From contig JAKLIQ010000002.1 of the NCBI GenBank assembly GCA_022709525.1, forward strand, positions 984 to 64,983: a stretch of 64,000 nt of DNA. The letters are read 5' to 3'. This document shows positions 1 to 64,000 of the stretch, one piece after another (positions within the stretch are counted from its first letter, which is position 1; each line of letters starts with the position of its first letter). Origin of the DNA: Candidatus Omnitrophota bacterium. Its GTDB lineage: Bacteria; Omnitrophota; Omnitrophia; Omnitrophales; Aquincolibacteriaceae. The translations under genes were made by a program, and so were the position numbers. The notes below the pieces were generated by a model. It was not told the origin of the DNA and did not search any database. It saw nothing but the letters and a program-made list of their open reading frames with translations.

Positions 1-907
1 TCGCGAGATCAAACATCTCCTGGGCGGATTCCATGCGCATGACTCCGGACTGCGTAAAAACGGCGTCATACACCTCGTCGGAGCCCATGAGAGAACCCGT
101 ATGCGAACTCGCGGCCTTCGCGCCTTGGGCGGTACGGCCCGACTTGATCACAAGGATGGGCTTGGTCTTGGCGATATCCCCCGTGATCTCGCGGGCGATC
201 TCGATAAATTCATGCCCCTTCACAATATCTTCCAGGTACATCATGATCACTTCGGTGTTCGGATCATCGCGAAGGTATTCGAGAACTTCCAGCTCCGTCA
301 CATCGACTTTGTTGCCCAAGCTGACAAATTTGGAGAACCCGATATTTTCGCCGCGGGCGTAATCAAGAAGCGCCGTTCCAAGCGCGCCGCTTTGGGAGAT
401 GAAGGCGACCTTTCCGTTCGTCGGGATCGTGCCGGCAAAGCTTGCGTTAAGGTTCAGCGCCGGATCATTATTGATCAATCCGAGGCAATTCGGCCCCACA
501 ACCGCCATGCCGTAGGCGTCCGCGATCCGTTTCACTTCTTTTTCGAGGCGCAACCCTTCCCCGCCGACTTCGCGGAATCCCGCCGAAATGATGATCGCGG
601 CCTTGGCGCCTTTTTTCGCGCACGCCTCAAGCTCCGCGGGCACCGACGCGCTCGGGATAATGAAAACAGCCATATCGATCGGCTCTGGGATCTCCGCAAC
701 CGTCGGAATGCATTTTACGCCGAGGACGTCAGCGGCCTTGGGATTGACCGGATAGATCTTGCCCTTGTAGCCCTGCACCAGGTTTTTTAAAACGGCATAA
801 CCGACCGCTTCCGTACGCCGGGAAGCTCCGACCACCGCGACCACTTTCGGTTCGAACAACGCTTTCAGATCTTTTTTCTTCGATGCCATAACAGTCTCGG
901 CGTTCAT
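1..907 (-). CDS. Acetate--CoA ligase (ADP-forming) / acetyl-CoA synthetase (NDP-forming) alpha domain. Partial: the C-terminus runs off the window start. Not in the ORF track.
   Basis: I translated the reverse complement of 1..907 by hand. It gives MNAETVMASKKKDLKALFEPKVVAVVGASRRTEAVGYAVLKNLVQGYKGKIYPVNPKA...IIISAGFREVGGEGLRLEKEV...GMAVVGPNCLGLIN...ISQSGALGTALLD. This is the classic CoA-binding and succinyl-CoA-synthetase-like signature of ACD alpha. A GGAGG sits 8 nt upstream of the ATG at 907. The gene lies immediately downstream of PFOR. Confidence 0.8.
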   Translation of the reverse strand, partial: MNAETVMASKKKDLKALFEPKVVAVVGASRRTEAVGYAVLKNLVQGYKGKIYPVNPKAADVLGVKCIPTVAEIPEPIDMAVFIIPSASVPAELEACAKKGAKAAIIISAGFREVGGEGLRLEKEVKRIADAYGMAVVGPNCLGLINNDPALNLNASFAGTIPTNGKVAFISQSGALGTALLDYARGENIGFSKFVSLGNKVDVTELEVLEYLRDDPNTEVIMMYLEDIVKGHEFIEIAREITGDIAKTKPILVIKSGRTAQGAKAASSHTGSLMGSDEVYDAVFTQSGVMRMESAQEMFDLA

Positions 908-920
908 GTTCAGCTCCTCC

Positions 921-3900
921 TTACGCGGCTGGGGGTTGGGGAGCTTCGGTTTGAGATTTTGCCTGAGAAAGATACTCGAAAAGCCTCCAGCGCATTTCGA
1001 CATCCTTCTGCGCTAACTGGAAAAGCTTCTTTGCTTCCGACGGATTGCTTTTTACAAGCATCTTGAAACGGTTTTCCATCATCAGGTACTGCTCGAGCGG
1101 GAGCGACGGAGCCCGCGAATCCAGCATCAGCGGATTTTCCCCTTTTTCGACCTTGCGCGGATCGAAGCGGTAGAGGATCCACTGGCCGGAAGCGACTGCG
1201 GCTTTCTGGTCCTGAAGCCCGTTGATCATATTGATGCCATGCGCGATGCAATGGCTGTAGGCGATAATGAGCGAGGGGCCGTCGTAGGACTCCGCCTCCT
1301 GGATCGCTTTAAGCGCCTGCTGGTCGTTAGCGCCCATCGCGATCGAAGCTACATAAACATTGCCGTAGGTCATCGCGATCAGGCCGAGATTCTTTTTTCC
1401 TGTCGGCTTGCCGCCCATCGCGAATCTCGCGATCGCAGAACGCGGCGTGGCCTTGGACGCCTGCCCGCCCGTATTGGAATAAACTTCCGTATCAAGAACG
1501 AATACATTGACGTTCTTGCCGGAAGCGAGCACGTGATCAAGGCCCCCGAATCCGATATCGTAGGCCCAACCGTCCCCGCCGAAAGCCCAGACGCTTTTCT
1601 TGACAAGCGTATCCGCCAGACTCAGAAGCTGGGTCGCGTCGGGATCGTTATTGAGCGCGGCAAGTTTTTTCTTAAGCTGCGCCACGCGTTCACGTTGATC
1701 ATAGATCTCGGATTCCGTCTGCTGGGAAGCGCTCAGGATCGGCTTAACCAGATCCGCGCCGAGCTTATCCTGAAGCTTGACGAGCAATTCGGAAGCGTAT
1801 TCTTTTTGTTTATCGATCGCCATCCGGAAACCGTAAGCGAATTCCGCGGCATCTTCAAAAAGCGAATTGGACCACGCGGGACCGCGCCCGTTGGCGTCTT
1901 TCGCCCACGGCGTGGTCGGAAGGTTCCCCCCATATATAGAAGAACAGCCCGTGGCGTTCGCGATGACCGCCCGGTCACCGAAAAGCTGGGATACGACTTT
2001 AACATAGGGCGTCTCGCCACAACCCGCGCAAGCGCCGGAAAATTCAAAAAGCGGGCGCATGGCCTGCTGCTGATTGATCATCGCGGTCTTGAGTTTCCTG
2101 CGGTCATAATCCGGGATCGAAAGGAAATAATCCCATTTCGGCGCTTCAATGCAGCGAAGCGGCGCCTGGGGATGCATATTGATGGCTTTTTTCTTGGGAT
2201 CCGTTTTGCTCTTGGCCGGACAGACATCGACGCACAAACCGCAGCCCGTGCAATCCTCGGGCGCCGGCTGGATCGTGAATTTCTGGCCCTTGAAATCCGG
2301 CATCTTGGCATCCGCCGACTTGAACCCTTCGGGGGCCTTTTCAAGATACTTCGGATCATAGACCTTCATACGGATCACGGCATGCGGGCAGACAAAATTA
2401 CATTTACCGCACTGGATGCAGATCTCCGGTTCCCAAACCGGGATCTCAAGCGCGATATTGCGTTTCTCATATTGGGTCGTTGCGGTCGGAAATGTCCCGT
2501 CGACCGGCATGGCGCTGACGGGAAGGTCGTCCCCGCGCCCTTCAATGATCGTTCCGAGCACGTCCTTAACGAACGCGGGAGCGTTCGAGGTGACGGGGGC
2601 AAGCCGTTTGATCTTGCTATCGGCCACGGCCGGCACCTTTACCTCATGCAAATGCGCCAGCGTCATATCAACCGCCTGGAGGTTCTGACGGACCACTTCC
2701 TCGCCTTTTTTACCGTAAGTTTTTTCGATGGATTTTTTGATCTCAGCGATCGCTTGTTCGCGCGGCAGGACGCCGGAGATCGCGAAAAAACAGACTTGCA
2801 TGATCGTATTGATCCTCATCCCCATCCCGCTCTCGGCGGCAACCTTGTAGGCGTCGATCACATAGAACTTGAGTTTCTTGGCGATGATCTCGCGCTGCAC
2901 TTCGATCGGAATATTCGGCCAAACCGTCTCGGCGCTCCACGGGGCGTTCAAAAGGAACGTTCCGCCCGGGATCACGTTCCGGAGCATATCGTATTTTTCG
3001 AGGAAAACGGTCTGATGGCACGCGACAAAATGGGCTTTGCTGATGAGATAAGGCGATCGGATCGGTTCGGGGCCGAAGCGAAGATGCGAAACGGTAATGG
3101 CTCCCGATTTTTTGGAATCATAGACGAAATACCCCTGCGCGAAATTTTCCGTGTTCTCGCCGATGATCTTGATCGAATTCTTGTTCGCTCCCACCGTACC
3201 GTCGGAACCGAGCCCGTAGAAAAGAGCGCGAACGACCTTGTCGGATTCAATGGAATAGTCCGGATCATAAGGAAGACTGGTATGGGTCACATCGTCATTA
3301 ATGCCGATCGTAAAACCGTGTTTGGTCTTGCCCGAAGCAAAGAAGTCAAAGACCCCTTTGACCATGGCCGGCGTGAATTCCTTGGAAGAAAGGCCGTAGC
3401 GGCCGCCATAGACCTTCGGCGCCTGTTTGAATTTGGACCAGCCGTTCTGCGCCGCTTCCTGAAGCGCGCTCACGCAGTCAAGATAAAGCGGTTCGCCGAT
3501 CGCGCCAGGCTCTTTGGTGCGGTCCAGCACGATCAAATTCTTGATGGTGGACGGCAAAGCTTCCACAAAGCGTTTCACATCAAAAGGACGGTAAAGCGCG
3601 ACCTTGAGGCAGCCGATCTTCGCGCCTTTCGCGGCGAGGACTTTTACAGCTTCATCCGCCACCTCGACCCCCGAACCCATGATCACGATGACTTGTTCGG
3701 CATCCTTGGCGCCGACATATTCAAAAAGGCGGTATGCGCGGCCCGTGATCCCCGCAAATTTATCCATCGCGCGCTGAACCGCGTCAGGACACGCCTCATA
3801 GAATTTATTGACCGTTTCACGGCCTTGGAAATAAACGTCCGGATTTTGAGCGGTGCCGCGCAAGACAGGGTTGTCCGGCGAGAGCGCGCGGGCGCGGTGC

Positions 3901-4505
3901 TCAAGCACCCTGGCCATGTCGATCATCCCGCGGATCTGATCGTCGGAAAGCATGCTGATCTTCTGGACCTCATGAGAGGTGCGGAAGCCGTCAAAAAAAT
4001 GAAGGAAAGGAATGCGGGATTCTAGGCTCGCCGCTTGCGAGATCAACGCAAAATCAGTGGCCTCCTGAACGGAAGCGGAAGCGAGCATGGCATAGCCGGT
4101 CTGGCGCACCGCCATCACATCGGAGTGATCGCCGAAGATCGAGAGCGCCTGACACGCAAGCGAACGGGCGGAAACATGCATGACCATCGAGGTAAGCTCC
4201 CCCGCGATCTTATACATATTGGGGATCATCAGAAGAAGGCCTTGAGACGCCGTAAAGGTCGTTGTCAGCGCCCCACGCTGAAGAGCCCCGTGCACTGTGC
4301 CGGCGGCGCCGCCTTCGCTTTGGAGTTCGGCAACGGACGGGATCGTTCCCCAGATGTTTTTCCTGCCCTCGGACGCCCATTGGTCCGCCCACTCACCCAT
4401 CGGCGAGGACGGCGTGATCGGGTAGATCGCGATGCACTCGTTGATCCGGTACGCCACATGCGCAACCGCTTCATTGGCGTCCATGGTAATAAAACTTTTA
4501 CTCAT
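921..4505 (-). CDS. por: Pyruvate:ferredoxin (flavodoxin) oxidoreductase, single-polypeptide PFOR
   Basis: ORF of about 1200 aa. N-terminus MSKSFITMDANEAVAHVAYRINECIAIYPITPSS, two 4Fe-4S CxxCxxCxxxCP motifs (CIQCGKCNFVCPHA, CTGCGLCVDVCPA), and a TPP domain GGDGWAYDIGFGG. The ORF track begins 13 codons upstream at 4544; the MSKSF start at 4505 fits PFOR homologs better. Confidence 0.93.
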   Translation of the reverse strand: MSKSFITMDANEAVAHVAYRINECIAIYPITPSSPMGEWADQWASEGRKNIWGTIPSVAELQSEGGAAGTVHGALQRGALTTTFTASQGLLLMIPNMYKIAGELTSMVMHVSARSLACQALSIFGDHSDVMAVRQTGYAMLASASVQEATDFALISQAASLESRIPFLHFFDGFRTSHEVQKISMLSDDQIRGMIDMARVLEHRARALSPDNPVLRGTAQNPDVYFQGRETVNKFYEACPDAVQRAMDKFAGITGRAYRLFEYVGAKDAEQVIVIMGSGVEVADEAVKVLAAKGAKIGCLKVALYRPFDVKRFVEALPSTIKNLIVLDRTKEPGAIGEPLYLDCVSALQEAAQNGWSKFKQAPKVYGGRYGLSSKEFTPAMVKGVFDFFASGKTKHGFTIGINDDVTHTSLPYDPDYSIESDKVVRALFYGLGSDGTVGANKNSIKIIGENTENFAQGYFVYDSKKSGAITVSHLRFGPEPIRSPYLISKAHFVACHQTVFLEKYDMLRNVIPGGTFLLNAPWSAETVWPNIPIEVQREIIAKKLKFYVIDAYKVAAESGMGMRINTIMQVCFFAISGVLPREQAIAEIKKSIEKTYGKKGEEVVRQNLQAVDMTLAHLHEVKVPAVADSKIKRLAPVTSNAPAFVKDVLGTIIEGRGDDLPVSAMPVDGTFPTATTQYEKRNIALEIPVWEPEICIQCGKCNFVCPHAVIRMKVYDPKYLEKAPEGFKSADAKMPDFKGQKFTIQPAPEDCTGCGLCVDVCPAKSKTDPKKKAINMHPQAPLRCIEAPKWDYFLSIPDYDRRKLKTAMINQQQAMRPLFEFSGACAGCGETPYVKVVSQLFGDRAVIANATGCSSIYGGNLPTTPWAKDANGRGPAWSNSLFEDAAEFAYGFRMAIDKQKEYASELLVKLQDKLGADLVKPILSASQQTESEIYDQRERVAQLKKKLAALNNDPDATQLLSLADTLVKKSVWAFGGDGWAYDIGFGGLDHVLASGKNVNVFVLDTEVYSNTGGQASKATPRSAIARFAMGGKPTGKKNLGLIAMTYGNVYVASIAMGANDQQALKAIQEAESYDGPSLIIAYSHCIAHGINMINGLQDQKAAVASGQWILYRFDPRKVEKGENPLMLDSRAPSLPLEQYLMMENRFKMLVKSNPSEAKKLFQLAQKDVEMRWRLFEYLSQAKSQTEAPQPPAA

Positions 4506-4818
4506 TTTTTTCGCTCCGGGTTTTTCCAAGGTTTGCTGGGCCATTTGATGATTCCTTTAGTTGATAAGTTCATATGGTTCGGTCAACACGCGGACAGAAA
4601 CCTGCCGGCGCGAAATACACGAAGAGCTTTTCCCCTTCGCGCTTCATGCCCTCCGGATCTTCCAAAAATGAGGTCTGGAACGAGGAGCTTTGAATGGTCT
4701 TGAAGTCGTTCGAGAGCGCGCTGACGGGCTCTCTTTAAACCCCGCGACTTGTGGGCTGTATTCTATGATTTCAGGGCTGAAGTTTCAAGGACAAAAGCGG
4801 GAAATGGCCCGGCGGAAG

Positions 4819-6108
4819 CTAAACGTTCCACCATCCTTTCACAAAACTTCCCGGACCGTCGTAGAGCTCCCTGTAGTCCTCATTGAATCCGGTAATAGAA
4901 AAAACCTTTCTTCGCCCGGTTCGGCCCCAGGCAAAAACCTGATTATTCGCCTCGACGGAAAGCGTGTTGGTTTCGAAAAGATTGGCAAAAATACTCCCTT
5001 TCGCCGTCGTCGCTACGGCGATACGGCATTTCTTACAGCCAACAAAGACGCAATCCGAAAATTTGCCGTGCAAGTCAACGGTGTCGCAATCGATAAAAAT
5101 GCAATTGGAAGCGTCGCCGGTGACGATCTTGATCCCTTCGGTGCGGATCCAGACATTCCCCTCAAGGTCCGGCGCGCCCATTTGCGGGGCCTGGGCTTTT
5201 ATGAAATCAAAATAGACCGGGAGACTCGATGCCCAGTCCTGCCAAGTTCCCTTGACCTCCAGCCCTCCCAAGCCGATCTTGTGTTTCTTGAGATGTTTTT
5301 TGAAAGCTTTTTGAAAAACATTGAGTTTTGCATCGGGAAGCGTCAGGGTCTCGCTGACGAGCCCGTTAAAATCCCATCCGGCCTCATCCAATTCTTTGGC
5401 GAGTTTCTTTTCTTCCTTGCGGAATTCTTCGAACGCGGCCAGAAGTCCCTGCATCCCCTGGTGACTGAAATAAACCTGGAAGGTATTCCCAAGCGCCGTT
5501 CCTTCGCGAACAAGCGGGATCATCGCCGGATCTTTAGGTTTTTCAAAGAAGGCGACGATCCTCCCCGAAGGGTCCATTTGCGTGACGCCAAGTTGGCCCA
5601 CCGCGGTTGCGACCGGAACGTCTACCTGCAGCATCACCATACCGAATTGCTCGACCCTTTCCCGGAGCCTTTCGACATTGATATCGAAATAATTAAAAAA
5701 TTGATCGATCGGGATGATCATGACGGTGTTCTTCAAAAAAGGAAGGTTATGCGCCATGCAATGGAAAGTCTGGGCGATCGCGGGGCCCTTCGGGACCCGG
5801 ATCAGGGCCTTGCTGGGCTTTCCTGTCGCGTATTGCAGCGGAAAGATCCTCTTCGACATCCCGGCGTCGTGGATATAAACGATCGTATCGGGCAACTGGG
5901 CGCCGTGAGGGTAGAGGTCCAACACCTTCTTGTGGGCTTCCAAAAATCCGAGCAGGTTGCCGTGGATGCTTTCGTCCTCCTCGAGTTTCAGGAACTGGAA
6001 GGAAATATCATCACCGTGCTTGCTGCGCCACATTTCGTCAAAAATGCGTTGAAAGGAATGCTCCTCGAGCGGAGCGTACCCGTTATAGACCACCAGAACG
6101 TTCTGCAT
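4819..6108 (-). CDS. Hypothetical nucleotidyltransferase-like protein. Possibly fucokinase-family GDP-sugar pyrophosphorylase domain plus a C-terminal beta-helix.
   Basis: 429 aa ORF with GAAGGAG 8 nt upstream. The motif IHDAGMSKRIFPLQYATGKP resembles the hAGGxSxRLP...GK motif of L-fucokinase/GDP-fucose pyrophosphorylase N-domains. The C-terminus (IVTGDASNCIFIDCDTVDLHGKFSDCVFVG) looks like a left-handed beta-helix. The product call is tentative. Confidence 0.45.
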   Translation of the reverse strand: MQNVLVVYNGYAPLEEHSFQRIFDEMWRSKHGDDISFQFLKLEEDESIHGNLLGFLEAHKKVLDLYPHGAQLPDTIVYIHDAGMSKRIFPLQYATGKPSKALIRVPKGPAIAQTFHCMAHNLPFLKNTVMIIPIDQFFNYFDINVERLRERVEQFGMVMLQVDVPVATAVGQLGVTQMDPSGRIVAFFEKPKDPAMIPLVREGTALGNTFQVYFSHQGMQGLLAAFEEFRKEEKKLAKELDEAGWDFNGLVSETLTLPDAKLNVFQKAFKKHLKKHKIGLGGLEVKGTWQDWASSLPVYFDFIKAQAPQMGAPDLEGNVWIRTEGIKIVTGDASNCIFIDCDTVDLHGKFSDCVFVGCKKCRIAVATTAKGSIFANLFETNTLSVEANNQVFAWGRTGRRKVFSITGFNEDYRELYDGPGSFVKGWWNV

Positions 6109-6263
6109 AGATAGAAACTCCTTCTCAAGTTGGCGTGCTGAATAAAATGACGCTATCGATCTTTAAAATAAGCCGCACCCATGAAATTTTATTTTAGTGA
6201 AACTACACTTGCAATACCCTTTTGACAACAAAAAAATCCTCCCACGATCGAAAAGGTTCGCGA

Positions 6264-9200
6264 TTAAGCCGCTGTCTCGATCGACTCCTTCGCTTGGAAT
6301 GCGTTGTTAAATTCCTCGACGGCAACCGACCAGCCGCTCTTGCTATTCCGTTTGAGGAATGAGGACCCGGGCATATCTTCCAGATAGGTTTTCAAAAGTT
6401 CTGGATTTTTGGCGATCGCTTGCTGGGCGCTGCGGCTGAGTATCATATATTTGTAAAGCATATGCTGGACAATAAGCTTGACTACCTGTCTTGCCGCCGG
6501 ATCTGCCAATTTAAAATGATCAAGGTTGGAATTGCAGAGCAAAACCCCCAGCTCGCTAAAACCTATATCCTTGCTGGTGATACCAAACCATAATTCTCGA
6601 CTATCGGCGGTTATCTTGTTTGAAGCAAGCCGGTTCACGTCCTTGCCGGAATAGTTCAGCGGCGTGAAACGGTTTGTGACTTTGTGATAGCCGCGACCCG
6701 GCACATTCTCCTTCTCCTTGCCGTCATAAAAGACCACCAACTGGCGCAATTCCTCCAGCGACTCGATGATCCCCAGGATGTCGCTCGAAGTTCCGGGCGT
6801 GTGGTCCATAAGGATATTAATGGGCACGCCTTTCATTTTTGAGAGGAGTTCCGCGTTAGCCGCTACAAGCTGTTTTACGAGAGCGTTAAGTTTTGCGCGA
6901 TCGTACTGCGTCAGCTCAGCTTCTGCGGTAATTGCAACGGGGGCGGTGGTCAATTCGCCTGCGATGATCGTATTGAGACGGCTGAACTCTGCTGCGGTAT
7001 TGACTAGCCGCGCCTTATCTCCCAATCCGGTTTCAAACGCCGCCCAGGCATCCGGAATACCTAAAATGACCGCGTCGGCATTCGGCAGATTATTCAATAT
7101 TTCAACAAACTCTGCTATCGCGAGATTAAAAAGCGGGGCAAGGTTGCTGAAACCACGCTCCCCGCTCCGCTTTAATTGCGCCAGCACATTTTTTACTTCC
7201 GCGTCTGAAGGGTTCCTGCCAAGCGCCGCCAAAATTTGCGCAGAATCAGAACCCGTCAATAAAGTAAACGAATTGTCAGGACTCACTACTGTGCGAACCT
7301 CGGCCCGCTTAAAAGCCTGATTGAAAGCGCTCTCTCCCGCCAGGGTCTTTGTTGCGTCATTCCGGATCATTTCCAATCCTTCGACCATTTTGACAACAAA
7401 ATCATTCGGAAGCCGCTCTGGATCGGGATAACTCGATCGAGCCGTTTCCAGAAAATTCACTACACGCTCATCCAGAAAAGCGCGGTATTTCAGAAAGAAA
7501 GGAACAATGCCCGGCCTACGCCAATCCGACTCATCAAAAAACCTGTCCCATAGGATCTGCTTGGCTCGAGGGTCTTTTACAGATACCCCCCCATCAAGAT
7601 CTCCGCGCCTGAAAACGGGGATTCCATTCTCCCTTTCGCTGCTGCACCAAAAATTATGAACGAAAGAATCTTCAAAATAGAACCCGAGGATCTCGCCTTC
7701 TCTTATCGATCGGAACGCTTGGAGTAAAAACTCAAGGGAATAAAACGCATAGGATGTCTTTTCCGCCCCCGGTTCTTCCGGAGCTCTCAGAAAAAAATCC
7801 ATTATTGTGAACGCGCTTTTCGGAGGAACCCCGTACCTGTCCTCCAATCCTTCGAACGGTATAAGCTGAAATTCATCCAGAAAGTCGCTATCCCTGTAAT
7901 TGCTTACCGCGATAGGCGAAGTCCAATCCGAAATAAGCAAGGGATAAACATTTTCTGCATCCCGCTGGTCGTCCGCCGCTATATTGGACATTACCAAGTG
8001 GGGAATCTCTTTTTGATTTTTACCGATCATCTCATCCGCAGCGTCCAATTCGCTCTGGGTGGGATAGACTTTTATGGCAACGAGTTTTTCAGGAATTTGA
8101 TCCGAGCCCTGTCTCATTTGCATGGCCAACACGATCAGACTGCTGCCATCATATTTGGTCAGGCGTTGCAGCACTTCATAATACATCGAATCAAACTCGA
8201 CTTTTTTGCCCACTTCCGCCCACCCCGGAGACTTTCCATACGGTTTATATTCCCGGGCATTTCTTGGAATGTTCTGAATTACCTTTTCAAATCGTTCTCG
8301 CCACTTCATCCGCATCTCAGCGCGGACCCGAACGCCTTCCTTTGACTCCAGAACCCCCCTTTCGATAGCTGCTGGTTTTTCGAAAGATTCCAGATCCAAC
8401 CCCGCAACGTTCGGCAAAGTGATCTGGGTAGGGTCGGATATGCCGAGAATTCTGAGCAGATCCGCGACCGTTAAATCCCACAACTCCGGATTTTCTCCCG
8501 TCTTCTCCAAAATATCTCGCAGCAACTTTGCGGTAACTATGGTCTGCTCACGTTTTTCTGAAATCGAAACCGTACGAGCGTTATCCGGAATAATAAGGGC
8601 CTTTTTATAGCCGAAATCCAGCGTCGCAGAAACATACCCCCTATTCCATTCCCCCATTTGAGCCTTCCGGGCTAGATCACTATGCGAAGCGGTCAAAAAT
8701 CCCAAAGGTCTTACGGGGCTGACCGCGACCCGGAGGTCCCGCCCGTATTGAATATTCAAAAGAACATTTCTTTTTTTCACGCCGGGTTGAATATAATTTT
8801 TGAGGATCTCCGGCGCGTCTTCGGCGGACATGCCGCTAAAAAGTTTGTCCCCGAGCCACGACAGCGATTCTTCTTTAAAATACCTCTCCTCCGCCGCACG
8901 CGTTTCAGCGCGGGTTTTCGGGCGATCCGTCCGACGAATGGTGATGCGCCCCTTCGTGTCAATTTCTCCTTCGCCCAACAAATCTTCTGCTGCAAAATCT
9001 CCGCTCCTGATCGTTAATTTTCGGAGACCGTCCCTTTCGGGGCTCGAAACGATCAAGTTGATCCCGTAACCGCTCGTAACATCGCTAATGATCTCTCCCT
9101 GCTTATACTGCTTACTAAAACCGGAAATAATTGCGTCGCTAAAATCCGGCTCTTCGGAAGCGCCGTTCATAAATACATGAAAAACAGATCCCTCGCCGAT

Positions 9201-12200
9201 ACCCCGCTCTTGCAAACGACCTATGGCTGTCGCTATCTGTTGTCTTAGCTCCGCGTCAGAAATATATTCGCCTTTTTTACCCGGGAAGAAGTGAGCTGCT
9301 CCGATCCTTTCCCCGTCTTCTGTTTGGATAAGAACGAACACGCATTGCCCTCCCTGCAAAGCGCCGGATTGAAAAAGCTCTTTTTCAAAAACTCGCATCC
9401 TGTTTTCGCGTACCAAGGTCGGCAGATTTCTTTCAATCGCCTGACCGCTGCGAATATCATACATGGGATTATTTGCATAGCCGTCATCTCGGCGCTTTCC
9501 GGTAACGAGTTCGTATGCCAAGTCTTTGAGGGGCTCGATCCCTGTCGTTTTCTGATACCGAAACGCGGCAAAAATATCGAGCATCATCATTCCGAGAACC
9601 GCAAAAACAGCAACCCACCCCATTCTTGCGATCGCTTCTTTTCCTGATATCCGCAGTTCAGAGCGAAATTCCTGGCGCGAAACTCCGGATTCGGGCTTCG
9701 ACTCTCCGGACTTCAAAAATTGCGACCGCTTGCCTTTTAATTCTGGAAAAATTCTTTCAAGGTAGGGCCACGGATCACCAGGAGGAAAAACATAGAGATC
9801 ATAGTCGACGGAGGTGATCGGGGTGCCCGGAGGATACTCGCTTCGAAGGTCTGCTGGGCTAATACCGCCGCCCAAGCTGTCCGCGTCAGGATCGCCATCA
9901 AGGTCCAAATAAACATTTGCTACGTTCTTTCCTCGCGGCACTAACCAAAAAGTCGGAACATCCCGAGCGCGACCTTCGTTGACAAAACCAATCCCGTAGC
10001 GACCCAGCTTATAAGGCGTTTCGGACAAGAGCCCGCTTACGGTTTCAAGTGGTATCTCTTCCCATAGGCCGTCTTCGGTATTGATAATGATCTTATCGGT
10101 ATCATAAATTCCTGCACCAGGCCCGCCGGGACGGACAAACATGGAACTCGGCTGCCATGTTTTTAATGCTTCGCCAAGCCGAATACGGTCTGGGTCAAAC
10201 TTTGCTCCTGAAAAACCAATCCTTGGTGAAGCGGCCCGAACATTATATTTCACATTTATTTTTAAATAATCAAAACGTCCTTCCTTGTCTTTTTTGGATG
10301 GGCTAATGGTCGCTACAAAGCCATCCGTCTGGATCATGCCGTTGTCGTCAATAAAATCACCGGTCACAACAACGCTTCCCTGAAAACCGCGTCTGAATTT
10401 AAGGTTGTCGATCCTCCCTTTATGGTGATAATTGCCATCGCCATCCCAGTATCCCGGAAACGGAATAAAACTCATGCCCCATTCGACCAAGATCGTCTCG
10501 GTCCTTCCGTCTGGCGTCTTGACGGTCACGGGCATGAGCGTTGCGCGCCAGTAATCTGGCTTGATCGAAATAGATTGGAAATAGTCCATAAGCACTTGGA
10601 AATAAATTTGTACTTCCGAGGCCTCGCCGGCCTTTCCCAAATTCATCATAATGGGAGTACCGTCGGTATCGTCGGCGAGTTTAACAAGAGCGCCATCCTT
10701 ATGATACACTTGGCGTTCTTGAGCCATGCTTGGAGTGGGCAAAGCAACAGCGGCGCCCAGCATGACGCCCGCCAAAAGACTAATTAAATTTTTTCGAGAG
10801 AAAAATCCTCCGCGCGAAATCGGGCTTAGTCTTTCCCCTTGCCTAGCGACGGGCAGGCGCACTTCCGCACGGGATTTTTGATCGGCTTCGGCATTGAGGC
10901 GTATCGCCTCTTCGACGGCGCTTGGAGGTAATTGACCCGGATAGGCGTTGATCATGCCGGAGGAGGTCACTCCAAACACAACCACGCCATTTCCGTCTTC
11001 CCCATATCGTTCTGCATGATCAACAATATCGGGAACTCCTCCATAATAATCGGGAGCATCGGGATCCAGCGAACTTGTGTTATAGCGTGTTACGCTATTT
11101 GTATTTCGATCATAAACAAAAAACGCGTCGCCAAAAAATTCGGCGGTTTCAATCCGGGTTACATTTTCTTCGGCGACCCCATAATCAAACTCCTGCTGGA
11201 AATGGGTCGCATGAACCAATTCATGCAAAATGGTCCGGATAAATATTTCCCATGCTTCCGCCCGATCGCTCATGACCCAATCCATCGCGCCTTGATCAAC
11301 CGTTACGATTTGTCCGCCCTGGACGGCATCCCCGCCTGCTCCGCCCTCATCAGGTCTACCCTCCATCTTTGGACTTATAAAAAAATGATCCTTCCAGTTC
11401 TCGCCAAAAAGTAGGGTCTTTAATTCAGGATTCCTCCCATCGCTCGCCAAGGCCTGAAGCTCTTGCCATGCGGCTTCTATGATTCTCCATTCAGCTTCTG
11501 AGGGTTGACGATATCCCTGCGGCACTTTTACTGGCGATTTAGACCAGCCAACATTGCTTTGGGTTGTCTCACACCCTGCCCCTAAAAATCCTACGGCGGC
11601 TCCTGCCGAGGCTAAACCGACTATTTTCAAAAAGGCGCGACGGGATATTTTCTTGGAGCTAAGACCTGCGGCAATAACAGCGGCAAGACCGGCAGCCACC
11701 AAACCTCCCCGTGACGGCCCTACGCGCTTTTGATCCCGCGCAAGAAAACCCCCAAGTGCGGGAACTGCTTCGTAAAGATTTTCACCAGCCCTAATCTCCG
11801 CTCTGAATGGAAAATCGAACCGATCTAAGCCCTCACGATCTTTCCAACCAAATGCGGCAAAATCAACTTTGACACCACCCGCTTTGGCCTTGAGAAGAAA
11901 CTCATCGCGCGGAAGTTTTTGACCGGGAAAACCATTTGCAAAAGATTTCTGCATATTTTCAACATACAAGTTCTCGTGGATATATAAAACGCTTGCCGGT
12001 TTGTATTGATCTAAAAGATTGGAGAGTAACGCATAAACAGGACTTGAAACGTCTCCGGCATACAAATGATGTAATCCGGTTTCTTCCAATCCTATCATCA
12101 AATGGTTGCTCCCGGTCCTACGCTGACGATCTTCAACGAACTCCTCAAGCGAACCATAACCTAAATATTTAGCAACTCCCACGGTTCGTCGAAGTTGAAC

Positions 12201-14708
12201 TTTTAAAGTTTCTTGGACTGCCAGGTCTGTTTTTTTATCTTTGAAAATCTCTCCTGCGCGCACTTTTTCAGCGGTCAATTTAAGCACCGTTGAGGAAACA
12301 TAACGGACTTGCTGGTTTGCTTCTAGCGCAGGAAGCGCGCCCCAAATATGCTGCGCAGCGCCCTCGACAATAATGAGCGCGGGACCCGGATTAGCCCGAA
12401 GATGAGCGCTTACAGCACTTTCGATTTCAGCCCAACTTGTAATATCCCGTGAAATCGCGTTGGAGGGCTGGTTAGCCAAGGCCTCTTTGTAAGCTTCTTC
12501 GACTACTGGATCTTGCAGATCAAAAAGAGGCATTAAATCACTCAAAAACCCTTCTGCGCCTAATTGGCTTGTCAAATATTCCGCCCTTCTGTCCACGCTT
12601 GTTTTCTCCGAAGATTCATCACGAACCTTGGGCAACTCGGAAACCGGTTTTTCGATTGCTGGTGCAACAATGAGTGGCGCTACAACAGAAATCGCCCCTG
12701 TTGGCGCATAACCGAGGGGTATGCTTCTTGCTCCCGGCTCTAAGGGGCGCTGCGGAGGAATCATTGAAGGTTTGGCTTTGGAAACGTTATCTAAAAGCGC
12801 GGAGACGGTTTGGAGATTTAGTTCCTTTTTCGAAACCAACTCCCGGAGTCCCGTTCCGAATTCCTGGAGCTGCGCCTCGAAACGTTTCCAGATCCCGGCC
12901 AAGGATTCGTCGCGGAAGCGTTCGAGCTCTTTCTGGATCGCGGCGATGATCTCTTCTTTGCTTCTCTTCAACGGCGCTTGACCAAAACGTATTTGCGCGG
13001 GCAAAGCTAGGGCGTCGATATAACGGGTGTACTGCCCCACGTCGGCGATGGTTCCCTTTGCCGCAGCGTTGCGGATCAGTTGATCGCGCCAGGATTTTAG
13101 ATTTCTGTCGAGCCCGGCCAGAGGCAACTCCATCAAGAGTTTTTGCATCGCGGCGCGGGCGAACGCGTCATAAAGCGTCGCATTGGGCGACGGCTTATAC
13201 GAAACATCCCCTTTCATCACGCGCGCATAATTTTCGTAGCCCGTCAATGAATGGATCCGGGGCGTTATCACTAAATGCGAAACGCCGTTGGCCCGGAGGA
13301 TCTTTTTAAGCCCTTCCGTGTGGAAACCTCCGGCGACCATGACCGCGGTCTTCTGTCCCTCCTTGTTCATGAGAGAGGTGAGCCGGTCAAAAAATGCCCG
13401 GTCGCGGGCAAGCGCATGCTCATAAAACTCTAAAGCCGGTTTGACCTTCTCGCGAAAATCCCGATCGCCTAACAGCCCGGCGAAGCTCTCGGGATCCTCC
13501 TGATAGGCCTGGAGCTCCTGATGGGTCAGTTCCAACTTAACGAGATCTTCCAGGATGAAGAGGCGCTCATATTTTTTCGCCAGCTCCCGCTCTTCCGGCT
13601 TTTCTGCCAACGCGGCCATGCTCTCCGGAAGGTATTTCTGCAGTTCATCGAAAAGGCGGCTTCCCTTGATCTCGGAAAGCGTTTCCGTATGCCCGAGCAG
13701 TTTCCGCATCTGCGGGGTTAATTTCGGCCGGAACCCTTTCGATTCGCCGATCCGCACCATGTAAAGCAGGAATTGTCCGGCGCTTAATTTCCCCGTCGAG
13801 AACGCCTGATATTTTCCGTAGAAATTCATTTCCTCTTTGACGCCGAACTGGCGGACATACTTCATTTTGAATTCATTCGCCATCTCGCGGATCATGGGCT
13901 CGAGGGCTTTCTCTTTGCCGGAACGGTCATAGCCGACCGAACTCATAACCTTCGAAAGCTCGGCATAGCGGGACGATTTGGAAGGCCTCAACCCAAGCGC
14001 GTTCAAAGCGAGGAAAAGCTCCAGAACGGAGATGCGCTCGCTGCGGAAACCCTGCCACGCTTCCTGGAAATCGTTCAGCTTCTGCGAATAAACCGATCTG
14101 CGTTCACGATCGAGCTTCTCCTTAAACGATGCGAGACTCTTAAGCAAATCGTCCTTAACCGCCTGGACCTGCAAGTAAGCGCGGTAGTTCCGCTCATAGA
14201 GGTCCCAATTCTCGATACCGTAAAAATTATTTTCTTTTTCGCCGAGGATCGCGGCCATCTCGGGCCCTGTCAACTCAGCCTGTTCCAGATAACCCGTCAT
14301 GACCTTTTGCATGACCTTTGCGTCAGGGAACGCGCGGTAAAGCGTCGGGTCCAGCTTCTCCTTGCCGCCTTCCAAAGCAACGAGACGAACGCCCTGCTCC
14401 TTCTGGAGATATTCGATCAGCCGCTGAATGTTTTCCTGCGCGTCATTGACCGCGTGGGCGTCCTGAATGAGAATGACCGTCTTGTCGCTCGCCGGATCCC
14501 GGAACCTCGCCTGGATCTCGCCGAGAGTGTTCGGTATCGCGATTGCCGCGGTTTGCGACGCGGTCGCCGCAACGGATTGCGCAGCGCCCATATCCCCGCC
14601 GCTGGCAGGGACAGACCACGCGCAGTTCGTTGTCGCGAACACAAACGCGACCACGGCAGCGACTATTCGTCTCCCTTTGTTTTTTTGATACATAGTTTCC
14701 GTGTTCAT
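6264..14708 (-). CDS. Giant secreted or membrane-anchored multidomain protein of about 2815 aa. Paralog of the 8256-aa protein in its N-terminal domain. Contains an HExxH metalloprotease-like motif and internal signal-peptide-like segments.
   Basis: Uninterrupted 8.4 kb ORF. After a short leader, the N-terminus MNTETMYQKNKGRRIVAAVVAFVFATTNCAWSV is a signal peptide or TM anchor. The region around 13050-14600 encodes a domain with ...ILIQDAHAVNDAQENIQRLIEYL...VMVAGGFHTEGLKKILRANGVSHLVITPRI. This is clearly homologous to the N-terminus of the 31421..56191 protein (...VLHVQDAHINEEAQRNIANILRYF...IVTGGFHTPGIEKYLREKDISYIVVAPRI). ILHELVHATHF lies at about 11215-11240. Confidence 0.85.
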   Translation of the reverse strand: MNTETMYQKNKGRRIVAAVVAFVFATTNCAWSVPASGGDMGAAQSVAATASQTAAIAIPNTLGEIQARFRDPASDKTVILIQDAHAVNDAQENIQRLIEYLQKEQGVRLVALEGGKEKLDPTLYRAFPDAKVMQKVMTGYLEQAELTGPEMAAILGEKENNFYGIENWDLYERNYRAYLQVQAVKDDLLKSLASFKEKLDRERRSVYSQKLNDFQEAWQGFRSERISVLELFLALNALGLRPSKSSRYAELSKVMSSVGYDRSGKEKALEPMIREMANEFKMKYVRQFGVKEEMNFYGKYQAFSTGKLSAGQFLLYMVRIGESKGFRPKLTPQMRKLLGHTETLSEIKGSRLFDELQKYLPESMAALAEKPEERELAKKYERLFILEDLVKLELTHQELQAYQEDPESFAGLLGDRDFREKVKPALEFYEHALARDRAFFDRLTSLMNKEGQKTAVMVAGGFHTEGLKKILRANGVSHLVITPRIHSLTGYENYARVMKGDVSYKPSPNATLYDAFARAAMQKLLMELPLAGLDRNLKSWRDQLIRNAAAKGTIADVGQYTRYIDALALPAQIRFGQAPLKRSKEEIIAAIQKELERFRDESLAGIWKRFEAQLQEFGTGLRELVSKKELNLQTVSALLDNVSKAKPSMIPPQRPLEPGARSIPLGYAPTGAISVVAPLIVAPAIEKPVSELPKVRDESSEKTSVDRRAEYLTSQLGAEGFLSDLMPLFDLQDPVVEEAYKEALANQPSNAISRDITSWAEIESAVSAHLRANPGPALIIVEGAAQHIWGALPALEANQQVRYVSSTVLKLTAEKVRAGEIFKDKKTDLAVQETLKVQLRRTVGVAKYLGYGSLEEFVEDRQRRTGSNHLMIGLEETGLHHLYAGDVSSPVYALLSNLLDQYKPASVLYIHENLYVENMQKSFANGFPGQKLPRDEFLLKAKAGGVKVDFAAFGWKDREGLDRFDFPFRAEIRAGENLYEAVPALGGFLARDQKRVGPSRGGLVAAGLAAVIAAGLSSKKISRRAFLKIVGLASAGAAVGFLGAGCETTQSNVGWSKSPVKVPQGYRQPSEAEWRIIEAAWQELQALASDGRNPELKTLLFGENWKDHFFISPKMEGRPDEGGAGGDAVQGGQIVTVDQGAMDWVMSDRAEAWEIFIRTILHELVHATHFQQEFDYGVAEENVTRIETAEFFGDAFFVYDRNTNSVTRYNTSSLDPDAPDYYGGVPDIVDHAERYGEDGNGVVVFGVTSSGMINAYPGQLPPSAVEEAIRLNAEADQKSRAEVRLPVARQGERLSPISRGGFFSRKNLISLLAGVMLGAAVALPTPSMAQERQVYHKDGALVKLADDTDGTPIMMNLGKAGEASEVQIYFQVLMDYFQSISIKPDYWRATLMPVTVKTPDGRTETILVEWGMSFIPFPGYWDGDGNYHHKGRIDNLKFRRGFQGSVVVTGDFIDDNGMIQTDGFVATISPSKKDKEGRFDYLKINVKYNVRAASPRIGFSGAKFDPDRIRLGEALKTWQPSSMFVRPGGPGAGIYDTDKIIINTEDGLWEEIPLETVSGLLSETPYKLGRYGIGFVNEGRARDVPTFWLVPRGKNVANVYLDLDGDPDADSLGGGISPADLRSEYPPGTPITSVDYDLYVFPPGDPWPYLERIFPELKGKRSQFLKSGESKPESGVSRQEFRSELRISGKEAIARMGWVAVFAVLGMMMLDIFAAFRYQKTTGIEPLKDLAYELVTGKRRDDGYANNPMYDIRSGQAIERNLPTLVRENRMRVFEKELFQSGALQGGQCVFVLIQTEDGERIGAAHFFPGKKGEYISDAELRQQIATAIGRLQERGIGEGSVFHVFMNGASEEPDFSDAIISGFSKQYKQGEIISDVTSGYGINLIVSSPERDGLRKLTIRSGDFAAEDLLGEGEIDTKGRITIRRTDRPKTRAETRAAEERYFKEESLSWLGDKLFSGMSAEDAPEILKNYIQPGVKKRNVLLNIQYGRDLRVAVSPVRPLGFLTASHSDLARKAQMGEWNRGYVSATLDFGYKKALIIPDNARTVSISEKREQTIVTAKLLRDILEKTGENPELWDLTVADLLRILGISDPTQITLPNVAGLDLESFEKPAAIERGVLESKEGVRVRAEMRMKWRERFEKVIQNIPRNAREYKPYGKSPGWAEVGKKVEFDSMYYEVLQRLTKYDGSSLIVLAMQMRQGSDQIPEKLVAIKVYPTQSELDAADEMIGKNQKEIPHLVMSNIAADDQRDAENVYPLLISDWTSPIAVSNYRDSDFLDEFQLIPFEGLEDRYGVPPKSAFTIMDFFLRAPEEPGAEKTSYAFYSLEFLLQAFRSIREGEILGFYFEDSFVHNFWCSSERENGIPVFRRGDLDGGVSVKDPRAKQILWDRFFDESDWRRPGIVPFFLKYRAFLDERVVNFLETARSSYPDPERLPNDFVVKMVEGLEMIRNDATKTLAGESAFNQAFKRAEVRTVVSPDNSFTLLTGSDSAQILAALGRNPSDAEVKNVLAQLKRSGERGFSNLAPLFNLAIAEFVEILNNLPNADAVILGIPDAWAAFETGLGDKARLVNTAAEFSRLNTIIAGELTTAPVAITAEAELTQYDRAKLNALVKQLVAANAELLSKMKGVPINILMDHTPGTSSDILGIIESLEELRQLVVFYDGKEKENVPGRGYHKVTNRFTPLNYSGKDVNRLASNKITADSRELWFGITSKDIGFSELGVLLCNSNLDHFKLADPAARQVVKLIVQHMLYKYMILSRSAQQAIAKNPELLKTYLEDMPGSSFLKRNSKSGWSVAVEEFNNAFQAKESIETAA

Positions 14709-14890
14709 AATGTCTTCTTTTTTAAGTCGTAAAATCTTTACACAGCCTCCTTCTCTGCATTCCGCAACCCTTTGCAACAACACTCGTTGCCTCTAGAAAT
14801 ATTTGATTTTTCCTCCAATACAAAAGTAGCATGATAGAGAAGATATTACAAGATATTGAAAAGATTTATATATTATTCAGAGGTTATAAT

Positions 14891-14932
14891 AAGCTATAAT
14901 TAGCTATATTTGCTATATATTGCTATGTTAGC
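14891..14932. promoter_or_regulatory. AT-rich upstream region of the 2815-aa gene, containing four tandem ~10 bp units (aagctataat / tagctatatt / tgctatatat / tgctatgtta)
   Basis: Read directly. The units are phased at the DNA helical repeat, inside a <30% GC stretch (14784-14940) immediately 5' of the giant-paralog start at 14708. Confidence 0.4.
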
Positions 14933-14944
14933 AGAGGGCATAAA

Positions 14945-15231
14945 TTGCAGAATTTCCCGCGACCCTGAAGCGCGCTCCCGCGCCCGAGCGGGCATGGAGA
15001 TTAAGACAGGGCTTGCGATTCCGGCACCGGCGGTTCGTCATTCCTGCGATAACGACCGCCTGCGCTCTCGTCCCGCAGATTCCTCCTCTTGAGGAAACCA
15101 AGCTCTGCGGGACTCCGAGAGCTGCCTTCACGCAAGCCCTGTCTTATCGAGCGAGGGCAAGGGTGCGAGTGAGTCCCGCCTCGCCGGCGGCGGGACGAAC
15201 GGCGAGGAAGGAGCGGCGGGAAATTCTGCAA
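14945..15231. repeat. MITE-like ~287 bp palindromic element, copy 1, with 16 bp perfect terminal inverted repeats (ttgcagaatttcccgc ... gcgggaaattctgcaa)
   Basis: The whole element is a long imperfect hairpin (e.g. agacagggcttgcg ... cgcaagccctgtct). It shares ends and internal blocks (agcgcgctcccg, ggcaccggcggttc, gagtcccgcctcgc.ggcggcgggacgaa) with the second copy at 18709..18994. No ORF inside is credible. Confidence 0.65.
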
Positions 15232-15301
15232 TTCTTCCAAAAATTGAAAATGACGGTTACGTTCTTGCATTCGGAGATGGCTTTGTTTAATATTCATACC
15301 A

Positions 15302-15697
15302 ATGAGTCAAGAAAAGATCCGCCTTCTTCAATTCATGATCTGCAAAGACTTTGAGCCGGGAGAGCAAGACGCCTATCAAGCAGGCATGGTCCGCAGCAAC
15401 CTGCATGTCCCCGCCTACCCCTACCGTTTCGACAACCTTTATGCCGTCACCTGCTGGCGGAAAGATAAAATGTTCCACAAGGAAGTGATCGAATATTCCA
15501 CGGAGGATGGGCGCATTTTCAAAACAGCGCCCATGGATATCGAACCCGTGACCTCAAGCGTTCTTTTCCGGTGGCACAAACATGCCTTTCCGCCGGATTT
15601 TGAGATCAAGGAAGACGGGCTGCTCCATTTGCGGGTGATCCTGGATTGGAAAGTTAATTTTGAATCATACCTTATGATCGAGAAAAGGGCGGGGTAA
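15302..15697 (+). CDS. Hypothetical protein (131 aa)
   Basis: One of only two plus-strand ORFs not antisense to a strong gene. It sits 3 nt before the downstream permease gene, forming an operon. No recognisable motif and a weak RBS. Confidence 0.45.
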   Translation: MSQEKIRLLQFMICKDFEPGEQDAYQAGMVRSNLHVPAYPYRFDNLYAVTCWRKDKMFHKEVIEYSTEDGRIFKTAPMDIEPVTSSVLFRWHKHAFPPDFEIKEDGLLHLRVILDWKVNFESYLMIEKRAG

Positions 15698-15700
15698 CGT

Positions 15701-16939
15701 ATGCATCACGAATGGCTGCCGGCGCTTTGGACCACGCTCCCGTTCCTCGGGCTTCTTGTTTCGATCGCGGTCTTCCCGCTCGCTGCCGCAAAATTCTGGC
15801 ATTCGCTCAAAAACCAGGCTTTCGTGGCGGCATTCTTCGCGTTCCCGGTCATCTACCTCTGCCTGGTCTATAATCCCCATCTTCTTTTTTCGGGGCTTGA
15901 ACACTACCTGTCCTTTGTCATCCTTCTAGGATCCCTTTTTATCGTTTCCGGCGGGATCTGCATTACCGGCGACCTGGTCAGCACGCCTTTGGCGAATACG
16001 CTCATGCTTGCCGGGGGCGCGGTGCTCGCGAACTTTATCGGAACCACCGGCGCCAGCATGGTCTTGATCCGACCGCTTCTTCACGCCAATCATTACCGGA
16101 AACACCATATCCATATTCCGATTTTTTTTATCATGCTGGTAAGCAATATCGGCGGCCTGCTGACGCCGCTCGGCGATCCGCCGCTTTTTCTGGGGTTCCT
16201 GCTCGGCGTGCCGTTCTTCTGGACGCTGAAACTTTATCCATTCTGGCTTTTCGCGGGATGCGTGATCCTTGCTTTATTCTTTTTGATCGATCGCCGGGCA
16301 TTTGACCATGAAACAAAACGCCTGCAGCGCGAGGCGCGCTCCGATGAGCCGGTCCGGATCCGCGGGCTTCAAAATCTCGGGTGCCTTATCGCGATCATTG
16401 CCGCGACCATCTGGGCGCCTCAACCCTGGCGGGAGATCGTGATGGTCCTTGCCGCGCTCATTTCTCTTAAGATCACGCCCAAAAGCGTCCATGAGGCGAA
16501 TGGGTTTAATTTTTATCCGATCCTGGAAGTCGCGATCCTTTTCCTCGGGATCTTCATTACGATGGAACCGGCGCTCGAGATCCTCTATCTGCGCGGGCAG
16601 GAGCTGGGCGTGACGCAACCCTGGCAGTTTTTTTGGGTCACGGGGGCTTTTTCGTCTTTTCTGGATAACGCGCCGACTTACCTGACTTTTATCGCGCTCG
16701 CCCAGGGACTAAAATCAATGGGGCCTCATCTCAAGATCCCCGAGCTCCTCTTGACGGCGATCAGCGTGGGGGCGGTTTTTTTCGGGGCGATGACCTACAT
16801 CGGGAACGCGCCTAATTTCATGGTCCGCTCGATCGCGCAGCACCGCGGCTGGAAGATGCCGAGCTTTTTCGGCTACATGCTATGGTCGGCGGGGATCCTG
16901 ATCCCGCTATTCCTGGTGATAACGTTCGTGTTCTTTTAG
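15701..16939 (+). CDS. Integral membrane permease, ArsB/NhaD (CitMHS) superfamily-like. Putative Na+/H+ antiporter.
   Basis: 412 aa with about 11-12 predicted TM helices throughout (e.g. LPFLGLLVSIAVFPLAAA, FVAAFFAFPVIYLCLV, GALGGVSMF-type hydrophobic segments). The shine-dalgarno-like aagggcgggg lies upstream. Family assignment is from overall topology and composition only. Confidence 0.6.
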   Translation: MHHEWLPALWTTLPFLGLLVSIAVFPLAAAKFWHSLKNQAFVAAFFAFPVIYLCLVYNPHLLFSGLEHYLSFVILLGSLFIVSGGICITGDLVSTPLANTLMLAGGAVLANFIGTTGASMVLIRPLLHANHYRKHHIHIPIFFIMLVSNIGGLLTPLGDPPLFLGFLLGVPFFWTLKLYPFWLFAGCVILALFFLIDRRAFDHETKRLQREARSDEPVRIRGLQNLGCLIAIIAATIWAPQPWREIVMVLAALISLKITPKSVHEANGFNFYPILEVAILFLGIFITMEPALEILYLRGQELGVTQPWQFFWVTGAFSSFLDNAPTYLTFIALAQGLKSMGPHLKIPELLLTAISVGAVFFGAMTYIGNAPNFMVRSIAQHRGWKMPSFFGYMLWSAGILIPLFLVITFVFF

Positions 16940-16955
16940 GGATAAGAGAGAGAAA

Positions 16956-17051
16956 TTACTTTTTCCGGAGAACGACGGTAAACGACGCGATCATCAGGAA
17001 GAGAATAAAACTCCAGCTTACGATAAGAAAGATCCAACCCGAAGATGTCAT
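16956..17051 (-). CDS. Small single-TM protein (31 aa, MTSSGWIFLIVSWSFILFLMIASFTVVLRKK). Looks like a MetS-like accessory subunit of the NSS transporter.
   Basis: Its ATG overlaps the TGA of the upstream transporter gene, in an ATGA arrangement at 17048-17051. One hydrophobic helix followed by a basic tail. The pattern resembles the MetP/MetS pairing of NSS transporters with a downstream micro-protein. Confidence 0.55.
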   Translation of the reverse strand: MTSSGWIFLIVSWSFILFLMIASFTVVLRKK

Positions 17052-18664
17052 TCCGGCACCCTCCGCTGGATGACGTGCGGTTTGCGCCAGGCGATATAGA
17101 CCAAGAAAACCATAAACGCGGCGATCCCGATCAGCATAAATCGGGCAAACCATATGTAAGGATAGTCCGCCGCCGAAACGCCTTTCATGGTCAAGACGCC
17201 CCATCCGTCCTGGATGAACCAGAACACCATAAGAGCCACAAGATACGCCAGCGTGACGTATTTCATGAGCGGAAGCACAAAGCGCGGCAAACGGATATCA
17301 GCACCTGAATTGATCTCTTTCCACGCATTGGCGGCGCCGAATACCCAAATAAAGAGGACCACCTCGAGGATCGCGAAAACCACGAGCCCGAACGTGCCGA
17401 TCCAGAAATCGATCTCATTTAAGAATCCGTGCTTCAGGAAAAAGATCACGGGAAGCGTGAAAAAGAACGTCATCGTTCCCACGATCCATGCGGCGACCCT
17501 GCGAGAGGTCTTAAATTCCTCCTGCAAGAAGGCCATGATGGGCTGAGCCATAGCAACTGACGAAGTAACGCCGGCAAGAAAGAGAAGAAAGAACCAGATC
17601 GTTCCGAACACCTGCCCCAGGAACATCTTCTGGAAAATGATGGGCATCGCAAAAAAACCGAGATCGAAAGCTCCTCCGGCCGCGATCGTCTTTGTTTGAG
17701 CAAGGCCGAAAAAGGCCACCGTGACCGGTATCGCGATCGATCCGCCCAGGATCACCTCGCAGAATTCATTGGTCGTGCTTGTCGCGACACCTGAAAGCAC
17801 CACATCATCCTTGGGTTTCAAGTAGCTTGCGTAGGTCTGGATCGCGCCGAATCCGACGCTTAAGGTAAAAAAGATCTGGCCGGTCGCGGCAAGCCAGACC
17901 TTGCTTTCCTTAAGCATGCTGAAATCGGGATTCCAGATAAAACCAAAACCGTTCGCGATGTTGTTCTCCGGCAAAGCCGGATCGGGGGTCCCGAGAAAGA
18001 GAACGCGGATCACAAGAATGGCTCCGAAGACAAAAATAAGCGGCATGGCGGTCTTGGCAAGACGCTCGATCCCTTTGGAAACCCCGCGCGAGATGATCCA
18101 CATCATGCAGAAATGCGTGATACAGAAAAAAAGGAACGCCGTCATGATATTGGGAAAATAATTATTGGAGATCTTTCCCTGATAGGCGGCGAGGAAATCG
18201 GCCATACCCCGGAAGTCCAGGATGCCGGCGTATTTTCCGGTCAAAGAAAAAACGCTATAAGCCAGCGTCCAGGAAACGATGTAGTTGTAATAGATCACAA
18301 GCGCGAAAGGGATCGTCAGGCCGATCGCGCCGACATATTTCGCGAGCGGGTGCTTCCAGAGGTAATGGAACATCCCCGGCGTCGTCCCATGGCCGTATTT
18401 GCCGCCAAAGCGGCCGATCCCCCATTCGATCCACATGAGCGGGATGCCGAGCAGGATGAACGCGATAAAATAAGGGATCATGAACGCCCCGCCCCCATTC
18501 CCGGCGCACTGGACTGGAAAACGGAGAAAATTCCCGAGACCGACGGCGTTGGCAGCCATCGCAAGGATAAGGCCAAGACGGGTCCCCCACTGTTCGCGGG
18601 ATTTTGGCTGGGAAGGCGGCTGATTCATGGAGAGAAGGTTAGCGAAAAAAAAGGCGAGGTTCAA
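17048..18664 (-). CDS. Sodium-dependent transporter, neurotransmitter:sodium symporter (NSS/SNF) family
   Basis: 538 aa. N-terminal signature REQWGTRLGLILAMAANAVGLGNFLRFP plus about 12 TM segments. The exact start is uncertain (MNL.. at 18664 or MNQPP at 18628). Confidence 0.9.
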   Translation of the reverse strand: MNLAFFFANLLSMNQPPSQPKSREQWGTRLGLILAMAANAVGLGNFLRFPVQCAGNGGGAFMIPYFIAFILLGIPLMWIEWGIGRFGGKYGHGTTPGMFHYLWKHPLAKYVGAIGLTIPFALVIYYNYIVSWTLAYSVFSLTGKYAGILDFRGMADFLAAYQGKISNNYFPNIMTAFLFFCITHFCMMWIISRGVSKGIERLAKTAMPLIFVFGAILVIRVLFLGTPDPALPENNIANGFGFIWNPDFSMLKESKVWLAATGQIFFTLSVGFGAIQTYASYLKPKDDVVLSGVATSTTNEFCEVILGGSIAIPVTVAFFGLAQTKTIAAGGAFDLGFFAMPIIFQKMFLGQVFGTIWFFLLFLAGVTSSVAMAQPIMAFLQEEFKTSRRVAAWIVGTMTFFFTLPVIFFLKHGFLNEIDFWIGTFGLVVFAILEVVLFIWVFGAANAWKEINSGADIRLPRFVLPLMKYVTLAYLVALMVFWFIQDGWGVLTMKGVSAADYPYIWFARFMLIGIAAFMVFLVYIAWRKPHVIQRRVPE

Positions 18665-18708
18665 TCATTAAAATCGAATCGATAATTCCCATATTCCCAG
18701 AGATGGGG

Positions 18709-18994
18709 TTGCAGAATTTCCAAGCGATCCGGGAGCGCGCTCCCGAGGCGAAGCGGGCACGGTGCTCTTGAGGTCTCGATTCGGCACCGGCGGTTCTCGA
18801 ATCCAGCGATTCTCACCCGCCTGCGGCCTCGTTCCGCAAATTTTCCGAACGAAAATACGGAAAAACCATGCTTTGCGAAACTCCGGCAGCTGCCTCCGTC
18901 GAGACCTCAAGAGCGAGCGTAGACGAGGGCGCGAAAGAGTCCCGCCTCGCTGGCGGCGGGACGAATGGCGCTGTAGGATGCTTGGAAATTCTGC
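18709..18994. repeat. MITE-like ~286 bp palindromic element, copy 2 (TIR ttgcagaatttccaagc ... gcttggaaattctgc)
   Basis: About 75-80% identical to copy 1 at 14945..15231, in conserved blocks. It has an internal inverted repeat (ctcttgaggtctcga ... tcgagacctcaagag). Confidence 0.65.
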
Positions 18995-19061
18995 GGAATT
19001 TCCAATACGAAACGCGGGAATTGCCAACAAAAATCGTATGGTTTACCGCGAGAGGAGCGGC

Positions 19062-19274
19062 TTAGCGTATTTTGCGGGCCTGGTATTTATTTTTGATATT
19101 GGATTCAAAAAAGCGGCCGTAAGAAGGGGCCGTGAGGAATTCCTGGTAAACCGTTTCGGGGACGTTCTCATATTGGTATATGGAACCGACGATGAATTCG
19201 ACCTGGAGCATGTTGCGTTTATGTTCGTACCCGATCCACTCAATCTCACGAGATAAAACCATATTATTAATCAT
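19062..19274 (-). CDS. KTSC domain-containing protein (70 aa)
   Basis: MINNMVLSREIEWIGYEHKRNMLQVEFIVGSIYQYENVPETVYQEFLTAPSYGRFFESNIKNKYQARKI matches the KTSC fold consensus (...V.Y.....L.VEF..G..Y.Y..VP..VY..L..A.S.G.YF...I...Y). A GGGGGA RBS lies 5 nt upstream of the ATG at 19274. The 167-aa version in the ORF track is an over-extension. Confidence 0.75.
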   Translation of the reverse strand: MINNMVLSREIEWIGYEHKRNMLQVEFIVGSIYQYENVPETVYQEFLTAPSYGRFFESNIKNKYQARKIR

Positions 19275-19482
19275 GTTGTCCCCCTTGGTTACTATGATTA
19301 ACGGACAAAATGATGAAATCTTGAATTTTTTGGAACATTTTTTGTGAAAATCCTGTCCAAGACACACGGATCCCGCGTCATCACACGAGCTAAAAGCATG
19401 TGAGCTTTTTACCAAGATCCCTCGAAGAACTTTTTTCCGCTTCATACCCCAGACGCGGGAAAAAGCGCCCTCATCAGACAGA

Positions 19483-19698
19483 TTAAGAGTTCGGATGTCT
19501 GCGCGGGTTTTCGAGCAGGACGCGTATTTCTTCATCAAGCGCTCCGAATTCTTTTGCGATGGCAATGAACTCGGGGCAGTTCTCGTACCGCTCCTCGATC
19601 AAAGCCTCTCTGAGGTAGATCAGGGCGGTCAACTTCACGGGATTCCGTGACCTCCGCCTGTATCTTGTGTTGATGCCCGGACTTAATGTCGGATTCAT
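19483..19698 (-). CDS. Hypothetical small protein (71 aa)
   Basis: AAGGAG lies 9 nt upstream of the ATG (MNPTLSPGINTRYRRRSRNP...). No recognisable domain. Confidence 0.4.
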   Translation of the reverse strand: MNPTLSPGINTRYRRRSRNPVKLTALIYLREALIEERYENCPEFIAIAKEFGALDEEIRVLLENPRRHPNS

Positions 19699-19725
19699 CT
19701 TTGAATCTCCTTTTATGAGCACGTG

Positions 19726-19756
19726 ACTTACGGAACAAGTGAACGTAAGTCACTGT
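19726..19756. promoter_or_regulatory. Perfect 10 bp inverted repeat GTGACTTACG-N11-CGTAAGTCAC, 30-60 bp upstream of the 71-aa ORF
   Basis: Read directly. Could be an operator or a 5'-UTR hairpin. Confidence 0.4.
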
Positions 19757-19880
19757 GCGAATTAAATCCGCCAACGCTTTGTGGCGGATCTTTTCCCAAT
19801 CTCGAACCATTTCGAGGTCAGGACACCGCGTCCGCCAAATTGCTGGCGGATTCGTCCTACGCCAAAGACCGGCGCAGGCG

Positions 19881-19921
19881 AAAAAAAAGCCCATGACCGC
19901 TTTTCACGATCATGGGCTTTT
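19881..19921. terminator. Bidirectional rho-independent terminator (A8, stem gcccatga/tcatgggc, T4)
   Basis: 8 bp GC-rich stem with a 13 nt loop, flanked by aaaaaaaa on one side and tttt on the other. It is downstream of the minus-strand genes ending at 19955. Confidence 0.6.
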
Positions 19922-19954
19922 GAATGATTCCGTTTTTGTCTTATTACTACCGGC

Positions 19955-20098
19955 TTACGCTTGGTCCTCCCGAGCGTCCCTCAAAAGCCCACGGCCGCGA
20001 ACCGCATGGCGGCATTTCGTGGACAGAAACCACGCCTGCGCCATGACGATGTTCATGGGATATTTCGCTAAGCTATGGATCTGATTGAGGTTACGCTT
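19955..20098 (-). CDS. Hypothetical micro-protein (about 48 aa, MKKRNLNQIHSLAKYPMNIVMAQAWFLSTKCRHAVRGRGLLRDAREDQA)
   Basis: AAGGGA lies 6 nt upstream of the ATG. It is followed by the terminator at 19881-19921. The ORF track gives a longer alternative-start version to 20242. Weakly supported. Confidence 0.3.
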   Translation of the reverse strand, partial: KRNLNQIHSLAKYPMNIVMAQAWFLSTKCRHAVRGRGLLRDAREDQA

Positions 20099-20266
20099 TT
20101 TCATGATTTTCCCTTCGCGATAACTACGCCCCAAATGTAGCAGATTTCGGGATTTTGTCAATCCCTCGACCATCTCCGGCATAAGACCGAAGCTTGCTCG
20201 GGATTGACCCTGAGTGTTTTGAATCGAATGGGCCAACTGCAACGGACGGGAAGAAAAAAGAAAGGA

Positions 20267-21073
20267 TCAGGAGTAAATACGGATACGGCGCCTGAATTCA
20301 CTCCAGGGAAAGAATTTTCCGGGACACTCGGTGGCGGCCCCGGGAACATCGCGGTGACCGTTAATGTTCTGATCCGGAATGCGGTAGAATTTTTTCAGTG
20401 TGATCGTAAGAAAAACAAGGGAATCGAGCATCTTGTCAGGGAGCCCTGTTTCGCTATAGTTGCCCACGACCGCGATCCCGATCGACTTTTTGTTGTAATC
20501 GCTCGCCTTCGTGTGAGCGCCATCCATCTGTTTGATCCAGCGCGGGCCCACCTCGATCTGGCCCATGGTTTTCCCACGAGTGCCGTTGTCGATCAAGAAG
20601 TGATAACCCATCCCGTTCTCCCAGCCTCTCTTTTGGTGTAAACCGTCAATGCTGTAAGCGCTTCCCACATCGGTCGCGGTATGATGGATCGTGATATGCG
20701 TCCAGCGCGTCGTGATATAGAGCGGGATATTCGGCCGCGGGCCGCGCGTGTTGGGAACAAGGAGTTTCTGCCCCCGCTTGATCTGCCTCGGGTCCTTGAT
20801 GTTATTGACCCGCATCAGGGTTGCCATATCCACGCTATAGATGCTGGAAATGCGCCACAGGGTTTCGGAAGGGCCGACTTCGTGGTAGACAGTTCGCAAC
20901 GGGCCTGCGGGAGCCGGCAGGACGGTGCTGATCGCGGAAGAGGGGCCGGAAGGCTGATAAACCGTTTGTCTCGACGATGCGCATCCGGACAGAACGCCAA
21001 CGCTCGCAAAAATAACGAGAAGCGCCCAACCCTGCAGGTTTGAGGATCTCTGTTTGGATATTGGAAGTCGCAC
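20267..21073 (-). CDS. Lipoprotein with a LysM domain and N-acetylmuramoyl-L-alanine amidase (amidase_2/PGRP family)
   Basis: Signal peptide plus lipobox (LLVIFASVGVLSGCAS). LysM-like TLWRISSIYSVDMATLMRVNNIKDPRQIKRGQKLLVP. Amidase_2 motifs GYHFLIDNGTRG, IGIAVVGNY, INGHRDV. Confidence 0.85.
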   Translation of the reverse strand: MRLPISKQRSSNLQGWALLVIFASVGVLSGCASSRQTVYQPSGPSSAISTVLPAPAGPLRTVYHEVGPSETLWRISSIYSVDMATLMRVNNIKDPRQIKRGQKLLVPNTRGPRPNIPLYITTRWTHITIHHTATDVGSAYSIDGLHQKRGWENGMGYHFLIDNGTRGKTMGQIEVGPRWIKQMDGAHTKASDYNKKSIGIAVVGNYSETGLPDKMLDSLVFLTITLKKFYRIPDQNINGHRDVPGAATECPGKFFPWSEFRRRIRIYS

Positions 21074-21137
21074 GTGATATGCCTTTATTGCTAATAATTT
21101 TCGCCCAAATGCTCGAGGACTTTAGCCCCCTTTGTCT

Positions 21138-21173
21138 CAACTAGCGCAGTTAAAATTTTAACTGCGCTAGTTG
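21138..21173. promoter_or_regulatory. 36 bp perfect palindrome caactagcgcagttaaaa|ttttaactgcgctagttg between the tal-pgi and amidase genes
   Basis: Read directly. 18 bp arms and no following U-run, so it looks more like a protein-binding site or RNA hairpin than a canonical terminator. Confidence 0.45.
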
Positions 21174-21179
21174 AAAAGG

Positions 21180-24047
21180 TTAAGGCTTTAAATATGAAGC
21201 AATTTTCCTTTGGAAAGCATTCAATCCGGCCGGCAAATTGGCGCCGAGCTCCACCCCCAAAACAGGGAGTCCTTTGCTTGAGATCGCCTCATAATCCCCC
21301 ATGGCCTGGGCGCGCTTTAGCTGGCTAAACCCGTAGACCTCGCCGGGGATCTTCACATCCTTCGCATCTTGAACGAAAAACTCGATAAAAATACCCTGTT
21401 TGGGACCGCCCTTGTAAAGCTGGCCGATCGAATGAAGGTACCGCGGGCCGAAACCCGACAGGACCGGGACTTTCAAAGCTGACGCGATGGTTTTCTGTAA
21501 ACCCTGCAGAGCTTTTTTGCTGGCCGGAGAACGGTCAAGATAAGCCAAAAGCGACACGAAACCGTTTTTCGGAAGTTTGGCAAAAAAACCATCCAACAAT
21601 TTCTTTTCCGCCGGCGCTAGTTTTGAGCTGCGGGCCGCCAGGATCTTGCCGGGTTTCGGCAAGGCCTTTTTCTTTTTAATGTCGCCCAAAAGACGGCTTG
21701 TGATGTTCTTGGATTCCGTCACATTCGGCTCGTCGAAGGGGTTGACCTTAAGGACCACGCTCGCAAAACTTGTCGCGACTTCCCACCGGAGGAATTCTCC
21801 GCCCACGTTCATGCCGTCATCCCAGACAAAATCCAAAACTGGAAACCCTTTGGTCTTTAATGGCTTGATGCGCGCTGCCCAAAGCTTTTCATTTTCGCCT
21901 TTCAAACGGAGCGTGACGAAAACCCGGTCGCTGCCGTAGCGGTCGAGGTTCAGAGGCGGTTCTCCCGCCACGGGAGTAATGCCCTTCCCTTCCTTGCCCG
22001 TGCTTTCGGCGATCAATTGCTCCGCCCAGTCGGCGAAGGAAGCAAGCGACGGCGATGTCCAAAAAGTCAGTTTATCTTTACCTTTAAGCGCCAGGACGCC
22101 TAAGAGAATACCGAGCGCGATCCCTTCGTTTTTTGAAATATCCGTCACGGCGCGCATTTGATCCAAGAAACGCTTCGCGTCCGCAAGGATTTGCCTGGCA
22201 TCGATCCCAAGAAGCGCCGCCGGCACAAGCCCGAAGAATGAAAGCGCGGAATACCGGCCTCCGATATCCTGGGGATTTAAGAAAAGCCCGCCGAAAGTCT
22301 TTGAGCGACCGAGATCGGCGAGCGGCGAACCTTCATCGGTGACGATCACGAAACGTTCCGCGGCTTTATTCTCATCGCCTTTGTAGAATTTTTTCACCCG
22401 ATCGAAAAAATACTGGTACTGGGACCGCGTTTCGATCGTGGAACCGGATTTGCTCCCCACGATAAAAAGCGTGGAAGGATAACGCACCGCCTTTTCAACC
22501 TTAAGAATGCTGGCCGGGTCGGTGGTATCCAGAAGATGGAACCGAATCCCTTTAAGCGCTCCCTTTATTTTTTGCGAGGGCTTCTTCAGAATGAGCGAAA
22601 GCACTTCGGCAGCCAGACTGGAACCGCCCATGCCAAGCAAGACGATGTCGCGGATCTTCGCCTTGGAGGCCTTTTCCTGGAGCTGGTCGATCTCATAGAG
22701 TTTCCCCATGATCTTCTCGCAGTTATCCACCCATCCCAAGCGGTTAAGGATCACTTTTTGGTGCGCGGCATCATTCGACCAAAGCGTCGGATCTTTGGCC
22801 AGCCAGCGCGCGTGAACGTCTTTCTTGGAAAGCTGCGCGATCGTATCTTTTACCTTTTTTTCAAGATCGGAAGTAAGCGAAACGTTGACTTTCACGGGCG
22901 ATGCCATGGGAGATTCCCTTTTCTGTTCGAGGGTTTTCATGAGAGATTCGAAAGAATTCACGAAAGATTTCACGCCGTCTTTTTGCAGGCGGTCGCAAAC
23001 CGCGTGAATATCAATGCCAAGACCTTTGAGATCCGCGATCGCCGATTCGGCTTCTTGGAGATTTTCTTCGATCGTATCGGGCCGGATCTGGCCGTGGGCC
23101 AAAAGCGCTTCCCACGTCGCCTGCGGCAGCGTGTTGACGGTATCTTTGCCGACAAGCGTCTCCACATAAAGCAAGTCGGGGTACGCGGGGTTTTTTGTGC
23201 TGGTGCTGCCCCAAAGCGCCTTCTGAACATAGGCGCCTTTTTTCTTAAGCGCCTGAAAGCGGCCCGAGCGGAACAGTTCTTTAAAAGAGCGGTAGATCAT
23301 CTTGGAGTTCGCGATCGCGGCCTTGCCCTTGAGGTCCGTGAGAAGCATCCGTTTTGCGGCATCATCTTCGGTCGCCAGTTTCGTATCAAGCTGCTTATCG
23401 ATATCCGTGTCGATGCGGCTGACGAAAACGCTCGCGACGGAATGGACTTTGGAAAGGTCCCCGCCCTTTTTGGCAAAAGTCTCGAGCCCGTCAAGATAGG
23501 CGTTCGCCACGTCGCGGTAGTTTTTCTGAGAGAAAATAAGCGTCACATTGACATTGATGCCGTCCCCAATGAGACGCCGGACCGCGCGGACGCCCGGCTC
23601 GGTCGCGGGAACCTTGATCATCACATTCGGACGGTCCACAAGCCGGAAGAGCCGCTTGGCTTCTTCCACCGTCGCATCCTCATTAAAAGCCAGATTCGGA
23701 AGCACTTCCAAGCTTACGAAACCGTGTTCGCCGCGGGTCTTTTTGAATACCGGCCAAAAAAGATCACAGGTTTCACGGATATCGGCCACTGTCAAAACAT
23801 CGTAAACCTCAAGCGTGCTCGCCCCGCGTTTGAGAAGCTTTTGGATATCCCGCTCGTAACCTTCCCCCTGGCTGATGGCCTGCTGGAAAATGGAAGGATT
23901 GGAAGTGACGCCGAGCAACCCGCTTTCTTCGATATAAGCTTTAAGCATCCCGGACCTTAAGAGCTTCCGGCTGATCGTATCGAGCCAGGGCCCCTGCCCG
24001 GCCTTGTAAAGTTCAATGCTCGGCAAACGCGTCGCTGCGGTTTCCAT
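21180..24047 (-). CDS. Bifunctional transaldolase / glucose-6-phosphate isomerase
   Basis: N-terminal transaldolase motifs (GVTSNPSIF, IKVPATEPG). C-terminal PGI motifs (LGMGGSSLAAEVL, SKSGSTIETRSQY). About 955 aa. I prefer the start at METAATRL (24047) over the ORF-track start at 24065. Confidence 0.85.
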   Translation of the reverse strand: METAATRLPSIELYKAGQGPWLDTISRKLLRSGMLKAYIEESGLLGVTSNPSIFQQAISQGEGYERDIQKLLKRGASTLEVYDVLTVADIRETCDLFWPVFKKTRGEHGFVSLEVLPNLAFNEDATVEEAKRLFRLVDRPNVMIKVPATEPGVRAVRRLIGDGINVNVTLIFSQKNYRDVANAYLDGLETFAKKGGDLSKVHSVASVFVSRIDTDIDKQLDTKLATEDDAAKRMLLTDLKGKAAIANSKMIYRSFKELFRSGRFQALKKKGAYVQKALWGSTSTKNPAYPDLLYVETLVGKDTVNTLPQATWEALLAHGQIRPDTIEENLQEAESAIADLKGLGIDIHAVCDRLQKDGVKSFVNSFESLMKTLEQKRESPMASPVKVNVSLTSDLEKKVKDTIAQLSKKDVHARWLAKDPTLWSNDAAHQKVILNRLGWVDNCEKIMGKLYEIDQLQEKASKAKIRDIVLLGMGGSSLAAEVLSLILKKPSQKIKGALKGIRFHLLDTTDPASILKVEKAVRYPSTLFIVGSKSGSTIETRSQYQYFFDRVKKFYKGDENKAAERFVIVTDEGSPLADLGRSKTFGGLFLNPQDIGGRYSALSFFGLVPAALLGIDARQILADAKRFLDQMRAVTDISKNEGIALGILLGVLALKGKDKLTFWTSPSLASFADWAEQLIAESTGKEGKGITPVAGEPPLNLDRYGSDRVFVTLRLKGENEKLWAARIKPLKTKGFPVLDFVWDDGMNVGGEFLRWEVATSFASVVLKVNPFDEPNVTESKNITSRLLGDIKKKKALPKPGKILAARSSKLAPAEKKLLDGFFAKLPKNGFVSLLAYLDRSPASKKALQGLQKTIASALKVPVLSGFGPRYLHSIGQLYKGGPKQGIFIEFFVQDAKDVKIPGEVYGFSQLKRAQAMGDYEAISSKGLPVLGVELGANLPAGLNAFQRKIASYLKP

Positions 24048-24146
24048 GGTTCCCTTTCTTATCATGAATTATGTAAGAGAATTTAAGGTTTTCAGGAGAG
24101 AAAAACTTGAGAAGTATATCATGAGGGGATGGAGCGCACAACGACA

Positions 24147-25223
24147 TCAAGAGGTTAAATTCTCCCGGACCTTCACGATCAGTTCTTTGACCCCCTGCTT
24201 GCGTGCGGCCGAAACAAGGACGCCCTCCGGAAAATTCTCCTGGGCCCTCGTCTTCTCCGCGTCGTTCAAAAGATCGGCCTTGTTTAGCGCGAGAACTTTT
24301 TTCTTGGCCTCCGCTCCCAATTCTTTCAGGACTTCGTCCACCACATATTTATGCTGGATGAAATGCTCGCTTGCCGCATCGACAACAACCAAGATCAGAT
24401 CGGCATCAACAGCTTCCTCAAGCGTCGCATGGAACGCTTTGACAAGTCCGTGCGGCAGATTCCGGATGAACCCGACCGTATCGGTAAAAAGGATCGCGGG
24501 CTCCGTCCCGTCGTTATAGATCCGCGTCTTCGGATCGAGGGTCGCGAAAAGCCGGTTTTCCACATACGCGTCGGCGCCCGTGAGGGCGTTTAAAAGCGTG
24601 GATTTTCCCGCATTGGTGTAACCGACGATGGCCACCTGCCGCAGCCCTTTTTGCCTGCGGCCTTTGCGGATCTGAGCCCGGTGCGTCCGGAGTTTTTCCA
24701 ATTGCGCTTGAATATACTCCATGCGCCGGCGGATCTTACGGCGGTCCACTTCGAGCTTTTGTTCGCCGGGGCCGCGCGTCCCGATGCCGCCTCCAAGACG
24801 CGACATGATCACGCCCTGTCCGACAAGCCGCGGCAGGAGATACTGCATCTGCGCCAGCTCGACCTGGAGTTTTCCATCGCTTGAAACGGCGCGCCTCGCA
24901 AAAATATCGAGGATCAGTCCCGTCCGGTCGACCACCCGGACGCCGCAATCCTCCTCAAGATTCCGCGCCTGGACAGGCGTCAAGTCGACACTGAAGATCA
25001 GAACATTCGCTCCGGTTTTGACGATCTCGTCGCGAAGCTCCCCGATCTTTCCTTTGCGGATAAAATGACTCGGGCTGGGATGAACCACATTGGCCGTCAC
25101 GCTCGCGACCACGCTCCCTTGGGCGGATTCGGTCAGCTCCGTCATCTCCTCCAGGATGTCGCGAGGTTCGGGACAGTCCTTCGCGCCCGTTTTGATGAGG
25201 ACCAGGCAAACTTTATCGCGCAT
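24147..25223 (-). CDS. hflX: GTPase HflX
   Basis: G-domain motifs GYTNAGKSTLLNALTG, DTVGFI, NKAD. GGAGGG lies 9 nt upstream of the MRDKVCLVLI start at 25223. The ORF-track extension to 25331 runs into a palindromic repeat and is probably not translated. Confidence 0.85.
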   Translation of the reverse strand: MRDKVCLVLIKTGAKDCPEPRDILEEMTELTESAQGSVVASVTANVVHPSPSHFIRKGKIGELRDEIVKTGANVLIFSVDLTPVQARNLEEDCGVRVVDRTGLILDIFARRAVSSDGKLQVELAQMQYLLPRLVGQGVIMSRLGGGIGTRGPGEQKLEVDRRKIRRRMEYIQAQLEKLRTHRAQIRKGRRQKGLRQVAIVGYTNAGKSTLLNALTGADAYVENRLFATLDPKTRIYNDGTEPAILFTDTVGFIRNLPHGLVKAFHATLEEAVDADLILVVVDAASEHFIQHKYVVDEVLKELGAEAKKKVLALNKADLLNDAEKTRAQENFPEGVLVSAARKQGVKELIVKVRENLTS

Positions 25224-25252
25224 AACCGTCACCCTCCGGACGACGCGGAAAG

Positions 25253-25318
25253 TCGGGACTAGGGACTCGGGACTCGCCTTGGATTTGACGCGCAACAAGT
25301 CCCGAGGGACGAGTCCCG
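25253..25318. repeat. Small palindromic element family 1 (gggactcgggactcg ... cgagggacgagtccc), copy A
   Basis: Shares the gggactcg / cgagtccc / gggactaggg core with copies at 28490, 29006, 30086 and 30980. Confidence 0.6.
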
Positions 25319-25360
25319 CCGTCTCGATCAAACATTACATGATCCGGTCTTAAATAACTC

Positions 25361-26377
25361 TCAGAGTCCATTTTTTATCATTCTCAGCGCAAAATCTCGC
25401 ACCAGTTTGATCGAAACGGCTTCGGGCCACCAGATCCAGCGGATACCGCGTTCGCGTTTAAACCACGTCCATTGCCTTTTGGCGAAATGGCGCGTCGCCT
25501 GTTTGATGCGGTCTTTCACTGTCCCCAGCGGCGTCTTCTTCAACCCTGTACACACCGGGTGTGTACAGGGTGCCACACCGGGTGTGTACAGGGTGCCAGG
25601 CGTAAGCCAGTCCAGGACTTCTTTATAGCCAACCCCTTGTAACGCGGTTTGGGAAAGTTTCTTTTTCGCCAGGCGCTTTACTTCGCGCGCAAGGCCTTGA
25701 CGGAACATCCGGTCCACGCGGTCGTTGATCTTCCGGTAAAGCGCGGCCCTGTCCCGGTGGAGGCCGATCACGACCGGCTGGTAGCCAAGTTCTTTAAGTC
25801 CGGGTTTTTTAAGGATTGTTTTGGAAGGCTTCTTCCCCGAAACCTCGTAGATCTCCAAAGCGCGGAGGATCCGCCTCTGGTTATGGGGGCCGATGGCCCT
25901 GGCCCGCTTAGGGTCCAGCTTGAGAAGCTGCTTGTAGAGGGCCGGTAAGCCCTTTTTTAGGGCTTCCCGCTCAAGTTTCCGGCGTATTGGAAGATTGCCC
26001 CCCGGCTGAGGCGAAATCCCCTCTAAAAGCCCCCTAATGTAAAAACCCGTTCCTCCCGCCACAATAGGGGTTTTCCCCCGCTTCACGATGTCCTTGATAG
26101 CCTTGAGGGCAAATTGGCGGTAAGCAAAAACAGAGAAATGCTTTGTCGGCGGGATAAGGTCGATCCCGTGATGCGGGATACCGCCGCGTTCTTTTTTTGT
26201 GGGTTTCGCGGTCCCGACATCCATGTCTTTATAGACCAGCATGGAATCCGCGGAAATAACTTCACCGTTGAGTTTTTTTGCGAGCGCGACGGCCAGCGCT
26301 GATTTTCCGGATGCCGTGGGGCCAACGATGAAAAGAACCAAAGACGGTGTCAAAGTATCAAAGTGTCTGTGTGTCAA
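25361..26377 (-). CDS. miaA: tRNA dimethylallyltransferase MiaA, carrying an in-frame palindromic-repeat insertion
   Basis: P-loop IVGPTASGKSALAVALA plus a C-terminal RHFAKRQWTWFKRE. The extra segment PGTLYTPGVAPCTHPVCTG is encoded by the family-2 repeat at 25544-25596. Confidence 0.88.
   Translation of the reverse strand: MTHRHFDTLTPSLVLFIVGPTASGKSALAVALAKKLNGEVISADSMLVYKDMDVGTAKPTKKERGGIPHHGIDLIPPTKHFSVFAYRQFALKAIKDIVKRGKTPIVAGGTGFYIRGLLEGISPQPGGNLPIRRKLEREALKKGLPALYKQLLKLDPKRARAIGPHNQRRILRALEIYEVSGKKPSKTILKKPGLKELGYQPVVIGLHRDRAALYRKINDRVDRMFRQGLAREVKRLAKKKLSQTALQGVGYKEVLDWLTPGTLYTPGVAPCTHPVCTGLKKTPLGTVKDRIKQATRHFAKRQWTWFKRERGIRWIWWPEAVSIKLVRDFALRMIKNGL
25544..25596. repeat. Small palindromic element family 2 (ccctgtacacaccgggtgtgtacaggg, tandem copy and a half), inserted in-frame in miaA
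   Basis: Near-identical copy at 30463-30516, inside nadE. Confidence 0.65.
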
Positions 26378-26380
26378 AAT

Positions 26381-26788
26381 CTACCTCCTCTCCCTTGAGG
26401 GAGAGGACTGAGGTGAGGGGGATTTTAGCGCCCGGACGATTAACGCAAGCACACTTTCCATATTCTGAAGAATCTCATGATTCCAAAACCGAACGATTTG
26501 ATAACCTTTCTTGGTGAGGTAATCCGCACGCAGGAAATCATTTACAGAATCTCCCGAATGCTGTCCGCCATCCACTTCGATGATCAATCTTCGTTCAAAG
26601 CAACAAAAATCGGCAATATATTTTCCTATGGGGTGCTGTCTGCGAAATTTAAAACCGGAAAGTTGTCTGTTTCGAAGATGTAGCCAAAGTTTCTTTTCCG
26701 TATCAGTTTGGTTACGCCGCAACTTGCGGGCTAACAAACCCTCACCCTTCCCTCTCCCTGAAGGGAGAGGGGTGCGTTTTACCGTCAC
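26381..26788 (-). CDS. DUF559 (Vsr-like) endonuclease-domain protein
   Basis: ARKLRRNQTDTEKKLW...IADFCCFERRLIIEVDGGQHS...QIVRFWNHEI matches the DUF559 consensus. It lies between miaA and argS, with its ATG overlapping the argS stop. GGGAGAGG-type palindromes occur at both ends (26385-26406, 26741-26775). Confidence 0.75.
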   Translation of the reverse strand: MTVKRTPLPSGRGKGEGLLARKLRRNQTDTEKKLWLHLRNRQLSGFKFRRQHPIGKYIADFCCFERRLIIEVDGGQHSGDSVNDFLRADYLTKKGYQIVRFWNHEILQNMESVLALIVRALKSPSPQSSPSRERR

Positions 26789-28482
26789 ATGCTCTCCGGC
26801 TGCGAGATCCCGAGGAGTTCGAGGCCGTTCCGGAGCACGATGCGGGTGGCATCGGAAAGAAGAAGCCGAGCCTTCGTAAGCTCCTGATCTTCCGTCACGA
26901 TACGGTGATGGCTGTAGAATTTATGGAATGACGCGGCGACCTGGCGCAGATAATCCGCCAAACGGTAAGGCTCCATCGACCGGCTGGCCTGGATAAGAAA
27001 ATCCCCGAATTGGGAAAGACAGCCGATCAATTCCGCTTCTTCGGGCGTGTTCAGCAGTTTGAAATCAACTTTTCCCGCCTTCGGACGGGACCCCGCCACA
27101 GGCGGTGGCGTGGTAACGCCCTTTTCCGCGAATTCCAAGAGGCTCGCGATCCGGGCGTGCGCGTATTGAAGATAAAAAACGGGATTTTCCTGCGACTGTT
27201 CCTTTGCGAGATCGAGATCAAAATCCAGATGGCTTTCCTGCCGGCGCATCACAAAGAAAAACCGCGTCGCGTCCACGCCGACTTCCTCGTAAAGCTCCCG
27301 GAGCGACACGAATTCCCCGGCGCGGGTCGACATGCGGACCGGCTGGCCTTTCCTGAAAAGCGTCGTCAGCTGCACGATCCCGATATGGATGGCCTCCGGC
27401 GGATAACCGAGCGCCTGACACGCCGCCTTCAAGCGCGGGATGTAGCCGTGATGATCGGGACCCCAGAAATTCACAAGAACATTGTAGCCGCGCTCATATT
27501 TGGAAAGATGATAAGCGATGTCCGGCGCAAGGTAGGTGTATTCGCCGGTCGATTTTTTGACCACGCGGTCCTTGTCGTCCCCGAAATCGGTCGAACGGAA
27601 CCAAAGCGCGCCTTCGCTCTCGAAAAGATATCCTTTTTTCTTAAGGACCTCGAGCGCGTGCTCGACGGATTTTTTGGCGTAAAGCGTTTTTTCGCTGAAA
27701 TAGTGATCAAAATGAACCTGCATCTTGGCAAGGTCGGCTTCGATGGAATGCATGAGGTATTTCACGGCATAGAGGCCGCAATATTCGACGGCCTTTTCTT
27801 CCGGTTCTTTGAGAAGCGAATCTTTCTTCTCTTTTTCGATGATGTCCCGGGCGATGTCGCGGATATATTCCCCTTGATAACCGTCTTCCGGAAAAGACAT
27901 CTCCATTCCAAGAAGTTCGTTGTAGCGCACCCAGACGCTCCGGCTTAGCATTGTCATCTGCCGGCCGGCGTCGTTCAGATAATATTCCGAATGCACGCCG
28001 TGGCCCGTGAACTTGAGGATGCGGGCAAGGCAGTCTCCGACGGCGGCTTGACGGCCGTGCGCGATCGTAAGAGGCCCTGTGGGGTTCGCGCTGACGAATT
28101 CCAGAATGACTTTTTTGCCGCGCCCGAAATCAGAAGCGCCGTAGCGCGCGCCCTGCTCATGGATCTGGATAAGGATGGAACCCAGGTCTTCTTTCCGGAG
28201 ATAAAGATTGATGAAACCGCCTCCGGCAATTTCGATCTTCTCGACCGGTGAATCTTTGGCTGATTTTTTTTCGAAAAGAGCGGCCAGTTTCGCCGCGATC
28301 TCGGCGGGTTTCTCGCATGTCACCTTGGCGAGCTTGAAAGCGACATTGCACGCCAGATCCCCGTGCTGGGTATCCTTCGGAGGATGAAGATCGTAGGCGA
28401 AATTGTCGGGTCTTACGGCCTTTTTCTGCCCGCAATATTCTTCGACAACGGAATTGATGAGATTTTCGAGTTTAGATTTCAT
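26785..28482 (-). CDS. argS: Arginine--tRNA ligase
   Basis: 565 aa. Class-I motif SANPTGPLTIAHGR, the ArgRS N-terminal domain, and the DALR anticodon-binding C-terminus. Confidence 0.9.
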   Translation of the reverse strand: MKSKLENLINSVVEEYCGQKKAVRPDNFAYDLHPPKDTQHGDLACNVAFKLAKVTCEKPAEIAAKLAALFEKKSAKDSPVEKIEIAGGGFINLYLRKEDLGSILIQIHEQGARYGASDFGRGKKVILEFVSANPTGPLTIAHGRQAAVGDCLARILKFTGHGVHSEYYLNDAGRQMTMLSRSVWVRYNELLGMEMSFPEDGYQGEYIRDIARDIIEKEKKDSLLKEPEEKAVEYCGLYAVKYLMHSIEADLAKMQVHFDHYFSEKTLYAKKSVEHALEVLKKKGYLFESEGALWFRSTDFGDDKDRVVKKSTGEYTYLAPDIAYHLSKYERGYNVLVNFWGPDHHGYIPRLKAACQALGYPPEAIHIGIVQLTTLFRKGQPVRMSTRAGEFVSLRELYEEVGVDATRFFFVMRRQESHLDFDLDLAKEQSQENPVFYLQYAHARIASLLEFAEKGVTTPPPVAGSRPKAGKVDFKLLNTPEEAELIGCLSQFGDFLIQASRSMEPYRLADYLRQVAASFHKFYSHHRIVTEDQELTKARLLLSDATRIVLRNGLELLGISQPESM

Positions 28483-28489
28483 ATTTTTA

Positions 28490-28552
28490 CGAGGGACTCG
28501 GGACTCGCACCTCGGGACTCGTTCTTTTATTTTACGAGTCCCTAGTCCCGAG
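28490..28552. repeat. Small palindromic element family 1, copy B (intergenic, argS-rsfS)
   Basis: gggactcgggactcgcacctcgggactcg ... cgagtccctagtcccgag. Confidence 0.6.
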
Positions 28553-28568
28553 CGACAAGCCCCTTTTT

Positions 28569-28901
28569 TTAGATCTTTTTCGCTTCTCCCCAGAGACGCT
28601 CAAGACCGTAAAATTCTCGGGTTTCGTGGTAAAAGACATGAACGATGACGGGCCCGAAATCAAGAAGCACCCACTTGCCTTCGGTCAGGCCTTCCACATG
28701 CCAGGCCGGCATCTTGCGCTTTTTCATCTCATCTACAAGATGCGCCGCGATGGATTTGACGTGGCGGTCGCTATTCCCGTGGGCGATCAGGAAATAATGG
28801 GCTAAGCTTGATATCTTGGAAATGTCCAGAAGGACGGGATCTTCCGCCTTTTTATCTTCCGCAAGCGTTCGCAATAATTCAGCGATCTTTTTGGGCTGCA
28901 A
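28569..28901 (-). CDS. rsfS: Ribosomal silencing factor RsfS (Iojap)
   Basis: 110 aa with YFLIAHGNSDRHVKSIAAHL ... VIVHVFYHETREFYGLERLW. Confidence 0.85.
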   Translation of the reverse strand: MQPKKIAELLRTLAEDKKAEDPVLLDISKISSLAHYFLIAHGNSDRHVKSIAAHLVDEMKKRKMPAWHVEGLTEGKWVLLDFGPVIVHVFYHETREFYGLERLWGEAKKI

Positions 28902-29005
28902 GCAAACTCCTCTTTTTGAAATTTTGCGAATTATAACACAACTCAGACCGAAGACTGAAGACCAAAGACTATCGCCTCCGAACTCGTTTTAGTTCCTCGT
29001 TTTTT

Positions 29006-29034
29006 CGAGTCCCTAGTCCCGGAGAACGAGTCCC
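29006..29034. repeat. Small palindromic element family 1, copy C, overlapping the 3' end of ogt
   Basis: cgagtccctagtcccggagaacgagtccc. Its reverse complement encodes the last six residues (GLVLRD) and the TAG stop of ogt. Confidence 0.6.
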
Positions 29035-29507
29035 TTTTTTTCGTATTCCAACAACCGGCGCTTCCACTGCTTCCCCGCCGAATACTTACCGATCCCGCCG
29101 GTTGCGGGAATGACGCGGTGACACGGGATCACGATCGGTAACCGGTTTTTCCGCATGGCGCTCCCCACCGCGCGCGCGGCGCCGGGATATCCCGTCCGCC
29201 TGGCAAGCTCGCCGTAGCTGATTACTTGTCCGGCCGGCACTTTTTGAAGTGCGCGATAGATCTTTTTCTCAAAAATTGTGCGGCCCGAAAGATCTAATTT
29301 AAAATTTATTTTTCTAGCCGGATCATTGAAATATTGATTCACGGCTTGGGTTGCCTTTATAGAGAACCGGTCTCTTTTTGTAGAGACCGGGTCTCTGCGG
29401 GGTAAGAATGATCCTGGGAACTTTACGGCATAAAGCCCTTTGGGACTTATTTCAAGCTTAAACGTCCCCCACTTTGTTTTTACAGGTATTGGGTAAAGGC
29501 TCTGCAT
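29013..29507 (-). CDS. ogt: Methylated-DNA--protein-cysteine methyltransferase
   Basis: Active-site PCHRVI. The helix-turn-helix segment YGELARRTGYPGAARAVGSAMRKN. 164 aa. Confidence 0.8.
   Translation of the reverse strand: MQSLYPIPVKTKWGTFKLEISPKGLYAVKFPGSFLPRRDPVSTKRDRFSIKATQAVNQYFNDPARKINFKLDLSGRTIFEKKIYRALQKVPAGQVISYGELARRTGYPGAARAVGSAMRKNRLPIVIPCHRVIPATGGIGKYSAGKQWKRRLLEYEKKGLVLRD
29361..29396. repeat. Tandem palindromes agagaaccggtctct / agagaccgggtctct inside the ogt N-terminal domain
   Basis: Read directly. Encodes RRDPVSTKRDRFSI in-frame. Palindromic element family 3. Confidence 0.45.
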
Positions 29508-29556
29508 TGGTTTCTGGCTATAGTCTGTGGTCTATGGTCTGCGGTCTCCGATTTGC

Positions 29557-31281
29557 CTACCCGGCAAATCGGTTCGTGATCGGCATGCGGCGGCCAAACC
29601 ACGCCTTCGGGGTCACGCGCAGAATGGGCGGCGTCTGGCGGCGTTTATACTCGTTATGGTCGACCTTACGGATGGTGTCGGCCACGATCCCGGAAGAAAC
29701 TTTTTTCCTAAGCTTGCGAATGATCTCATCACAGCTCATATTTTTCTCGATATAAAGCGAGAGCACTTCATCCAGGATCTCGTAAGGCGGGAGCGAATCC
29801 TGGTCTTTCTGATTGGGCCGAAGCTCGGCCGAGGGGGCTTTGGTCAAAATAGGTTCCGGGATCACTTTTTTTATGGTGTTGCGATAGCGAGCTAAGCGGT
29901 AAACATCTGTCTTATAAAGATCGCCGATCACCGCAAGACCCCCCGCCATGTCCCCGTAAAGCGTGCAATAACCCATTGCCAGCTCCGATTTATTGCCGGT
30001 CGTCAGGACCAGCCGGCCTTCGTGGTTGGAAAGGAACATAAGCTCCATGCCGCGGAGGCGCGCCTGAAGATTTTCCATCGCTAAACTCGGGACTTGTTCC
30101 TCGGGACTTGTTCCTCGATTGGGTTCCTCGTTTTTGCGAGTCCCTAGTCCCGAGCCCCGAGTCCCGGCTTGGTTTTGGAGAAATGTTTCATACATTTTTT
30201 TAATCGGACGGGTTTCAAACTGAATACCGAGACGCCGCGCTAATTCCTGTGAATCCTTCCAGCTCCCTTCCGAAGAAAAAGGGCCGGGCATCGTGACGCC
30301 TTTGACCGCGTCTTTACCCAAAGCGTCCGCCGCGATCGCCGCGACAAGCGCGGAATCGATCCCGCCGCTTAAGCCGATCACGGCTTTTTTAAATCCGTTC
30401 TTCCTGAAGTAGTCGCGAACGCCAAGAACCAGCGCGTCATAAATTTCTTTCGCCTCTTCGAACCCTGTACACACCGGGTGTGGCACCTCGGTACACACCC
30501 GGTGTGTACAGGGTGGAGCATCGAAAAAGAAAAGATCCTCCTTAAAGGCAGGCGCGCAGAACTGAACCCGTCCTTTTCCGTCGACAAAGAAACTTCGGCC
30601 GTCAAAGATCAGGTCGTCCTGGCCTCCGACCTGATTCACATAAAGGACCGGGAAACCGTAGCGCGCGGCGTGGCCTTTGACGAGCTTCTCACGAGCCGCG
30701 GCGACATCCCGGTAATAGGGCGAGGCGGAAATATTGATGACCAGGTCGGCTTTTTTGCGCGCGAGCGCGGCGAGCGGCTTCACCTTGTAACGCTCGTCCC
30801 AGATATCCTCGCAAATGGTCAGGCCGATCTTGCGGCCTTTCCACGGAATGACTTTCGTTTCGAAGCCGGGACGAAAGAAGATCTCCTCAAGGAAAACGTC
30901 ATAGGTCGGAAGAAGCTGTTTGTGATAGATCTCGCGGATCTTTCCCTTCTCGATCCAGGCAAGGGCGTTGTATGAATTGCCCGGGACTTGGGACTTGGGA
31001 CTCGAAATCCGCTCAATAAAACCAAGGACCACGGCGATGCGTTTGCCCCTGGTAGCAACAGCAATACGCTTGAGACGCTTTAGGCCTTCATTTAGGAATT
31101 GCTTTTTATTGGCAAGGTCCCAGACCGGATAGCCGCAAAGAGCGCATTCGGGGAAAACGACAAGATCCGCGCCCTGGCGTTCCGCCAGATCGATCCAGCG
31201 CAGGATCCTTGCCGTATTGGACTCGTAGTCCCCCACCGTCGGATCCATCTGCGCAATGGCGAATTTTATAGGGGTTTTCAT
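29557..31281 (-). CDS. nadE: Glutamine-dependent NAD+ synthetase (N-terminal C-N hydrolase domain plus NAD synthase domain), with three in-frame repeat insertions
   Basis: N-terminal nitrilase-like domain (FAIAQMDPTVGDY...VVFPECALCGYP). PP-loop AVIGLSGGIDSALVAAIA. 574 aa. Segments GTRGSGLGTRKNEEPNRGTSPEEQVPS, PCTHRVCTEVPHPVCTG and SSPKSQVPGNSY are encoded by the repeat families. Confidence 0.88.
   Translation of the reverse strand: MKTPIKFAIAQMDPTVGDYESNTARILRWIDLAERQGADLVVFPECALCGYPVWDLANKKQFLNEGLKRLKRIAVATRGKRIAVVLGFIERISSPKSQVPGNSYNALAWIEKGKIREIYHKQLLPTYDVFLEEIFFRPGFETKVIPWKGRKIGLTICEDIWDERYKVKPLAALARKKADLVINISASPYYRDVAAAREKLVKGHAARYGFPVLYVNQVGGQDDLIFDGRSFFVDGKGRVQFCAPAFKEDLFFFDAPPCTHRVCTEVPHPVCTGFEEAKEIYDALVLGVRDYFRKNGFKKAVIGLSGGIDSALVAAIAADALGKDAVKGVTMPGPFSSEGSWKDSQELARRLGIQFETRPIKKMYETFLQNQAGTRGSGLGTRKNEEPNRGTSPEEQVPSLAMENLQARLRGMELMFLSNHEGRLVLTTGNKSELAMGYCTLYGDMAGGLAVIGDLYKTDVYRLARYRNTIKKVIPEPILTKAPSAELRPNQKDQDSLPPYEILDEVLSLYIEKNMSCDEIIRKLRKKVSSGIVADTIRKVDHNEYKRRQTPPILRVTPKAWFGRRMPITNRFAG
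30086..30178. repeat. Small palindromic element family 1, copy D, 93 bp, in-frame inside nadE
   Basis: ctcgggacttgttcctcgggacttgttcc ... gcgagtccctagtcccgagccccgagtcccggc. The length is a multiple of 3. Confidence 0.65.
30463..30516. repeat. Small palindromic element family 2 copy, 54 bp, in-frame inside nadE
   Basis: ccctgtacacaccgggtgtggcacctcggtacacacccggtgtgtacagggtgg. Confidence 0.65.
30980..31004. repeat. Family 1 partial copy (cccgggacttgggacttgggactcg) inside nadE
   Basis: Read directly. Confidence 0.45.
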
Positions 31282-31420
31282 AGGCGAGGATTATATCACA
31301 CGCAGACTGGAGACTACAGACTTCAGCGATCAGCTTTCAGTTATCAGTCGTCAGTCACCAGCCAAAAAGATTTTGCTGAAGACCGAGGCTGTGAGCTGAT
31401 ATCTGATAGCTGTCGATGAA

Positions 31421-34400
31421 TTACGCCGACACTGCGAAGGCCTGGGCGGCCTCAAAGGAGGCTTTGAGGATGCTGTCAATGCTCACTCGAGTTGACCACT
31501 TAAGTGCGCGCCGAACTTTAGCGATCACTACAAATCCTTCCAGTAATGCCGCGGCTTCGTTCTCCATGGAGGAAGCGTCAGCATCCAGCTGGATAACACT
31601 GAGTTTGGCATTTTCATCCCGACGAATACCCATTTTGGCCATCTTGGATTCGACAACCGCGTCAAGGGCATCATCGGACGCAACGATCACTTCAATAGCT
31701 GCGCCAAAATCTTGCTTCGCCAGATCGGCATCGGCTTCTGATGCTACGACAACGGCAACCGTAACGCCTGTGGCTTTCTTGTCTAAGATCTTTTGAATCT
31801 CGCTCGAATCATATTTTTCCTGCCGCAATAAATACTCGCCGCGATCCCTAATATCGGCGACCGGCGTCACAATAATACCTTGACTGCGCAAAGCATCCAC
31901 AACACTCATGGTAAATTTCGCTTCCAATCCTTCGGCTTTAACGCTGGCAAGAAGATCGGGCAATGTCTCGTATTGGAACCTGATCGCTTGAGTCGAAGCG
32001 ACTGCCCGTAACGCGGCTTCCATAGCTGCCCGCTGAGCACCCGCAACTGCCGGCACCTTCGAGGCTTCGGTTACCATGTCCGGAATTTCTTTTTTCTGGA
32101 TCTCAGGAACCTCTTCCACCTCGCGAAGCTCAGCTCTCGATACGGATTCAAACTGTACGGATTCAAACCGTTGAATTTCAGCAGCAAGACGAATAGCATC
32201 AAGTTCTTGGTTTAACCGGGCAATGTTCGGTGCAAGTTGAGCGATTTTGTCCTCATCACCTTGAACCATGGCATTATCCATATCAATATTCAGCCGCTGG
32301 ATCTCTGTCTCGAGTTTCGTAATGTTCAGTTCGGATTGCACCCGCGCCAGATCGCGTTGGGCTTGAGCTAATTCCTGCTGGCGTTTCGCGATCTCCTTGC
32401 TTAAGCGGATGGATTCAGCGGTCTGGCTTGAGATCCTGCTTCTGGCACTCGTCATATCTGCGATCAAGGAACTTAGTTCCTCGATAAGATTTTTGTACTC
32501 TTTGACCTCAAAGGTAAGCGTCTCAAGCGAAGTGACCGGCTCGACCCCCGTCCTCGATTCTGAACGCGCAATGCTCTTCAAGATCGCTTCGGCTCGAGGA
32601 AGCGCTTTCAAATAATTGGCAAATTCGGCTTTCGCTTCGTTGACGATCTCTTCGCCATTTTCCGGCACGGTCACCTTGACACTCCCCTGGCCTTTTGCGA
32701 TCACATCCTTTAGCCCCTGGATCTCGTTACCGCCGTTCAATTTGAACTGCCCGGAAAACTCTTCCGGAAGGCCCGCGATATAAACTCCTAAGCTGATTAG
32801 TTCCCGATCGCTAAGATCGCTCACCTTCAGATCGTAAGTTTTGAAAGCCGTGACATCCAACATCACGCCTAAACGCCCTTTTTGATTCCAGATCGCCTGA
32901 GCGTTGGCTTTGGCGCGAAGAAGCAGATACGGAGCGGTTACAAGCGCAACGACCGTGGGAGGCTTGGCAAAATTGGTTTTATCCACCACAAGCTTCTCGG
33001 TATTCTCCATATTTTCGAGCGTGGTTTTTGAAGGAACCGCTTCCCGGCTCATGGCGGATAACGGAACGCCTTCTTGTTGCAAAATATAAGCCATAATATC
33101 CACCTCGGTATTCCAAGATTTGACCGCTTCCTCAATCTTGGCGTCCTTAGTCCGGTAGTAAACGAACGCGGCTTCCTTAAGAGGCTGATACCCTCTCCCT
33201 TCGCGGCCACCCGTCAAAATGATCGGGGCCTTCTTCTCAGATTTCAGCCAATAATCAGCAAAAAGCGCGTAGGCCCTGACATCCGGCGCACCGAGCAAAA
33301 CAAAGACATCGGCCGGCCATTGATCAAAAACATCGCCTTGCGAAAGCATATCGACCAATTCCTGGAGTTTATCCGTAAATTGTTTCCTGATTTCCGCCAA
33401 GGTTTTTGGCTCTGAAACTTTGGCGTTTTTCATGGCTTCGCGGATCATAACTTCAGCGGCATCGATATTCTGCCAAAACACTATTGGCTGTATCTTTTTC
33501 TTAATACGCGATGAGGGTTGAAAAACATAATGACCCTTTTTATCAAGTGCTTGAACAGGAGCCGGAATATTTTCAGGATTCACAACCGCACGGAAATGCG
33601 TCATAAGCGCCATGAGATACTGCAACCGGGCATCATCCGTCGATGCATTACTAATAAAAACAGCGAAGGCCGAAGAGAACGCGCGCGGATTTGGACTCAT
33701 AAGCGCGGCTTCGATGGCCTGATATTCTTCAAGTTGTGCAGCCAATTCCGGATGCTCCTGTTTCACCTTCGCGATCTCCGCGCTCAGGACGGCATAACTA
33801 GAAATGCCGACACTCCGATTCAACCAATCCCCAAGCGTCTTGACCGGCTGGACGGGAGGGGCGACTTTTTCGACTGGTAGAGGCGCCGGTCTTGTAGCCT
33901 CTTCTCTCGCCTTTTGCGTAGCTTCAGCGGCTTTGCGGATTTTTTCTTTTTCAGCGGCAATTCTAGCTTCCGCGATTATGTCCTCAGCAGCTTTTTGAGA
34001 TGTTTTGTTTTGTTCGTTTAAAGCGGCGATTTTGGCGTCAAGTTGTTCATTCTTCGGGATATTCCCGAGAGTTTCATTAAGCTTTCGGATAACCGAACTC
34101 ATCTCCGCATTCACCTTCGCCAATTCAGACTGCAGGGCTTCCAATGACATCCCGGCCATATCTTTCGCACCTCGCACTTCCGACCTGCCTTCCCGGATCC
34201 TCTTAGCGATTTCTTCAGCTAACAACTTTTGGCGCTCGGCTAAAGCGTCGAGTTTCTTCCCAACTTGCTCGACCGCTTGCATAAGTTTGGCTTGAGCCTC
34301 TTTTTCAACTTCTGGTATTTGAACTAGCTGTTCTTGAACAACAGTTTCGACCACAGGCGCTAGCGGCGGCTCTGGGCCTCGCTCAATTTCTCGAGGATTT

Positions 34401-37400
34401 TCATCGGTATCTCGCTTTAGAGCAATGGGCTCTCCCCACAGTTTATGAAAAAGCCAAAATCCAAATCCCACAAGACTGAAAACGAGCATGCCTACAACCA
34501 AAACCGTCTGCGGTAACATAAAAGCAGGTGTATTTCCCTGTAAAACAGCTGAAAATAGCGGCGGAGCACCATCAGAAAGCATTTGTGAAGAACCTGCAAT
34601 GAACAACGAACCCTTAATGATTTTGGCCATTATGATGGCAAGGATATGCTGGGTGGTCCAATGATAAAAAACAAGCCCTGTGGCCCCCATAATTGCTACG
34701 CCAAGACCCCAAGTTAGCCATTGAGCCGCTCTTTGAGGCAAAAGATAGCCGCCTAAGAAATTTCCTAATGGCGCCAAGGCAAAACCGAGAATCAAAGTAC
34801 TTGCCAAAAGATACCAAGCGGTTGGAATATACAATGCTAAAAATGGAGCGGCAAAACCTATTACGGTTAACGTTAATAGGGAAAAAACCAACTGACTGCC
34901 ATGCAAACGGTAATCAAATAAAGAAAAACGTCCCTTTTCGGCCTTATCATGCTCAGCACTTAAATGTTTATTAATTCCAAACAGGCGATTCACAAAATCA
35001 ACAAGATTTGCTATCGGTTGATATATAAAACTCATGAAAAAAGCTGCGATGTAAAGTTTTATGGCAACCCAAGAACGCTTACCATAGCCTAAGCGATCAT
35101 AGGCAGTGCTTAGCTGCGAAGATTTGTAGGTTATAGTTCCATCAAATTGTTCTCCTAAGATATCTTTTTGAATCCATTGATTCTTCTCTGCCGCTTTGCC
35201 AATGTTTTGCACTATGATTCCTGAGTATAAACCTAGGGAGCTGATAACTATGCCTAGCAATAAACCGATCGTGCCACCCGCCATAGCAATAACAGGTACA
35301 GAAACAAACGAAAAACAGATTTTAGCACCTAAAATAAGCAGGAAAGCCAAAGAAACCGTAAGACCTCTACGCACATCTTCAAGTTTTACATACTGACGGG
35401 CAGCTTGTATTTCATCTTGTGAAAGTGCCGGATTCGCAGTAGCAACAGTACCATATTTATGAAAACGTCTTAGTACGATAAGATATTGAACAACCTCATA
35501 GATTCCCGTAACACGTGAGACCAAACTAAAACCCGTATATACTTTTTCAGCGATGCCAATGGGAACATCTTTAACAACCCACTTGACCGTGTCTAAGCCT
35601 CGCGTGATAAACCAGTCTCCAATTTTCAGAATAAACTTTGGCAACTTTCGTTCAACAGAGCTTGACAAGACCGGTTGTACTGGCCTATTCAAACGATTTA
35701 AAAGTGCTCCGACAAAAGTCATACCGCAAACAACAAAAAGCGTAATCGCAGTTTGGAACATAGCAGCATGAACACCCCCAAGCGCAAATAAACCAGCGAT
35801 AGTGGCTTGAGCTAATGCGATAATAAGCGTAACAGCCCAAAAATCTTTATTGAAAAGACCATGGATTTCAAAATCATTCAGGAATCTTCCGCCATGCGTC
35901 AGAGGAAAAGATTTGCCGATAAATCTCTCATATAACGCGATGATATCGTTAATAAATTTCCACTTACTCTCTTGCTCATCTTGCTTGACTAAATTCTTTG
36001 TTCTATCATCGATTCCCATCGCTTTTTCATCGGCTCGCTTCATCCGTACCGTCTTGCCCGCATAATTTGAAATCTGAATATTGGCAAGATCTTGCCAATA
36101 TTGAACCGGCATAACATCCAAGGCCTTACGACTAGCTGGGAACGGGCGTCCGAGAAACGTTAGATCGAGAACAAAATAGAAATAAATACCAAGTTGCAAT
36201 TGAAGCAGAATTTTTTTGAGACCAGTACTTGTCGTCGCTCTCTCTTGAATGCCTTTATAACTCTCAATTCGTGTGAGAAGCGTCGGCATATACTGTTTTA
36301 ATTTTTTAACATCATCCCACGTAGCGCTAACAATTTCATCTTCACCGTTAACTTTTGTTGGAATACCGTTTCCGGAATTCATCAACTGATCAAGCTGCTG
36401 TTGCGTCAAGTTACCCCCACGCTCTTTTAGCTCTTGCCCCAAAATCCTGAAAAGAATCCCCGAAAGAAGAATGGTTCGGGTATAGTAAGCTCCGTAAGGT
36501 AATCCTTTTTGCGGCTTGGACATTTCGGCTGACGATTCGGTTCTCGCAGTATATTTCCCACCGGCGCGATCGACGCCGGCAACTAGCGCATTTGCTTCCT
36601 GAAGCGAAGCATAGGATCGATGAGCAAAAACTCCGGACTCATAGTGAACCGTCGTTTTTGATTCACGATAGTCTTGTACGCCTTGTGCTAAGCCGATGTC
36701 TGGACGCAACATAAAGGCTTTCGCCTGATATCGGGTTGTTCCTGAAGTAACGTAATTGCCGCCATCGGCGGTTGTTGAAATAATGACTTTTGCTTTAAAT
36801 TTCCTTTCTTCGGCCGATCGTGTTTCGCTTCTTGTCGGTAAAAATTGACCTAATTGTGGCAGATTTCGTCTCACGGCTTCCCCATACGAAACAAAAGGTT
36901 CATCTTCTGTGGCAATGCCGGCAAAGAAAGGTTCGCTTGAAAACGGCAGGTAAAGCTCAAGAATATCTTTCGTTTCTCCGGACGCTATCATTTCAGCTTT
37001 TGCCTTTTCAGTGGCATATTTAGGCCCAACTAAGAAAATTTTCCCGCCAAGCTCCACAGGGTAGACAATGCCTTCGTCAGGATTGGAAAGCTCTCCTACG
37101 CGTTTGCCAGGAGTACCATCTTCGCCATAACCAGTGAACGCCCCCCATTTGATTACGTTATGTTCCGGTTTTCGACCACCCGGCAGATAAGCCAGGACAA
37201 CAATTTCGCTGCCTGGATGATAAACTCCTTTTTCATCGGTATAGGATAAAACACTCCAATATGGCTTCATGGCTCTTTGTAATTCGGCAAAAACACTCTC
37301 TAACAAAACGTTGCTATTATCGTCCATTGACATTTCGCGACGCTCTTGTTGCGTCCTCGCTTTCTGATATTTGGTAATTTCAGGACCGTTCACTAAAAGA

Positions 37401-40400
37401 ACGCTCCGTTTTTGCTTCAAAAGATTGCCAAGAACGTTGCGCGCGGCTGCTTTCACCGCATCAATCATATCATCTTCTACGCTGCTTATTTTAACCGGAC
37501 ACACATCGGCTACCAATTGGCCTTCTTCGGCAAATGGCACCCTTTCGCCGTTCAGCCCTGTTTGATAAACATGGTCATTGATATCAAAAATATTCAATTG
37601 ACGCCGCAAGCTCGCCTTTTCTTCGGTAACATCCACTCCACCTTGTTCTCTTTCGTAGATGCGATGTATTTCGTTATCAATTTTGTCGAGCTCACTTTCC
37701 TCAAGTTCAGGATGGCCGCCTTGCACCTGACTTACCTCCACAAGACCGCCCTGTCTATCGACGGAGGGCAAGGTAAGAATAACTAGGAGAACCATTGCTG
37801 CAATAGGAACCAATGCGATGGGATATGCCAAGAAAAACGTTCCAAAACCAGCGCTAAGACTTACATGCGCAAATAATTTAAATCCAACGATGGTAAGCGC
37901 GCCCATTGCAAATGCCTGGACTACGCCTTTCCAACGCGCTGGTGCGATAAACGTAGGCAAATAACTCAAATTGTCATACAAAATTTTATAAAGAAGAGCC
38001 ACGCTAAAAACCACCAAAGGGTTAAAAGCAACACTATAGGGTTGAATGGTTGCCAAAAATAAAAGTACGTTGGTCCATGACAAGCTACTCATTACAAATT
38101 TTGCCAAAGCAATACGAAAATCACCCAAGCGTCGTGCGTAGGCCGATTGCCTTTCTGCAGCATCTCTTTTATTGAACAGCGGATAGGGATCAATAAACAA
38201 GTAGCGGATAGCCCGAATTAAAAAGGCAATGGCCGCCAGTATAATTCCAAGAAGAAAGACGCGCTGAAATGGACGCGTTTTATTGTCAAACCGGAGTATT
38301 TTGGAAAGCCACGTCTTTTCACTTTCGCTGACAGGAGAATAATGATCGGCAAACTGAGTGTCAAGTCGGCGAGAAGCAGCGGCTAAACTCGAATTGCCAT
38401 AATCATCGAGCAGTAAAATACCCTGCTCGTCATAGTTGGGGAACAAAATATCAAGAACTCCGATACGTTTTGCAGGATCTGGATTCTGTAAATCTGCCAA
38501 AACAAGAAGTGTTAAAGGAGAAATGAGAGACGGCTTGGGAAGATCCTGCTGCTGAAAACCTTCATGCTGTCCTTGATAATAGTGGTTAATGAGTCGTTGA
38601 TAGTTTTGCATCAATCGGTCATTAAACTCGTAAAGATCCACGGGTTCCAGGCCGCCCTTACGCTTCATAAGAAATTGAATACGTTCTAACAGTTCTCGAA
38701 GCATCTTTTCTTTTAAGGTCGGATCGGCTTTCCATTTTTTATATAAAATGCCTTCTAGCGTGTCTTTACCTTCGAAAGCATTGCGAGCATATTGACGCGC
38801 ATCTTTACTTTGTGGAGTAACGCCTTCGGGCAAGAAGCTATAAGGGTTAACGGTGGATTTTTCACCAAAAATCCATCCCAGCGTATTCTGCATAACGGTT
38901 TGAATTTCGGGATTTTGCCATTCGGATGCCGGCACACTGGCCGCAATACCTAAATCCAGAAGACCATCTGCGGTATACAACATCCTAAAGAAATCAGGTC
39001 GACTGCCCGAATTTACTTTGTGGTGAGCCTGATAAAGCTCCCAAGCTAAATCAAACCAACTATCGACTTTTGCCTGATCAATGTCTTTATTAAAGGCATC
39101 GCTTGAAATCCTGGTAATTTCACTTTCCCGAGTCTTCGCGGTATCAAAAAGCGTAAAACTCTCACCGGCTTGTTCGCGAATCTGTTTTTCAATATTATTG
39201 AAATGATCGGAAACGCTTTTTTCCAAAACTTGAAGTTTTTCAAAAGCTTCTATTTCACGGTAAATAGCATCGAGCTTGTCAGCGCCCCCCGCTCTATCAA
39301 GAACCTGAAGCGCCCAATTATCAACCTTAGCGATTGTGCTAACGTCGCTTAAATCTAATTTAACGTTTTGGATCTTTTCTATAGCCGCCACAATATGGGG
39401 ACGAATATAACCTCGCAACAAAACAACTTCGCCAGCAGAATAACCCTGGCTTAGCATTTGATCGGCAAACATCTTGATTTGACGCAAATCTAGTTTAATC
39501 GGATTCCCTTTAAACAATGTCATCTGATTTAATGCTTCGATGGCAGCTTTAATTTCAGCAATTTTCTCCTTGTGAATCGCGGCATAGTCAACTTCGCCTT
39601 GAGTAAGACGTTTACTAATCTCGTCTAAGCGCTGTTCTCTTGCGCCGCGAAGAGCTTTTCGGTTTTTTGCAATTTCAACATCACGAGCTGCCAATTGCCC
39701 AGATTCAAACTTTTCTTTGCGTGCTTTTTCTGCTAAATATGTTTTTATATAGTTATTGGCCCATTGCTCAATGAAATGAGACATGTCAGCATCGACATCT
39801 TTATGCCGGGCACTTAGCTTTTCGGGGGTGCTGATATTATAAAAAGTCGTTTGCAGAAAAATCTCATAGGCTCGTCGCATTTCGATCATGAATTCATAAC
39901 GCGCCGCTGAAGTCTCAGCAAAGCTGAGCCCGGCTCCTTTCATCATGACATCGATTTGACTAAATTTTTCTGCCCACCAAAGTGACTGTAAAGGTTTGCG
40001 GTGATCACTCGCAGGCAGTTCGTCAACGGGAAGGTCTTGTTGAAAGATTAGTTTATACATTTTACGAATAGCTCGCAAATCATCGAGATTGACGGTTTCG
40101 CCACTTTTAGGAAAAACACCTTCGCCGAGACCGCGGAGATCCGCATCAAAGAAAAGACTTGTTCTAAATTCCCGCTCTAGAATTTTGCCAAGGGTAGGAT
40201 GAATGACGGGTTCACCCTTCCGTGCATATTTTATAAAACCATCGAGCGTTTCGTAAGGAACAAAATAGTCGTGATTTTTATAAATCAATGCTTCAATTAA
40301 CGCGGCGTCTTGAACCCAATAATAAACCATCTGAAGAACGCCTTCTGGAGTCTTCGGCGCATATTGGTAATCCCACTGTTGCATTTCGAGTAAACGAGAT

Positions 40401-43400
40401 AACATGCCAATAATTTTGTCGCGAGGCATCTGAAAGCTATTTTGTGTTGCCCAATCTTTATCCCGAGGAATTCCGAGTCGAGTCAATTCATTCGACAACA
40501 GCTGAGGATAATCCACGGCAATTTCCTGATAGGGATTATTTTTGAGCTTTTTTCCTTCGAGAGCAGCGGAAAATAATCCATCGAGTTTTAGAAGTTGTGC
40601 GTAAAATTCGCGGGCAGTTTTTCCGTCTTTTTGTTCTTTTGAAAAACCCTCACGGATCATAACGATTCTTGAATAAGCTGCCAAATCACCTGTTTGTAAG
40701 CGTTTAGGCATCCCATCATCACCAACGTGGTACAACATATGTGCCGCTTGTAAATACATTTCGATTTGTGTACGCTGCAAAATATCGTTAAGGGTTACTT
40801 CGGCATTCGTTGCAGAAATCTCACGATTACGAATAAGCTCGGCAAGCCATGCTTTGGCCTGATCCTCACTGTACATGTCGGCTTTTAGGCCCGGTATTCC
40901 ATCGGTTCCTTCTATAAAATTGCGAATTCGTTTCGCCTCACCAAGACTCATCCAAAATGGTTTTTCGCTGGGATTAGAAAGATAGCCGTCCAATTCTCTG
41001 ATAAGGTTCTCTCCTGCCGTGTTGCGGGAATCTAAAACAAAACGAACCCAACGATAATATTGTTCTGCGGTAAGCCCAGGTAACTTTGTTTTAAGTTCTT
41101 GTAAAACCTCATCTTCATATTTAAGGTCTTCGCGCTTAACCAAAATGTTATTGTTTTTAGCTGCTTGATAGATTGTTTCCCGTCGTGTCAAAATTTGTTT
41201 TATTTCATCAAGAACTTGTTGCTGAGCCTTAGCTTCGGTCTTAGGCACCTCTTTCCCAAGCTCTCCTTTTTTCATACTCAACGCCAATTCACGAGCTAAT
41301 GCAATAACATCGCCTTGCCGTGTTCGCAAATCTTTTGAGGTATAAAGACGGCTTCGGTCAGTGTTAATTAAATATTCATTAATCCGCTTTACACCTTCAT
41401 TAGAAAGAATATTGTGAAAGAGCATGTGGATGAGAGGTAAATCAACAGCATTTCCTTCTTTATCAAAAAATTCAGCCCATGTGTTGTCCTCTAAACCCAC
41501 TTCACGGGCAATGGCAATTAACCTCCCAATTCTATTTTCGGGGTCTTCATTTAAATTCCACTTAATAGATTCATTAATTTTAAAAGCTATTTTTAGAAGC
41601 TGCTCGGTTTTTACCAGTCGTTCTAAAACATCAACTCTCATCCATTCTTCACGTTCCTCTACTTCATAGGAAGCATACCCGGAACCATAAAGAATGGTCG
41701 GCAAAATACCCATGGCGCGGCCGATTTCGACACCGATGCGGACTTCTTCGATATTTTCCGCGTAACGGGTTTCGAGCTCCGCTCGATAACTTTTCTTAAA
41801 GTAATCGTGTACCGTTTTGTCTAGAGCAAGGCGTTCCTCCGGCGAGGCTTTTTGATAATTCTCGCGAAGACTTTTTCCCTCGCCGGATTGAAAGAATAGC
41901 GGATAGTGTTTGAGAAGGTCTTCCGCAGACATCGTATCAAAGGAACCGTTCAGTTCGCCGCTATCAAAACGCTTCAGGAGGAGTTTTGCTTGACGCGCAA
42001 TGTAAGCGCCGGGATATTTAAGAATTTCGTCGTCTGTTAAAGGCGTGTAGTCCTTCATGGCATTCCGAAGACGAGCGATGATGTAACCGATCAAAGGCCA
42101 CTGTTCGGCCGGGGCTCCGACGCCGCGCAAGGCGGCGATGGTCGCCTGAATATTAGCTTCTTCTTTGCGCTGAGTGGCATTGGATTGATAAGGAGTAAGA
42201 GTTCCATTCTTATCAACCGTCCCGCGAAAATAGGAGTAAGCGAGTTGGCCCATAAAATAATCAGGGTCGCGATCGCCCTTGCTGATATTGGCATCAAAAA
42301 TCGAGCCCCATGTTTTATTTAAATTAAACGTAGGAAGCATAAGCTCCACTTTTCCACGGAAAGAGTCATCTTTGAGGGCTTCTTCTACCGTTTTCCCATA
42401 CCGCTTCGCATAAAAAGCCCAAGCAAAAATAGTTCCAAATTCATTGGGGCTGTTGATGCTATACGGCAGGAAATCTTTCCGATAAAATTGATCTAAACTT
42501 TCTTTCGCATCTTTTAAGGACGCCGCGAGTTCCCTGACCCATTGCTGGGCATCTTCGCGGGTCAAAAGATTTAAAGTTGTTCTCATGCTTGTTTGGTTAT
42601 AAATACGATTTGCAAATTGCGTTTGATAATCCCAAAAACCTACCCTTTCAAAATCAAATCCCTTTTTCCCTTTTGCCGGATCTCCCGATACCAAAGCATC
42701 CTGAACGTCAGCCGGAGCCGCATACGAAGTCCTCCACGGTATTCCCCAAGAGCGGTCGAGCGTTTCGCCTGGATTCAGCAATCCAGCGGTAATATTTTTT
42801 TCATCATCAAACTTCAAACCCGCAACTAAGGGCTGGGTATTCGTTTCTGAAAATTGTCCGTTTGCGGTTGTAAAGCGCTTAAAACGATCCCCCACGCGAC
42901 CTATCACATTGCCTACCACGTTTTGCAGATAAGGATCCGATGGCATATTCAAAGCGTTCATTAAAAGCACCGCATCATCCGCCAAATCTGGATAAAGCAA
43001 GCGGCTTCCGTCAATTTGTTCCACCGTATGGGTAAACTTCATACGACTAAATTCCGAAAGCGAGACTTGTTCGGGGGCACTGACAGCCGGCTTAGCGGGT
43101 TCTGCCGGCAAAGAACCTGCAAATTCTTCTTCCAGTGGAGTTACCGCTTTTTGAGTGGCCGACACAGCTTCTCTGCTGAGTTTGTGTTGCTGTTCAAACC
43201 GCGCTAACTGCATTACGACCGAAAGATGCGTTCGGTAGGCAAAGTGAAACGCCAAATTCGCGCTCTGCACTTGATAGGTCAATGACGCAATGGAATCAAG
43301 ACCTTCGTTATCTGTGGCTTGATTTTCTTTGACGGCTTTTTGCCATGCCTGAGTAAGCATTGTAACCGATTCCTGTCGGTTAAGAGCTTCTTGGGCCGTA

Positions 43401-46400
43401 GTCCCAAAACTATCCAAAAGCTCCAAATATTGCCGCTCGAGCGAATGCCTTTGTTTGAGTCCTTGGAATTGAATTCTTGCTTGTTCGAGTTTTTTAGTTT
43501 CCCAGTCTTCGCGAAAATTGCCGCCCCAAACCCGTAAGTCTTTCCCGATTGTCAAGTCATCCTGATCATCGATAACACCTGCGCGAACCCAGAAAGTTGA
43601 AAGCTGCGATAATATTTCTAAACGCTCAACGCCCGCTATCTCCAGGGCGGATTGATATTGTTTCATGACGGGACTATTCTTGAAAAACTCTTCCCAATCC
43701 ATCCCCGGCAAGAGTTCGTCCGTAAAGGACAGAGTCTCCTTAGAAAGGGTGTCGCTTTCTACGCCTTTTGAAAGTTCAAAAATGTAGACCGAAGCGTCAC
43801 GAATCCCCATAACAGTAAGGAGCTGCATTTTGGCGCGATTAAGAGCTTCTTCGGCTTCGAGTTCGGCAAGGGCGCGGTTACGAACAATTTGACTGACTTC
43901 AAAATCTTCCAGATTCGTAAGAGTATTTAACCTCTGGGCGCTTTTCATCAATTGTTTGAGATTTGCCACTTGCGCTTGCTCCATCGGCGTCAGAGCTTCC
44001 GTCACGATTCTTTCAGTTTCATAATCAAAAAGAGCCTGATTCAAATTTCCGAGTTGACTCTCTAAAGCAATTTGAGCCTTTTCACCGGCATTTTTGAGAA
44101 CGATACGGTATTTTCTTCCTTGCAAGTTTAGGAGAGTTTCTACGGGATTAACATCTGCAACAATAGCGTTGTCATAGGGGGCGCGTTCTTCTTCAAAAGC
44201 CTCTAAGGAAGAAAGGGGGTTGACGGGGTTGTCTAAAAAACCCCGTATTTCAATGCCGGACCACCGATGAGTTTTTTCTCGGGCTTCGAACGCTTTTAAT
44301 TCTTTTTCCAAAAAGGCAACTTGCACGGCCGGATGTTCACGAGCCATTTGATCGAGCGTTTTTCTGTCATCTACCTTCTTAGCGGCCTCCTGACGAATTA
44401 ATTCATAATCAAAAACCATATGGGCGCGCAGCTGAGCTTCGGTCATCGTGCGATCGGTCTCTAATTTTTTCAATTTTTCGTTTAATTCAAATCGAATCAC
44501 TTTGTAGCGATCGATCGTGGTTTCATCCCGATCAAAAATCCGGTTGGCATCCTGCTCCAATTCTCCAACTTGAATGCGTCCTTCAATATTGACACCCCAT
44601 TGCTCAACGGCATCGCAAAGATTTCTGATGTGCTTTTCCTCTTCTACCAAGAAAGAGAAATGATCGACCAACGGGGACGCTTCACGCTCCAAACGATTCA
44701 AATCCGAGTCCTGCCATATGGCAAGATTTTGAGAATCCGTCGAGAGTCGTTCAATTTCATCTAAAATATTATAGACGCGTCTTGTCAAAACCTGCGCTGC
44801 GGGTTTCCCGATTTTTGACCAATTCAGGAATCGATTGGCGCCGTAGGCAATACCATTAAAGAAAGGGATTACCGGGGACAATTTATTCTTAAGGCCATAG
44901 CCGACTTGAAGACCGCCTTCCCATTTCCACAATTTTAAAATTTTAATATAAGATTGCTGCCTCCACTGAGCGGCAAACCGGCTTAATATCGCCTTCAATT
45001 CGGGCGCATCTGACGCGGCCGCAATAGCATTTCGAGAATTTTCAAATTCTTCGTGCAGAAATAGCTCTCCATGATATTCAAGAAATTTGCTTCTCAAGTA
45101 ATCATTTTGCGCACGAAGCGCCGTAAAGAACGACTGACCCAAACGAGTAAGGCGGGCACCTTTTGAAAGGTTCTCATTTTGAGCCTGTTTTAACCAGTCG
45201 CGGGCCTCGACAAGTTGCGCTTTTACACTTTTAAGTTCCTTTTTCTCGAGCTCACGAATATCTCGGCTTACAAAATGCCGGCTCCACCAACTATCAAGAC
45301 CCTTTTCGGCTTTATCAAATTTATCGATAAGATTATCGAGGGATCTTTGAAATGCTTGGAGCTTTTGAAGATCGATATTCCCTTCTGCATCCAGCAAGCG
45401 CGCAAAAGGGTCCAGGGGCGCCGCTCTGAGCGCTTCGTCGGATTCCCACAGAGGCACACGGTAAAGCGGAACCGGCTGCTGCGCTTCTTCTTCAGGCGTG
45501 AGCACTTTTTTCGGGGGCAGGGGCATGCCTTTAGCGTCATCATAAGCTTCTTTAATCGACCGGTGAGTCCCGAGCGTGAGAGACTTCCACTCCAGCATTG
45601 TTTTGGCAATTAAATACTCGAGTCCCTTAATTTTAATATCCATTTCCTTAATCGATTCATCCGCTGAAGCAAGTTCGATTTCGTAATGGTAGTAAGGAGC
45701 ATTTCCTTTAGTGTCTGCTTTCTCTTCCTCGAGTTTGGCAAGAATTCCCTCTCGTATTACTTTTTTGGTATCCCGATTGTCCTGAGCGTTTTTCAGTTGT
45801 CCCACCAACATCTGAATAACATTTTGATAGGTTTCGATGTTATGAATGAGAGCGAGTTTTCTGTATTCGTACTGGCGTTCCGCTTCTTCGCGGCTGAAGG
45901 CTTGTTCAGCACCATAAGCTCCCGAAAAATAGGCGGGATTAAAAAGCGTTGCGCGCAGATAGATTGACAGATTCCATTCCCAATCCTGCCAATCGTAGTC
46001 TTCAAAAATTGAATTCAAGTTATCGGATGAGACATTGCCGTAGCTGATACCGTAACCCGCGCGCAAGCCAACGCGCAATACTTCGGGAACGTGATAACGC
46101 ACATCTGTAACGCCAGCCTCTTGCTGGCCCAAAGTAAGTTGTGAGGTGCTACCTTCCGCTACAATTGAGGCTAAATTTTCAAAGGTCTTACGTTCCGCGA
46201 GAATCGGAGCGATCGCTTTTGCTTCTTCAACTTGAGCCAAAACGTCAGTTTTAAGAAAAGCGTCTTCAGAAACGTAAGCTTTTTCCAGAGCTTGTTTAAA
46301 AATTTCAAAGCGCTCCTTATTTTTATCTTTCCGGTCTTCAAGCTCCTTAAGAATTTTGGATTTCACTTCATCGAGCGTCTTTAACTGAAGTTCCATGCGT

Positions 46401-49400
46401 AAAATAGCGAGCTCCGTTCTTTCGATGTTTTGCTCCAGGCGCCCTCTTTTTTCAAGGGCCGCAAGATATTCCATGGCTTCTTTTGGCATGATGCCTTTTT
46501 CGTCCGGAGTCTTACGATAGCGAAGCAGGGCCACAACCTCGGGATTTTTTTCAAGTTTTGTAATCGTGCTATTGACTAGCGCCAGCTGATCGCGAAAATC
46601 TGTCAAGCTTTCTTTCTTATTTGCATAGTCTAGAGTCATGAGTTGTTGCAAGTCCCAAAATTCACGGATCCGCTGCGCAACCTGTTGAGCTAAAAACTCG
46701 AATTTTGCGTCATCGACCTGTGCGTCAAAGAGGTTGGTTGATTTCCAACCGGCATCCGCCTGAAGGACATGGACGGTAAAAGGAGACCCGATGGTATAGT
46801 ATTCAGCGATCATCAAAACGTCGGCGCTCATGGCGGGGGTGGCCACACTTACGTCGGCTGCGGGTCGCTTCTGCGCGGCTCCTTTTTCCAACTGGGTTAA
46901 AATTTCGCTTAAGGCGATGTCAATAAATTCGTCATTAATGCCCAATCTTTCCGCATGACCACGAAGTGAATCCAGCGTAATGACTTCAAGCGGCGTCGTA
47001 AAAGCAGCGATTTGAGACCGGCCCAAGCTTTCTTTAATCCTTCTAATATAATCCCGTTGTTCTTTCTCCAAATTGCCGCGATCCGCTACCGCGGAAGCGA
47101 TTTTAGCTTCAAAAATCCGAATGATTCCAAGGTCATCTTCAACGCCTTCGAGGTTCGTCCAAAACTTGACGGCGTTTTGAAGATCCGCAATCCGAGCGTT
47201 TATAATCTTTATTTCGGCATTGAGACGCCCTAATTGCCCGTAATAACCGAGAACTTCGCCCATAGCGGAATTTTGAAACGCCTTAAAAGCTAATTTGGCT
47301 AACTTTTCCTCAGCGCCGAACTGACCTTCAAGCCACGAGCGGATTGAATTGTAAACTTCAAACCGCAAAGAAAGCTCGAGGCTCTTATCGCGCTCTTCAT
47401 AAAGCTCTTCCACATTCAAATCCGGATCCAAATCCACCTTGGCGTAATATTCCACAAGCCAGTTATCGCTGGGATTATTGACGGGATCGAGAGGATGGTC
47501 TCGTTGCAGTTTTTTATCGATCAGTTCACGGTGTTTCCCCAGAGCTTCCATAATCTCTGAAAGTGAAGCGCCGCTAAAATCATTTTTGATTTTGTCGTAT
47601 TGCGCCGCGTAATAAGACGCCCAATAAAAAGCCTGTTGATACGCTGGATTGGTTGCAACCTCAGCGGGACTAACAGGAGACATCTCAACTGCCTTCCAAA
47701 AACCAGGACTAGTGAGAATTTCCTGCAAGCGTTGTTCTAAAACCCCGGCCGTTATTGGAGGAGTGTCCGGTAAATTAATCACGGTATCATCACTGATAGA
47801 ATTCACACCGCTCAGGATCCATCTCCCTGTAGAGGAGGGATCTTTCGCGCCGGTGGGCACAATGTCTGGGCCGTGCTCTTCATAGGCGGGGGTCCCCTCT
47901 TCAGGGTGAGTAGTTGTGGCCACAAGATCAACTCCCTCATCCTGGCCTGTCTCTGTATTAACAAGACTGATCGCTTCAGCATCCCCGGGAACCGGTTCGC
48001 CCGTGGTGTCCGTTCCCTCGAGCGCAGCTGTAGAAGGAGCTCCGGCTTGAGCGTAAGTAGGAGAGCCCAGCTGAATACTGCCATCTGGTCCTGCATACCA
48101 TGCATACGGAAAATTGATCGATTGTGATGTTGTCGTCGTGGTTTTATCCTGCGTAATGATTTTCTCGCGTGTGAAAATGCTCCAGGAACCCTTAAGATCC
48201 GCCTGGAACCATCGGCGATAGAGCTGAAAAGCCCGCATATGCGCCATCGCCATTTCGTAAGTTTTTAAAGCGATCAGAACATCCAGATTCTGATTTTTTG
48301 CTTCTTCTAAAGCATCGCCGATATCTTCCGGAACCGGCAAAAACTCAACCGCAAAAGGACTTTTACTTGTCATTTCCGCGGCACCACCCATCAAACCTGA
48401 CGTCGCCGTTGCTCCGGCTACTTCTTTCTTAGCGGTAGTTTCTTCTTTTCTCTTCTCAAGGAAAATGCCCGGAGTCCCACTTGGAGGAGGAACCGTAGGC
48501 GGCAATATATCTGAACCTCCAGGACCGCCACCAGGACCAGTAGGGCCGGGACCACCTCCGCCTCCACCCGGACCCGTCGGTGGCAATGTAGGCTCACCAG
48601 GAATTTCGGGCTTTATCGGTGTTTTCTCAGGAATTTGGGTCGGCGTTGCTTCGGCGACTTGAGCTTGAGTAACTGCTTGACTTGCTTGAGACGACGCGTT
48701 TACAGCTGCCGGCGTGACTGTTGTCGTCGCTATGGGGAGAGCTGCTACGGCAGATGCGACTCTTTGCGCAAGAATTTGCAACATAGGGAGCGTTGTCGCC
48801 TGACGGACCGCGCTCTCAAGTTCGATCCGATTCGTAGATACTTGCGGCAAATTCCCTTGTATTTCTTCTAATAGTTCGATACGTTTTGCTTCTACTTCTT
48901 TGGAAATAGACGGCGTAGCTCCAGTCGCCTGATAAAAAGCACCGGCCTTGGCGGTTAGGGCAGCGATGAAAGCTTCCCTTTCAGCCTCATCCATTTGTTC
49001 GATTTGTTCAGGCGTTGTCGTGCCGAGGAGCGCGGCCAAATCTTCACCCAACTCGCGCTGCCTCACCAAAGTCTCCGCATCAACAGAGCGCATAACTTCA
49101 GGTGCGGCTTGAGCGCTTTGGGCGCCAAGCGACATGAACATACTAACCCCACCCAGGGCTCCAACCCATTTCAGTAAATCTTTTCCGCCAAAGGTATGGA
49201 TTGCAGCCGCTTTGTTTTTGCGGGCAGCATAAAAAGCATTTACAGCTAGAAAAGCAATAAGAACTCCCCCTGCCATTCCTAAAATCGGCAAGGCGGGTGC
49301 GAGGGTCATCATGACTTGAAGAGAAGTCGTAACCCATGCCCCGGAAATTCCTACCTTAAAAACTAAGCCAACCACAGGAGCGACAAAAATAGCAATCGCG

Positions 49401-52400
49401 GCGGCATTATAAATACCAATCCGTTCGACGCCTTTAACTAAAATCCGCGCCAACAATCGCCATTTGTTAGTATCGCGATAAAAAGTTTGCTCTTTTTTGG
49501 CTAACGAAGTTGCTCCTTTAGATTGGGCGAAAAGTTGCAGTAAAGTAGAACCAAAATAAAATATGCCAAATACAGCTGCAAGCGTCCCGAGCACCATCGA
49601 AGCAGACGCGCCTAACGCAATGGCTAGCCATGCGGCAACGCCGACCCCAATGCCGACATAGGAACCTGCGCGAACCGGAGCATCTCCATAAATATCTTTT
49701 GCGGCTTGAAAGCTTCCTTCCTGTGCTTTAAAAAAACGCTGCTGAATGACATTACTTCCGTACCAAACCACGAGAATAAGCGCAACCGGCAAAAGCGCGA
49801 GAAGAGCTCCCGAAGCTGTAAAAATTGAAAAAACAGCATAGACAGTCCCGGCTGTGATTAAGGTTTTGATGATCGCTGCCTTATCGATATTGATATACTT
49901 AGTAAAGACGGGGAAGGAAAAATAATCCGGTTGGATTAAAATGGGCTTTTCCTTGACGGGACGACCCATCACCGCATAATGCGATTTGAGAGCTTTATTG
50001 AAACCCAAAATAGCCGCTGCAAGAATAACGGCAATTCCACCCATAATAAGCGCGAAAGAAGCGGTCAAACCAAGACTTACACCGAGAATGCCGAGCGCGC
50101 CCGGGATCGCAATTGCAAACAGGGCAATACCTAACGCCACTGTGGTTACATTAAAAAGCAGGTTTAATGTAGAATAAATAATGTAAGCCCCGAGGTCGAC
50201 TGTCATTTGGACAAACGGTTTTTCGCCGGAGGGAGCCCAAAGACCCTCGATGCTTTCTTTTAATTTTGTCTGGGCGATATTTTCGGCAGAAATTTTCTTC
50301 ATGATAAGATTCTTAAAAAGAAGGATTCCCAGGAAAATAGCAACTGCACCCACAAGTATCCCCGAAATAGTCAGCAATGAAAGCGTTGTAGCGCCTGCCA
50401 CCAAAGAGGAGTTAGCTAAAAAGGCTGGGACAAATTTAAGAATGCCGGCGCTAAGGCTGCCCACGGAAACCCACTTCATAACAATGCCAAAAATCACTCC
50501 ACTCCAAATGGCAACATTGACCCCTGCCATAACTAAAATACGTGCGGCTTTTGCTTTCCCAATGGGAGCCGCAGGTTTTGGCATTTCCAATTTCGGCATC
50601 TCAAGACGGATGATGTTTTTCCTCGCGATGCTTCTAATAGAAGCCTCGACCATTCCCAAATGGAGATCGAGTTCTGTACGCATCTTCCCTTTGTAATCCC
50701 CGACACGAACCTGATCGACCGCCATTTCTATTCCGGACCCGCGGAACATTTCGGCTTTAATATCTTCCGCACGCGTAATATAAGAAGACCGTAACACATT
50801 TACTGTATCTTGAATCGACATTGCTGCCACTTCACGAACCCGTTCTAAAATCAAAGCCTGAATTGCGGCATCGACGGAAAGATCTGCGGGGGTATTTGCA
50901 AAAAGCGCAATGAGACGATTCAGCATTTCAGGATTCATCCCTTGAATAAAAGCATCTGCAAACACAAGCTCCACAACAATGCGCGCACGGGCAGTGTCAT
51001 CTTTTGCGGCCTTGAGACTGGCAAGCAGTGCGGTTTCTTTTTCGGGTGAGATTTTTATGCCTCTACTTTTTAAAAACTCGAGGGCTTCTTGAGGGGTTTT
51101 CCCTTTTAGCCCGGAGATTATTTCAGTCCGTGCGCCATAAATCACACGCTGAAATTCAGGCGAACTCAGTGCGGCATTCGCCTCAGAAATTGCGGCTTCA
51201 ATCAGCTCGTTTCGTTTCGCATTATCCCAAACAAATTCATCAAACCGATTGATATCTGCATAGGCGGCATCATCCATTTCTTCTCTTTGGGCATCGGCTT
51301 GCATTTTCTCGGCAAGGATCGTATCCAAAATGGCTACGATTTCAGATTCAAATCCGCTTAAACCAATCCCGCGCTCGAAATTGCGCGGATGCTGTTCGGA
51401 ACCGGCCTCCCACCATTTTTCCCGCCAACCTTCTCCTTTCATGGCAGCAATGCGTCCGGCCTCTTCGGCTTGATAACTTTTGCTGGGCATCCAATCTTGA
51501 ACCGTGCCGTCCTTTTGAGCGTTCTTCCTTAATTTCGCGATCAAGGCAAGAAGGGGCTTGCGGTTCGAATCGCTGACGACCTGCGATAATTTTTCAAGGT
51601 CGGCGATGGAATAATACTGCTTTACGTGACCATAGGTCCCTTCACGGCCAACGCGACCGATTAATTGATCCATAATAATTTTCAGGGTATGAATACGGGT
51701 GAGATACAATGTTAAGCCGGTCACGAGCCCTGTTTCGGGGCTAACGATTTGCTCCAGAATTCTTACGTTAATACCGCGCGTTAGCGTCGCGTCGATCAGA
51801 AGCACGTGCCCAGGTTTTCCGGCCCTGGCAAGGACTGCGCTCCGCTCATCTGCCGAAAGCGTATCGCTATAAATCTCAACTGTTATTTTTCCTTCCATGC
51901 CTCGAGCTTTAACAACTGCTTCGATCTCGGCTTTTAAAGACGCTGCATCTTGAGAATCGATATCAATAAGATGGGGACGGTCGGGATTTTCCACAACATC
52001 AGCAACCACCTCATTCATCTTTTTGATATTGCCAACAAAAAGATTGGGCTTATAAATTTCTTTCGTGTATTTAAAAAGCCCGTCAACATGTTCGACTTCA
52101 AGCCCTTGCCCTGTTGCAGCGTATTTGATAGCTAAAGCTCGATCTCCCGTGGCTGTCATCAAAACACTTCCTGCTATAGCGGGCAATTTGCTCATTTGCG
52201 CCAAACTCATCCGGCTTACCGTCTTTGTTTTAGCCTGACGCTCAAGGCCCGCTTTTTCACGCAGTGGGTTTTGAAGCTCCTGCAAATGCATTCCATACAT
52301 CGCCCGTTCGTCGCTTGAAAATGGAACGACCTCCCCGTTCACCACTATGAATTCTCGGAAAACTCTCTTTCCTTGATACTCGGAACCCATCACCTGACCT

Positions 52401-55400
52401 TTTTGAATAAAGCATTCATGCGCTGTCAGCTCAGACTCAACCATGGCTTTCCAGTGGTCGAAAGTAATGCCTTTTTCCTGGATTTTGCTCTTCTTATATT
52501 CACGACCGGCTGCCAGCGCTGCGGACCAAGTCAAAGTGACTTTGGCATTTTGGTCATCAATGGTGTAGCGATTGGTTTTTCGTTCCGTAGACGGAGCGTC
52601 CGAATTCTTTCTCAAGGTTCTCGCAAATGCCGCCGCGACTCCTTCGGCTTCAAGGAGCAATTTCGCGTTATCCGCTTCTCCGCCTGAAATAATGGCTTGG
52701 CTGGGGTCGGTAACTTCGGCTTGGTCTGCTTCATCTTTAATAAGTGCGATCTTTCCCCTGTTGCCCTCGTAATTTACAAAATGACGGCCGCCATCACTCT
52801 GTGCATAGAACTGAAATTCCTCATACCGGGCATAAACCGCATCGGCTTTACGCATGATGTAGTCGATCGGATCCTGATAATACCTTCCTTCCGCTGCTTC
52901 TCGCGTGATGTCTTCAGCGGTAATTTCGACCATGGCGCCTTTAGCGCGATTCCAAATCATGGCATGTTTGCCTTTAACATCGCTTACGATATACCCCACA
53001 TGGAATGGTTCGTCAGGGTCGGCTTGCGTGAAATATTTCTGGCTTTCGCGCGCGCCATCCTCGGCATTTTTGTCGCTATTGGTTGCTATGAACACCTTGC
53101 GGCCCGCTTGAGCTTTAAGCCAAAGATAAGTTGTCAGAATTCCGATAATGGTTTTTCCCGCGCCGGTTACGGCCAAATCTAAGATATTTTGATTTTTATT
53201 GAGCGCTTCGAGATTTTTGAGGGCGGCTTTTAATTGACCTCGCACAATACGAAAAGCAACGGCTGCAACAGCATTAAAAATCTTCTGAAGTACGAGATTC
53301 TCTGTTAGCAGAGCATCGTTATCCTGAACTTCCTGATCGTGATCTTTTACATCAATTACCTCGACGGGCTTAACCTCTTCAGGTTTTGCGACTTCTGCGG
53401 TGGGCTGAGCTTCAACTTTAGGGGCTTCCTCGACTTTAACAGCTTCGGTTGCTGGTTTTGCTTCTTCAACTGGCTCGGCAACAGCTTGTTTTGCTCCTTT
53501 AATGGGCTTAGCGTAGTGTGCGACGGCATAAGGACTAAGACGCATGGTATAGGTGTTAAGCGACACATCATTCTCATAAAGAAGCCAAATCTGCTTCTCA
53601 ATATGTTCAGCGCTGTGATTCAGGAGTAAGTGTTTAATGAACGGCTCAAAAGAACGCTGGGAAAGAATGGTCAAAACGCGATCTTTTTGTTCTTGTGAAT
53701 ATGTCGTATCACCGCGAATTCTTCCTCCCACATTCGCAAGCGCAACCAGCTTGTCTCGAAGGGTTGGAAACTCTATGGCATTCCCGTCTTTTCTGTATGC
53801 AAAACGCAAAAAGAGAATGTCTTTGGGTTCAAAATCTGGTTTTTCAGGATCGAGCAATATGGATCTCAGCGCATCAATCTTCTCTTTGATATCTGTGCTC
53901 TTGAGAAGCATCGCCTTGAATTTTGCATCCCTAAGGTTCTCGAATGTTCCTTCGCCAAAGGCATCCTCCATAAGCTTATGATTTTTTGTTACGAGATCAG
54001 AAACCGGCTGGATCATCGGCGGCTGAGCTTCTTCCACCGCTCGGGCCTCGGAACGGGTGCGAATCGAAGCGCCTTCAAGACTTCCCTTGACGAGATAAAA
54101 CGACACGACACGTCCGTCCTGGGCGGGAATTGATCCGCGCCTGCCGGGGACAACTCCGGTCACCTCCGGTTTTTTGTTGGGCTCATGCAGGACAAACACG
54201 ATGTCATGCCTATTCCCCGCAAAAATCCGCAGCGACGGATTTCCGTTAATCGTCGTATCAGATTTAGGATCAAACTTGGCTAAAAACTTTTTTAGTTCGC
54301 CTAGCGCTTTTTTCTCTTCGACGGTAGCGCTTCCATCAAGCTGCGAAAGTCTGTCTTCCATATCGTTAAAAACGCGAATCCGGTCCGGTCCTTGCGCAAG
54401 TAAAAGAGTTTCCGCAATCACAAGAGGGAAATAAAAGACCTCCATCCGAAGCTGCGAAAAATCCAGCGTCTGTCCTTCAGAAAGGATCATGCGCCATGCA
54501 GCCAATTGAAACCGCGGGTCATTCAGGACCGGCGACTTAGGCTGGAGGAAGGCCTCCGAAAGGACCTGCTCGATCGGGAGCGGGGTTTCGCGCAAAGCGG
54601 CGTCATAAAGCGCGCTTTCTTTCTTCTTATCGATGGTCTTGGTGATGCGCGGAGCGACTACTATATAAGAGATGTCCTTCTCGCGAAGGTATTTCTCGAT
54701 ACCGGGCGTATGGAAACCGCCGGTCACGATAGCGGATATCTTCTGCCCGCTTGAAAGGGTTTTCTCAACCGCTCGCTCGATCAGTACCTGGTCGCGCTCG
54801 AGAGCGGCTTTATAGAAGCGCTCCACACGCGGCAGATCCTGATCGAGGTACTCCACTTGGGACGGCAATCCGTAGGTGAAGTGGTACTTCTGCATGAGCG
54901 GTTTGAGAAAACTGACGAATGTTGCGGACTTGAATTCATCCTGATAGGTGTAGAAGAATTCAGCATCCTGCTTGGTAAGCGTGAAATCGAACATTTTGCT
55001 GTAGATATCATAAATGCGGAGGATGTGGTCGAGCTGGACTTGTTCGGGGGTGGTCAAGAGTTTGCTTTTGACGGTCTTTTCGAGGAATTCGATCTCATCA
55101 AAGATCGAGACATCGATCGCGTCATAAAGTTTCATGTACCGGATATAGGCGATCACATTCGCGTATTTGGCGTTCAGGTCTTCCCCGCCGGTCTGCGTCA
55201 CGCTTAATCCCTTGATCTCATCTTCCAGATAACCGTAATAAGCGGCGCGTTTCATTTTCTTCATGCGGAAGTGGACGGTGTTGGTAAGGAAACGGGACAG
55301 TTTTTCGCGGGAGAGCATGCGCTTCAGGTCGTTGATCAGCTCATCGGTCTCTTTTTCGGCCTTCTCAAAATCGACCTGCTTTTCAAGATCGACCAGCTGA

Positions 55401-56191
55401 AGAAGCGAATGCATGCCGGGATATTCATCGAGCGCGATATTGTGGCTGCGGCCAAGCTCGACGAGATAGCGGACGTAAGCGACCAACTCCGGTCCGCCTT
55501 CCTGGAACGCGCTGCGGCGGCGGATCAGCTCGCGCATTTCATCGGAAAAAACAAAGCGGGTTACTCCCTCGAGAGCCTTGTTCAAGCCGGCCAGGACTTT
55601 CTCGTCCCGGTCTTTGAACTGAAGCGCGTCGACATAGGCCTGACGGTTCTCCTCGTAAAGCTCCTTATCTTCGACGCCATAAAGCGTCATGACGGGCTTT
55701 TCGACGATGGCCAGATATTCGGGCCCAGTGAGGCGCCCTTCTTTCAGGAAATAATCCGCGACATTGCGCCGCGCTTCTTTGTTCGGGAAGAAAGAAAAAA
55801 GTTCCGTGTAAAGTTCGCCGGAAGCGCCCTCAAGATTGACAAGTCCGAGCTGATATTTTTCGGAAAAGTAGCGGAGGATATTGGCGATATTGCGCTGGGC
55901 TTCTTCGTTGATGTGCGCGTCCTGAACATGAAGAACGACATGGTCCCGGTTTCCTTGGAAACTCGCTTTGACCGTCCCGTAGCTTTCCGGAAGATCCGGG
56001 CGTTCGACTAACGACGCGATGGTATTAATTTGTGAGGATTGAACGGAGGCGAGATTCCCGGGTTTTGCGGCCGCGGCGTAAGCATTGGCGCCGCCATCCC
56101 AGACAACCGAAGTGAAGGTAAACACAAAAACCGTAATAAAAGCTACGGTCCGTAGCCACGGCTTAAAGCTATGTGTTTGCCAGCTGATCAT
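31421..56191 (-). CDS. Giant multidomain membrane protein (8256 aa). Architecture: signal/anchor; conserved N-domain shared with the 2815-aa paralog; SecA/SF2-like ATPase; TM cluster 1; Pro/Gly linker; long coiled coils; TM cluster 2 (20 or more helices); C-terminal coiled-coil and alpha/beta region.
   Basis: Single uninterrupted 24,771 bp ORF. ATG at 56191 with gagagga about 10 nt upstream. N-terminus MISWQTHSFKPWLRTVAFITVFVFTFTSVVW. Walker A LAVTGAGKT, then KDEADQ, MTATG and DATLTRGINV. Hydrophobic clusters at about 49130-50560 and 34430-38260. All plus-strand ORFs inside are short and antisense. Confidence 0.9.
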   Translation of the reverse strand: MISWQTHSFKPWLRTVAFITVFVFTFTSVVWDGGANAYAAAAKPGNLASVQSSQINTIASLVERPDLPESYGTVKASFQGNRDHVVLHVQDAHINEEAQRNIANILRYFSEKYQLGLVNLEGASGELYTELFSFFPNKEARRNVADYFLKEGRLTGPEYLAIVEKPVMTLYGVEDKELYEENRQAYVDALQFKDRDEKVLAGLNKALEGVTRFVFSDEMRELIRRRSAFQEGGPELVAYVRYLVELGRSHNIALDEYPGMHSLLQLVDLEKQVDFEKAEKETDELINDLKRMLSREKLSRFLTNTVHFRMKKMKRAAYYGYLEDEIKGLSVTQTGGEDLNAKYANVIAYIRYMKLYDAIDVSIFDEIEFLEKTVKSKLLTTPEQVQLDHILRIYDIYSKMFDFTLTKQDAEFFYTYQDEFKSATFVSFLKPLMQKYHFTYGLPSQVEYLDQDLPRVERFYKAALERDQVLIERAVEKTLSSGQKISAIVTGGFHTPGIEKYLREKDISYIVVAPRITKTIDKKKESALYDAALRETPLPIEQVLSEAFLQPKSPVLNDPRFQLAAWRMILSEGQTLDFSQLRMEVFYFPLVIAETLLLAQGPDRIRVFNDMEDRLSQLDGSATVEEKKALGELKKFLAKFDPKSDTTINGNPSLRIFAGNRHDIVFVLHEPNKKPEVTGVVPGRRGSIPAQDGRVVSFYLVKGSLEGASIRTRSEARAVEEAQPPMIQPVSDLVTKNHKLMEDAFGEGTFENLRDAKFKAMLLKSTDIKEKIDALRSILLDPEKPDFEPKDILFLRFAYRKDGNAIEFPTLRDKLVALANVGGRIRGDTTYSQEQKDRVLTILSQRSFEPFIKHLLLNHSAEHIEKQIWLLYENDVSLNTYTMRLSPYAVAHYAKPIKGAKQAVAEPVEEAKPATEAVKVEEAPKVEAQPTAEVAKPEEVKPVEVIDVKDHDQEVQDNDALLTENLVLQKIFNAVAAVAFRIVRGQLKAALKNLEALNKNQNILDLAVTGAGKTIIGILTTYLWLKAQAGRKVFIATNSDKNAEDGARESQKYFTQADPDEPFHVGYIVSDVKGKHAMIWNRAKGAMVEITAEDITREAAEGRYYQDPIDYIMRKADAVYARYEEFQFYAQSDGGRHFVNYEGNRGKIALIKDEADQAEVTDPSQAIISGGEADNAKLLLEAEGVAAAFARTLRKNSDAPSTERKTNRYTIDDQNAKVTLTWSAALAAGREYKKSKIQEKGITFDHWKAMVESELTAHECFIQKGQVMGSEYQGKRVFREFIVVNGEVVPFSSDERAMYGMHLQELQNPLREKAGLERQAKTKTVSRMSLAQMSKLPAIAGSVLMTATGDRALAIKYAATGQGLEVEHVDGLFKYTKEIYKPNLFVGNIKKMNEVVADVVENPDRPHLIDIDSQDAASLKAEIEAVVKARGMEGKITVEIYSDTLSADERSAVLARAGKPGHVLLIDATLTRGINVRILEQIVSPETGLVTGLTLYLTRIHTLKIIMDQLIGRVGREGTYGHVKQYYSIADLEKLSQVVSDSNRKPLLALIAKLRKNAQKDGTVQDWMPSKSYQAEEAGRIAAMKGEGWREKWWEAGSEQHPRNFERGIGLSGFESEIVAILDTILAEKMQADAQREEMDDAAYADINRFDEFVWDNAKRNELIEAAISEANAALSSPEFQRVIYGARTEIISGLKGKTPQEALEFLKSRGIKISPEKETALLASLKAAKDDTARARIVVELVFADAFIQGMNPEMLNRLIALFANTPADLSVDAAIQALILERVREVAAMSIQDTVNVLRSSYITRAEDIKAEMFRGSGIEMAVDQVRVGDYKGKMRTELDLHLGMVEASIRSIARKNIIRLEMPKLEMPKPAAPIGKAKAARILVMAGVNVAIWSGVIFGIVMKWVSVGSLSAGILKFVPAFLANSSLVAGATTLSLLTISGILVGAVAIFLGILLFKNLIMKKISAENIAQTKLKESIEGLWAPSGEKPFVQMTVDLGAYIIYSTLNLLFNVTTVALGIALFAIAIPGALGILGVSLGLTASFALIMGGIAVILAAAILGFNKALKSHYAVMGRPVKEKPILIQPDYFSFPVFTKYINIDKAAIIKTLITAGTVYAVFSIFTASGALLALLPVALILVVWYGSNVIQQRFFKAQEGSFQAAKDIYGDAPVRAGSYVGIGVGVAAWLAIALGASASMVLGTLAAVFGIFYFGSTLLQLFAQSKGATSLAKKEQTFYRDTNKWRLLARILVKGVERIGIYNAAAIAIFVAPVVGLVFKVGISGAWVTTSLQVMMTLAPALPILGMAGGVLIAFLAVNAFYAARKNKAAAIHTFGGKDLLKWVGALGGVSMFMSLGAQSAQAAPEVMRSVDAETLVRQRELGEDLAALLGTTTPEQIEQMDEAEREAFIAALTAKAGAFYQATGATPSISKEVEAKRIELLEEIQGNLPQVSTNRIELESAVRQATTLPMLQILAQRVASAVAALPIATTTVTPAAVNASSQASQAVTQAQVAEATPTQIPEKTPIKPEIPGEPTLPPTGPGGGGGGPGPTGPGGGPGGSDILPPTVPPPSGTPGIFLEKRKEETTAKKEVAGATATSGLMGGAAEMTSKSPFAVEFLPVPEDIGDALEEAKNQNLDVLIALKTYEMAMAHMRAFQLYRRWFQADLKGSWSIFTREKIITQDKTTTTTSQSINFPYAWYAGPDGSIQLGSPTYAQAGAPSTAALEGTDTTGEPVPGDAEAISLVNTETGQDEGVDLVATTTHPEEGTPAYEEHGPDIVPTGAKDPSSTGRWILSGVNSISDDTVINLPDTPPITAGVLEQRLQEILTSPGFWKAVEMSPVSPAEVATNPAYQQAFYWASYYAAQYDKIKNDFSGASLSEIMEALGKHRELIDKKLQRDHPLDPVNNPSDNWLVEYYAKVDLDPDLNVEELYEERDKSLELSLRFEVYNSIRSWLEGQFGAEEKLAKLAFKAFQNSAMGEVLGYYGQLGRLNAEIKIINARIADLQNAVKFWTNLEGVEDDLGIIRIFEAKIASAVADRGNLEKEQRDYIRRIKESLGRSQIAAFTTPLEVITLDSLRGHAERLGINDEFIDIALSEILTQLEKGAAQKRPAADVSVATPAMSADVLMIAEYYTIGSPFTVHVLQADAGWKSTNLFDAQVDDAKFEFLAQQVAQRIREFWDLQQLMTLDYANKKESLTDFRDQLALVNSTITKLEKNPEVVALLRYRKTPDEKGIMPKEAMEYLAALEKRGRLEQNIERTELAILRMELQLKTLDEVKSKILKELEDRKDKNKERFEIFKQALEKAYVSEDAFLKTDVLAQVEEAKAIAPILAERKTFENLASIVAEGSTSQLTLGQQEAGVTDVRYHVPEVLRVGLRAGYGISYGNVSSDNLNSIFEDYDWQDWEWNLSIYLRATLFNPAYFSGAYGAEQAFSREEAERQYEYRKLALIHNIETYQNVIQMLVGQLKNAQDNRDTKKVIREGILAKLEEEKADTKGNAPYYHYEIELASADESIKEMDIKIKGLEYLIAKTMLEWKSLTLGTHRSIKEAYDDAKGMPLPPKKVLTPEEEAQQPVPLYRVPLWESDEALRAAPLDPFARLLDAEGNIDLQKLQAFQRSLDNLIDKFDKAEKGLDSWWSRHFVSRDIRELEKKELKSVKAQLVEARDWLKQAQNENLSKGARLTRLGQSFFTALRAQNDYLRSKFLEYHGELFLHEEFENSRNAIAAASDAPELKAILSRFAAQWRQQSYIKILKLWKWEGGLQVGYGLKNKLSPVIPFFNGIAYGANRFLNWSKIGKPAAQVLTRRVYNILDEIERLSTDSQNLAIWQDSDLNRLEREASPLVDHFSFLVEEEKHIRNLCDAVEQWGVNIEGRIQVGELEQDANRIFDRDETTIDRYKVIRFELNEKLKKLETDRTMTEAQLRAHMVFDYELIRQEAAKKVDDRKTLDQMAREHPAVQVAFLEKELKAFEAREKTHRWSGIEIRGFLDNPVNPLSSLEAFEEERAPYDNAIVADVNPVETLLNLQGRKYRIVLKNAGEKAQIALESQLGNLNQALFDYETERIVTEALTPMEQAQVANLKQLMKSAQRLNTLTNLEDFEVSQIVRNRALAELEAEEALNRAKMQLLTVMGIRDASVYIFELSKGVESDTLSKETLSFTDELLPGMDWEEFFKNSPVMKQYQSALEIAGVERLEILSQLSTFWVRAGVIDDQDDLTIGKDLRVWGGNFREDWETKKLEQARIQFQGLKQRHSLERQYLELLDSFGTTAQEALNRQESVTMLTQAWQKAVKENQATDNEGLDSIASLTYQVQSANLAFHFAYRTHLSVVMQLARFEQQHKLSREAVSATQKAVTPLEEEFAGSLPAEPAKPAVSAPEQVSLSEFSRMKFTHTVEQIDGSRLLYPDLADDAVLLMNALNMPSDPYLQNVVGNVIGRVGDRFKRFTTANGQFSETNTQPLVAGLKFDDEKNITAGLLNPGETLDRSWGIPWRTSYAAPADVQDALVSGDPAKGKKGFDFERVGFWDYQTQFANRIYNQTSMRTTLNLLTREDAQQWVRELAASLKDAKESLDQFYRKDFLPYSINSPNEFGTIFAWAFYAKRYGKTVEEALKDDSFRGKVELMLPTFNLNKTWGSIFDANISKGDRDPDYFMGQLAYSYFRGTVDKNGTLTPYQSNATQRKEEANIQATIAALRGVGAPAEQWPLIGYIIARLRNAMKDYTPLTDDEILKYPGAYIARQAKLLLKRFDSGELNGSFDTMSAEDLLKHYPLFFQSGEGKSLRENYQKASPEERLALDKTVHDYFKKSYRAELETRYAENIEEVRIGVEIGRAMGILPTILYGSGYASYEVEEREEWMRVDVLERLVKTEQLLKIAFKINESIKWNLNEDPENRIGRLIAIAREVGLEDNTWAEFFDKEGNAVDLPLIHMLFHNILSNEGVKRINEYLINTDRSRLYTSKDLRTRQGDVIALARELALSMKKGELGKEVPKTEAKAQQQVLDEIKQILTRRETIYQAAKNNNILVKREDLKYEDEVLQELKTKLPGLTAEQYYRWVRFVLDSRNTAGENLIRELDGYLSNPSEKPFWMSLGEAKRIRNFIEGTDGIPGLKADMYSEDQAKAWLAELIRNREISATNAEVTLNDILQRTQIEMYLQAAHMLYHVGDDGMPKRLQTGDLAAYSRIVMIREGFSKEQKDGKTAREFYAQLLKLDGLFSAALEGKKLKNNPYQEIAVDYPQLLSNELTRLGIPRDKDWATQNSFQMPRDKIIGMLSRLLEMQQWDYQYAPKTPEGVLQMVYYWVQDAALIEALIYKNHDYFVPYETLDGFIKYARKGEPVIHPTLGKILEREFRTSLFFDADLRGLGEGVFPKSGETVNLDDLRAIRKMYKLIFQQDLPVDELPASDHRKPLQSLWWAEKFSQIDVMMKGAGLSFAETSAARYEFMIEMRRAYEIFLQTTFYNISTPEKLSARHKDVDADMSHFIEQWANNYIKTYLAEKARKEKFESGQLAARDVEIAKNRKALRGAREQRLDEISKRLTQGEVDYAAIHKEKIAEIKAAIEALNQMTLFKGNPIKLDLRQIKMFADQMLSQGYSAGEVVLLRGYIRPHIVAAIEKIQNVKLDLSDVSTIAKVDNWALQVLDRAGGADKLDAIYREIEAFEKLQVLEKSVSDHFNNIEKQIREQAGESFTLFDTAKTRESEITRISSDAFNKDIDQAKVDSWFDLAWELYQAHHKVNSGSRPDFFRMLYTADGLLDLGIAASVPASEWQNPEIQTVMQNTLGWIFGEKSTVNPYSFLPEGVTPQSKDARQYARNAFEGKDTLEGILYKKWKADPTLKEKMLRELLERIQFLMKRKGGLEPVDLYEFNDRLMQNYQRLINHYYQGQHEGFQQQDLPKPSLISPLTLLVLADLQNPDPAKRIGVLDILFPNYDEQGILLLDDYGNSSLAAASRRLDTQFADHYSPVSESEKTWLSKILRFDNKTRPFQRVFLLGIILAAIAFLIRAIRYLFIDPYPLFNKRDAAERQSAYARRLGDFRIALAKFVMSSLSWTNVLLFLATIQPYSVAFNPLVVFSVALLYKILYDNLSYLPTFIAPARWKGVVQAFAMGALTIVGFKLFAHVSLSAGFGTFFLAYPIALVPIAAMVLLVILTLPSVDRQGGLVEVSQVQGGHPELEESELDKIDNEIHRIYEREQGGVDVTEEKASLRRQLNIFDINDHVYQTGLNGERVPFAEEGQLVADVCPVKISSVEDDMIDAVKAAARNVLGNLLKQKRSVLLVNGPEITKYQKARTQQERREMSMDDNSNVLLESVFAELQRAMKPYWSVLSYTDEKGVYHPGSEIVVLAYLPGGRKPEHNVIKWGAFTGYGEDGTPGKRVGELSNPDEGIVYPVELGGKIFLVGPKYATEKAKAEMIASGETKDILELYLPFSSEPFFAGIATEDEPFVSYGEAVRRNLPQLGQFLPTRSETRSAEERKFKAKVIISTTADGGNYVTSGTTRYQAKAFMLRPDIGLAQGVQDYRESKTTVHYESGVFAHRSYASLQEANALVAGVDRAGGKYTARTESSAEMSKPQKGLPYGAYYTRTILLSGILFRILGQELKERGGNLTQQQLDQLMNSGNGIPTKVNGEDEIVSATWDDVKKLKQYMPTLLTRIESYKGIQERATTSTGLKKILLQLQLGIYFYFVLDLTFLGRPFPASRKALDVMPVQYWQDLANIQISNYAGKTVRMKRADEKAMGIDDRTKNLVKQDEQESKWKFINDIIALYERFIGKSFPLTHGGRFLNDFEIHGLFNKDFWAVTLIIALAQATIAGLFALGGVHAAMFQTAITLFVVCGMTFVGALLNRLNRPVQPVLSSSVERKLPKFILKIGDWFITRGLDTVKWVVKDVPIGIAEKVYTGFSLVSRVTGIYEVVQYLIVLRRFHKYGTVATANPALSQDEIQAARQYVKLEDVRRGLTVSLAFLLILGAKICFSFVSVPVIAMAGGTIGLLLGIVISSLGLYSGIIVQNIGKAAEKNQWIQKDILGEQFDGTITYKSSQLSTAYDRLGYGKRSWVAIKLYIAAFFMSFIYQPIANLVDFVNRLFGINKHLSAEHDKAEKGRFSLFDYRLHGSQLVFSLLTLTVIGFAAPFLALYIPTAWYLLASTLILGFALAPLGNFLGGYLLPQRAAQWLTWGLGVAIMGATGLVFYHWTTQHILAIIMAKIIKGSLFIAGSSQMLSDGAPPLFSAVLQGNTPAFMLPQTVLVVGMLVFSLVGFGFWLFHKLWGEPIALKRDTDENPREIERGPEPPLAPVVETVVQEQLVQIPEVEKEAQAKLMQAVEQVGKKLDALAERQKLLAEEIAKRIREGRSEVRGAKDMAGMSLEALQSELAKVNAEMSSVIRKLNETLGNIPKNEQLDAKIAALNEQNKTSQKAAEDIIAEARIAAEKEKIRKAAEATQKAREEATRPAPLPVEKVAPPVQPVKTLGDWLNRSVGISSYAVLSAEIAKVKQEHPELAAQLEEYQAIEAALMSPNPRAFSSAFAVFISNASTDDARLQYLMALMTHFRAVVNPENIPAPVQALDKKGHYVFQPSSRIKKKIQPIVFWQNIDAAEVMIREAMKNAKVSEPKTLAEIRKQFTDKLQELVDMLSQGDVFDQWPADVFVLLGAPDVRAYALFADYWLKSEKKAPIILTGGREGRGYQPLKEAAFVYYRTKDAKIEEAVKSWNTEVDIMAYILQQEGVPLSAMSREAVPSKTTLENMENTEKLVVDKTNFAKPPTVVALVTAPYLLLRAKANAQAIWNQKGRLGVMLDVTAFKTYDLKVSDLSDRELISLGVYIAGLPEEFSGQFKLNGGNEIQGLKDVIAKGQGSVKVTVPENGEEIVNEAKAEFANYLKALPRAEAILKSIARSESRTGVEPVTSLETLTFEVKEYKNLIEELSSLIADMTSARSRISSQTAESIRLSKEIAKRQQELAQAQRDLARVQSELNITKLETEIQRLNIDMDNAMVQGDEDKIAQLAPNIARLNQELDAIRLAAEIQRFESVQFESVSRAELREVEEVPEIQKKEIPDMVTEASKVPAVAGAQRAAMEAALRAVASTQAIRFQYETLPDLLASVKAEGLEAKFTMSVVDALRSQGIIVTPVADIRDRGEYLLRQEKYDSSEIQKILDKKATGVTVAVVVASEADADLAKQDFGAAIEVIVASDDALDAVVESKMAKMGIRRDENAKLSVIQLDADASSMENEAAALLEGFVVIAKVRRALKWSTRVSIDSILKASFEAAQAFAVSA
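48465..48640 (-). other. Pro/Gly-rich low-complexity linker (PTGPGGGGGGPGPTGPGGGPGG...PPTVPPPSGTPG) in the giant protein
   Basis: Read directly. Explains the antisense Gly/Pro ORF at 48465..48662. Confidence 0.6.
51700..53200 (-). other. SecA-like / SF2 DEAD-motif ATPase module within the giant protein
   Basis: Order and spacing of the motifs: LAVTGAGKTIIG (Walker A, about 53160), ALIKDEADQAEVTDPSQAIISG (about 52730; compare SecA ILIDEARTPLIISG), VLMTATGD (about 52160; compare SecA GMTGTA), HVLLIDATLTRGINV (about 51775; compare SecA ATNMAGRGTDI). Confidence 0.5.
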
Positions 56192-56219
56192 CGGATTGCC
56201 GTCCTCTCTTAAAGCTGAT

Positions 56220-56560
56220 TAATACTTTGAATGCTGTAAGGAAAAAGGTTCATAATGTAAAACTTATTTTAAATGCTTATAAACCTCAATAGAAATATAC
56301 ACAGTGACCCTCACGAAGTCAAGGAAACCTAAAAAAATTTTAATGCTGTAACCCATTATTTAAGATATGGTTATGATAATATTAAAAAAAATTTTAGATT
56401 AGTTTGACTTATTTTATATTCCTTATAGCAATATATAGCGTATTAAAAGTCGTATTTTTAAATACAAAAAAGGCCAAATCAGTAAACAATTTTATCTATT
56501 TAATAAAAAGTCTTTTGAAATCAACACTTTGAGAAAACAAAGTCGTGGGTCTGGAGAAAA
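56220..56560. promoter_or_regulatory. Extremely AT-rich (about 25% GC) upstream region of the giant gene
   Basis: Strong compositional contrast with the 55-60% GC genes. Analogous to the AT-rich block upstream of the paralog (14784-14940). Confidence 0.4.
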
Positions 56561-57080
56561 AAATTGACTAGCAATTCCCTCTTTGTTGCAGGAAAAAACA
56601 TGACTGGAATTTCCAAGCGATTTTTGAAAATTTCCGCCAGTATTTTTCGAGGACAGGCGCACCCCATTTTGAGCAGTAGTTTCTAACCCGCCCCTTGCTT
56701 CAACGAAAACCGTGTTTCGCGAACGCTTGCCATGCCCCACCGAGGCATGGCGGCACTCGAGCGTCGGCCCTCGCTAAAGAGGAAACCGTGGCACTCGGGC
56801 TTCCTTACGTCGCTTAAACACACTTTCCGTCTTCGCTCTCCTGAACAAAAGGCGGAGGGTTGAGCCCAAGGCGCGTTCGAACGACGAGCGGGCAGGGTCC
56901 TGCTTTAGCAGGGAGCGAGGAGTGAGACCGAACGAGGGAATCCACGCCGGGGATTCCCGAAGTGTTGACGAGGGCTCGAGCCCGAAGCCTTTTGAATGGC
57001 CGTCACAAAGAAGGATTGGCTCTTAAGGACCTAGGAATTAACGGATGCAGAGTCGCAGAAGCGGATGAGGCGCTCAAAAT

Positions 57081-57156
57081 TGGTGGACCTGAGGAGAGTC
57101 GAACTCCTGGCCTCTGCAATGCGAATGCAGCGCTCTACCAGCTGAGCTACAGGCCC
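57081..57156 (-). tRNA. tRNA-Ala (anticodon CGC)
   Basis: Reverse complement: GGGCCTGTAGCTCAGCTGGTAGAGCGCTGCATTCGCATTGCAGAGGCCAGGAGTTCGACTCTCCTCAGGTCCACCA. Cloverleaf with a 7 bp acceptor stem including G3:U70, D-arm GCTC/GAGC, anticodon stem CTGCA/TGCAG with loop TTCGCAT, T-arm AGGAG/CTCCT with loop TTCGACT, and an encoded CCA. Confidence 0.85.
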
Positions 57157-57193
57157 CCGATTTTGAGCAAAAAATTAGAAAGCAGGACGCGTA

Positions 57194-58111
57194 TTATACA
57201 CAATCTTCGATGATTGTCTTCAAAACATTGAACACTTTTTGCTGGTCGATTTCATTGAAGATCTCGTGATAAAAACCTTCGAAAACAAACCGCTCCTTGC
57301 GCGGCGCCACTAACCGATCGAAGAACTTGCGCGATGCCACGGGGTCCACCACCCGCTCATCCCCCGCCGAAAGCATCGCGACCGGAAAAGGCACCGAAAG
57401 GATCGGCCGTTTGCGCAGATCCTCGATCGAACGCATGATCTCGCCCGCAAGGCGGGCGGAGATAAAGCGAAGGATCAACGGATCTTGAGTGTGGGTCGCG
57501 ATCTCATCGGGTTGATGGGTTAACGTTTTGACGCGGACAGGATTCCAGAAAATAAATCGCGGAATGAACACAGCGAAAAACCAGTTCAGGATCCTAGCGA
57601 GCCACTCCGTCCGGAAATTAAAAAACGGCGCCGAAAGGACCAGCATGCGGACCGGTTCCGGATTCTTGAGAGCCCAATGGACCGCCACGAGACCCCCCAT
57701 GCTGTGACCAAAAAGAATGAATTGCTTGGGAATGCCGTGCTTGACGCGAAGATGCTCGACAAAAGCCGAAATGTCGCGGAAATAGTCCTCAAAATGATGG
57801 ATATCCCCGCGGGCGCCCTCGGAACGCCCCATGCCGCGAAAATCCATGATCGCCATTTGCGCCGGAAGGCCTTTTAAACGTTCCGAGAATTTTTGGTACC
57901 GCTCGGAATGCTCGCCATAACCGTGCAACAGGATCATCGTATGCTTGGCGCCGGGAGCAGCGAAGAACCGGTAAAAAATCCTGGTCCCGTCCCAGCTTTT
58001 AAAATAGTCCTGCGTCCAACCTTTGACGGCGGGATAGAACGAACGTGTCCCGGCTTTCCCGGAAAAGATCTGTCCGGACCCCTGATTGTCTTTTGAGCTC
58101 TGAAATGGCAT
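57194..58111 (-). CDS. Alpha/beta-fold hydrolase (lysophospholipase/monoacylglycerol-lipase-like)
   Basis: ILLHGYGEHSERY and a nucleophile elbow GHSMGG. About 305 aa from MPFQSS. The ORF-track start at 58168 would overlap the upstream ligase gene. Confidence 0.75.
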   Translation of the reverse strand: MPFQSSKDNQGSGQIFSGKAGTRSFYPAVKGWTQDYFKSWDGTRIFYRFFAAPGAKHTMILLHGYGEHSERYQKFSERLKGLPAQMAIMDFRGMGRSEGARGDIHHFEDYFRDISAFVEHLRVKHGIPKQFILFGHSMGGLVAVHWALKNPEPVRMLVLSAPFFNFRTEWLARILNWFFAVFIPRFIFWNPVRVKTLTHQPDEIATHTQDPLILRFISARLAGEIMRSIEDLRKRPILSVPFPVAMLSAGDERVVDPVASRKFFDRLVAPRKERFVFEGFYHEIFNEIDQQKVFNVLKTIIEDCV

Positions 58112-58131
58112 GTTTTTAAAAATCCAGGTAA

Positions 58132-60000
58132 TTAACGAGAGGTGCCGGACTTTTGGCGGACTTCCCACGCTTGATCGGTCTGCCGGTAAAGTTCGTCGAT
58201 CTCTTTCTGATATTCTTTCATCACGATGCGGCGCTTGATCTTCAAGGTCGGCGTCATCTCTCCGGCCGCGAGCGTGAATTCTTTGGGAAGCAACATGAAC
58301 GCCTTGACCGTTTCATAGCTGGCCAAACCCTCCATTTTTTGACTAAGCCGCTCCGAGATCCATGCCCGGATCTCGGGACATCCCAGCATCTTTTCGTACG
58401 TCATGTCCCCAAGTTGATGTTCTTGAGCATAGCGAAGCACTTCCTGCTGCTGGGGCACAAGCAAAGCGCAGAGATACGGCCGCTTATCACCGAGAACGAT
58501 GGCCTGAACAAAAAGATTGTCCTGCAAGATGCGGCTTTCGATATTTTGCGGCGAGACGTTCTTGCCGCCCGCCGTCACGATCATATCTTTTTTTCTGTCC
58601 GTGATATGCAAAAACCCCTCATCGTCGAAGCGGCCGATATCGCCCGTGTGGAACCAGCCGTCTTTGATGCATTCCGAGGTCGCCTGCGGATTCCTGTAAT
58701 ACCCCTTCATCACGCAGGGACCGGATGTCAGGATCTCGCCGTCTTCGGCGATCTTCACGCGGATTCCGGCGATGGGCTTTCCTACCGTTCCGAATTTGAA
58801 ATCATCCAGCGCGTTCACCGCGATCACAGGCGATGTCTCCGTCAGACCGTAACCTTCAAGGATCATGATGTCGGCGGCGTAAAAAAAGCGGGCCAGGTCT
58901 TTGGAAAGCGGCGCCCCGCCGGAGATAAAGAAGCGGATCCTTCCGCCCATCGCCCGCTTGATCTTTTTAAAAACGATCGCCTTGGCGATGCTGTTATAAA
59001 AAGCGAGCCAAAGGGGGATTTTTTGTTTCCGGATCTTCATTTGCGCCGTCCTCATCCCAACCCGGACTCCCCAGTGAAAAAGTTTTTGCTTCCAAGCCGG
59101 CGCCTTGGCGACTTCTTCAAAAATGCGGCTGTAAGTCTTCTCATAGAACCGGGGGACCGCGACCACAATGGTCGGACGGACTTTCCGGATATCCTCCCCG
59201 ACCGACATCAGACTTTCGGCGTAGGCGATCGAAACTCCGTAGGCAGCCTGGTAATAATACCCCGCTAATCGCTCAAAAACATGGCTTAAGGGAAGAAATG
59301 ACAGCACGGAATCCCGGTCGTCGATCTGGATGCGCTGAAAGGAGCCCTGATAATTCGCGATGAAATTGCGGTGCGTCAGCATGACCCCCTTCGGCGCCCC
59401 GGTGGTCCCTGAGGTATAAATAATAGTCGCAAGATCATCGGGGCTGACGTTCTTAACGCATTGCTCATAAAGACCAGGGTGACTTGACTCGTAAGACCGT
59501 CCCCCGTCGCGGAATTTTTCCAGACCCGGAACATTGGCAAAACCACCGCGATCGAACATGATGATCCCGGCCGGAAGGAACCGGGAGCGAAAACCCTCGA
59601 TCTTGCGATACTGTTCTTGGGAAGAGACGAATAGGGCCTTCAAGTCCGAATGTTCGATGATATGGCGGGTGTCTTCAAGGGAGGCGGTCGGGTAGATCGG
59701 AACGGTCACGGCGCCCAAGCTTAAGATCCCCAGGTCCGCAAATGTCCATTCGGGCCTGTTCTCCGAAAGAATACCGACATGATCCCCTTTGCGGATCCCG
59801 AGAGCATGGAGCGCGAGGGCTACTTCCTTCGCGATTACCATCCATTCCTGCCAGTTATAGGAGCCGGCATACCCGCCTTCAACCTTATAGAAAAGGGCTT
59901 TCTTGGAGCCGAAAAAACGGGCGCGATCCTGAAAAACCTGGATCAAATTACCATTTTCTTCAACACAATCGGGAGGAAATTCGGAACGCTTGGTGGCCAT
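58132..60000 (-). CDS. Long-chain-fatty-acid--CoA ligase (AMP-dependent synthetase/ligase)
   Basis: AMP-binding motif IYTSGTTGAPKGVMLTHRNF, plus TGD and GWFHTGDIG motifs. Start taken at MATKRSEF (60000) to avoid a 67 nt overlap with the upstream gene. Confidence 0.85.
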   Translation of the reverse strand: MATKRSEFPPDCVEENGNLIQVFQDRARFFGSKKALFYKVEGGYAGSYNWQEWMVIAKEVALALHALGIRKGDHVGILSENRPEWTFADLGILSLGAVTVPIYPTASLEDTRHIIEHSDLKALFVSSQEQYRKIEGFRSRFLPAGIIMFDRGGFANVPGLEKFRDGGRSYESSHPGLYEQCVKNVSPDDLATIIYTSGTTGAPKGVMLTHRNFIANYQGSFQRIQIDDRDSVLSFLPLSHVFERLAGYYYQAAYGVSIAYAESLMSVGEDIRKVRPTIVVAVPRFYEKTYSRIFEEVAKAPAWKQKLFHWGVRVGMRTAQMKIRKQKIPLWLAFYNSIAKAIVFKKIKRAMGGRIRFFISGGAPLSKDLARFFYAADIMILEGYGLTETSPVIAVNALDDFKFGTVGKPIAGIRVKIAEDGEILTSGPCVMKGYYRNPQATSECIKDGWFHTGDIGRFDDEGFLHITDRKKDMIVTAGGKNVSPQNIESRILQDNLFVQAIVLGDKRPYLCALLVPQQQEVLRYAQEHQLGDMTYEKMLGCPEIRAWISERLSQKMEGLASYETVKAFMLLPKEFTLAAGEMTPTLKIKRRIVMKEYQKEIDELYRQTDQAWEVRQKSGTSR

Positions 60001-60010
60001 AGGCCGTTTC

Positions 60011-60676
60011 TCAGGAAGCGGAAGTTTTCGCTTTTTCGGCGGAATTTTCTGTTTTGGCGGGCATTCCTTCAAGTTCACTGATCATCTGGGCGTTCCGCTG
60101 GGTCTCTTCGTGGATGATCCTCAATTTTTCCTGCGCCAGAAGAGCGCTCTTGGTCGGGGCTTTCTGGCTGGAGACCTGCTTCTGGGACGTCTCAAGCTCA
60201 TTTAAGATCTTCTGATGAATGCGCGCCTGCTCCTGAACGCGCTGAAGCTGGGAGGACCGCCCGCTTTGCACGCTCTGGATTTTTTTGTTCAACTCCAGGA
60301 TCTTCTGGATCTCCTGACGGATCTGCGGTACCGAGGTGCGGGGTTTGGGCGGAGGCGGTACATAACCCGGTTTTACAGTAGAAACTTTGGAGGATTTCCC
60401 TTCGGGCTTTGCGGCGAACATTTGGGTTGCGCCGGCGCCCGCAGTCGCGACGCTTTTAACCCTTTCGGCCATCAATTCCTTGCCGGTCTTGCGGCCGAAG
60501 AATTTCACGATCTGATCGCCCACGGCTTGCGGGGTAGCCACGGCGGCAAGTGCGCTTTGGGTTTTGGATCCCTTTGAAGCCGGAGAAGATTCCTTAGCGG
60601 CGCCGGGTTCCTGCGGACTGGAAACTCCCAAATGAAGCATGCACAGCACAAGGACCCCAATGCTCAATTTACGCAT
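60011..60676 (-). CDS. Secreted coiled-coil protein, hypothetical
   Basis: Signal peptide MRKLSIGVLVLCMLHLGVSS, then a low-complexity A/S/K/Q-rich segment and a proline tract PGYVPPPPKP. No known domain. Confidence 0.5.
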   Translation of the reverse strand: MRKLSIGVLVLCMLHLGVSSPQEPGAAKESSPASKGSKTQSALAAVATPQAVGDQIVKFFGRKTGKELMAERVKSVATAGAGATQMFAAKPEGKSSKVSTVKPGYVPPPPKPRTSVPQIRQEIQKILELNKKIQSVQSGRSSQLQRVQEQARIHQKILNELETSQKQVSSQKAPTKSALLAQEKLRIIHEETQRNAQMISELEGMPAKTENSAEKAKTSAS

Positions 60677-60780
60677 GATACCCTTTCTTCTTTCAGTGGG
60701 CCGTATTCGAATTTTGAGGGTTCATTATAGCTTAATTTATTATCGAAAAAATCTGTTTTTTCTTGAGAATTCCGCTTATA

Positions 60781-61968
60781 TCACCTTCGTTCAAAAATAA
60801 GGGCGCTTCCCTGCCCGCCGCCCACGCATAAAGCCGCAAGGCCGAGCGAGGAACCGCGGCGTTTCATTTCGTGTAACAGCGTCACAGCGATCCTTGCTCC
60901 TGTCGCTCCTACGGGATGTCCGAGGGCGATCGCGCCGCCGTTCACGTTAACGATCCCCCGGTCGATCGCAAGCGATCTCTCGACCGCTAAATACTGAGCG
61001 GCAAAGGCTTCATTGATCTCGGCTAGCTTGATGTCTTTCAAGTTGAGTTTCGCTTTTTGAAGCGCTTTTTCAGTCGCAGGGACCGGCCCGATCCCCATTC
61101 GGCGAGGTTCGACCCCCGAAAAAGCCCAGCTTCGAACTATCGCAAGGACCGGCAGGCCAAGATCCTTCGCTTTCTCGCGATGCGTCACAATGAGCGCGGC
61201 CGCTCCGTCCGAGATCGAGCAGGCATTGCCGGCCGTCACGGTTCCTTGCTCCTTAAAAGCGGGGGGATATCCCTGAAGTTCTTTCAGAGTTAAAGAAGGG
61301 TTTGGACCTTCATCCTCGATAAAAGGGGGCGGCATTTTATCCCGTTTTGATCTTGGAGGAAGCGTTACCGGAATGATCTCATCTTTGAATTTCCCGGACT
61401 TCCCGGCCTGGACGGCTTTTTGGTGCGAACTTAGCGCAAATTCATCCTGCTCCGCGCGTCCGACCTTGAATTCCTGCGCCAATACCTCCGCCGTTTCCCC
61501 CATCATCATTCCCGACACGGGGTCGCGCAGGCCTTCCCAGAGCGCATCGATCATATGGGAATCACGGAGTCTTTTGCCGAACCGGAGATCGCGATTCACA
61601 AAAGGGGCTGAGGACATCACCTCCACGCCGCCGGCGATCACGAGATCGGCCGCCCCTGTTTCGATCATTTGAGCCGCGCTCACGATCGCCTGACTTCCGG
61701 AAGCGCAGTTTCGGTCGACTGTAAAGGCCGGGACATGCGGAGGGATACCCGCCATCAGGGCGATGACGCGAGCGACATTATGCGCGTCGGATTGCTGGCC
61801 CACGCAGCCAAAAATAACTTCATCCACCGCTTCGGGCGATAATCCCGTACGCTCTAAAAGCCCCCGAAGCACGACCTCGCCGAGCTTCTGGTTCGTGAGG
61901 TCTTTTAGCGCCCCGCCTAGCTTTGCCTGCGCCGTGCGAACAGCGCCTGCGATCACCACATCTCTCAT
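60781..61968 (-). CDS. Acetyl-CoA C-acetyltransferase (thiolase II)
   Basis: 395 aa. Thiolase signatures VDRNCASGSQAI, GNACSISDGAAALIV, AALCVGGGQGSALIFE. Confidence 0.9.
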   Translation of the reverse strand: MRDVVIAGAVRTAQAKLGGALKDLTNQKLGEVVLRGLLERTGLSPEAVDEVIFGCVGQQSDAHNVARVIALMAGIPPHVPAFTVDRNCASGSQAIVSAAQMIETGAADLVIAGGVEVMSSAPFVNRDLRFGKRLRDSHMIDALWEGLRDPVSGMMMGETAEVLAQEFKVGRAEQDEFALSSHQKAVQAGKSGKFKDEIIPVTLPPRSKRDKMPPPFIEDEGPNPSLTLKELQGYPPAFKEQGTVTAGNACSISDGAAALIVTHREKAKDLGLPVLAIVRSWAFSGVEPRRMGIGPVPATEKALQKAKLNLKDIKLAEINEAFAAQYLAVERSLAIDRGIVNVNGGAIALGHPVGATGARIAVTLLHEMKRRGSSLGLAALCVGGGQGSALIFERR

Positions 61969-62006
61969 AGAGAAGTCTCCGATGGAATAAGAACGATCAG
62001 CGGGGG

Positions 62007-64000
62007 TTATTCTAGCAGAAGCTGGCGTATATCCGCCAGCTGTTCACGGGCCTTTTTCATGCCTTCCGTGATGAACTTGTCAGCCGAAAAAAATTCGATC
62101 CAGTGAGCGTCCGGCACGGAAGCGTGGATAAAAATATCGGCCTCGCTTCCTTCCATCCGCGCGATCTCAAATTCGGTGAACATGATGGTATTCATGAGGG
62201 CATTGAAGATATTCGAAGTATAGCGCCGCTGGATCCTGTCCTTCGTTTTCATCCACATGCGCTTCCAATATCCTTTTTGCTGGAAATTCTGGTGAAAGGC
62301 CTTGCGGCGGAGCTCGTTGCGTTCGATCAGGTCTTTGGGAGCCGGCAGCACATTGACCGCGATGATCTTGCGCACCCCCATGTTCGAGAGGATCTTGACG
62401 GGCAACGGGTCCACGATCCCGCCATCGATGAGATAACTTCCCTTGTAGGGATAAGGCCTGAAAAAACCGGGAATGGAGATCGAGGCGCGGATCGCATTGA
62501 TCACATTGCCGGATTCCAGCACGACTTCTTCGGAGGTCAGCAGATTGGCCGCCACCATTTTGACCGGGATCTTCAGGTCCTGAAAAGTCATGTCCTTAAG
62601 ATGGGCGGATAGAAAACGCCCGATCTGGTCCCCTTTAAAAAACCCCCGGTGGATCGCCGAGATATCCCGGAACCCGAGCAGCTTGAAGAACGCGTTGTTC
62701 TTTTCAACCGACTTGGCGATCTTTTCGATCTCATAAGAATTGTAGCCCGCGGCCCAAAGCGCGCCGAGCAGGGCGCCGATGCTGGAGCCCGCGATGATAT
62801 CGACGGGGATCTTTTCCTGCTCGAGGACCCGGAGAACGCCGATATGCGCAAGGCCGTACGCAGCGCCGCTTCCGAGCGCTAGGCCGACAAGCCGCTCCGA
62901 CCACTCCTTAGCGAGAAAAGTAAGTGTTTTCTCATATTGGTAGCGCTGGTATTGAAGAGAGGGTAATGTGGAAAAAAGCTGAAGTTCCGCCGCTGATTCC
63001 GCAGGGATCTCTTTGCCTTCCTGGGACGGCAGGATGATCTTGATCTCATTGCGGTTAAATCCGAAATCCTGGCAAAGCTCGGCGACTTTCTTGGCAGCGA
63101 AAGTAAAAACATCGGCGCGCTTTTCGGCCCAAAGATAAACGCGGTCCGAGTAATTAAGCGCTTTGACGGCCACGGGGGTATTCCGGTCCGGCAGCGCGAT
63201 CACGAGATAGTCGTAGCGGTAGGTCAGAAGGGTTAAAAGCGCCGTGAACTTCGTCTCCTCCTCGTCCAGGGCGGCATTCACGGGAAAGGACAGAAAATCG
63301 AAATTTTGATCGTCCGTCTGGATGGCCTTCTGGACGGCCGATTCGCTCGAGGGGTCCATGGTCTTGAGATCAAAACCCGCAATATCGCCTCGACGGAATT
63401 CCGCCGGCAAAAGACTTTTGATCTTCCCGGAGAGGTCCATCAAAAGCACTTTGCTTTGGGTTTCCTTCCGGAGGGCTTTGATAAAGTCCGTGAGAAAACG
63501 GGCCATCCCCTCTGACGAAGCCGCAAAATAAAATGAGGCGATGCGGACCTCGCGCCGGTGCTGGCTGTAGCCGAGCTCCTCACGCGTCAGATGCCGTCCG
63601 AGCGAACGGCTCAGGTGGAGGGCCAGCGTCGGGATCTGATGAAGAAGTTTCTGGAAATCCTCGGCGCCTATCTTGAGCGCGACGGCGTCCGTTTTGGCCT
63701 CGACCGAGGCGCTGTGGACGCTGCCTGTCAAAAGCGAGGTTTCTCCGAAATGTTCGCCACGGTAAAAATAAAGGAGTGTGGATTCTTTGTCGGGCCCTCT
63801 GGCGCGGGTAAAGAGGCGGAAGCGGCCGGAAATAATGATGTAAAAAGCGTCAGGAACCGCCCCTTCCTCATAGACGATATCGCCCCGCTTGAAGCCGACA
63901 AGACGAGAATGCTGCTCGATCAGCGCCTGCTCCTCGGAGGTCAGGGACGAAAAAAGCGGGATCGGGTCCAGAAGACGGGTTTCCTTGGATTCGGGCTTGT
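62007..64000 (-). CDS. Cyclic-nucleotide-binding domain plus patatin-like phospholipase. The N-terminus runs off the window end.
   Basis: Patatin motifs GLALGSGAAYGLAHIGVL and GSSIGAL. Hand translation of 63732-64000 continues in-frame with no stop (..EQHSRLVGFKRGDIVYEEGAVPDAFYIIISGRFRLF..YFYRGEHFGETSLL), so the cNMP-binding domain continues past the window. The ORF-track start at 63731 is a TTG. Confidence 0.85.
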   Translation of the reverse strand, partial: KPESKETRLLDPIPLFSSLTSEEQALIEQHSRLVGFKRGDIVYEEGAVPDAFYIIISGRFRLFTRARGPDKESTLLYFYRGEHFGETSLLTGSVHSASVEAKTDAVALKIGAEDFQKLLHQIPTLALHLSRSLGRHLTREELGYSQHRREVRIASFYFAASSEGMARFLTDFIKALRKETQSKVLLMDLSGKIKSLLPAEFRRGDIAGFDLKTMDPSSESAVQKAIQTDDQNFDFLSFPVNAALDEEETKFTALLTLLTYRYDYLVIALPDRNTPVAVKALNYSDRVYLWAEKRADVFTFAAKKVAELCQDFGFNRNEIKIILPSQEGKEIPAESAAELQLFSTLPSLQYQRYQYEKTLTFLAKEWSERLVGLALGSGAAYGLAHIGVLRVLEQEKIPVDIIAGSSIGALLGALWAAGYNSYEIEKIAKSVEKNNAFFKLLGFRDISAIHRGFFKGDQIGRFLSAHLKDMTFQDLKIPVKMVAANLLTSEEVVLESGNVINAIRASISIPGFFRPYPYKGSYLIDGGIVDPLPVKILSNMGVRKIIAVNVLPAPKDLIERNELRRKAFHQNFQQKGYWKRMWMKTKDRIQRRYTSNIFNALMNTIMFTEFEIARMEGSEADIFIHASVPDAHWIEFFSADKFITEGMKKAREQLADIRQLLLE

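Follow-up and report, generated by a model that had tools for sequence, protein, structure and literature searches.

The window analysed here is a stretch of 64,000 nt, and its host is Candidatus Omnitrophota by the names of Ogt homologues. The genes nadE, ogt, rsfS, and argS follow one another in an order that is kept in every relative fetched, and sites at the ogt end are therefore regarded as orthologous. Features of the locus are given below with their window coordinates.

29557–31281, minus strand: nadE
30983–31003, minus strand: three tandem heptamers in nadE, GGGACTT GGGACTT GGGACTC, 21 nt, part of the peptide SSPKSQVPG
30085–30165, minus strand: repeat family copy in frame inside nadE, GTRGSGLGTRKNEEPNRGTSPEEQVPS; fold z = −4.0; core read as Leu-Gly
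29013–29507, minus strand: ogt, methylated-DNA-protein-cysteine methyltransferase, 164 aa
29013–29015, minus strand: stop codon now used by ogt, TAG, supplied by CTAG of the repeat core
29006–29034, minus strand: left arm of the ogt repeat copy, GGGACTC GTTCTCC GGGACTA GGGACTC G, encoding G159–D164 and the stop
28987–29005, minus strand: loop of the ogt repeat copy, AAAAAACGAGGAACTAAAA, untranslated
28975–28986, minus strand: right-arm remnant of the ogt repeat copy, CGAGTTCGGAGG, 12 nt
28969–28974, minus strand: relict ancestral Arg-stop, CGA TAG, 38 nt past the new stop and out of frame
28944–28971, minus strand: second heptamer array, TAGTCTT TGGTCTT CAGTCTT CGGTCTG, TRF period 7
28930–28940, minus strand: extended −10-like box before rsfS, TGTGTTATAAT, kept in the window and in relatives L002, L003, L089, and L205
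28493–28563, minus strand: rsfS-argS spacer, family copy with an intact hairpin; folding energy as RNA −40.5 kcal/mol (z = −5.7); 85 of 86 nt shared with L003
25251–25318, plus strand (opposite orientation): family copy between miaA and hflX; fold z = −4.0

The frame at 29013–29507, the only long ORF at this place, codes for a genuine Ogt/MGMT. The domain PF01035 (DNA_binding_1) matches residues 79–157 (E = 8e-31), and C129, H130, R131, and V132 are invariant in comparison with 41 relatives (alignment A1), the PCHR active-site motif being intact. The protein ends with ...EYEKK-GLVLRD*, written also as ...LLEYEKKGLVLRD or ...WKRRLLEYEKKGLVLRD (ORF translation), and GLVLRD lies beyond the domain end (residue 157 of 164). 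On the plus strand, positions 29006–29034 read cgagtccctagtcccggagaacgagtccc, while the reverse complement of 29013–29033 is GGA CTC GTT CTC CGG GAC TAG, that is G L V L R D and stop. The sequence-only reading that preceded this work, according to which a repeat supplies the last six codons and the stop of ogt, is thus borne out for the end of 29013..29507. The frame enters the repeat with the G of the first heptamer unit as the third base of the K158 codon; with this junction Lys codon counted, up to seven codons and the stop stand in place of the ancestral Arg-stop.

Ogt tails are hypervariable among the 42 aligned relatives. Seven of them end with ...EKR, and tails of several others resemble translated repeats (QRATVNAQR, VSxCQ, GPGTRKKRGTK). 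Judging from its position beyond the conserved domain and from tails that differ in almost every relative, the ogt tail is most likely selectively neutral. Another repeated segment is located inside the gene, at 29356–29396, where a 21-nt unit is present twice, each time with palindromic AGAGACC/GGTCTCT cores. The two units encode PRRDPVSTKRDRF within the hypervariable linker between the N-terminal part of Ogt and the PF01035 domain, and the same segment was also scored as a terminator-like hairpin on the minus strand in a promoter/terminator scan.

The left arm of the ogt copy matches the family core CGGGACTAGGGACTCG, and its loop is the same as in the nadE copy and in copies from metagenomes (TAAAAACGAGGAACCCAAG). 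Identity with the nadE copy is 83% over 52 nt (family D1). In the right arm, 21 nt corresponding to three heptamers are absent in comparison with L205 (alignment A5). The RNA fold of this copy (−17.4 kcal/mol, z = −0.96) is not better than that of shuffled sequences. The ogt copy is accordingly a truncated member of the family, with the core, its flanking spacer heptamer, and the loop present and without a stable hairpin of complementary arms. No terminator-like site was found by the promoter/terminator scan on the minus strand at 28975–29034, T-runs being located on the non-coding plus strand, and the hairpins are not followed by the sense-strand U-tract expected of intrinsic terminators.

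All copies of the family are made of 7-nt units, GGGACTC/A/T and their complement. The 14-mer core GAGTCCCTAGTCCC is found four times in the window without mismatch, at 25255–25268 (minus), 28536–28549 (plus), 29007–29020 (plus), and 30138–30151 (plus). When up to three mismatches are allowed, 11 matches are obtained, whereas shuffled sequences give 3.2 on average and 8 at most. The element is about 80 nt long and is composed of four GGGACTN-type heptamers, an A-rich loop with CGAGGAAC, and four inverted heptamers. When intact copies are read along the strand of the gene, CGGGACTAGGGACTCG falls in the left arm, which has about four heptamers, CGAGGAAC falls in the loop, and the inverted right arm is a repetition of (N)AGTCCC. 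Period-7 arrays were detected by TRF at 25253, 28493, 30137, and 30983. In total, TRF reported nine period-7 rows, some of them overlapping, all within 25.2–31.4 kb of the window, and period 7 is enriched with respect to periods 6 and 8–11 as well as to shuffles. Restriction of the repeats to this cluster of small genes (25–31.4 kb) is partly explained by two giant ORFs. These ORFs, at 31421–56191 (8256 aa) and 6264–14783 (2839 aa), fill more than half of the window.

A search of 24.8–31.5 kb against Rfam 15 with permissive E-values gave nothing for the GGGACT hairpins; sub-threshold microRNA-like matches were obtained only to the other palindrome family. No transposase domain was detected in ten large window ORFs, and there is no RAYT gene among the ORFs scanned. 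The longest hflX ORF contains the copy between miaA and hflX and translates it as GLVPRD once more. This ORF (24147–25331) starts with TTG within the repeat copy and begins with MIETAGLVPRDLL..., and GLVPRD is the tail peptide of Ogt in L003. The true hflX start is probably the downstream Met (MRDKVCLV...).

In nadE, the family copy is translated in frame. Minus-strand codons 30147–30145 and 30144–30142 are CTA GGG, read as Leu-Gly within ...GSGLGTRKNEE..., in agreement with the earlier statement that nadE reads the same ctaggg core in this way. The element appears as a net insertion of 18 aa with respect to eight NadE homologues (alignment A3) and to L090 and L091 (A4); outgroup NadE sequences aligned from genome contigs were relatives of 46% identity at most, too distant to polarise the event. 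At the site of the window element (30085–30165), L091 has almost no insert, and L090 has three GCCACGG-type heptamers in frame (21 nt, 1930–1950). The N-terminal loop with tandem heptamers (30983–31003) is equal in length in the window, L090, and L091, but it is made of different heptamer-like DNA.

Several other palindromic or repeated segments were observed in the surroundings. Two housekeeping genes, miaA (25541–25595) and nadE (30460–30515), contain translated in-frame sequence of a second repeat family. This family is the near-perfect palindrome CCCTGTACACACCGGGTGTGTACAGGG in two tandem or overlapping copies, reading GTLYTPGVAPCTHPVCTG in miaA and PPCTHRVCTEVPHPVCTG in nadE, where it falls in the variable linker between two domains. 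In a perfect 10-bp hairpin, CCGATTTGCC-gggta-GGCAAATCGG (29548–29572), the boundary of stem and loop falls within the nadE stop TAG (29557–29559). This hairpin encodes the last NadE residues and is directly followed by AGACC heptamers; it is kept in L002 and not in L089. The ORF at 62007..63731 (574 aa), considered as a nadE paralogue, was rejected because it corresponds to a patatin-like protein.

Spacers around ogt carry heptamers of other types. The first unit of the array at 28944–28971 held the ancestral ogt stop, and the array is invariant in the window, L004, L003, L001, and L002 (alignment A2). It abuts the conserved TGTGTTATAAT box, a putative promoter of rsfS, and the array's complete identity among the window, L003, and L002 exceeds conservation of the genes. 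The array is part of a third heptamer family, AGACYNN/NNRGTCT, found at 28944–28971, 29518–29547, and 31302–31322, whose arrays lie in inverted orientation on both sides of ogt and again upstream of nadE. The possibility that inverted AGACC arrays delimit ogt as a mobile cassette was rejected on the basis of the nadE-ogt-rsfS-argS synteny kept in all relatives. About eight CTGAnnn heptamers precede TGTGATATAAT before nadE (31300–31360).

Every lineage examined has a hairpin built of heptamers in the rsfS-argS spacer, and the unit differs among lineages. It is GGGACTN in the window (28483–28568), L003, and L091, GGATGNN in L002 (1320–1411), GTACGGN in L089 (971–1047), and GCNCAAC in L205 (1751–1829). 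In L089, the GTACGGN unit fills the nadE-ogt spacer as well. The pattern is one of a constant site with a changing heptamer.

More distant from ogt, a small DUF559 gene (PF04480/MTES_1575) is located between argS and miaA (26381–26788), with two similar palindromes TCCTCTCCCT..AGGGAGAGGA just inside its ends (26386–26407 and 26749–26772). L003 has this gene as well, whereas L090 and L091 lack it where argS meets miaA, so that the gene may represent a small cassette which was inserted. A pair of stretches, each about 250 nt long (14959–15212 and 18724–18978; families D4 and D20), 79–82% identical over matched pieces and 3765 nt apart, flank a CitMHS-type transporter gene and an SNF-family symporter gene.

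To follow the ogt end among relatives, C-termini of Ogt were compared in genomes with and without the repeat, as had been proposed, and empty, remnant, and full sites were found.

L089, Ogt 63% identical: no repeat, GAG AAA CGA TAG, TCTTTGACC (TAG TCTT); ends with ...EKR*
L002/L001, Ogt 81% identical: 18-nt in-frame remnant AAG GGA CTA GTC CCG AAG before CGA TAG; GLVPKR*
L205 (P0028), Ogt 56% identical: complete element followed by GGA TAG TCTT; in-frame read-through with a 28-residue tail to the same old TAG
L091 (P0034), Ogt 52% identical: complete element with CCAG for CTAG; third frame, ends at the right-arm TAA
L003, Ogt 86% identical over its 94-aa call: left arm, loop, and 12 nt of right arm; GLVPRD*
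Window and L004–L008, Ogt identical (100%): left arm, loop, and 12 nt of right arm; GLVLRD*

Among L004–L008, the site itself was aligned for L004, and its state in L005–L008 is deduced from the identical Ogt and the same 111-nt ogt-rsfS spacing. The remnant in L002 contains the perfect palindrome GGGACT·AGTCCC. The same CGATAGTCTT found as a relict in the window terminates ogt in L089 and L002, and GGATAGTCTT does so in L205. In comparison with L089, extra DNA at the site comprises 62 nt in the window, L003, and L004. As 62 is not a multiple of three, the frame is shifted and the core TAG becomes the stop of ogt. The number of bases from the TAC/TAT codon to the first GGGACTC is 6 in L091, 7 in L205, and 8 in the window, and due to this difference at the junction three lineages use three different frames. 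This comparison shows that the repeat supplies both the tail and the stop of ogt and that the ancestral stop can still be recognised; with lineages and genes taken together, each of the three frames of the element is in use. No relative carrying the GLVLRD tail without the repeat sequence was found, so the observation named in advance as contrary to the proposal did not turn up. The ogt-site copy of L091 (3039–3070) has CCAGG where the family core has CTAGG, which removes a potential stop; one may speculate that this is the change expected from very-short-patch (Vsr/Dcm-type) repair.

Conservation between the window and L003 differs along the locus. Identity is about 90% in the ogt element and 84.6% in the ogt coding region, 95.5% in rsfS, 93.7% in argS, 98.8% in the rsfS-argS hairpin, and 100% in the TAGTCTT array together with the rsfS promoter region. 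Divergence of the ogt element and the ogt coding region is greater than in the sequences around them, which also speaks for a neutral tail. These values fit with constraint on the intact hairpins and on the promoter-proximal array while the ogt copy decays, the numbers being small and the difference between the intact and the decayed copy resting on few sites (1/86 and 6/60, respectively).

Taken together, we find it highly probable that the ogt 3′ end arose by translation running on into a dispersed hairpin repeat, here in an old and eroded copy. The complete hairpin would have arrived at the ogt site before these lineages split; it is lodged after the penultimate Lys codon and before the CGA TAG (Arg-stop) of the ancestral gene. 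Subsequently, the lineage of the window would have lost three heptamers of the right arm, 21 nt being an exact multiple of the unit, and the lineage of L002 the 44-nt interior of the element, both presumably by slippage across tandem repeats or the hairpin. Translation enters as AAG GGA CTC GTT CTC CGG GAC TAG and ends at the core CTAG. Remodelling was a process in several steps, in which the frame set at the A-run junction combined with deletions. The initial suggestion that the element remodelled the ogt 3′ end holds, given that L089 without the repeat ends with ...EKR* and the window, with 62 extra nt, stops at the TAG of the repeat. It needs refinement as to age: the same element occupies the site in L205 and L091, and the copy is consequently old and eroded, not a fresh insertion.

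The order of events cannot be proven by comparing L089, L090, L091, and L205. RsfS identity to the window is 85–88% for L089, L090, and L091, and because these three are about equally distant, the element could have entered the site more than once. The 18-nt palindrome of L002 could be a precursor rather than a product of deletion, and a full copy might be regrown from the 12-nt palindrome by conversion from another copy. Copies may generally spread by transposition or by gene conversion between hairpins. Mobility is putative: no transposase domain was detected in the ten large window ORFs, and comparison of filled sites (window, L205) with the empty one (L089) revealed neither a target-site duplication nor any flanking direct repeat. 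Intact copies at cistron boundaries may have a REP-like role, forming hairpins in RNA or DNA that protect mRNA 3′ ends or serve in their processing, an ability which the ogt copy would no longer have.

Outside the window, the 16-nt core matched at least 112 metagenome contigs. About 16 of them, with GC near 0.5, contain the same element of ~80 nt with the same loop at unrelated loci; most of these copies begin a few nt after a stop codon, and two are inside very long ORFs. In many high-GC contigs, (GGGACTN)n and (NAGTCCC)n arrays stand opposite each other with other loops between them; literal (CCCCAGT)n runs, present in soil contigs, are among these arrays. Many of the 16-mer matches in metagenomes are without further heptamers and may be due to chance in a very large database. 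In viral contigs, four matches to the core 16-mer were obtained: in L209 and L210 the core is followed by further heptamers, and the remaining two matches represent a single sequence with nothing beyond the 16-mer. The Omnitrophota loop is absent from all four.

A different origin of the hairpin has to be considered, in which the host keeps some hairpin at this site at all times, in the function of a terminator, of a processing site, or of an mRNA stabiliser located past the nadE-ogt unit and ahead of the rsfS promoter. Heptamers would then turn over or be homogenised in situ, with the stop drifting in and out, and the apparent insertion would not reflect a selfish mobile element arriving there. 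Some features speak for it: a hairpin or heptamer array of differing unit is present after ogt or in nearby spacers in every lineage (L207, for example, has an 18-bp CCAGTGCC hairpin after ogt), the nadE N-terminal loop retains its length in the window, L090, and L091 with different heptamer-like DNA, and conservation of the intact hairpin exceeds that of the genes beside it. However, L089 has no hairpin between ogt and the TAGTCTT array, and the window copy no longer folds, which means that a hairpin is not required here. Furthermore, hairpins are not followed by a sense-strand U-tract, and occurrence of the same ~80-nt element with its loop at unrelated loci and inside ORFs is the pattern of a dispersed element. 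We regard in-situ turnover as possible, though rather doubtful; it concerns origin and not the observation itself, and is compatible with read-through into an old copy.

Much less room is left for the view that GLVLRD is an ancestral or selected tail whose likeness to the repeat is coincidental, or, in a variant, that the repeats derive from the gene end. The closest relatives indeed share GLV (GLVPRD in L003, GLVPKR in L002), but the codons differ (GGA CTC GTT and GGA CTA GTC), both being repeat-arm sequence. The exact 14-mer and 83% identity over 52 nt to the nadE copy, the outgroup without the tail, the ancestral stop visible downstream, the family on many unrelated contigs, and the position of the tail outside the Pfam domain all make this view very improbable. 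Short repeats can also cause mis-joins in metagenome assemblies, and two related contigs, L006 and L008, show split nadE calls, so that a repeat mis-assembled onto the ogt end or an erroneous gene call might be suspected. Against this, six contigs (five places shown, from five ENA and JGI samples) agree in the Ogt protein and in an ogt-rsfS spacing of 111 nt, and the architecture is repeated in L003, which comes from a different assembly and carries substitutions of its own; spacer sequence was compared for L004 only. Recurrence on six contigs excludes an assembly artefact for practical purposes, and its probability is the lowest among the explanations considered. The reading preferred for the ogt end remains that of an old and eroded dispersed copy.

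For ogt itself the event has little weight, since a non-conserved tail was replaced on an otherwise intact repair enzyme, by all appearance a harmless and fairly ordinary side effect of repeat turnover. It offers a stepwise example of how a gene end is rewritten, from the empty site through the in-frame remnant and full read-through in two frames to the truncated copy with a new stop. It is also a warning for annotation, because tails of Omnitrophota Ogt, as well as tails and loops of other proteins, are often derived from repeats.

The heptamer-hairpin system as a whole is a more interesting lead than the ogt event. Units recorded by lineage are GGGACTN, AGACYNN, GGATGNN, GTACGGN, GCNCAAC, and GCCACGG, and GGGACTN/CCCCAGT arrays occur in contigs of 46–72% GC. 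It is conceivable, although we consider it unlikely, that several families of heptamer units in Omnitrophota fill the same permissive sites (cistron boundaries, promoter-proximal regions, and protein surface loops) in different lineages, as an undescribed STRR-like system with an active mechanism. If true, 7-nt units would be added from a template or homogenised, or a heptamer-binding factor would co-evolve with them, and gene ends such as that of ogt would be continuously rewritten.

A full-text search for Omnitrophota repeats, heptamer strings, and STRR sequences did not reveal a description of the GGGACTN family, which is apparently undescribed but similar to known classes. REP and BIME sequences are short dispersed imperfect palindromes just after stop codons in operons, thought to form mRNA hairpins and associated with RAYT transposases; in REPs, a conserved 5′ tetranucleotide of the GTAG type lies next to a palindrome of 20–40 nt. 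GGGACTN copies are likewise placed after stop codons. They differ from REPs by heptamer substructure, by the absence of GTAG (copies begin with GGGACTC or AAAGGG), and by the absence of RAYT among 10 window ORFs. The element resembles MITEs in its dispersal and inverted arms. These arms consist of heptamer arrays in inverted orientation, within an element that forms a single hairpin and is not a unique core flanked by TIRs; in addition, there is no target-site duplication at the ogt site and no transposase domain in the ten large window ORFs.

Rickettsia palindromic elements (RPEs), 100–150 bp long and restricted to that genus, encode a conserved peptide in one frame. They are palindromic repeats inserted in frame in housekeeping genes and translated within the protein (PMC10969869). 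The 18-aa insert in nadE and the ogt tail are comparable in-frame insertions, a particularly marked resemblance, though in behaviour only; the GGGACTN element is about 80 nt long, built of heptamers, and read in all three frames. Direct repeats of the heptamer TAACTGA are known from Beggiatoaceae, Cyanobacteria, and Bacteroidetes, mostly a few nt before start codons, and those of Beggiatoaceae are reported to overlap the stop codon of the upstream gene in 13 cases (PMC4679880). Heptamer arrays at gene boundaries are common to both, the overlap with stop codons is the same kind of event as in ogt, and CTGAnnn heptamers are present just upstream of nadE in the window; the unit is different, and TAACTGA repeats are direct and do not form hairpins. 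Having other units, another phylum as host, and neither GTAG, target duplication, nor transposase, the GGGACTN family is not an established member of STRR, TAACTGA repeats, RPE, REP, or MITE.

[quoted passage not shown] The STRR1 heptamer is reportedly CCCCAGT. Tandem 7-nt units are shared with the family described here, and NAGTCCC/GGGACTN matches STRR1 in 6 of 7 positions. The units GGGACT[C/A/T] and NNGGTCT/NNAGTCT are not identical to STRR1/2/3, the host belongs to Omnitrophota and is not a cyanobacterium, and arrays are inverted around a conserved loop into a defined hairpin of ~80 nt. An STRR inside the RNase P RNA gene is indicated by the title of Vioque 1997, cited in PMC4748335. Comparative genomics of how the heptamer-hairpin family of this candidate phylum turns over at constant sites could put the origin of STRR repeats to the test.

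What the first reader, a model, noticed from the sequence alone, without database searches (positions are those of the whole stretch)
29557..31281. Intergenic palindromic repeats inserted in-frame into nadE (three sites), miaA and ogt, like Rickettsia palindromic elements
The same nucleotide motifs seen between genes also occur inside conserved housekeeping ORFs without breaking frame. Family 1 has the core gggactcg/cgagtccc; family 2 is ccctgtacacaccgggtgtgtacaggg. Family 1 sits at 30086-30178 (93 bp, 31 codons) and 30980-31004 in nadE. Family 2 sits at 30463-30516 in nadE and 25544-25596 in miaA. A third palindrome lies at 29361-29396 in ogt. This is the hallmark of selfish palindromic elements that tolerate or select for in-frame insertion into surface loops.
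Basis: seen in the sequence. Interest (0 to 1): 0.85.

Follow-up and report, generated by a model that had tools for sequence, protein, structure and literature searches.

The report
In-frame hairpin repeats in Omnitrophota genes
Short hairpin-forming DNA repeats that litter the gaps between genes in this uncultivated Omnitrophota bacterium also sit, in frame and translated through, inside loops of essential enzymes (NadE, MiaA, Ogt), a phenomenon known from Rickettsia and, as far as I could find, not reported for this phylum.

Summary
GGGACTCG occurs 13 times against 1.95 expected, and the CCCTGTACACACC palindrome 6 times against 0.35. All copies lie at the stated coordinates, and nadE, miaA and ogt remain intact ORFs.

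The window comes from a Candidatus Omnitrophota MAG. Orthologues at 64-79% identity, distant orthologues and solved structures show three clear net insertions: nadE site B (54 nt), nadE site C (about 90 nt) and the miaA element. They fall in predicted coil or low-confidence loops, or in a domain linker.

Two claimed sites are not net insertions. nadE 30980-31004 is a heptamer triplet with no hairpin. The ogt palindrome sits in a linker of equal length in orthologues. Both are still repeat-derived.

In related genomes nearly every NadE indel is a hairpin, drawn from at least seven families. These families also occur between genes, in other genes (valS, ogt, miaA), at different sites and in different reading frames. 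Copies are better conserved between genomes than neutral codon positions.

Best reading: RPE-like, non-autonomous hairpin repeats, many with tandem-heptamer arms. Selection keeps only in-frame, stop-free copies in loops. The spreading enzyme is not identified. Novelty: a new member of a known kind, in a new phylum.

The parts
29557..31281 (-). nadE (glutamine-dependent NAD+ synthetase, 574 aa), host of three repeat segments
   Evidence: Pfam CN_hydrolase + NAD_synthase. Full-length match to PDB 5kha, E 7e-123. An identical 574-aa allele occurs in independent JGI/ENA assemblies.
30086..30178 (-). Family 1 hairpin element in nadE site C. Peptide: QAGTRGSGLGTRKNEEPNRGTSPEEQVPS, aa ~369-399.
   Evidence: Present or absent among orthologues. 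RNA fold z -3.4. AF2 coil with pLDDT below 50 at residues 373-395. The loop sequence is shared with copies in other genes and spacers.
30462..30514 (-). Family 2 nested palindrome in nadE site B. Peptide: PPCTHRVCTEVPHPVCTG. It lies in the linker between the glutaminase and synthetase domains.
   Evidence: 21-nt arms, 100% complementary. Fold -46.7 kcal/mol, z -7.5. +33 nt relative to L083 and L085. pLDDT below 50 at residues 256-274. Stop-free in 6 of 6 frames.
30980..31004 (-). Family 1 heptamer triplet (GGGACTT x2 + GGGACTC) in nadE site A. Peptide: SSPKSQVPG.
   Evidence: TRF period 7, 2.9 copies. No hairpin, z -0.3. Same loop length as in L083 and 6 aa longer than 5kha. The loop lies between strands E83-90 and E103-111.
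25361..26377 (-). miaA (tRNA isopentenyltransferase)
   Evidence: Pfam IPPT, E 4.6e-78. PDB 3d3q.
25543..25594 (-). Family 2 element (2.1 tandem copies of a 23-nt unit forming a hairpin) in miaA. Peptide: TPGTLYTPGVAPCTHPVCTG.
   Evidence: Repeat and tandem-repeat calls. Fold z -4.6. Aligns to an 18-aa gap in 3d3q. Absent in L083 and L208. The same site carries a different family in L206.
29013..29507 (-). ogt (methylated-DNA-protein-cysteine methyltransferase)
   Evidence: Pfam DNA_binding_1, E 8e-31.
29361..29396 (-). Palindrome AGAGAACCGGTCTCT/AGAGACCGGGTCTCT in the variable N-terminal linker of ogt (aa ~38-49)
   Evidence: Fold z -8.3. Not a net insertion. The same site carries unrelated palindromes in L206 and L208; the L208 one is the dispersed family F3.
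28983..29040 (-). Family 1 copy overlapping the 3' end of ogt. It supplies the last residues (VLRD) and the TAG stop codon.
   Evidence: 83% identical over 52 nt to the nadE site C copy (D1). Sequence and translation. The left arm has decayed, z -1.2.
28487..28560 (.). Family 1 hairpin in the rsfS|argS spacer
   Evidence: Sequence and repeat calls. Fold z -6.3. The orthologous spacer has family 1 in L081, family 4 in L206 and L208, and another heptamer hairpin in L083.
25253..25320 (.). Family 1 hairpin in the miaA|hflX spacer. It lies inside the over-long TTG-started hflX ORF call.
   Evidence: Sequence and repeat calls. Fold z -3.1. The Pfam match of HflX starts at aa 60.
28941..28972 (.). 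Heptamer array (AGACYNN x4) in the ogt|rsfS spacer, just upstream of a TTATAAT box
   Evidence: TRF. Spacer comparison.
29518..29550 (.). Heptamer array (NNGGTCT x4) in the nadE|ogt spacer. It is the inverted complement of the arrays at 28941 and 31302.
   Evidence: TRF. Spacer comparison.
31302..31362 (.). Nine-unit heptamer array in the giant-ORF|nadE spacer, abutting TGATATAAT (31290-31298), which ends 8 nt before the nadE ATG
   Evidence: Sequence. Conservation of the box in 6 genomes.
26387..26406 (.). Family 7 hairpin CCTCTCCCT-nnn-GGGAGAGG at the 3' end of the DUF559 ORF
   Evidence: 0 expected by chance. The same family lies in frame in nadE of L206.
26751..26770 (.). Family 7 hairpin at the 5' end of the DUF559 ORF. 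Together with 26387-26420 it brackets the gene as inverted repeats.

Best explanation
The segments are copies of several families of short (about 36-95 nt), non-autonomous, hairpin-forming repeat elements. They populate this Omnitrophota lineage.

Architecture. A typical copy has two inverted arms around a short loop that is A-rich on the sense strand. The arms are often 2-4 tandem heptamers such as GGGACTN.

Distribution. Copies land in intergenic spacers and also in coding DNA.

Why the coding copies are in frame. In essential genes, selection removes any copy that breaks the protein. Surviving copies add a multiple of three bases, have no stop codon in the frame used, and fall in surface loops or domain linkers. 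The ribosome reads through them. The result is extra low-complexity peptides: GTR.../...SPESRVP from family 1 and PCTHRVCT...HPVCTG from family 2.

Why they tolerate coding contexts. The clean heptamer arms and the family 2 palindrome are stop-free in all six frames.

What is shown: repetition, hairpin potential, presence/absence among orthologues, loop location, and occurrence of the same family at non-homologous sites, genes and frames.

What is inferred: that the inserts are translated, that they are neutral or selfish, and how they spread. My preferred spreading mechanism is trans-mobilisation of the folded single-stranded hairpin by an enzyme encoded elsewhere, with a preference for existing hairpin or A/T-rich sites. 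I give that sub-claim about 0.4.
For: 1. Statistics and coordinates are confirmed.

2. Presence/absence. nadE sites B and C and the miaA insert are missing in L083 and L208 and in many of 75 orthologues. Family 1 at site C is patchy on the NadE tree. The inserts align to gaps in 5kha and 3d3q.

3. Loop location. The sites are coil with pLDDT below 50 at residues 95-98, 256-274 and 373-395.

4. Common origin. Family 1 copies in nadE, the ogt 3' end, two spacers, L085/L207 nadE, and L100 valS plus a spacer share the loop AAAAACGAGGAACCnAAACGAG as well as the arms.

5. Other genes, sites and frames.
- L100 ValRS has two in-frame family 1 copies that align to gaps in 1gax.
- F5 lies in L206 nadE site E, in L206 miaA and in two L206 spacers. 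Half of it lies in L208 nadE site C.
- F6 is 86% identical between L207 nadE and L085 ogt, and is read in different frames.
- F3 is nested inside family 1 in L081.
- F7 lies in L206 nadE and flanks DUF559 in the window.

6. Nearly all NadE indels in six relatives fold as hairpins, z -2.7 to -7.6.

7. Conservation. Elements are 73-89% identical between genomes. The nadE core is 70-76% identical and third codon positions 43-54%. Family 2 shows one compensatory double change that keeps the palindrome.

8. Open frames. Coding copies are often open in 6 of 6 frames, against below 3% for random segments of at least 54 nt.

9. Independent assemblies give the identical allele.
Against: - No transposase, RAYT or parent IS is present in the 64 kb window or in the related loci.
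- No target-site duplications are visible, so the insertion step itself is unobserved.
- In the window, all copies cluster in 6 kb (25.2-31.4 kb). In L100 they cluster within about 1.5 kb. That is odd for free transposition.
- The same sites are occupied by different families in different genomes. Hot-spot targeting, replacement or local processes could also explain this.
- Two of the five claimed sites show no net length gain.
- There is no expression or proteomic evidence that the inserts are translated.
- A genome-wide copy number could not be obtained.
Confidence: 0.75

Rival explanations
1. The elements are generated where they lie, with no mobile element involved. Replication slippage expands heptamers. 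Intra- or inter-strand template switching makes inverted duplications and corrects quasi-palindromes. Nearby arrays seed each other through microhomology or gene conversion.
For: - Arms are true period-7 tandem arrays.
- Even the short versions of the NadE loops read as three heptamers, for example DCRLQTADC = CAGACTG x3.
- Copies cluster locally.
- There are no TSDs and no transposase.
- The compensatory double change in family 2 fits hairpin-templated correction.
Against: - Whole elements, including non-repetitive loops, are shared between unrelated sites, genes and genomes. This holds for the family 1 loop, for F5 at 69 nt in nadE, miaA and spacers, and for F6 at 84 nt and 86% identity in nadE against ogt.
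- Nested insertions exist.
- Slippage alone cannot move a unique loop sequence into another gene.
Confidence: 0.12
2. The hairpins and heptamer arrays are functional nucleic-acid signals kept by selection at each position. Candidate roles are mRNA stabilisers or processing sites, attenuators, ribosome-pausing structures at domain borders, or binding arrays for a regulator. On this view the coding copies are exaptations rather than tolerated parasites.
For: - Every orthologous rsfS|argS spacer keeps a heptamer-armed hairpin although the sequence family differs.
- Arrays sit exactly upstream of conserved TGnTATAAT boxes and bracket nadE and ogt as inverted repeats.
- The family 1 loop is A-rich on the sense strand in nearly all copies aligned.
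- Site B lies at the glutaminase/synthetase domain border.
- Copies are conserved above neutral sites, with one compensatory change.
Against: - Close relatives function without the coding copies (L083 and L208).
- Occupancy is patchy on the NadE tree.
- Copies decay. The ogt 3' copy has lost its left arm (z -1.2). A 12-nt VPIP remnant of F6 remains in L085.
- No Rfam family matches.
- This reading is not exclusive of a mobile origin.
Confidence: 0.1
3. The segments are native, ancient loops of these enzymes that merely resemble the intergenic motifs. Alternatively, they are metagenome assembly artefacts.
For: Sites A and the ogt linker have the same length in close orthologues.
Against: - The segments are absent from distant orthologues, from solved structures and from several 75-78% identical orthologues.
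- Nucleotide-level identity to intergenic copies is 83% over 52 nt.
- Identical alleles occur in independent assemblies and samples.
Confidence: 0.03

Closest known systems
Rickettsia palindromic elements (RPE; Ogata et al. 2000, 2002), with related protein-coding palindromes in Wolbachia. As reviewed in PMC10969869, PMC2229807 and PMC3184786.
   Same: Several families of palindromic repeats occur both between genes and in frame inside conserved housekeeping genes. The inserts encode extra peptides at positions compatible with the fold. The distribution implies past mobility without a known transposase.
   Different: - RPEs are about 105-150 bp; these are 36-95 nt.
- The host phylum is unrelated (Omnitrophota, not Rickettsiales).
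- I did not run a sequence comparison against RPEs.
- Arms here are often tandem heptamers.
- The same element is read in different frames, whereas each RPE family encodes a conserved peptide.
- The same permissive site is re-used by different families in different genomes.
REP / REPIN / BIME elements with RAYT transposases
   Same: Both are short, G+C-rich, imperfect palindromes that are species- or clade-specific. Both sit in spacers inside operons (for example rsfS|argS), are likely to affect mRNA, and act as targets for further insertions.
   Different: REPs are extragenic by definition, whereas these also lie in coding DNA. No RAYT gene was seen in the sequence available. No conserved GTAG-type head is evident.
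MITEs with open reading frames: the 107-bp Correia form, ERIC, BRE, and pneumococcal BOX/RUP/SPRITE (PMC2229807, PMC3184786)
   Same: These are non-autonomous stem-loop repeats. Forms that lack stop codons are found fused in frame to genes or extending their 3' ends. The ogt stop codon here is an example of the latter.
   Different: No target-site duplication, no TA ends and no parent IS were detected. The elements here are much smaller.
Cyanobacterial STRR heptanucleotide repeats (Mazel et al. 1990) and the small dispersed repeats of Nostoc (Elhai et al. 2008). Recalled from memory; these papers could not be opened here.
   Same: Tandem heptamers occur in spacers. STRR1 CCCCAGT, when rotated, reads CAGTCCC, close to GAGTCCC here. 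Very small mobile palindromic repeats nest in one another and occasionally sit inside genes.
   Different: The phylum differs. Here the heptamer arrays are paired into hairpins and repeatedly lie in frame in enzymes. No sequence-level comparison was run.

Membership tests
RPE (Rickettsia palindromic elements) | Palindromic sequence predicted to form a long stem-loop | tested here: met
   Fold z -3.1 to -8.3 for 6 of 8 window copies. Relatives give z -2.7 to -7.6.
RPE (Rickettsia palindromic elements) | Copies both intergenic and in frame inside conserved protein genes, absent from orthologues | tested here: met
RPE (Rickettsia palindromic elements) | Inserted peptide lies at the protein surface or in a loop | tested here: met
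   AF2 coil with pLDDT below 50 at all three NadE sites. The sites align to gaps in 5kha, 3d3q and 1gax. Solvent exposure was not computed.
RPE (Rickettsia palindromic elements) | Length about 105-150 bp and membership of the RPE-1 to RPE-10 sequence families, restricted to Rickettsiales | tested here: not met
   Elements are 36-95 nt. The host is Candidatus Omnitrophota. No direct alignment to RPE consensus sequences was possible.
RPE (Rickettsia palindromic elements) | Tens of dispersed copies per genome | tested here: inconclusive
   Only 64 kb of this genome is available. All copies lie within 25.2-31.4 kb. Dispersal is shown across genes and genomes, not genome-wide.
REP/REPIN | Strictly extragenic location | tested here: not met
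   Five copies lie inside ORFs in the window.
REP/REPIN | Cognate RAYT (Y1 transposase) gene flanked by the repeats | tested here: inconclusive
   No transposase domain among 26 window ORFs scanned (the giant ORF was not scanned) or in the gene tables of the related loci. The rest of the genome was not seen.
MITE | Terminal inverted repeats | tested here: met
   The arms are inverted repeats.
MITE | Target-site duplication, and a parent IS sharing the TIRs | tested here: not met
   No direct repeats flank family 1, 2, 5 or 6 copies on reading the junctions. No IS is present. DUF559 bracketed by F7 halves is the only gene-carrying candidate.
STRR-type heptanucleotide repeats | Tandem arrays of a 7-nt unit in non-coding DNA | tested here: met
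   TRF period-7 arrays at 25253, 28493, 28945, 29518, 30137, 30983 and 31394.
STRR-type heptanucleotide repeats | Occurrence in heterocystous cyanobacteria with the STRR1-3 consensus units | tested here: not met
   The host is Omnitrophota. The units differ: GGGACTN, AGACYNN and GTACGGN.

The most novel reading that the evidence does not exclude
These may be more than passive RPE-like passengers. They could be a previously undescribed class of heptamer-built hairpin elements that are currently active and that target existing hairpins or permissive sites.

On this reading the elements would have three further properties:
- They are mobilised by, or travel with, small nuclease genes. The argS-miaA spacer holds DUF559, GIY-YIG or IVP cassettes, and DUF559 here sits inside a split F7 palindrome.
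- They double as promoter-proximal or operon-bracketing signals. Arrays replace the -35 region upstream of conserved TGnTATAAT boxes and flank nadE and ogt as inverted repeats.
- They drive rapid, concerted remodelling of enzyme loops across a whole clade.
Probability: 0.2. Interest if true: 0.8.

Novelty: new member of a known kind. Interest (0 to 1): 0.6.

Why it matters
In-frame palindromic repeats in essential genes have mainly been studied in Rickettsia. This case shows the same phenomenon in free-living or epibiotic, uncultivated Omnitrophota, and at unusual density. NadE has at least five insertion sites across the clade, at least seven element families are involved, and the same loop is re-colonised by different families.

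- **Protein evolution.** The clade offers a natural experiment on how enzymes tolerate and acquire loops.
- **Annotation and alignment.** Low-complexity peptides such as GTR.../SPESRVP, PCTHRVCT and SFP..GNP..PIKAFGDD are repeat-derived.
- **Assembly.** These repeats can break metagenome assemblies. One partial NadE contig ends at the site C element.
- **Mobility.** The heptamer-armed hairpins may help in finding the still unknown machinery that moves REP- or RPE-like DNA.

Tried and rejected
1. The search for related loci with NadE in genome contigs. These were useful only as a 1.4 Mb negative control.

2. Metagenome scan for CGGGACTNGGGACTNG. It stopped at 120 rows, mostly single matches that look like chance hits in high-GC contigs. 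Only L100, L126 and a few others were real family 1-like elements.

3. Protein-database search with a synthetic family 1 peptide to list other host proteins. There were 37 candidates and nothing usable.

4. Extending the window with flanking genes. The patatin ORF is not on record. The PFOR gene gave only a 16-kb JGI contig. No genome-wide census was possible.

5. Rfam. No family matched. Only sub-threshold miRNA-precursor hits appeared, reflecting the hairpin shape.

6. Sigma-70 promoter scan. The count was not above shuffles, and it misses the extended -10 boxes because there is no -35 element.

7. A hairpin inside the LeuT-like transporter (17858-17915). It is not an insertion; the alignment to LeuT is gapless there.

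8. Intron, intein or spliced-out readings were considered and rejected. The segments are short, always a multiple of three and stop-free, which would be unnecessary if they were removed.

9. DGR target readings were considered because bAvd/IVP genes lie nearby. They were rejected because there is no template/variable repeat pair.
Full report
**Observation**

- GGGACTCG occurs 13 times against 1.95 expected. Twelve of these lie between 25262 and 31004.
- CCCTGTACACACC with up to 2 mismatches occurs 6 times against 0.35 expected.
- Repeat and hairpin scans recover three things: family 1 (GGGACTN heptamers, a loop, then NAGTCCC heptamers), family 2 (ACCCTGTACACACCGGGTGTG / CACACCCGGTGTGTACAGGGT, 21-nt arms) and the ogt palindrome.

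All genes in the region lie on the minus strand and are intact. They are hflX, miaA, a DUF559 ORF, argS, rsfS, ogt and nadE, followed by an 8256-aa ORF.

On the sense strand the copies fold far better than shuffles.

| Copy | z-score |
|---|---|
| nadE site C | -3.4 |
| nadE site B | -7.5 |
| miaA | -4.6 |
| ogt palindrome | -8.3 |
| rsfS\|argS spacer | -6.3 |
| miaA\|hflX spacer | -3.1 |
| nadE 30980-31004 (heptamer triplet) | -0.3 |
| Copy at the ogt 3' end (decayed) | -1.2 |
| Two coding controls | about 0 |

**Organism and reproducibility**

The closest NadE and ArgRS cluster members are named Candidatus Omnitrophota bacterium. The source contig is 334 kb. An identical 574-aa NadE occurs in independent JGI/ENA assemblies. 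Related alleles recur in separate samples. The inserts are therefore not assembly artefacts.

**Are the segments lineage-specific?**

I aligned 30 and then 75 Omnitrophota NadE sequences at 64-79% identity. The window's three segments fall in hypervariable, indel-rich sites.

Codon alignments with syntenic loci L081, L083, L085, L206, L207 and L208 show the following.
- Site B is +33 nt relative to L083 and L085.
- Site C is +42 nt relative to L083.
- Site A has the same length as in L083 but is 6 aa longer than the solved Acinetobacter NadE (5kha).
- 5kha also has gaps at sites B and C.
- About 80 NadE loci from other phyla match over 1.61-1.72 kb. They lack the family 2 core and have almost no tandem family 1 pairs.

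For the other two genes:
- The miaA segment aligns to an 18-aa gap in MiaA 3d3q. It is absent in L083 and L208.
- The ogt palindrome is not a net insertion, because the linker has equal length in orthologues.
- The ogt stop codon and last residues come from a family 1 copy.

**Structure**

An AF2 model was built from the 30-sequence alignment (mean pLDDT 74.5). All three NadE segments lie in coil with pLDDT below 50.
- Residues 95-98 lie between two strands.
- Residues 256-274 form the linker between the glutaminase and synthetase domains.
- Residues 373-395 lie between helices 361-372 and 400-421.

Other low-confidence stretches exist in the model. This evidence counts only together with the alignment gaps.

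**Generality and evidence of dispersal**

In six relatives nearly every NadE indel is itself a hairpin, with z from -2.7 to -7.6. The families recur in other places.

| Family | Description | Where found |
|---|---|---|
| F1 | GGGACTN heptamer arms | Copies in nadE, at the ogt 3' end, in two spacers, in L085/L207 nadE, and in L100 share the non-repetitive loop AAAAACGAGGAACCnAAACGAG. In L100, valS carries two in-frame copies that align to gaps in ValRS 1gax, and there is a spacer copy. |
| F2 | ACCCTGTACACACC... palindrome | nadE site B and miaA in the window and in L081 |
| F3 | GGGGACAGGCA..TGCCTGTCCCC | Spacers of L081, L085 and L208; in frame in L208 ogt; nested inside F1 in L081 nadE |
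| F4 | GTACGGC heptamers | nadE site A of L206 and L207; spacers of L206, L207 and L208 |
| F5 | 69-nt double hairpin; peptide SFP..SGNP..GSPIKAFGDD | L206 nadE site E, L206 miaA (the same site as the window's F2), two L206 spacers; half of it in L208 nadE site C |
| F6 | About 84 nt | 86% identical between L207 nadE site D and the conserved domain of L085 ogt, read in different frames. L085 nadE keeps only its first 12 nt. |
| F7 | CCTCTCCC..GGGAGAGG | In frame in L206 nadE; brackets the DUF559 ORF in the window |

Further points:
- Elements are 73-89% identical between genomes. The nadE core is 70-76% identical and third codon positions 43-54%.
- F2 shows a compensatory A>C / T>G change that preserves the palindrome.
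- Coding copies are often stop-free in all six frames. The rate for random segments of at least 54 nt is below 3%.

**Mechanism**

The data fit RPE-like, non-autonomous hairpin repeats filtered by selection. In essential genes only in-frame, stop-free copies in loops persist. I hold this reading at 0.75.

How the elements move is not shown.
- No transposase is present in the sequence I could see.
- No target duplications are visible.
- Copies cluster locally.
- The same sites are re-used by different families. Hairpin-targeted insertion, replacement by gene conversion, or template switching all remain possible.

I prefer trans-mobilisation of the folded single strand, at about 0.4.

Purely local generation is contradicted by unique loop sequences shared between unrelated genes. 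A functional-signal reading is plausible for spacer copies but not required for coding copies, because close relatives lack them.

**Comparison with known systems and novelty**

The behaviour matches RPEs and ORF-carrying MITEs (PMC10969869, PMC2229807, PMC3184786). The elements are not RPE members by size, host or architecture. The heptamer arms recall cyanobacterial STRR repeats; that comparison rests on memory.

Full-text searches found no report for this phylum.
- Omnitrophota combined with palindromic returned nothing relevant.
- The two main Omnitrophota genome papers contain none of the words palindrome, hairpin, heptamer, MITE or in-frame.
- RPE combined with metagenome returned only Rickettsia papers.

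I rate this a new member of a known kind, with interest 0.6.

**Limits**

- Only 64 kb of this genome was available.
- Both large collection scans were largely unproductive.
- Translation of the inserts is inferred.
- L100 is taxonomically unnamed.

Noticed in passing
window 31421-56191 (-) and 6264-14783 (-): A giant ORF of 8256 aa lies directly upstream of nadE. Its G+C is lower (0.42-0.47) than the rest of the window (0.52-0.56). A second ORF of 2839 aa has no Pfam match. Giant genes at the same syntenic position occur in L083, L206 and L208 (4775 to 8851+ aa). This is consistent with published Omnitrophota giant genes (PMC10066038; bioRxiv 10.1101/2023.11.21.568195).
   Followed up: partly
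window 14946-15229 and 18711-18994: Two paralogous elements of about 285 nt lie in direct orientation and are 82% identical. Each is closed by a 13-bp terminal stem (TTGCAGAATTTCC...GGAAATTCTGCAA). The consensus fold has 78 pairs, 10 of which are kept through changes on both sides. There is no Rfam hit even at E<=1. They flank a CitMHS_2 / LeuT-like transporter pair. This is a candidate unknown structured RNA or structured repeat.
   Followed up: partly
window 31290-31298 (-), 28925-28931 (-); L081, L083, L085, L206, L207, L208 spacers: A conserved extended -10 box (TGATATAAT or ATGATATAAT) ends about 8 nt before the nadE ATG in seven genomes. This suggests a leaderless nadE mRNA. A TTATAAT box precedes rsfS. 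Heptamer arrays occupy the position where a -35 element would be. The standard promoter scan misses these boxes.
   Followed up: partly
window 28941-28972, 29518-29550, 31302-31362; L206 and L083 equivalents: Heptamer arrays in successive spacers alternate in orientation. As a result ogt and nadE are each bracketed by inverted repeats of about 30 nt. The same holds in L206 (AGACYNN units) and in L083 with a completely different heptamer (GCAARGR). The meaning is unknown.
   Followed up: no
window 26381-26788 (-), 26387-26420 and 26739-26772: The DUF559 ORF (Vsr-like endonuclease fold) sits inside a split F7 palindrome. Its Pfam match covers only aa 19-121, so both protein ends are repeat-derived. 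The argS-miaA spacer holds a different small gene in each genome: DUF559 here, GIY-YIG in L206, 23S_rRNA_IVP/bAvd in L083 and none in L208. L206 has the same F7 hairpin upstream of its GIY-YIG gene. These may be mobile nuclease cassettes.
   Followed up: partly
window 21137-21174 and 19885-19921: A perfect 38-nt palindrome TCAACTAGCGCAGTTAAAA/TTTTAACTGCGCTAGTTGA lies in the tal-pgi|LysM-amidase spacer. A terminator-like hairpin AAAAGCCCATGA...TCATGGGCTTTT is conserved nearly unchanged in L083, L206 and L208.
   Followed up: no
window 24147-25331 (-): The mechanical hflX ORF starts at a TTG far upstream. The Pfam match begins at aa 60, and the family 1 hairpin at 25253-25320 lies inside the over-extended 5' part. 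The true start is probably downstream and the hairpin is intergenic.
   Followed up: no
P0127 (NCBI HRY85850.1, 6.5-kb contig) relative to window 30086-30178: A partial NadE from another assembly of the same species begins immediately after the site C element. The repeat apparently broke that assembly.
   Followed up: no
L126 1215-1482: A metagenome contig carries a composite palindrome of about 260 nt. It has outer family 1-like heptamer arms and an inner long inverted repeat. It may be a larger relative of family 1.
   Followed up: no

Follow-up and report, generated by a model that had tools for sequence, protein, structure and literature searches.

The 64,000-nt window analyzed here, the whole stretch of Omnitrophota DNA under study, carries on its minus strand one open reading frame (31421..56191) that spans 24,771 nt and encodes 8256 amino acids plus a stop codon. 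The frame begins with an ATG codon, and approximately 11 nt 5′ of this codon is a Shine-Dalgarno-like sequence, AGAGAGGA (56202..56209, minus), that is itself preceded by an AT-rich stretch of approximately 360 nt. The site also adjoins a tRNA-Ala. The first-pass annotation of this DNA had placed the frame at the correct coordinates, leaving its strand unstated, and had described it as a single uninterrupted ORF. Indeed, translation of the 8,256 codons gives only one stop, at the 3′ end, and an open frame of this length cannot be the product of chance in DNA of 42-54% GC.

The same frame can be followed into other assemblies. Residues 1-2,691 are 100% identical to an NCBI protein from a Candidatus Omnitrophota MAG, and a public contig of 12,580 nt (L007) is 100% identical to window positions 48119-60698, such that the identity extends from 4.5 kb upstream of the start codon to aa 2691. 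Close homologues of the protein are nearly all from Omnitrophota. Among the relatives, P0004 aligns collinearly with aa 1-2324, and the open frame of P0121/L002 does so with aa 3214-5838. L003, a single open frame spanning 7,136 codons (>21 kb), is collinear with aa 2851-7249 and passes as well through the tail of the first membrane block and the linker that follows it. L003 also shares with the giant protein a Pro/Ala linker and the second and third membrane blocks, called B and C below. The fact that diverged relatives keep collinear frames open makes an assembly artefact very unlikely, and on this comparative sequence evidence the giant ORF is a genuine, uninterrupted gene.

At the N terminus is a hydrophobic segment identified by hydropathy (aa 12-31; 56099..56158, minus), where a signal or anchor had been expected and which could act as either a signal peptide or a signal anchor. 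Positively charged K10 and R14 come before it and an A-N-A sequence after it, and with this positive n-region the N terminus resembles a classical Sec signal peptide. Most homologues that carry the domain that follows have an equivalent hydrophobic segment before it. This domain, which we call the head (aa 60-560; 54512..56014, minus), corresponds to the conserved N-domain of the first-pass annotation. It measures approximately 500 to 550 aa and fronts at least 149 other large proteins, which carry many different enzyme domains.

The AF2 model of the head (pLDDT 88) has a parallel β-sheet core with helices on its flanks, as is characteristic of the TIKI superfamily, and this α/β core is split by an all-helical insertion of approximately 300 aa. 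Across 24 sequences with identities as low as 23%, no substitution occurs at H93, E121, R466, or H494, and D91 is nearly invariant. The 28 residues from H93 to E121 equal the His-to-Glu spacing of Bcr135 (H85/E113) and RRSP (H3902/E3930), and R466 and H494 are likewise 28 residues apart, compared with 29 for R4001/H4030 of RRSP (PMC6254334). The Pfam model for ChaN/Tiki (PF04187) gives below-threshold matches to four of the 24 head sequences (best E = 5.7e-4) and to the head-bearing P0109 (3.5e-4), and that for TraB (PF01963) matches one of the 24, also below threshold (E = 0.055). None of the curated models PF01963, PF04187, and PF05139 reaches threshold with the head of the giant protein, a Foldseek search of the PDB with the head model returned nothing significant, and an hhalign comparison with Escherichia coli YbaP was mis-registered and uninformative. 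A match of the head profile to troponin C (E = 0.005) lies in the helical insert and reflects chance or generic helical similarity. Taken together, the predicted structure and the aligned residues place the head in the TIKI/TraB/erythromycin-esterase/ChaN fold with conserved catalytic-type residues of the pattern D/E-x-H...E...R...H. This fold assignment appears to be new, and a TIKI-like identity for the head is absent from two preprints on Omnitrophota giant proteins (West-Roberts 2023, bioRxiv 10.1101/2023.11.21.568195; Nielsen & Lui 2026, bioRxiv 10.64898/2026.06.07.730766).

A second copy of the head is present in the window (13206..14549, minus; HMM E = 8e-88), where it forms the N terminus of a 2839-aa ORF (6264-14783), itself one of the large head-bearing proteins, and is 26% identical by BLAST to the head of the giant protein. 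The boundary between the head and the remainder of the protein, or body, falls at aa ~565-585 (54437..54498, minus), where homology to the syntenic relative L001 stops, GC3 falls from 0.65 to 0.46, and host-like codon composition ends; the homology and the codon composition both break off at aa ~571-585. GC3 shifts again near aa 7300. The drop behind the head recurs in ORF2 and, less strongly, in L001, and therefore characterizes the family rather than one join. In L001, a 1297-aa head ORF overlaps a 7903-aa body ORF by 13 nt, and the P0002 contig carries a 1414-aa ORF followed by one of 7753 aa. Given that these two relatives encode the head as a separate ORF directly upstream, head and body probably work together yet need not be fused. 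The stand-alone head proteins have C-terminal transmembrane (TM) helices, as does PrgY. This discontinuity between head and body also appears to be new.

The SecA/SF2-like ATPase noted at first pass proves to be a divergent SecA-like module (aa ~985-1560; 51512..53239, minus) located directly upstream of the first membrane block. A sequence search of the PDB matched only SecA, through three collinear motifs. Walker A (TGAGKT, aa 1009-1014) and DEAD (aa 1153-1156) of NBD1, and motif VI (QLIGRVGREG) of NBD2, stand in the order found in SecA. A two-sequence profile matches SecA with E = 5e-7 and takes in the motif at the end of the preprotein-binding domain (PPXD). DEAD is followed by an insert of approximately 170 aa, the end of which shows weak alignment to SecA residues 313-380. 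In Pfam, the region gives a weak ResIII match, and relatives with the same head score as SecA_DEAD, SecA_PP_bind, and P-loop_SecA; SecA_PP_bind itself is found in P0036 and P0037 but not in the giant protein. In P0036, approximately 400 aa separate the SecA domains from a TM block downstream. Between the giant protein and P0004, which are only 24-28% identical overall, Walker A, DEAD, and motif VI are all kept, and comparison of aa 1540-1890 with SecA revealed no match to the helical scaffold, wing, or C-terminal linker. By sequence, then, the protein contains a SecA-like ATPase composed of NBD1, a PPXD-like insert, and NBD2 directly before its first membrane block.

Hydropathy predicts approximately 27-29 hydrophobic helices, distributed among the N-terminal segment and three membrane blocks. 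Block A (aa 1885-2360; 49112..50539, minus), for which about ten helices had been claimed, has 11-12 as judged by hydropathy and loop K/R content, and its last helix is followed by AQSAQA|AP, an A-x-A motif. The second TM region of 20 or more helices described earlier does exist, but as two blocks totaling ~15-16 helices around a 640-aa domain. These are block B (aa 5976-6145; 37757..38266, minus), with five helices here and five at the equivalent place in L003, and block C (aa 6786-7250; 34442..35836, minus), with approximately 10-11 by hydropathy. Loops rich in K/R alternate in blocks A and B with loops that contain none. By the positive-inside rule, the ATPase and aa 6146-6785 are probably inside and aa 2361-5975 outside, whereas the side of the last 1,000 aa turns on the counting of one weak helix. 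Between the N-terminal segment and the ATPase there is no convincing TM helix, the best candidate being aa 581-599 (hydropathy 1.47). At face value, this absence and the signal-peptide-like N terminus would make both head and ATPase extracytoplasmic, and there is no ATP outside the cytoplasm.

The predicted extracytoplasmic region (aa 2361-5975; 38267..49111, minus) comprises approximately 3,600 aa and is collinear with L003 and with P0121/L002. Near its start is the Pro/Gly linker reported at first pass (aa ~2505-2575), with a Pro/Gly run at aa 2537-2560. The coiled-coil-like middle proposed for the protein is retained in part: a heptad heuristic marks 8-42% of the sub-regions of aa 2621-5975, but the remainder is mixed helix and strand and there is no continuous coiled coil. 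A helix-rich segment (aa 3330-4350; 43142..46204, minus) contains four β-hairpin-like motifs that are conserved in a four-sequence alignment (aa ~3375-3420, 3755-3785, 3975-3995, and 4198-4225), and its AF2 model, with a pLDDT of only 42.7, consists mostly of helices of up to 70 residues. The best-conserved part is aa 4511-5975 (38267..42661, minus), which is 30-33% identical to two orthologues; it contains no known domain, and a profile of aa 4500-5980 gave nothing significant against the PDB.

The 640-aa soluble domain between blocks B and C (aa 6146-6785; 35837..37756, minus) is predicted to be cytoplasmic, is 34% identical to L003, carries the motif RKPxHNVIKWGAFTxYGEDGT, and has no match in the PDB or Pfam. 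A reading of its motifs by eye as a GT48/FKS1-like glucan synthase likewise finds no support in either database. The coiled coil and α/β region anticipated at the C terminus are represented by coiled-coil-like segments marked by the heptad heuristic at aa 7294-7436 (33884..34312, minus) and aa 7886-8016 (32144..32536, minus), the latter with weak matches to SMC, ASRP, and crescentin, and by a DUF218 domain (PF02698; aa 7629-7767; 32891..33307, minus) that scores 34.6 bits (threshold 27.6; E = 2.1e-8). DUF218 is the sole family above curated threshold in a Pfam and NCBIfam scan of the entire protein. The C-terminal region (aa 8017-8256; 31424..32143, minus) contains no known domain, and the last 697 aa gave nothing significant against the PDB.

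Word-indexed homologue searches with aa 5971-8256 and aa 3301-5200 returned nothing, an exhaustive HMMER search of 1.84 billion representatives with aa 3301-4400 found a single match, and genome and metagenome scans with the body each found one locus. Pfam matches nothing in the orthologues L003 and P0004, and there are no internal repeats in the giant protein at E ≤ 1e-3. The body is fast-changing and resembles almost nothing in the databases, and the alignments demonstrate at the sequence level that diverged orthologues retain its order in open frames.

We consider it probable that this locus is one genuine Omnitrophota giant gene encoding a multi-pass inner-membrane protein with a conserved head, a fast-evolving body, and a self-exporting motor. 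In this model, for which we infer catalysis, ATPase activity, export, and localization, the SecA-like motor, a putative ATPase, would stay in the cytoplasm and drive export of the protein's own ~3,600-aa segment after block A. Membrane proteins depend on SecA for their large periplasmic loops, and here the motor would be supplied in cis. The exported portion, helix-rich and with its four β-hairpin motifs, would form an envelope or surface structure, and the 640-aa domain would face the cytoplasm. The head would most likely be an active hydrolase, either a peptidase or an esterase, acting in the maturation or processing of this protein or of a partner. Self-export has been proposed previously for SecA-like domains of this type (West-Roberts 2023).

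That the gene is instead an artefact of assembly or gene calling, with neighboring genes, or fragments from more than one genome, fused into a single frame, is scarcely credible. The public contig of the region has only ~4x coverage and ends inside the gene, GC3 shifts sharply at aa 585 and again at aa ~7300, and two relatives carry the head separately, all of which would suit such joins. However, the aa 585 junction lies within a stretch where an independent contig is 100% identical, single open frames of orthologues cover aa 1-2324 and aa 2851-7249, with that of L003 continuous through the tail of block A and the linker, the GC3 drop recurs in ORF2 and L001, and a chimera would require two in-frame mis-joins. 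It is very doubtful that the protein is a single-chain trans-envelope conduit whose four β-hairpins and long helical hairpins (aa 3330-4350) enter the outer membrane in the manner of TolC. This segment lies within the predicted extracytoplasmic region, its four hairpin motifs are kept in four sequences at ~20% identity, and behind motifs 1 and 4 the low-confidence model shows helices as long as 70 residues; yet the AF2 model is unreliable and lacks a sheet, there is no Pfam OEP match, a profile search of the PDB found no TolC or outer-membrane-factor structure, and hhalign against TolC and CusC gave a probability of 0.2%. A TolC-like channel, as read by eye, is thus unsupported by the PDB sequence and profile searches, by hhalign, and by the model.

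Two further alternatives concern the fate of the head. It is unlikely that the chain is a polyprotein, cut (possibly by the TIKI-like head it carries) to yield the head, motor, envelope, and C-terminal parts of a multi-subunit machine, but this reading would be consistent with the intact TIKI-type catalytic set, with the inclusion of RRSP and Tiki among TIKI site-specific endopeptidases, with the adjacent head and body ORFs of relatives, and with the A-x-A motif behind block A. Cleavage by N-terminal C39 or S8 peptidases has been raised for other giants (West-Roberts 2023). Against this, no cleavage sites or products are known, and since esterases and a haem-binding protein share the TIKI fold, the fold does not imply peptidase activity. 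We regard as distinctly unlikely the possibility that the N terminus is a true signal peptide, such that the head, along with the metabolic enzymes attached to it in other members, is exported and the SecA-like module is no cytoplasmic motor. The appearance of the N terminus and the PrgY-like TM helices that end stand-alone heads favor this possibility, and an extracytoplasmic location is typical of TIKI-fold relatives such as TraB/PrgY, ChaN, GumN, and Tiki. Moreover, a signal peptide together with TM helices is predicted in 39% of long Omnitrophota proteins, multi-enzyme ones included (Nielsen & Lui 2026). The preservation of Walker A, DEAD, and motif VI at 24-28% overall identity to P0004 argues, however, for a working and hence cytoplasmic ATPase, and many head-bearing proteins contain ATP-, PEP-, or sugar-phosphate-dependent enzymes with no further TM helix.

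Beyond the self-exporting membrane protein that we favor, a broader proposal, tentative and with the chances leaning against it, is that the TIKI-fold head, as a membrane-targeted hydrolase, is the putatively catalytic, defining module of an undescribed system, with interchangeable large bodies fused behind it or encoded directly downstream and possibly translationally coupled. If so, the bodies would include multi-enzyme chains and SecA-driven envelope proteins across Omnitrophota, Elusimicrobiota, and neighboring phyla, and would be swapped, or evolve very rapidly, while the head in front of them stays fixed at a conserved chromosomal position, with the head responsible for processing or activating any body attached to it. 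Such a system would resemble MARTX and polymorphic toxins, wherein conserved delivery or processing modules are combined with variable cargo.

Omnitrophota giant genes are a recognized puzzle, being abundant in ultra-small, host-dependent bacteria and having few annotated domains and no known mechanism. The previously unannotated N-terminal region now has a concrete fold and a candidate active site (TIKI-type His/Glu/Arg/His). Because a large family of big proteins, unrelated in other respects, carries this head, and because its evolution is uncoupled from that of the body, the head offers a handle with which giant proteins can be cataloged, classified, and probed, for example by mutagenesis of the four residues. 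The agreement across assemblies also indicates that such long frames are real.

The class to which the protein belongs is already known, as giant ORFs in Omnitrophota were reported by Kizina 2022, as relayed in Seymour 2023 (PMC10066038), and the suggestion that the gene is typical of them is justified by phylum, size, TM helices, SecA-like ATPase, and scarcity of domains. At 24,771 nt it exceeds the >20 kb used for the class (Seymour 2023), its ~27-29 helices (by hydropathy) match the numerous TM helices of members, and its divergent SecA-like module, with DEAD and a PPXD-like insert, lacks a detectable scaffold or wing, as in the domains described by West-Roberts 2023. Its 8,256 aa fall short of the catalog cut-offs of >30,000 aa (West-Roberts 2023) and ≥10,000 aa (Nielsen & Lui 2026). 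As in other Omnitrophota giants, there is approximately one TM helix per 300 aa, annotated domains are few, conservation is poor, and the N-terminal region carries no annotated domain. By Pfam and NCBIfam, which report DUF218 only, it has none of the glycosyl transferases and hydrolases, methyltransferases, peptidases, or NUDIX domains of Archaeovorin-type giants, and by Pfam and its lack of internal repeats it differs from dockerin-type giants with their dockerin and TSP3 repeats. It instead resembles the 15% "Pfam-dark" fraction, and is an almost entirely unannotated but otherwise ordinary member.

The individual modules also have known counterparts. DUF218, the SanA-YdcF-ElyC family, is here a single small domain close to the C terminus of a giant protein, and is present as well in the head-bearing P0109. 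The ATPase shares with SecA, in the same order, Walker A TGxGKT, DEAD followed by ...IISG, IVxxGEVV at the end of the PPXD, and motif VI QLxGRxGRxG, but lies within a membrane protein, with a TM block immediately after it, and scores under the Pfam SecA thresholds. With the TIKI superfamily (Tiki, TraB/PrgY, GumN, ChaN, erythromycin esterases, HopBA1, RRSP, and PMT C1-C2), the head has in common D/E-x-H, a Glu at +28, and an Arg/His pair 28 residues apart, and with TraB/PrgY and Tiki a membrane association. Its first motif is Q-D-A-H, compared with G-S-I-H in the E. coli TraB-family protein YbaP. Unlike the known members of this superfamily, the head has its core split by the long helical insert and stands at the N terminus of proteins ranging from 1,100 to >8,000 aa.

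The giant ORF (window 31421..56191, minus strand) is a single real gene. The first-pass annotation had described one uninterrupted reading frame, and the ORF listing and translation agree, giving 8,256 codons with an ATG start and a sole stop at the end; an open frame this long cannot have arisen by chance. Residues 1 to 2,691 match, at 100% identity, a partial protein from a Candidatus Omnitrophota MAG, whose source, a 12,580-nt contig (ENA ERZ795054 NODE_3388, ~4x coverage), matches window 48119 to 60698 with zero mismatches and ends within the giant gene. A Shine–Dalgarno-like AGAGAGGA lies ~11 nt 5′ of the ATG, and a ~360-nt AT-rich stretch directly upstream (window 56220–56580; the genome is 52–56% GC) is presumably a promoter or regulatory region.

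Ordinary chromosomal genes flank the gene, with NAD synthase, Ogt, ArgS, MiaA and HflX downstream and an alpha/beta hydrolase, an AMP-binding enzyme, a thiolase and a patatin upstream. The same chromosomal region holds a gene for a LysM and N-acetylmuramoyl-L-alanine amidase protein, a peptidoglycan hydrolase (window 20267–21073, minus strand). A 961-aa ORF (21180–24065, minus strand) joins transaldolase and phosphoglucose-isomerase domains in a bifunctional TAL-PGI fusion. Long ORFs antisense to real genes, for example those of 928 aa opposite PFOR (1239–4025), 474 aa opposite TAL-PGI (22536–23960) and 371 aa opposite the AMP-binding gene (58153–59268), all on the plus strand, are regarded as spurious effects of base composition.

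The protein begins with a hydrophobic segment (aa 12–31) that, with K10 and R14 ahead and A-N-A behind, looks like a signal peptide or signal anchor. The head domain that follows (aa 60–560) retains invariant H93, E121, E158, E174, R466, G-G-F-H494 and P514 in an alignment of 24 homologues reaching down to 23% identity. We conclude that the head is probably a TIKI-fold domain, and these intact, catalytic-type residues follow the pattern and spacing of the TIKI superfamily. Specifically, E121 lies 28 residues after H93 of D91-x-H93, as E113 does after H85 in Bcr135 and E3930 after H3902 in RRSP, and R466 and H494 are 28 residues apart, versus 29 for R4001 and H4030 in RRSP (PMC6254334). The Pfam model for ChaN/Tiki gives sub-threshold matches to four of the 24 members and to a further homologue, P0109, and TraB to one member; none of the curated Pfam models reaches threshold on the head. 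The AlphaFold2 model (pLDDT 88, pTM 0.76) has an alpha/beta core interrupted by a helical insertion of ~300 aa, and a Foldseek search against the PDB returned no significant match. The insert itself (aa ~176–480) matches Pfam DUF1722 below threshold in six of 24 members (best E = 5.5e-5), and a weak match of the head profile to troponin C (E = 0.005) was seen in connection with it. A TIKI-fold head would be a putative active hydrolase.

The head defines a family wider than the giant ORF. At E ≤ 1e-5, a search recovered at least 149 protein clusters, and among the matches listed these came from Omnitrophota, Elusimicrobiota, Auribacterota, Chlamydiota and other MAGs, the head being N-terminal in all and preceded by a hydrophobic segment in most. 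The domains behind it vary widely and include phosphomannomutase, GGDEF, SecA, glucan phosphorylase, protein kinases, PTS EI/HPr, M48 peptidase, UbiB, HEAT repeats and DUF218. A second member lies in the window itself: ORF2 (6264–14783, minus strand; 2,839 aa) carries a TIKI-like head at window ~13206–14549 (minus strand; head HMM E = 8e-88), and a Pfam scan of it found no family at E ≤ 0.001.

Conservation of the head does not extend into the body. In the syntenic contig L001, upstream genes are 64–81% identical to those of the window at the protein level and the head is 84% identical (80% in nucleotides), with homology detectable only as far as window 54498 (~aa 565) and different sequence beyond. 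There, the head is a separate 1,297-aa protein (L001 10001–13894) ending in three TM helices, and its ORF overlaps by 13 nt a 7,903-aa ORF (13882–23894) with GDPGP1 domains. Likewise, on the contig of the relative P0002, a 1,414-aa head ORF is separated by 78 nt from a 7,753-aa ORF. In both of these close relatives the separate head ORF has C-terminal TM helices, and the giant ORF behind it differs in content. Further upstream, L001 (1–1842) carries two PilZ-domain genes, a YajQ gene and a SPOR gene; the window ends before the equivalent region. Conservation of pilZ genes near giant genes has been reported (West-Roberts 2023, bioRxiv 10.1101/2023.11.21.568195).

The break is seen in codon composition too. 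GC3 in the giant ORF is 0.65 to aa 585, 0.33–0.48 from there to ~aa 7300 and ~0.53 beyond, with change points at window ~54437 (aa 585; 0.65 to 0.46) and ~34290 (aa ~7303; 0.37 to 0.53). The head thereby resembles the housekeeping genes of the window (0.62–0.68), whereas the body does not. In ORF2, GC3 falls from 0.66–0.69 to 0.39–0.53 after ~aa 600, and L001 exhibits a weaker drop after its head. Judged by sequence, the head is decoupled from the body.

A break of this kind could be read as the seam of an artefactual fusion, which we consider very improbable. The GC3 break recurs in three genes (the giant ORF, ORF2 and L001), and the pattern is therefore no evidence for a mis-join. Moreover, open frames of diverged relatives preserve the order: P0004 matches aa 1–2324 (33% identity), P0121 (contig L002, from an Omnitrophota MAG) matches aa 3214–5838 (23–33%), and L003, 21,410 nt taken from a 210-kb metagenome contig, is a single frame of 7,136 codons, open at both ends and collinear with aa 2851–7249 (22–30%). 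At matching positions L003 encodes the tail of a hydrophobic block, a Pro/Ala linker, a five-helix block and a later multi-helix block. Given a genuine gene, the discontinuity fits fast evolution of the body under AT-biased mutation with a strongly constrained head, and it also fits replacement of bodies through recombination. A tRNA-Ala(CGC) gene (57081–57156, minus strand), ~890 nt before the start of the giant gene, could anchor recombination at this locus; it is 100% identical in L001, where flanking genes are ~73% identical in nucleotides.

Behind the head, a small domain conserved in close relatives only (aa 561–720) and a charged linker with abundant Ala, Pro, Glu and Lys (up to aa 984) lead to the motor. 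The SecA/SF2-like ATPase recognized in the first-pass annotation holds up: SecA proteins are the only PDB sequence matches of aa 985–1560, through the collinear motifs TGAGKT, DEAD then ...IISG, and QLIGRVGREG. A profile of the giant ORF and P0004 retrieves six SecA entries from the PDB at E = 5e-7, with the end of the preprotein cross-linking domain also aligned; the next family is RecQ5 (E = 0.05). The helical region right behind the motor (aa 1561–1880) has no SecA scaffold match, and SecA-like domains of giant proteins likewise lack this scaffold (West-Roberts 2023). TM block A (aa 1885–2360) follows with 11–12 helices, where about 10 had been expected. Its K/R-rich loops alternate with short K/R-free ones, and the ATPase is therefore predicted to be cytoplasmic and the chain beyond the last helix to be outside.

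Directly after that helix the chain reads AQSAQA|AP. The predicted extracytoplasmic region (aa 2361–5975) has the anticipated Pro/Gly linker at its beginning, as a Pro/Gly run (aa 2537–2560). By a heptad heuristic with calibration against local shuffles, 20–42% of aa 2621–4400 scores as coiled-coil-like, as does only ~10% of aa 4401–5975, so the earlier coiled-coil-like label for the middle is only partly right. In a four-sequence alignment of the region, four conserved motifs resembling beta-hairpins lie between long helices. Its last part (aa 4511–5975) is the best conserved of the body (30–33% identity) and matches no known family or structure. The predicted second block of at least 20 TM helices resolves into two blocks: B (aa 5976–6145, five) and C (aa 6786–7250, about 10–11). 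Between them lies a predicted cytoplasmic soluble domain (aa 6146–6785; 34% identity to L003, motifs strongly conserved) with no relatives found in Pfam or the PDB. The C-terminal region (aa 7251–8256), whose membrane side depends on one weak helix in block C, comprises the expected coiled coil as two heptad-scored segments, DUF218 (aa 7629–7767; 34.6 bits against a threshold of 27.6), which is the sole Pfam family above threshold, and, last, a stretch lacking known domains. Cysteines number five in 8,256 residues, with none in the head or most of the predicted extracytoplasmic region, and no internal repeats were found in the whole protein. An exhaustive HMMER search of aa 3301–4400 against 1.84 billion representatives gave one match, and word-indexed searches with aa 3301–5200 and 5971–8256 gave none. 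The body is almost an orphan.

The ATPase lies directly before a TM block, and P0004 and P0036 share this arrangement. Large periplasmic loops of membrane proteins need SecA. We propose that the cytoplasmic motor would drive the 3,600-aa segment behind block A of the same protein across the membrane; self-export has been suggested for such SecA-like domains (West-Roberts 2023). The exported, helix-rich segment may form an envelope or surface structure, contact with host cells being what is usually proposed for Omnitrophota (Seymour 2023, PMC10066038). Most likely, the head would hydrolyze a peptide or ester bond in maturation of the giant protein or a partner. Since relatives encode the head separately and adjacently, even overlapping the body ORF in L001, it would work with the body without needing fusion. 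The main weakness of this mechanism concerns the location of aa 1–1,880: the N-terminus resembles a signal peptide of the cleavable kind, and between it and the ATPase no credible TM helix was found.

Giant ORFs of Omnitrophota have been described as poorly conserved, with many TM helices and divergent SecA-like domains but few annotated domains (PMC10066038; bioRxiv 10.1101/2023.11.21.568195; bioRxiv 10.64898/2026.06.07.730766). The first-pass placement in this class is supported, as TM helices, SecA-like domain and scarcity of annotated domains all match, and the product is a smaller, Pfam-dark member that fits neither the Archaeovorin nor the Dockerin type. The preprints of West-Roberts 2023 and Nielsen & Lui 2026 make no TIKI, TraB, ChaN or erythromycin-esterase link for the N-terminal region. 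For a kind of protein that is already known, the fold assignment of the head, the breadth of its family and the discontinuity between head and body therefore appear to be new annotations.

Follow-up and report, generated by a model that had tools for sequence, protein, structure and literature searches.

A highly diverged SecA-like motor within a giant, transmembrane-rich predicted protein of an uncultured Candidatus Omnitrophota bacterium

In the stretch of DNA analyzed here (64,000 nucleotides, hereafter the window), an uncultured Candidatus Omnitrophota bacterium carries a single 24.8-kb open reading frame encoding 8,256 aa, of which aa 1007-1531 are, judged by their sequence, homologous to the DEAD motor of SecA, though highly diverged. 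The predicted motor comprises only the N-terminal two thirds of SecA, namely NBD1, the preprotein cross-linking domain (PPXD) and NBD2, and is followed by a lineage-specific region and a block of transmembrane helices. The initial annotation had located a SecA-like motor at 51700-53200; it does lie there, but that interval left out motif VI (QLIGRVGREG, 51638-51676), and the true span is 51599-53173. The features referred to below are the following:

31421..56191, minus strand: giant open reading frame, with an N-terminal signal-peptide-like helix, one SecA-like motor and three transmembrane blocks
51599..53173, minus strand: SecA-like DEAD motor (NBD1, PPXD-like insert and NBD2), aa 1007-1531, delimited with hhalign and NCBIfam
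52679..53173, minus strand: first part of NBD1, aa 1007-1171, with Walker A, a SecA-type VYARYEEFQFYAQSD element, Walker B/DEAD and the AIISG strand
53150-53173, minus strand: Walker A AVTGAGKT, in which GAGKT is aa 1010-1014 (53150-53164)
52721-52738, minus strand: KDEADQ (aa 1152-1157) of the Walker B/DEAD motif IKDEADQ
52682-52705, minus strand: PSQAIISG (aa 1163-1170) with the AIISG strand
52235..52678, minus strand: insert where SecA has its preprotein cross-linking domain, aa 1172-1319, 148 residues (hhalign)
52136..52234, minus strand: return of NBD1 with motif III LMTATG, in which MTATG is aa 1345-1349 (52145-52159)
51599..52135, minus strand: NBD2, aa 1353-1531, with motifs V and VI
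51764-51790, minus strand: ATLTRGINV (aa 1468-1476) of motif V IDATLTRGINV
51638-51676, minus strand: IMDQLIGRVGREG of the SecA-type motif VI HTLKIIMDQLIGRVGREG
50543..51598, minus strand: post-motor region, aa 1532-1883, lineage-specific, predicted to be helical in a low-confidence model
49238..50542, minus strand: transmembrane block 1, aa 1884-2318, about 10-12 helices in hairpins split by K/R-rich loops
49106..49177, minus strand: putative internal signal-peptide-like helix, aa 2339-2362, ending AQA↓AP, as read from the sequence

The five motif strings initially claimed are all present on the minus strand, in one reading frame of this single open reading frame and in the order given. Motifs I, II, III, V, and VI follow one another across two RecA-like domains, as in SF2 DEAD motors, at spacings of 143 (I to II), 192 (II to III), and 123 residues (III to V), compared with 104, 168, and 137 in a canonical SecA (P0009). 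Motif VI has the SecA form, H...QLxGRxGRxG, and not the HRxGRxGR of DEAD-box proteins. Across the giant protein neither a second P-loop nor a second DExD was found, the only ones being those of the motor, and searches against Pfam and NCBIfam recovered no other recognizable domain outside it. A Kyte-Doolittle scan yielded about 23-27 hydrophobic helices, fewer than the 30 or more transmembrane helices counted originally. Residues 1-2,691 are identical to HRY85386.1 (hypothetical protein, Candidatus Omnitrophota bacterium), and this fragment and the orthologs all come from Candidatus Omnitrophota MAGs. The gene is flanked by housekeeping genes, on one side those for NadE, Ogt, ArgS, MiaA, and HflX and on the other those for an esterase, an acyl-CoA ligase, and a thiolase; secY, secE, secG, and a canonical secA were all absent from the window.

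The assignment to SecA was examined with sequence and profile searches. Against a phmmer library of 1.84 billion (1.84e9) proteins, with E-values calculated for the whole library, the motor matched SecA-like proteins at E 1.8e-8, 2.6e-8, and 2.1e-5; the matches centered on NBD2, the relatives found were only SecA-like, and the top non-ortholog match (P0003) is a fragment of an Omnitrophota giant protein. Alignment of the motor to 11 SecAs with hhalign (Prob 98%, E 2.4e-13, 444 columns, SecA positions 103-596) began at Walker A, ran across the insert at the PPXD position, and covered NBD2 to its end. Since both searches returned E-values of this order (1.8e-8 to 2.1e-5 with phmmer, 2.4e-13 with hhalign), the motif set is not a product of chance. 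A two-sequence profile, built from the giant protein and its 52%-identical ortholog, retrieved five SecA chains and no helicase from the PDB; this profile and hhalign served as the non-circular tests of identity. In a PDB alignment, NBD2 paired with residues 493-588 of T. maritima SecA. A six-sequence profile that matched SecA at E 1e-120 was set aside as evidence because its near-canonical SecA-like members dominate it.

Family models point the same way at low scores. In Pfam the motor matched SecA_DEAD (E 0.0028), P-loop_SecA (E 0.021), and, over only 52 residues around the P-loop, ResIII (PF04851; E 0.021, 15.2 bits against 22.5, weaker than SecA_DEAD), and nothing else; no DEAD, Helicase_C, or SNF2 match was obtained at E up to 10. 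All five NCBIfam matches were to SecA or SecA2 (E 1.4e-6 to 8.9e-5). Every curated family threshold was missed (PF07517, 17.4 bits vs. 24.6; PF21090, 14.9 vs. 27), and the NCBIfam SecA models (TIGR00963 and the PRK models) gave the motor 21-27 bits vs. 800-1100. AlphaFold2 models were of low confidence, both from the single sequence (pLDDT 37) and with a 14-sequence alignment (pLDDT 49.5, pTM 0.33), too low for either to discriminate on PPXD or scaffold. A word-indexed homolog search returned no matches for the motor alone, and only P0002 and canonical SecAs for a four-sequence profile, while JGI metagenome contigs yielded no relatives either in a protein-profile scan or with a degenerate DNA pattern for IDATLTRGINV. 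That the motor is instead an SF2 helicase of general type, or a nuclease-associated ATPase, acting on nucleic acid (ResIII, Snf2, or DEAD-box type) is very improbable in view of the Pfam, NCBIfam, PDB-profile, and hhalign results, the exclusively SecA-like relatives, and the PPXD-like insert and other SecA-type elements in the motor. The initial annotation had preferred SecA over such a helicase, to be abandoned if ResIII or Snf2 profiles scored better and SecA-specific elements were missing; as neither scored better and a SecA-specific element is present, its preference holds.

SecA carries its preprotein cross-linking domain between motifs II and III. An insert resembling it was found in the motor at this same position; the initial annotation had proposed to look for the domain in the stretch from Walker A to motif II. 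Aligned alone to the PPXD columns of SecA, the insert gave P 4.2e-4 over 104 columns (hhalign), and a PPXD-only HMM scored it at 7.2 bits, exceeding 500 of 500 shuffles, while Pfam PF01043 on its own was undetected in the motor. We tentatively regard the insert as a weakly supported candidate for a PPXD-like domain.

Downstream of NBD2 the resemblance to SecA ends. The scaffold and wing of SecA, sought in aa 1536-1880 with hhalign, were not detected (Prob 0.18%); PF07516 had no match in the motor region, the post-motor region had none in the PDB, and the zinc-binding SEC-C tail (PF02810) had no match, the chain running on for 6,700 residues. The post-motor region lies where SecA has its scaffold and wing, with no detectable similarity to them, and together with the transmembrane block it returned no matches in a word-indexed homolog search. 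Transmembrane block 1, which adjoins this region, is directly followed by the internal signal-peptide-like helix, whose counterpart in the ortholog L002 reads ...AAQSAWA↓AQQ. Another Omnitrophota fragment (P0006) has the same order of NBD2, helical region, and transmembrane block, and in sequence its transmembrane block bears no similarity to transmembrane block 1.

Conservation between orthologs is highest in the motor, the helical region, and the first transmembrane block (73%, 57%, and 68% identity to L002, respectively), above all in the motor, and the flanks on both sides of this module are at about 29%. With dN at 0.18 and dS saturated, the motor has an omega no higher than about 0.06-0.12 and is under purifying selection. 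Walker A, DExD, and the arginines of motifs V and VI are invariant in three orthologs (52-73% identity) as well as in the 14-sequence alignment, T-G-x-G-K-T and D-E-x-D are invariant in the 14-sequence alignment, and R513, G514, Q550, L551, G553, R554, G556, R557, and G559 of NBD2 are conserved across the 14 aligned sequences. The predicted ATP-binding and hydrolysis motifs are thus intact, and some other SecA residues are altered (RR of HESRRID to KI, GRGTD to TRGIN). Such substitutions at several conserved positions, the loss of scaffold and wing, and the extreme divergence (21-25% identity to SecA, under all curated cut-offs) would suit a decayed relic, a pseudo-ATPase retained as a structural scaffold only. 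We regard this as unlikely, given that GKT, DEAD, the arginine of motif V, and QLxGRxGR of motif VI are invariant among the orthologs and against SecA, and that the most conserved part of the giant protein, with omega at most about 0.1, is the motor itself.

The side of the membrane on which the motor sits was approached through charge distribution. The stretch before transmembrane block 1 and the five long loops contain 4-9 K/R each, and the short turns 0-1; because K/R are concentrated in this way, the positive-inside rule would place the motor in the cytoplasm. A signal-peptide-like helix is also present at the N-terminus of the giant protein (aa 12-39, n-h-c layout, ANAYA↓AAA), with 2 K/R before it and a net charge of 0 after it. 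If it is a real signal peptide, aa 40-1883, motor included, would be exported to where ATP use is impossible, and no convincing second transmembrane helix that could reconcile a signal peptide with a cytoplasmic motor was found between aa 31 and 1883. Two candidates were rejected there, aa 581-599 as too polar (best Kyte-Doolittle value 1.47) and aa 965-983 as too polar and not conserved in L002. An exported motor nevertheless appears quite unlikely, since six K/R-rich stretches (33 K/R in total) would then face outside, where nothing would keep ATPase motifs conserved, and topology predictions for Omnitrophota giant proteins have been found to be often implausible (bioRxiv 10.1101/2023.11.21.568195).

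As to function, we lean towards a motor tethered to the membrane on the cytoplasmic side and assisting the export of the giant protein's own downstream segments. The scaffold, two-helix finger, wing, and zinc tail of SecA would here be replaced by the lineage-specific helical region of 350 residues and the block of about 10-12 helices, and through the block the motor would stay permanently anchored at the cytoplasmic side of the membrane. So tethered, the motor would act in cis, binding its own polypeptide, and possibly partner proteins, and pushing it across or into the membrane, probably through the cell's SecYEG. The segment moved would comprise about 3,600 residues and start with the signal-peptide-like helix just after the transmembrane block. 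ATPase activity, with polypeptide translocation as the reaction, is what we infer from the homology. The two-helix finger of SecA touches SecY and the substrate. Its absence along with the scaffold, the position of the motor under every curated threshold, the changed SecA residues, and an N-terminal helix that at face value puts aa 40-1883 outside the cytoplasm all speak against a SecA homolog acting in cis. Alternatively, a SecA-derived motor could act on other proteins, exporting or injecting them (effectors against prey or host cells, for instance), or work as a membrane unfoldase or regulator. It does lie 800 residues upstream of the signal-peptide-like helix, with a multi-helix block in between, and fused to its own substrate it would turn over only once; no partner genes adjoin the giant gene, the neighbors being housekeeping genes, and we consider this alternative possible at a lower probability than export in cis. 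More speculative and rather improbable is a self-contained translocase with its own substrate in the same chain, formed by the conserved module of motor, private helical region, hairpin block, and signal-like helix. The block would then either take over from SecYEG as the conduit or, standing in for scaffold and finger, hold the motor docked at SecYEG, and the motor would thread the 3,600-residue segment out before signal peptidase cuts at AQA↓AP (aa 2362/2363).

A motor of this kind bears on how tiny-celled bacteria synthesize, insert, and export proteins that range from 8,000 to over 100,000 residues. To our knowledge, a built-in SecA-derived motor is the only mechanistic lead so far. The window protein is a more tractable candidate for its study because it is at most about a quarter as large as the published examples, has no other recognizable domain, and holds the whole conserved module in about 1,400 residues (aa 960-2366). 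Catalogues built on Pfam thresholds miss such members, as the PF07517 score falls below its cut-off.

Compared with canonical SecA (3jux, 3din, 1m6n, 2fsf), the window motor shares the order NBD1-PPXD-NBD2, motifs I, II, III, V, and VI, an element like TYGTNxEFGFDYLRD, an IISG strand that runs into the insert, and a motif VI of SecA type. It differs in lacking the helical scaffold, two-helix finger, wing, and zinc-binding C-tail, in an identity of only about 21-25%, and in a distance from Walker A to motif II that is about 40 residues longer; moreover, canonical SecA is a soluble protein of about 900 aa, whereas the window motor is predicted to be one domain of an integral membrane protein. 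The nearest phmmer relatives after the Omnitrophota proteins (E 2.6e-8 and 2.1e-5) are short SecA-like ENA metagenome proteins of 375-617 aa (P0004, P0005, P0019, P0020), which likewise consist of NBD1-PPXD-NBD2 and carry hardly any scaffold or wing, or none. Unlike the window protein, they are stand-alone and soluble-looking, have near-canonical motifs (GEGKT, DEADS, ATNMAGRGTDI), and match Pfam SecA_DEAD, SecA_PP_bind, and P-loop_SecA, models that are out of its reach (best E in the alignment set 5.8e-84, 2.5e-22, and 1.3e-49, respectively). The closest known systems are the giant Omnitrophota proteins of West-Roberts et al. (2023 preprint), transmembrane-rich and with divergent SecA DEAD and preprotein-binding domains that lack scaffold and wing and form a separate long-branch SecA_DEAD clade (bioRxiv 10.1101/2023.11.21.568195); a 20-protein PF07517 architecture cluster has also been described (bioRxiv 10.64898/2026.06.07.730766). 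The window protein resembles them in its Omnitrophota genome, its very long transmembrane-rich open reading frame, a SecA domain adjoining transmembrane helices, DEAD and preprotein-binding parts without scaffold or wing, and extreme divergence from canonical SecA. It differs in having only 8,256 aa, as opposed to more than 30,000 aa in the 46 proteins analyzed by West-Roberts et al., and, by Pfam and NCBIfam, in the absence of the domains (glycosyl-transferase, hydrolase, peptidase, dockerin) by which their two classes, Archaeovorin-type and Dockerin-type, are defined (bioRxiv 10.1101/2023.11.21.568195). The same architecture and the same motor hypothesis have already been published for Omnitrophota giant proteins (bioRxiv 10.1101/2023.11.21.568195), the energized trans-membrane device suggested in the initial annotation being likewise a published proposal for them, and the window protein adds a further member to this arrangement.

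The minus strand of the window carries a single unbroken ORF (31421..56191) that encodes a giant protein of 8,256 residues, currently annotated as hypothetical. The initial annotation had read a SecA-like motor ATPase at 51700-53200 from five motif strings, and all five were confirmed in the same minus-strand frame and in the order given there, with a sixth element lying just beyond that interval (window coordinates, residues of the giant protein):

53150-53164, minus strand: GAGKT, aa 1010-1014
52721-52738, minus strand: KDEADQ, aa 1152-1157
52682-52705, minus strand: PSQAIISG, aa 1163-1170
52145-52159, minus strand: MTATG, aa 1345-1349
51764-51790, minus strand: ATLTRGINV, aa 1468-1476
51638-51676, minus strand: IMDQLIGRVGREG, with the sixth element QLIGRVGREG

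The P-loop and DExD of the motor are the sole copies across the full giant protein, in which Pfam and NCBIfam recognised no domain besides the motor. In the Pfam scan of the motor, which listed matches up to E 10, SecA_DEAD (E 0.0028, 17.4 bits, below the threshold of 24.6) scored better than ResIII (E 0.021, 52 residues around the P-loop only); P-loop_SecA matched at E 0.021, and none of the DEAD, Helicase_C or SNF2 models matched at E up to 10. All NCBIfam matches (5/5, E 1.4e-6 to 8.9e-5) were to SecA or SecA2 models and far under the equivalog cut-offs, while phmmer against PDB returned two SecA chains and nothing else (E 0.17). These direct library scans are weak, yet one-sided toward SecA.

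Run exhaustively against 1.84 billion representative proteins, phmmer matched six: a 2,691-aa fragment identical to the giant protein (P0001), an ortholog 52% identical to it (P0002), an Omnitrophota giant-protein fragment with the SecA-like domain at its end (P0003, E 1.8e-8), the short SecA-like proteins P0004 and P0005 (E 2.6e-8 and 2.1e-5), both bearing Pfam SecA_DEAD, SecA_PP_bind and P-loop_SecA, and P0006, another fragment from Omnitrophota (E 1.8e-4). A profile of the giant protein and P0002 only matched five SecA chains and zero helicases in PDB, collinearly through Walker A, the ADITYGTNNEFGFDYLRD...IVDEVDS region and motif VI. When this profile was compared with 11 canonical SecAs using hhalign (probability 98%, E 2.4e-13, 444 columns), giant residues 1007-1531 (51599-53173, minus strand) corresponded to SecA 103-596, a span that takes in Walker A and runs through all of NBD2. 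In a 14-sequence alignment, T-G-x-G-K-T, D-E-x-D, the R-G of motif V and Q-L-x-G-R-x-G-R-x-G of motif VI were invariant or nearly so. Since library scans, PDB profile, hhalign and alignment all point to SecA, with neither ResIII nor Snf2 models scoring better and SecA elements present, the SecA-like reading is supported over the generic SF2 helicase that had been kept as its alternative, and the motor is, as judged from these comparisons, homologous to the SecA motor.

In SecA, the PPXD exits NBD1 after the IISG strand behind motif II and re-enters before motif III. The initial annotation had proposed to look for this preprotein cross-linking domain between Walker A and motif II, which is the wrong site; at the true position, the giant protein has an insert of 148 residues (aa 1172-1319), three stretches of which were aligned by hhalign with SecA PPXD elements: YTIDDQNAKVTLT with FxxDEKxRxxxLTE, FIVVNGEVVPFSSDERAMYG with DYIVxNGEVVIVDEFTGRMMxG, and LQNPLREKAGL with GLHQAIEAKEGV. 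The insert alone gave P 4.2e-4 over 104 columns in hhalign and only 7.2 bits with an HMM, yet the latter exceeded 500/500 shuffles; PF01043 was not detected by itself in the motor region by Pfam. We count a PPXD as present, with weak support. The following region (aa 1532-1883) resembled neither the scaffold nor the wing of SecA (hhalign probability 0.18%) and had no relative in a PDB search, and the SEC-C tail is absent from the giant protein. Tests for scaffold, wing and tail were negative and the matches stay below curated thresholds, and on these grounds the giant protein does not count as a member of the SecA family proper.

Structure prediction with AlphaFold2 was of no help in the assignment, reaching pLDDT 37 from the single sequence, and pLDDT 49.5 with pTM 0.33 from the 14-sequence alignment. 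The top nine Foldseek hits of the model were SecA chains (E 5e-8 to 3e-5, TM-scores only ~0.15), a ranking that is weak and partly circular, as SecAs were in the alignment behind the model.

Conservation was assessed against the lone ortholog fragment in the GTDB species set (L002, 1,821 aa occupying an entire contig of the Omnitrophota MAG nzgw336, 70-73% identical across the motor). Identity was 73% in each of NBD1, insert and NBD2, 57% in the post-motor helical region, 68% in transmembrane block 1, and about 29% both before the linker and after the block. For the motor, dN was 0.18 and dS was saturated, giving an omega of at most about 0.06-0.12. By the regional identities and the low omega, motor, helical region and transmembrane block 1 act as a single constrained module, with the ATPase motifs preserved. 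P0006 has NBD2, helical region and transmembrane block in the same order, its block sharing no sequence similarity with that of the giant protein. A 161-aa ORF antisense to the motor region (52697-53182, plus strand) is in all likelihood a spurious shadow ORF, since the minus-strand frame is conserved and under selection.

The initial annotation overcounted the TM helices (30 or more): a Kyte-Doolittle scan gave about 23-27 hydrophobic helices, of which one spans aa 12-30 and the others make up three blocks, at aa 1884-2318, 5977-6139 and 6786-7248. The 20 residues ahead of transmembrane block 1 and five long loops in or after it contain 4-9 K/R each, and the short turns joining paired helices 0-1, a distribution that under the positive-inside rule indicates helical hairpins with the motor and all long loops probably cytoplasmic. 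Directly behind the block, an internal signal-peptide-like helix (aa 2339-2362, 49106-49177, minus strand) ends in AQA|AP, kept in L002 as AWA|AQ; it would direct the next ~3,600 residues outward, and its end suggests signal peptidase cleavage and release of the downstream segment. Inside this presumed exported segment lies a proline/glycine-rich low-complexity stretch, PTGPGGGGGGPGPTGPGGGPGG (aa ~2540-2580, window ~48450-48570).

The analysis establishes the homology to SecA, the intact motifs, purifying selection, the lack of several SecA domains and a motor module lying next to transmembrane block 1. In the best-supported reading, for which we infer ATPase activity, membrane side and substrate from the sequence, a SecA-derived motor and clamp would sit in the cytoplasm, permanently tethered to the membrane, and would act upon the giant protein's own chain or partner proteins, powering export or insertion; the helical region private to these proteins would, together with the transmembrane block, stand in for the lost scaffold and wing. 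A role purely as a trans-acting exporter is a less likely but real prospect. A motor exported out of the cytoplasm would fit the N-terminus (aa 12-39, 56078-56158, minus strand), which resembles a cleavable signal peptide (ANAYA|AAA) and is at odds with an ATPase lying in the cytoplasm 1,000 residues further on; the Kyte-Doolittle scan gave no convincing second helix before the motor. Implausible topology calls of a like kind have been reported for Omnitrophota giant proteins (bioRxiv 10.1101/2023.11.21.568195), and with the K/R distribution pointing inward we regard export of the motor as improbable. A pseudo-ATPase, compatible with the sub-threshold family scores, is unlikely given the intact motifs and purifying selection, and a generic helicase is the least credible of all beside the SecA matches.

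Over residues 1-2,691 the giant protein has exactly the sequence of HRY85386.1 ('hypothetical protein, partial [Candidatus Omnitrophota bacterium]'); P0002, P0003 and P0006 are also of Omnitrophota origin, and no relatives were found in JGI metagenome contigs. Stand-alone SecA-like proteins (P0004, P0005, P0019 and P0020, ENA metagenome) of ~616 aa consist of NBD1-PPXD-NBD2 plus a scaffold stub only and stand closer than full-length SecAs to the motor of the giant protein. The giant gene is flanked by ordinary chromosomal genes, and the window contains no canonical secA. The G+C of the giant gene (0.42-0.50) is lower than that of flanking housekeeping genes (0.52-0.56), and a tRNA-Ala(CGC) (57081-57156, minus strand) lies ~890 bp upstream of its start, which may reflect island-like acquisition or a compositional peculiarity of giant genes. 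Elsewhere, a 961-aa protein (21180-24065, minus strand) combines transaldolase and phosphoglucose isomerase domains in one chain.

A second long ORF (6264-14783, minus strand) encodes 2,839 aa with ~5 hydrophobic helices and no Pfam domain. Its residues 39-510 align with giant residues 14-516 (26% identity, E 4e-35), and therefore both proteins share an N-terminal signal-like helix and a ~480-residue domain with a QDAH...GGFH pattern:

13104-14621, minus strand: common N-terminal domain, 2,839-aa protein
54512-56101, minus strand: common N-terminal domain, giant protein

Faint hints of the Tiki/ChaN/erythromycin-esterase superfamily occur in the 2,839-aa paralog only (PF04187 E 0.023; PF05139 E 0.11).

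SecA-like motors in giant Omnitrophota proteins have already been published, and the present protein is an additional example. West-Roberts et al. described SecA DEAD and preprotein-binding domains without scaffold and wing, which neighbouring transmembrane regions may anchor and which may function in the giant protein's own export (bioRxiv 10.1101/2023.11.21.568195), and a 2026 preprint defined a PF07517 architecture cluster of 20 proteins among 916 long Omnitrophota proteins (bioRxiv 10.64898/2026.06.07.730766). The giant protein here matches the former description but differs in having no other recognisable domain and a SecA motor below the Pfam threshold. It is also far smaller than the proteins of West-Roberts et al. 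(8,256 vs. >30,000 aa), and being so compact it may offer a convenient experimental entry point to the class.
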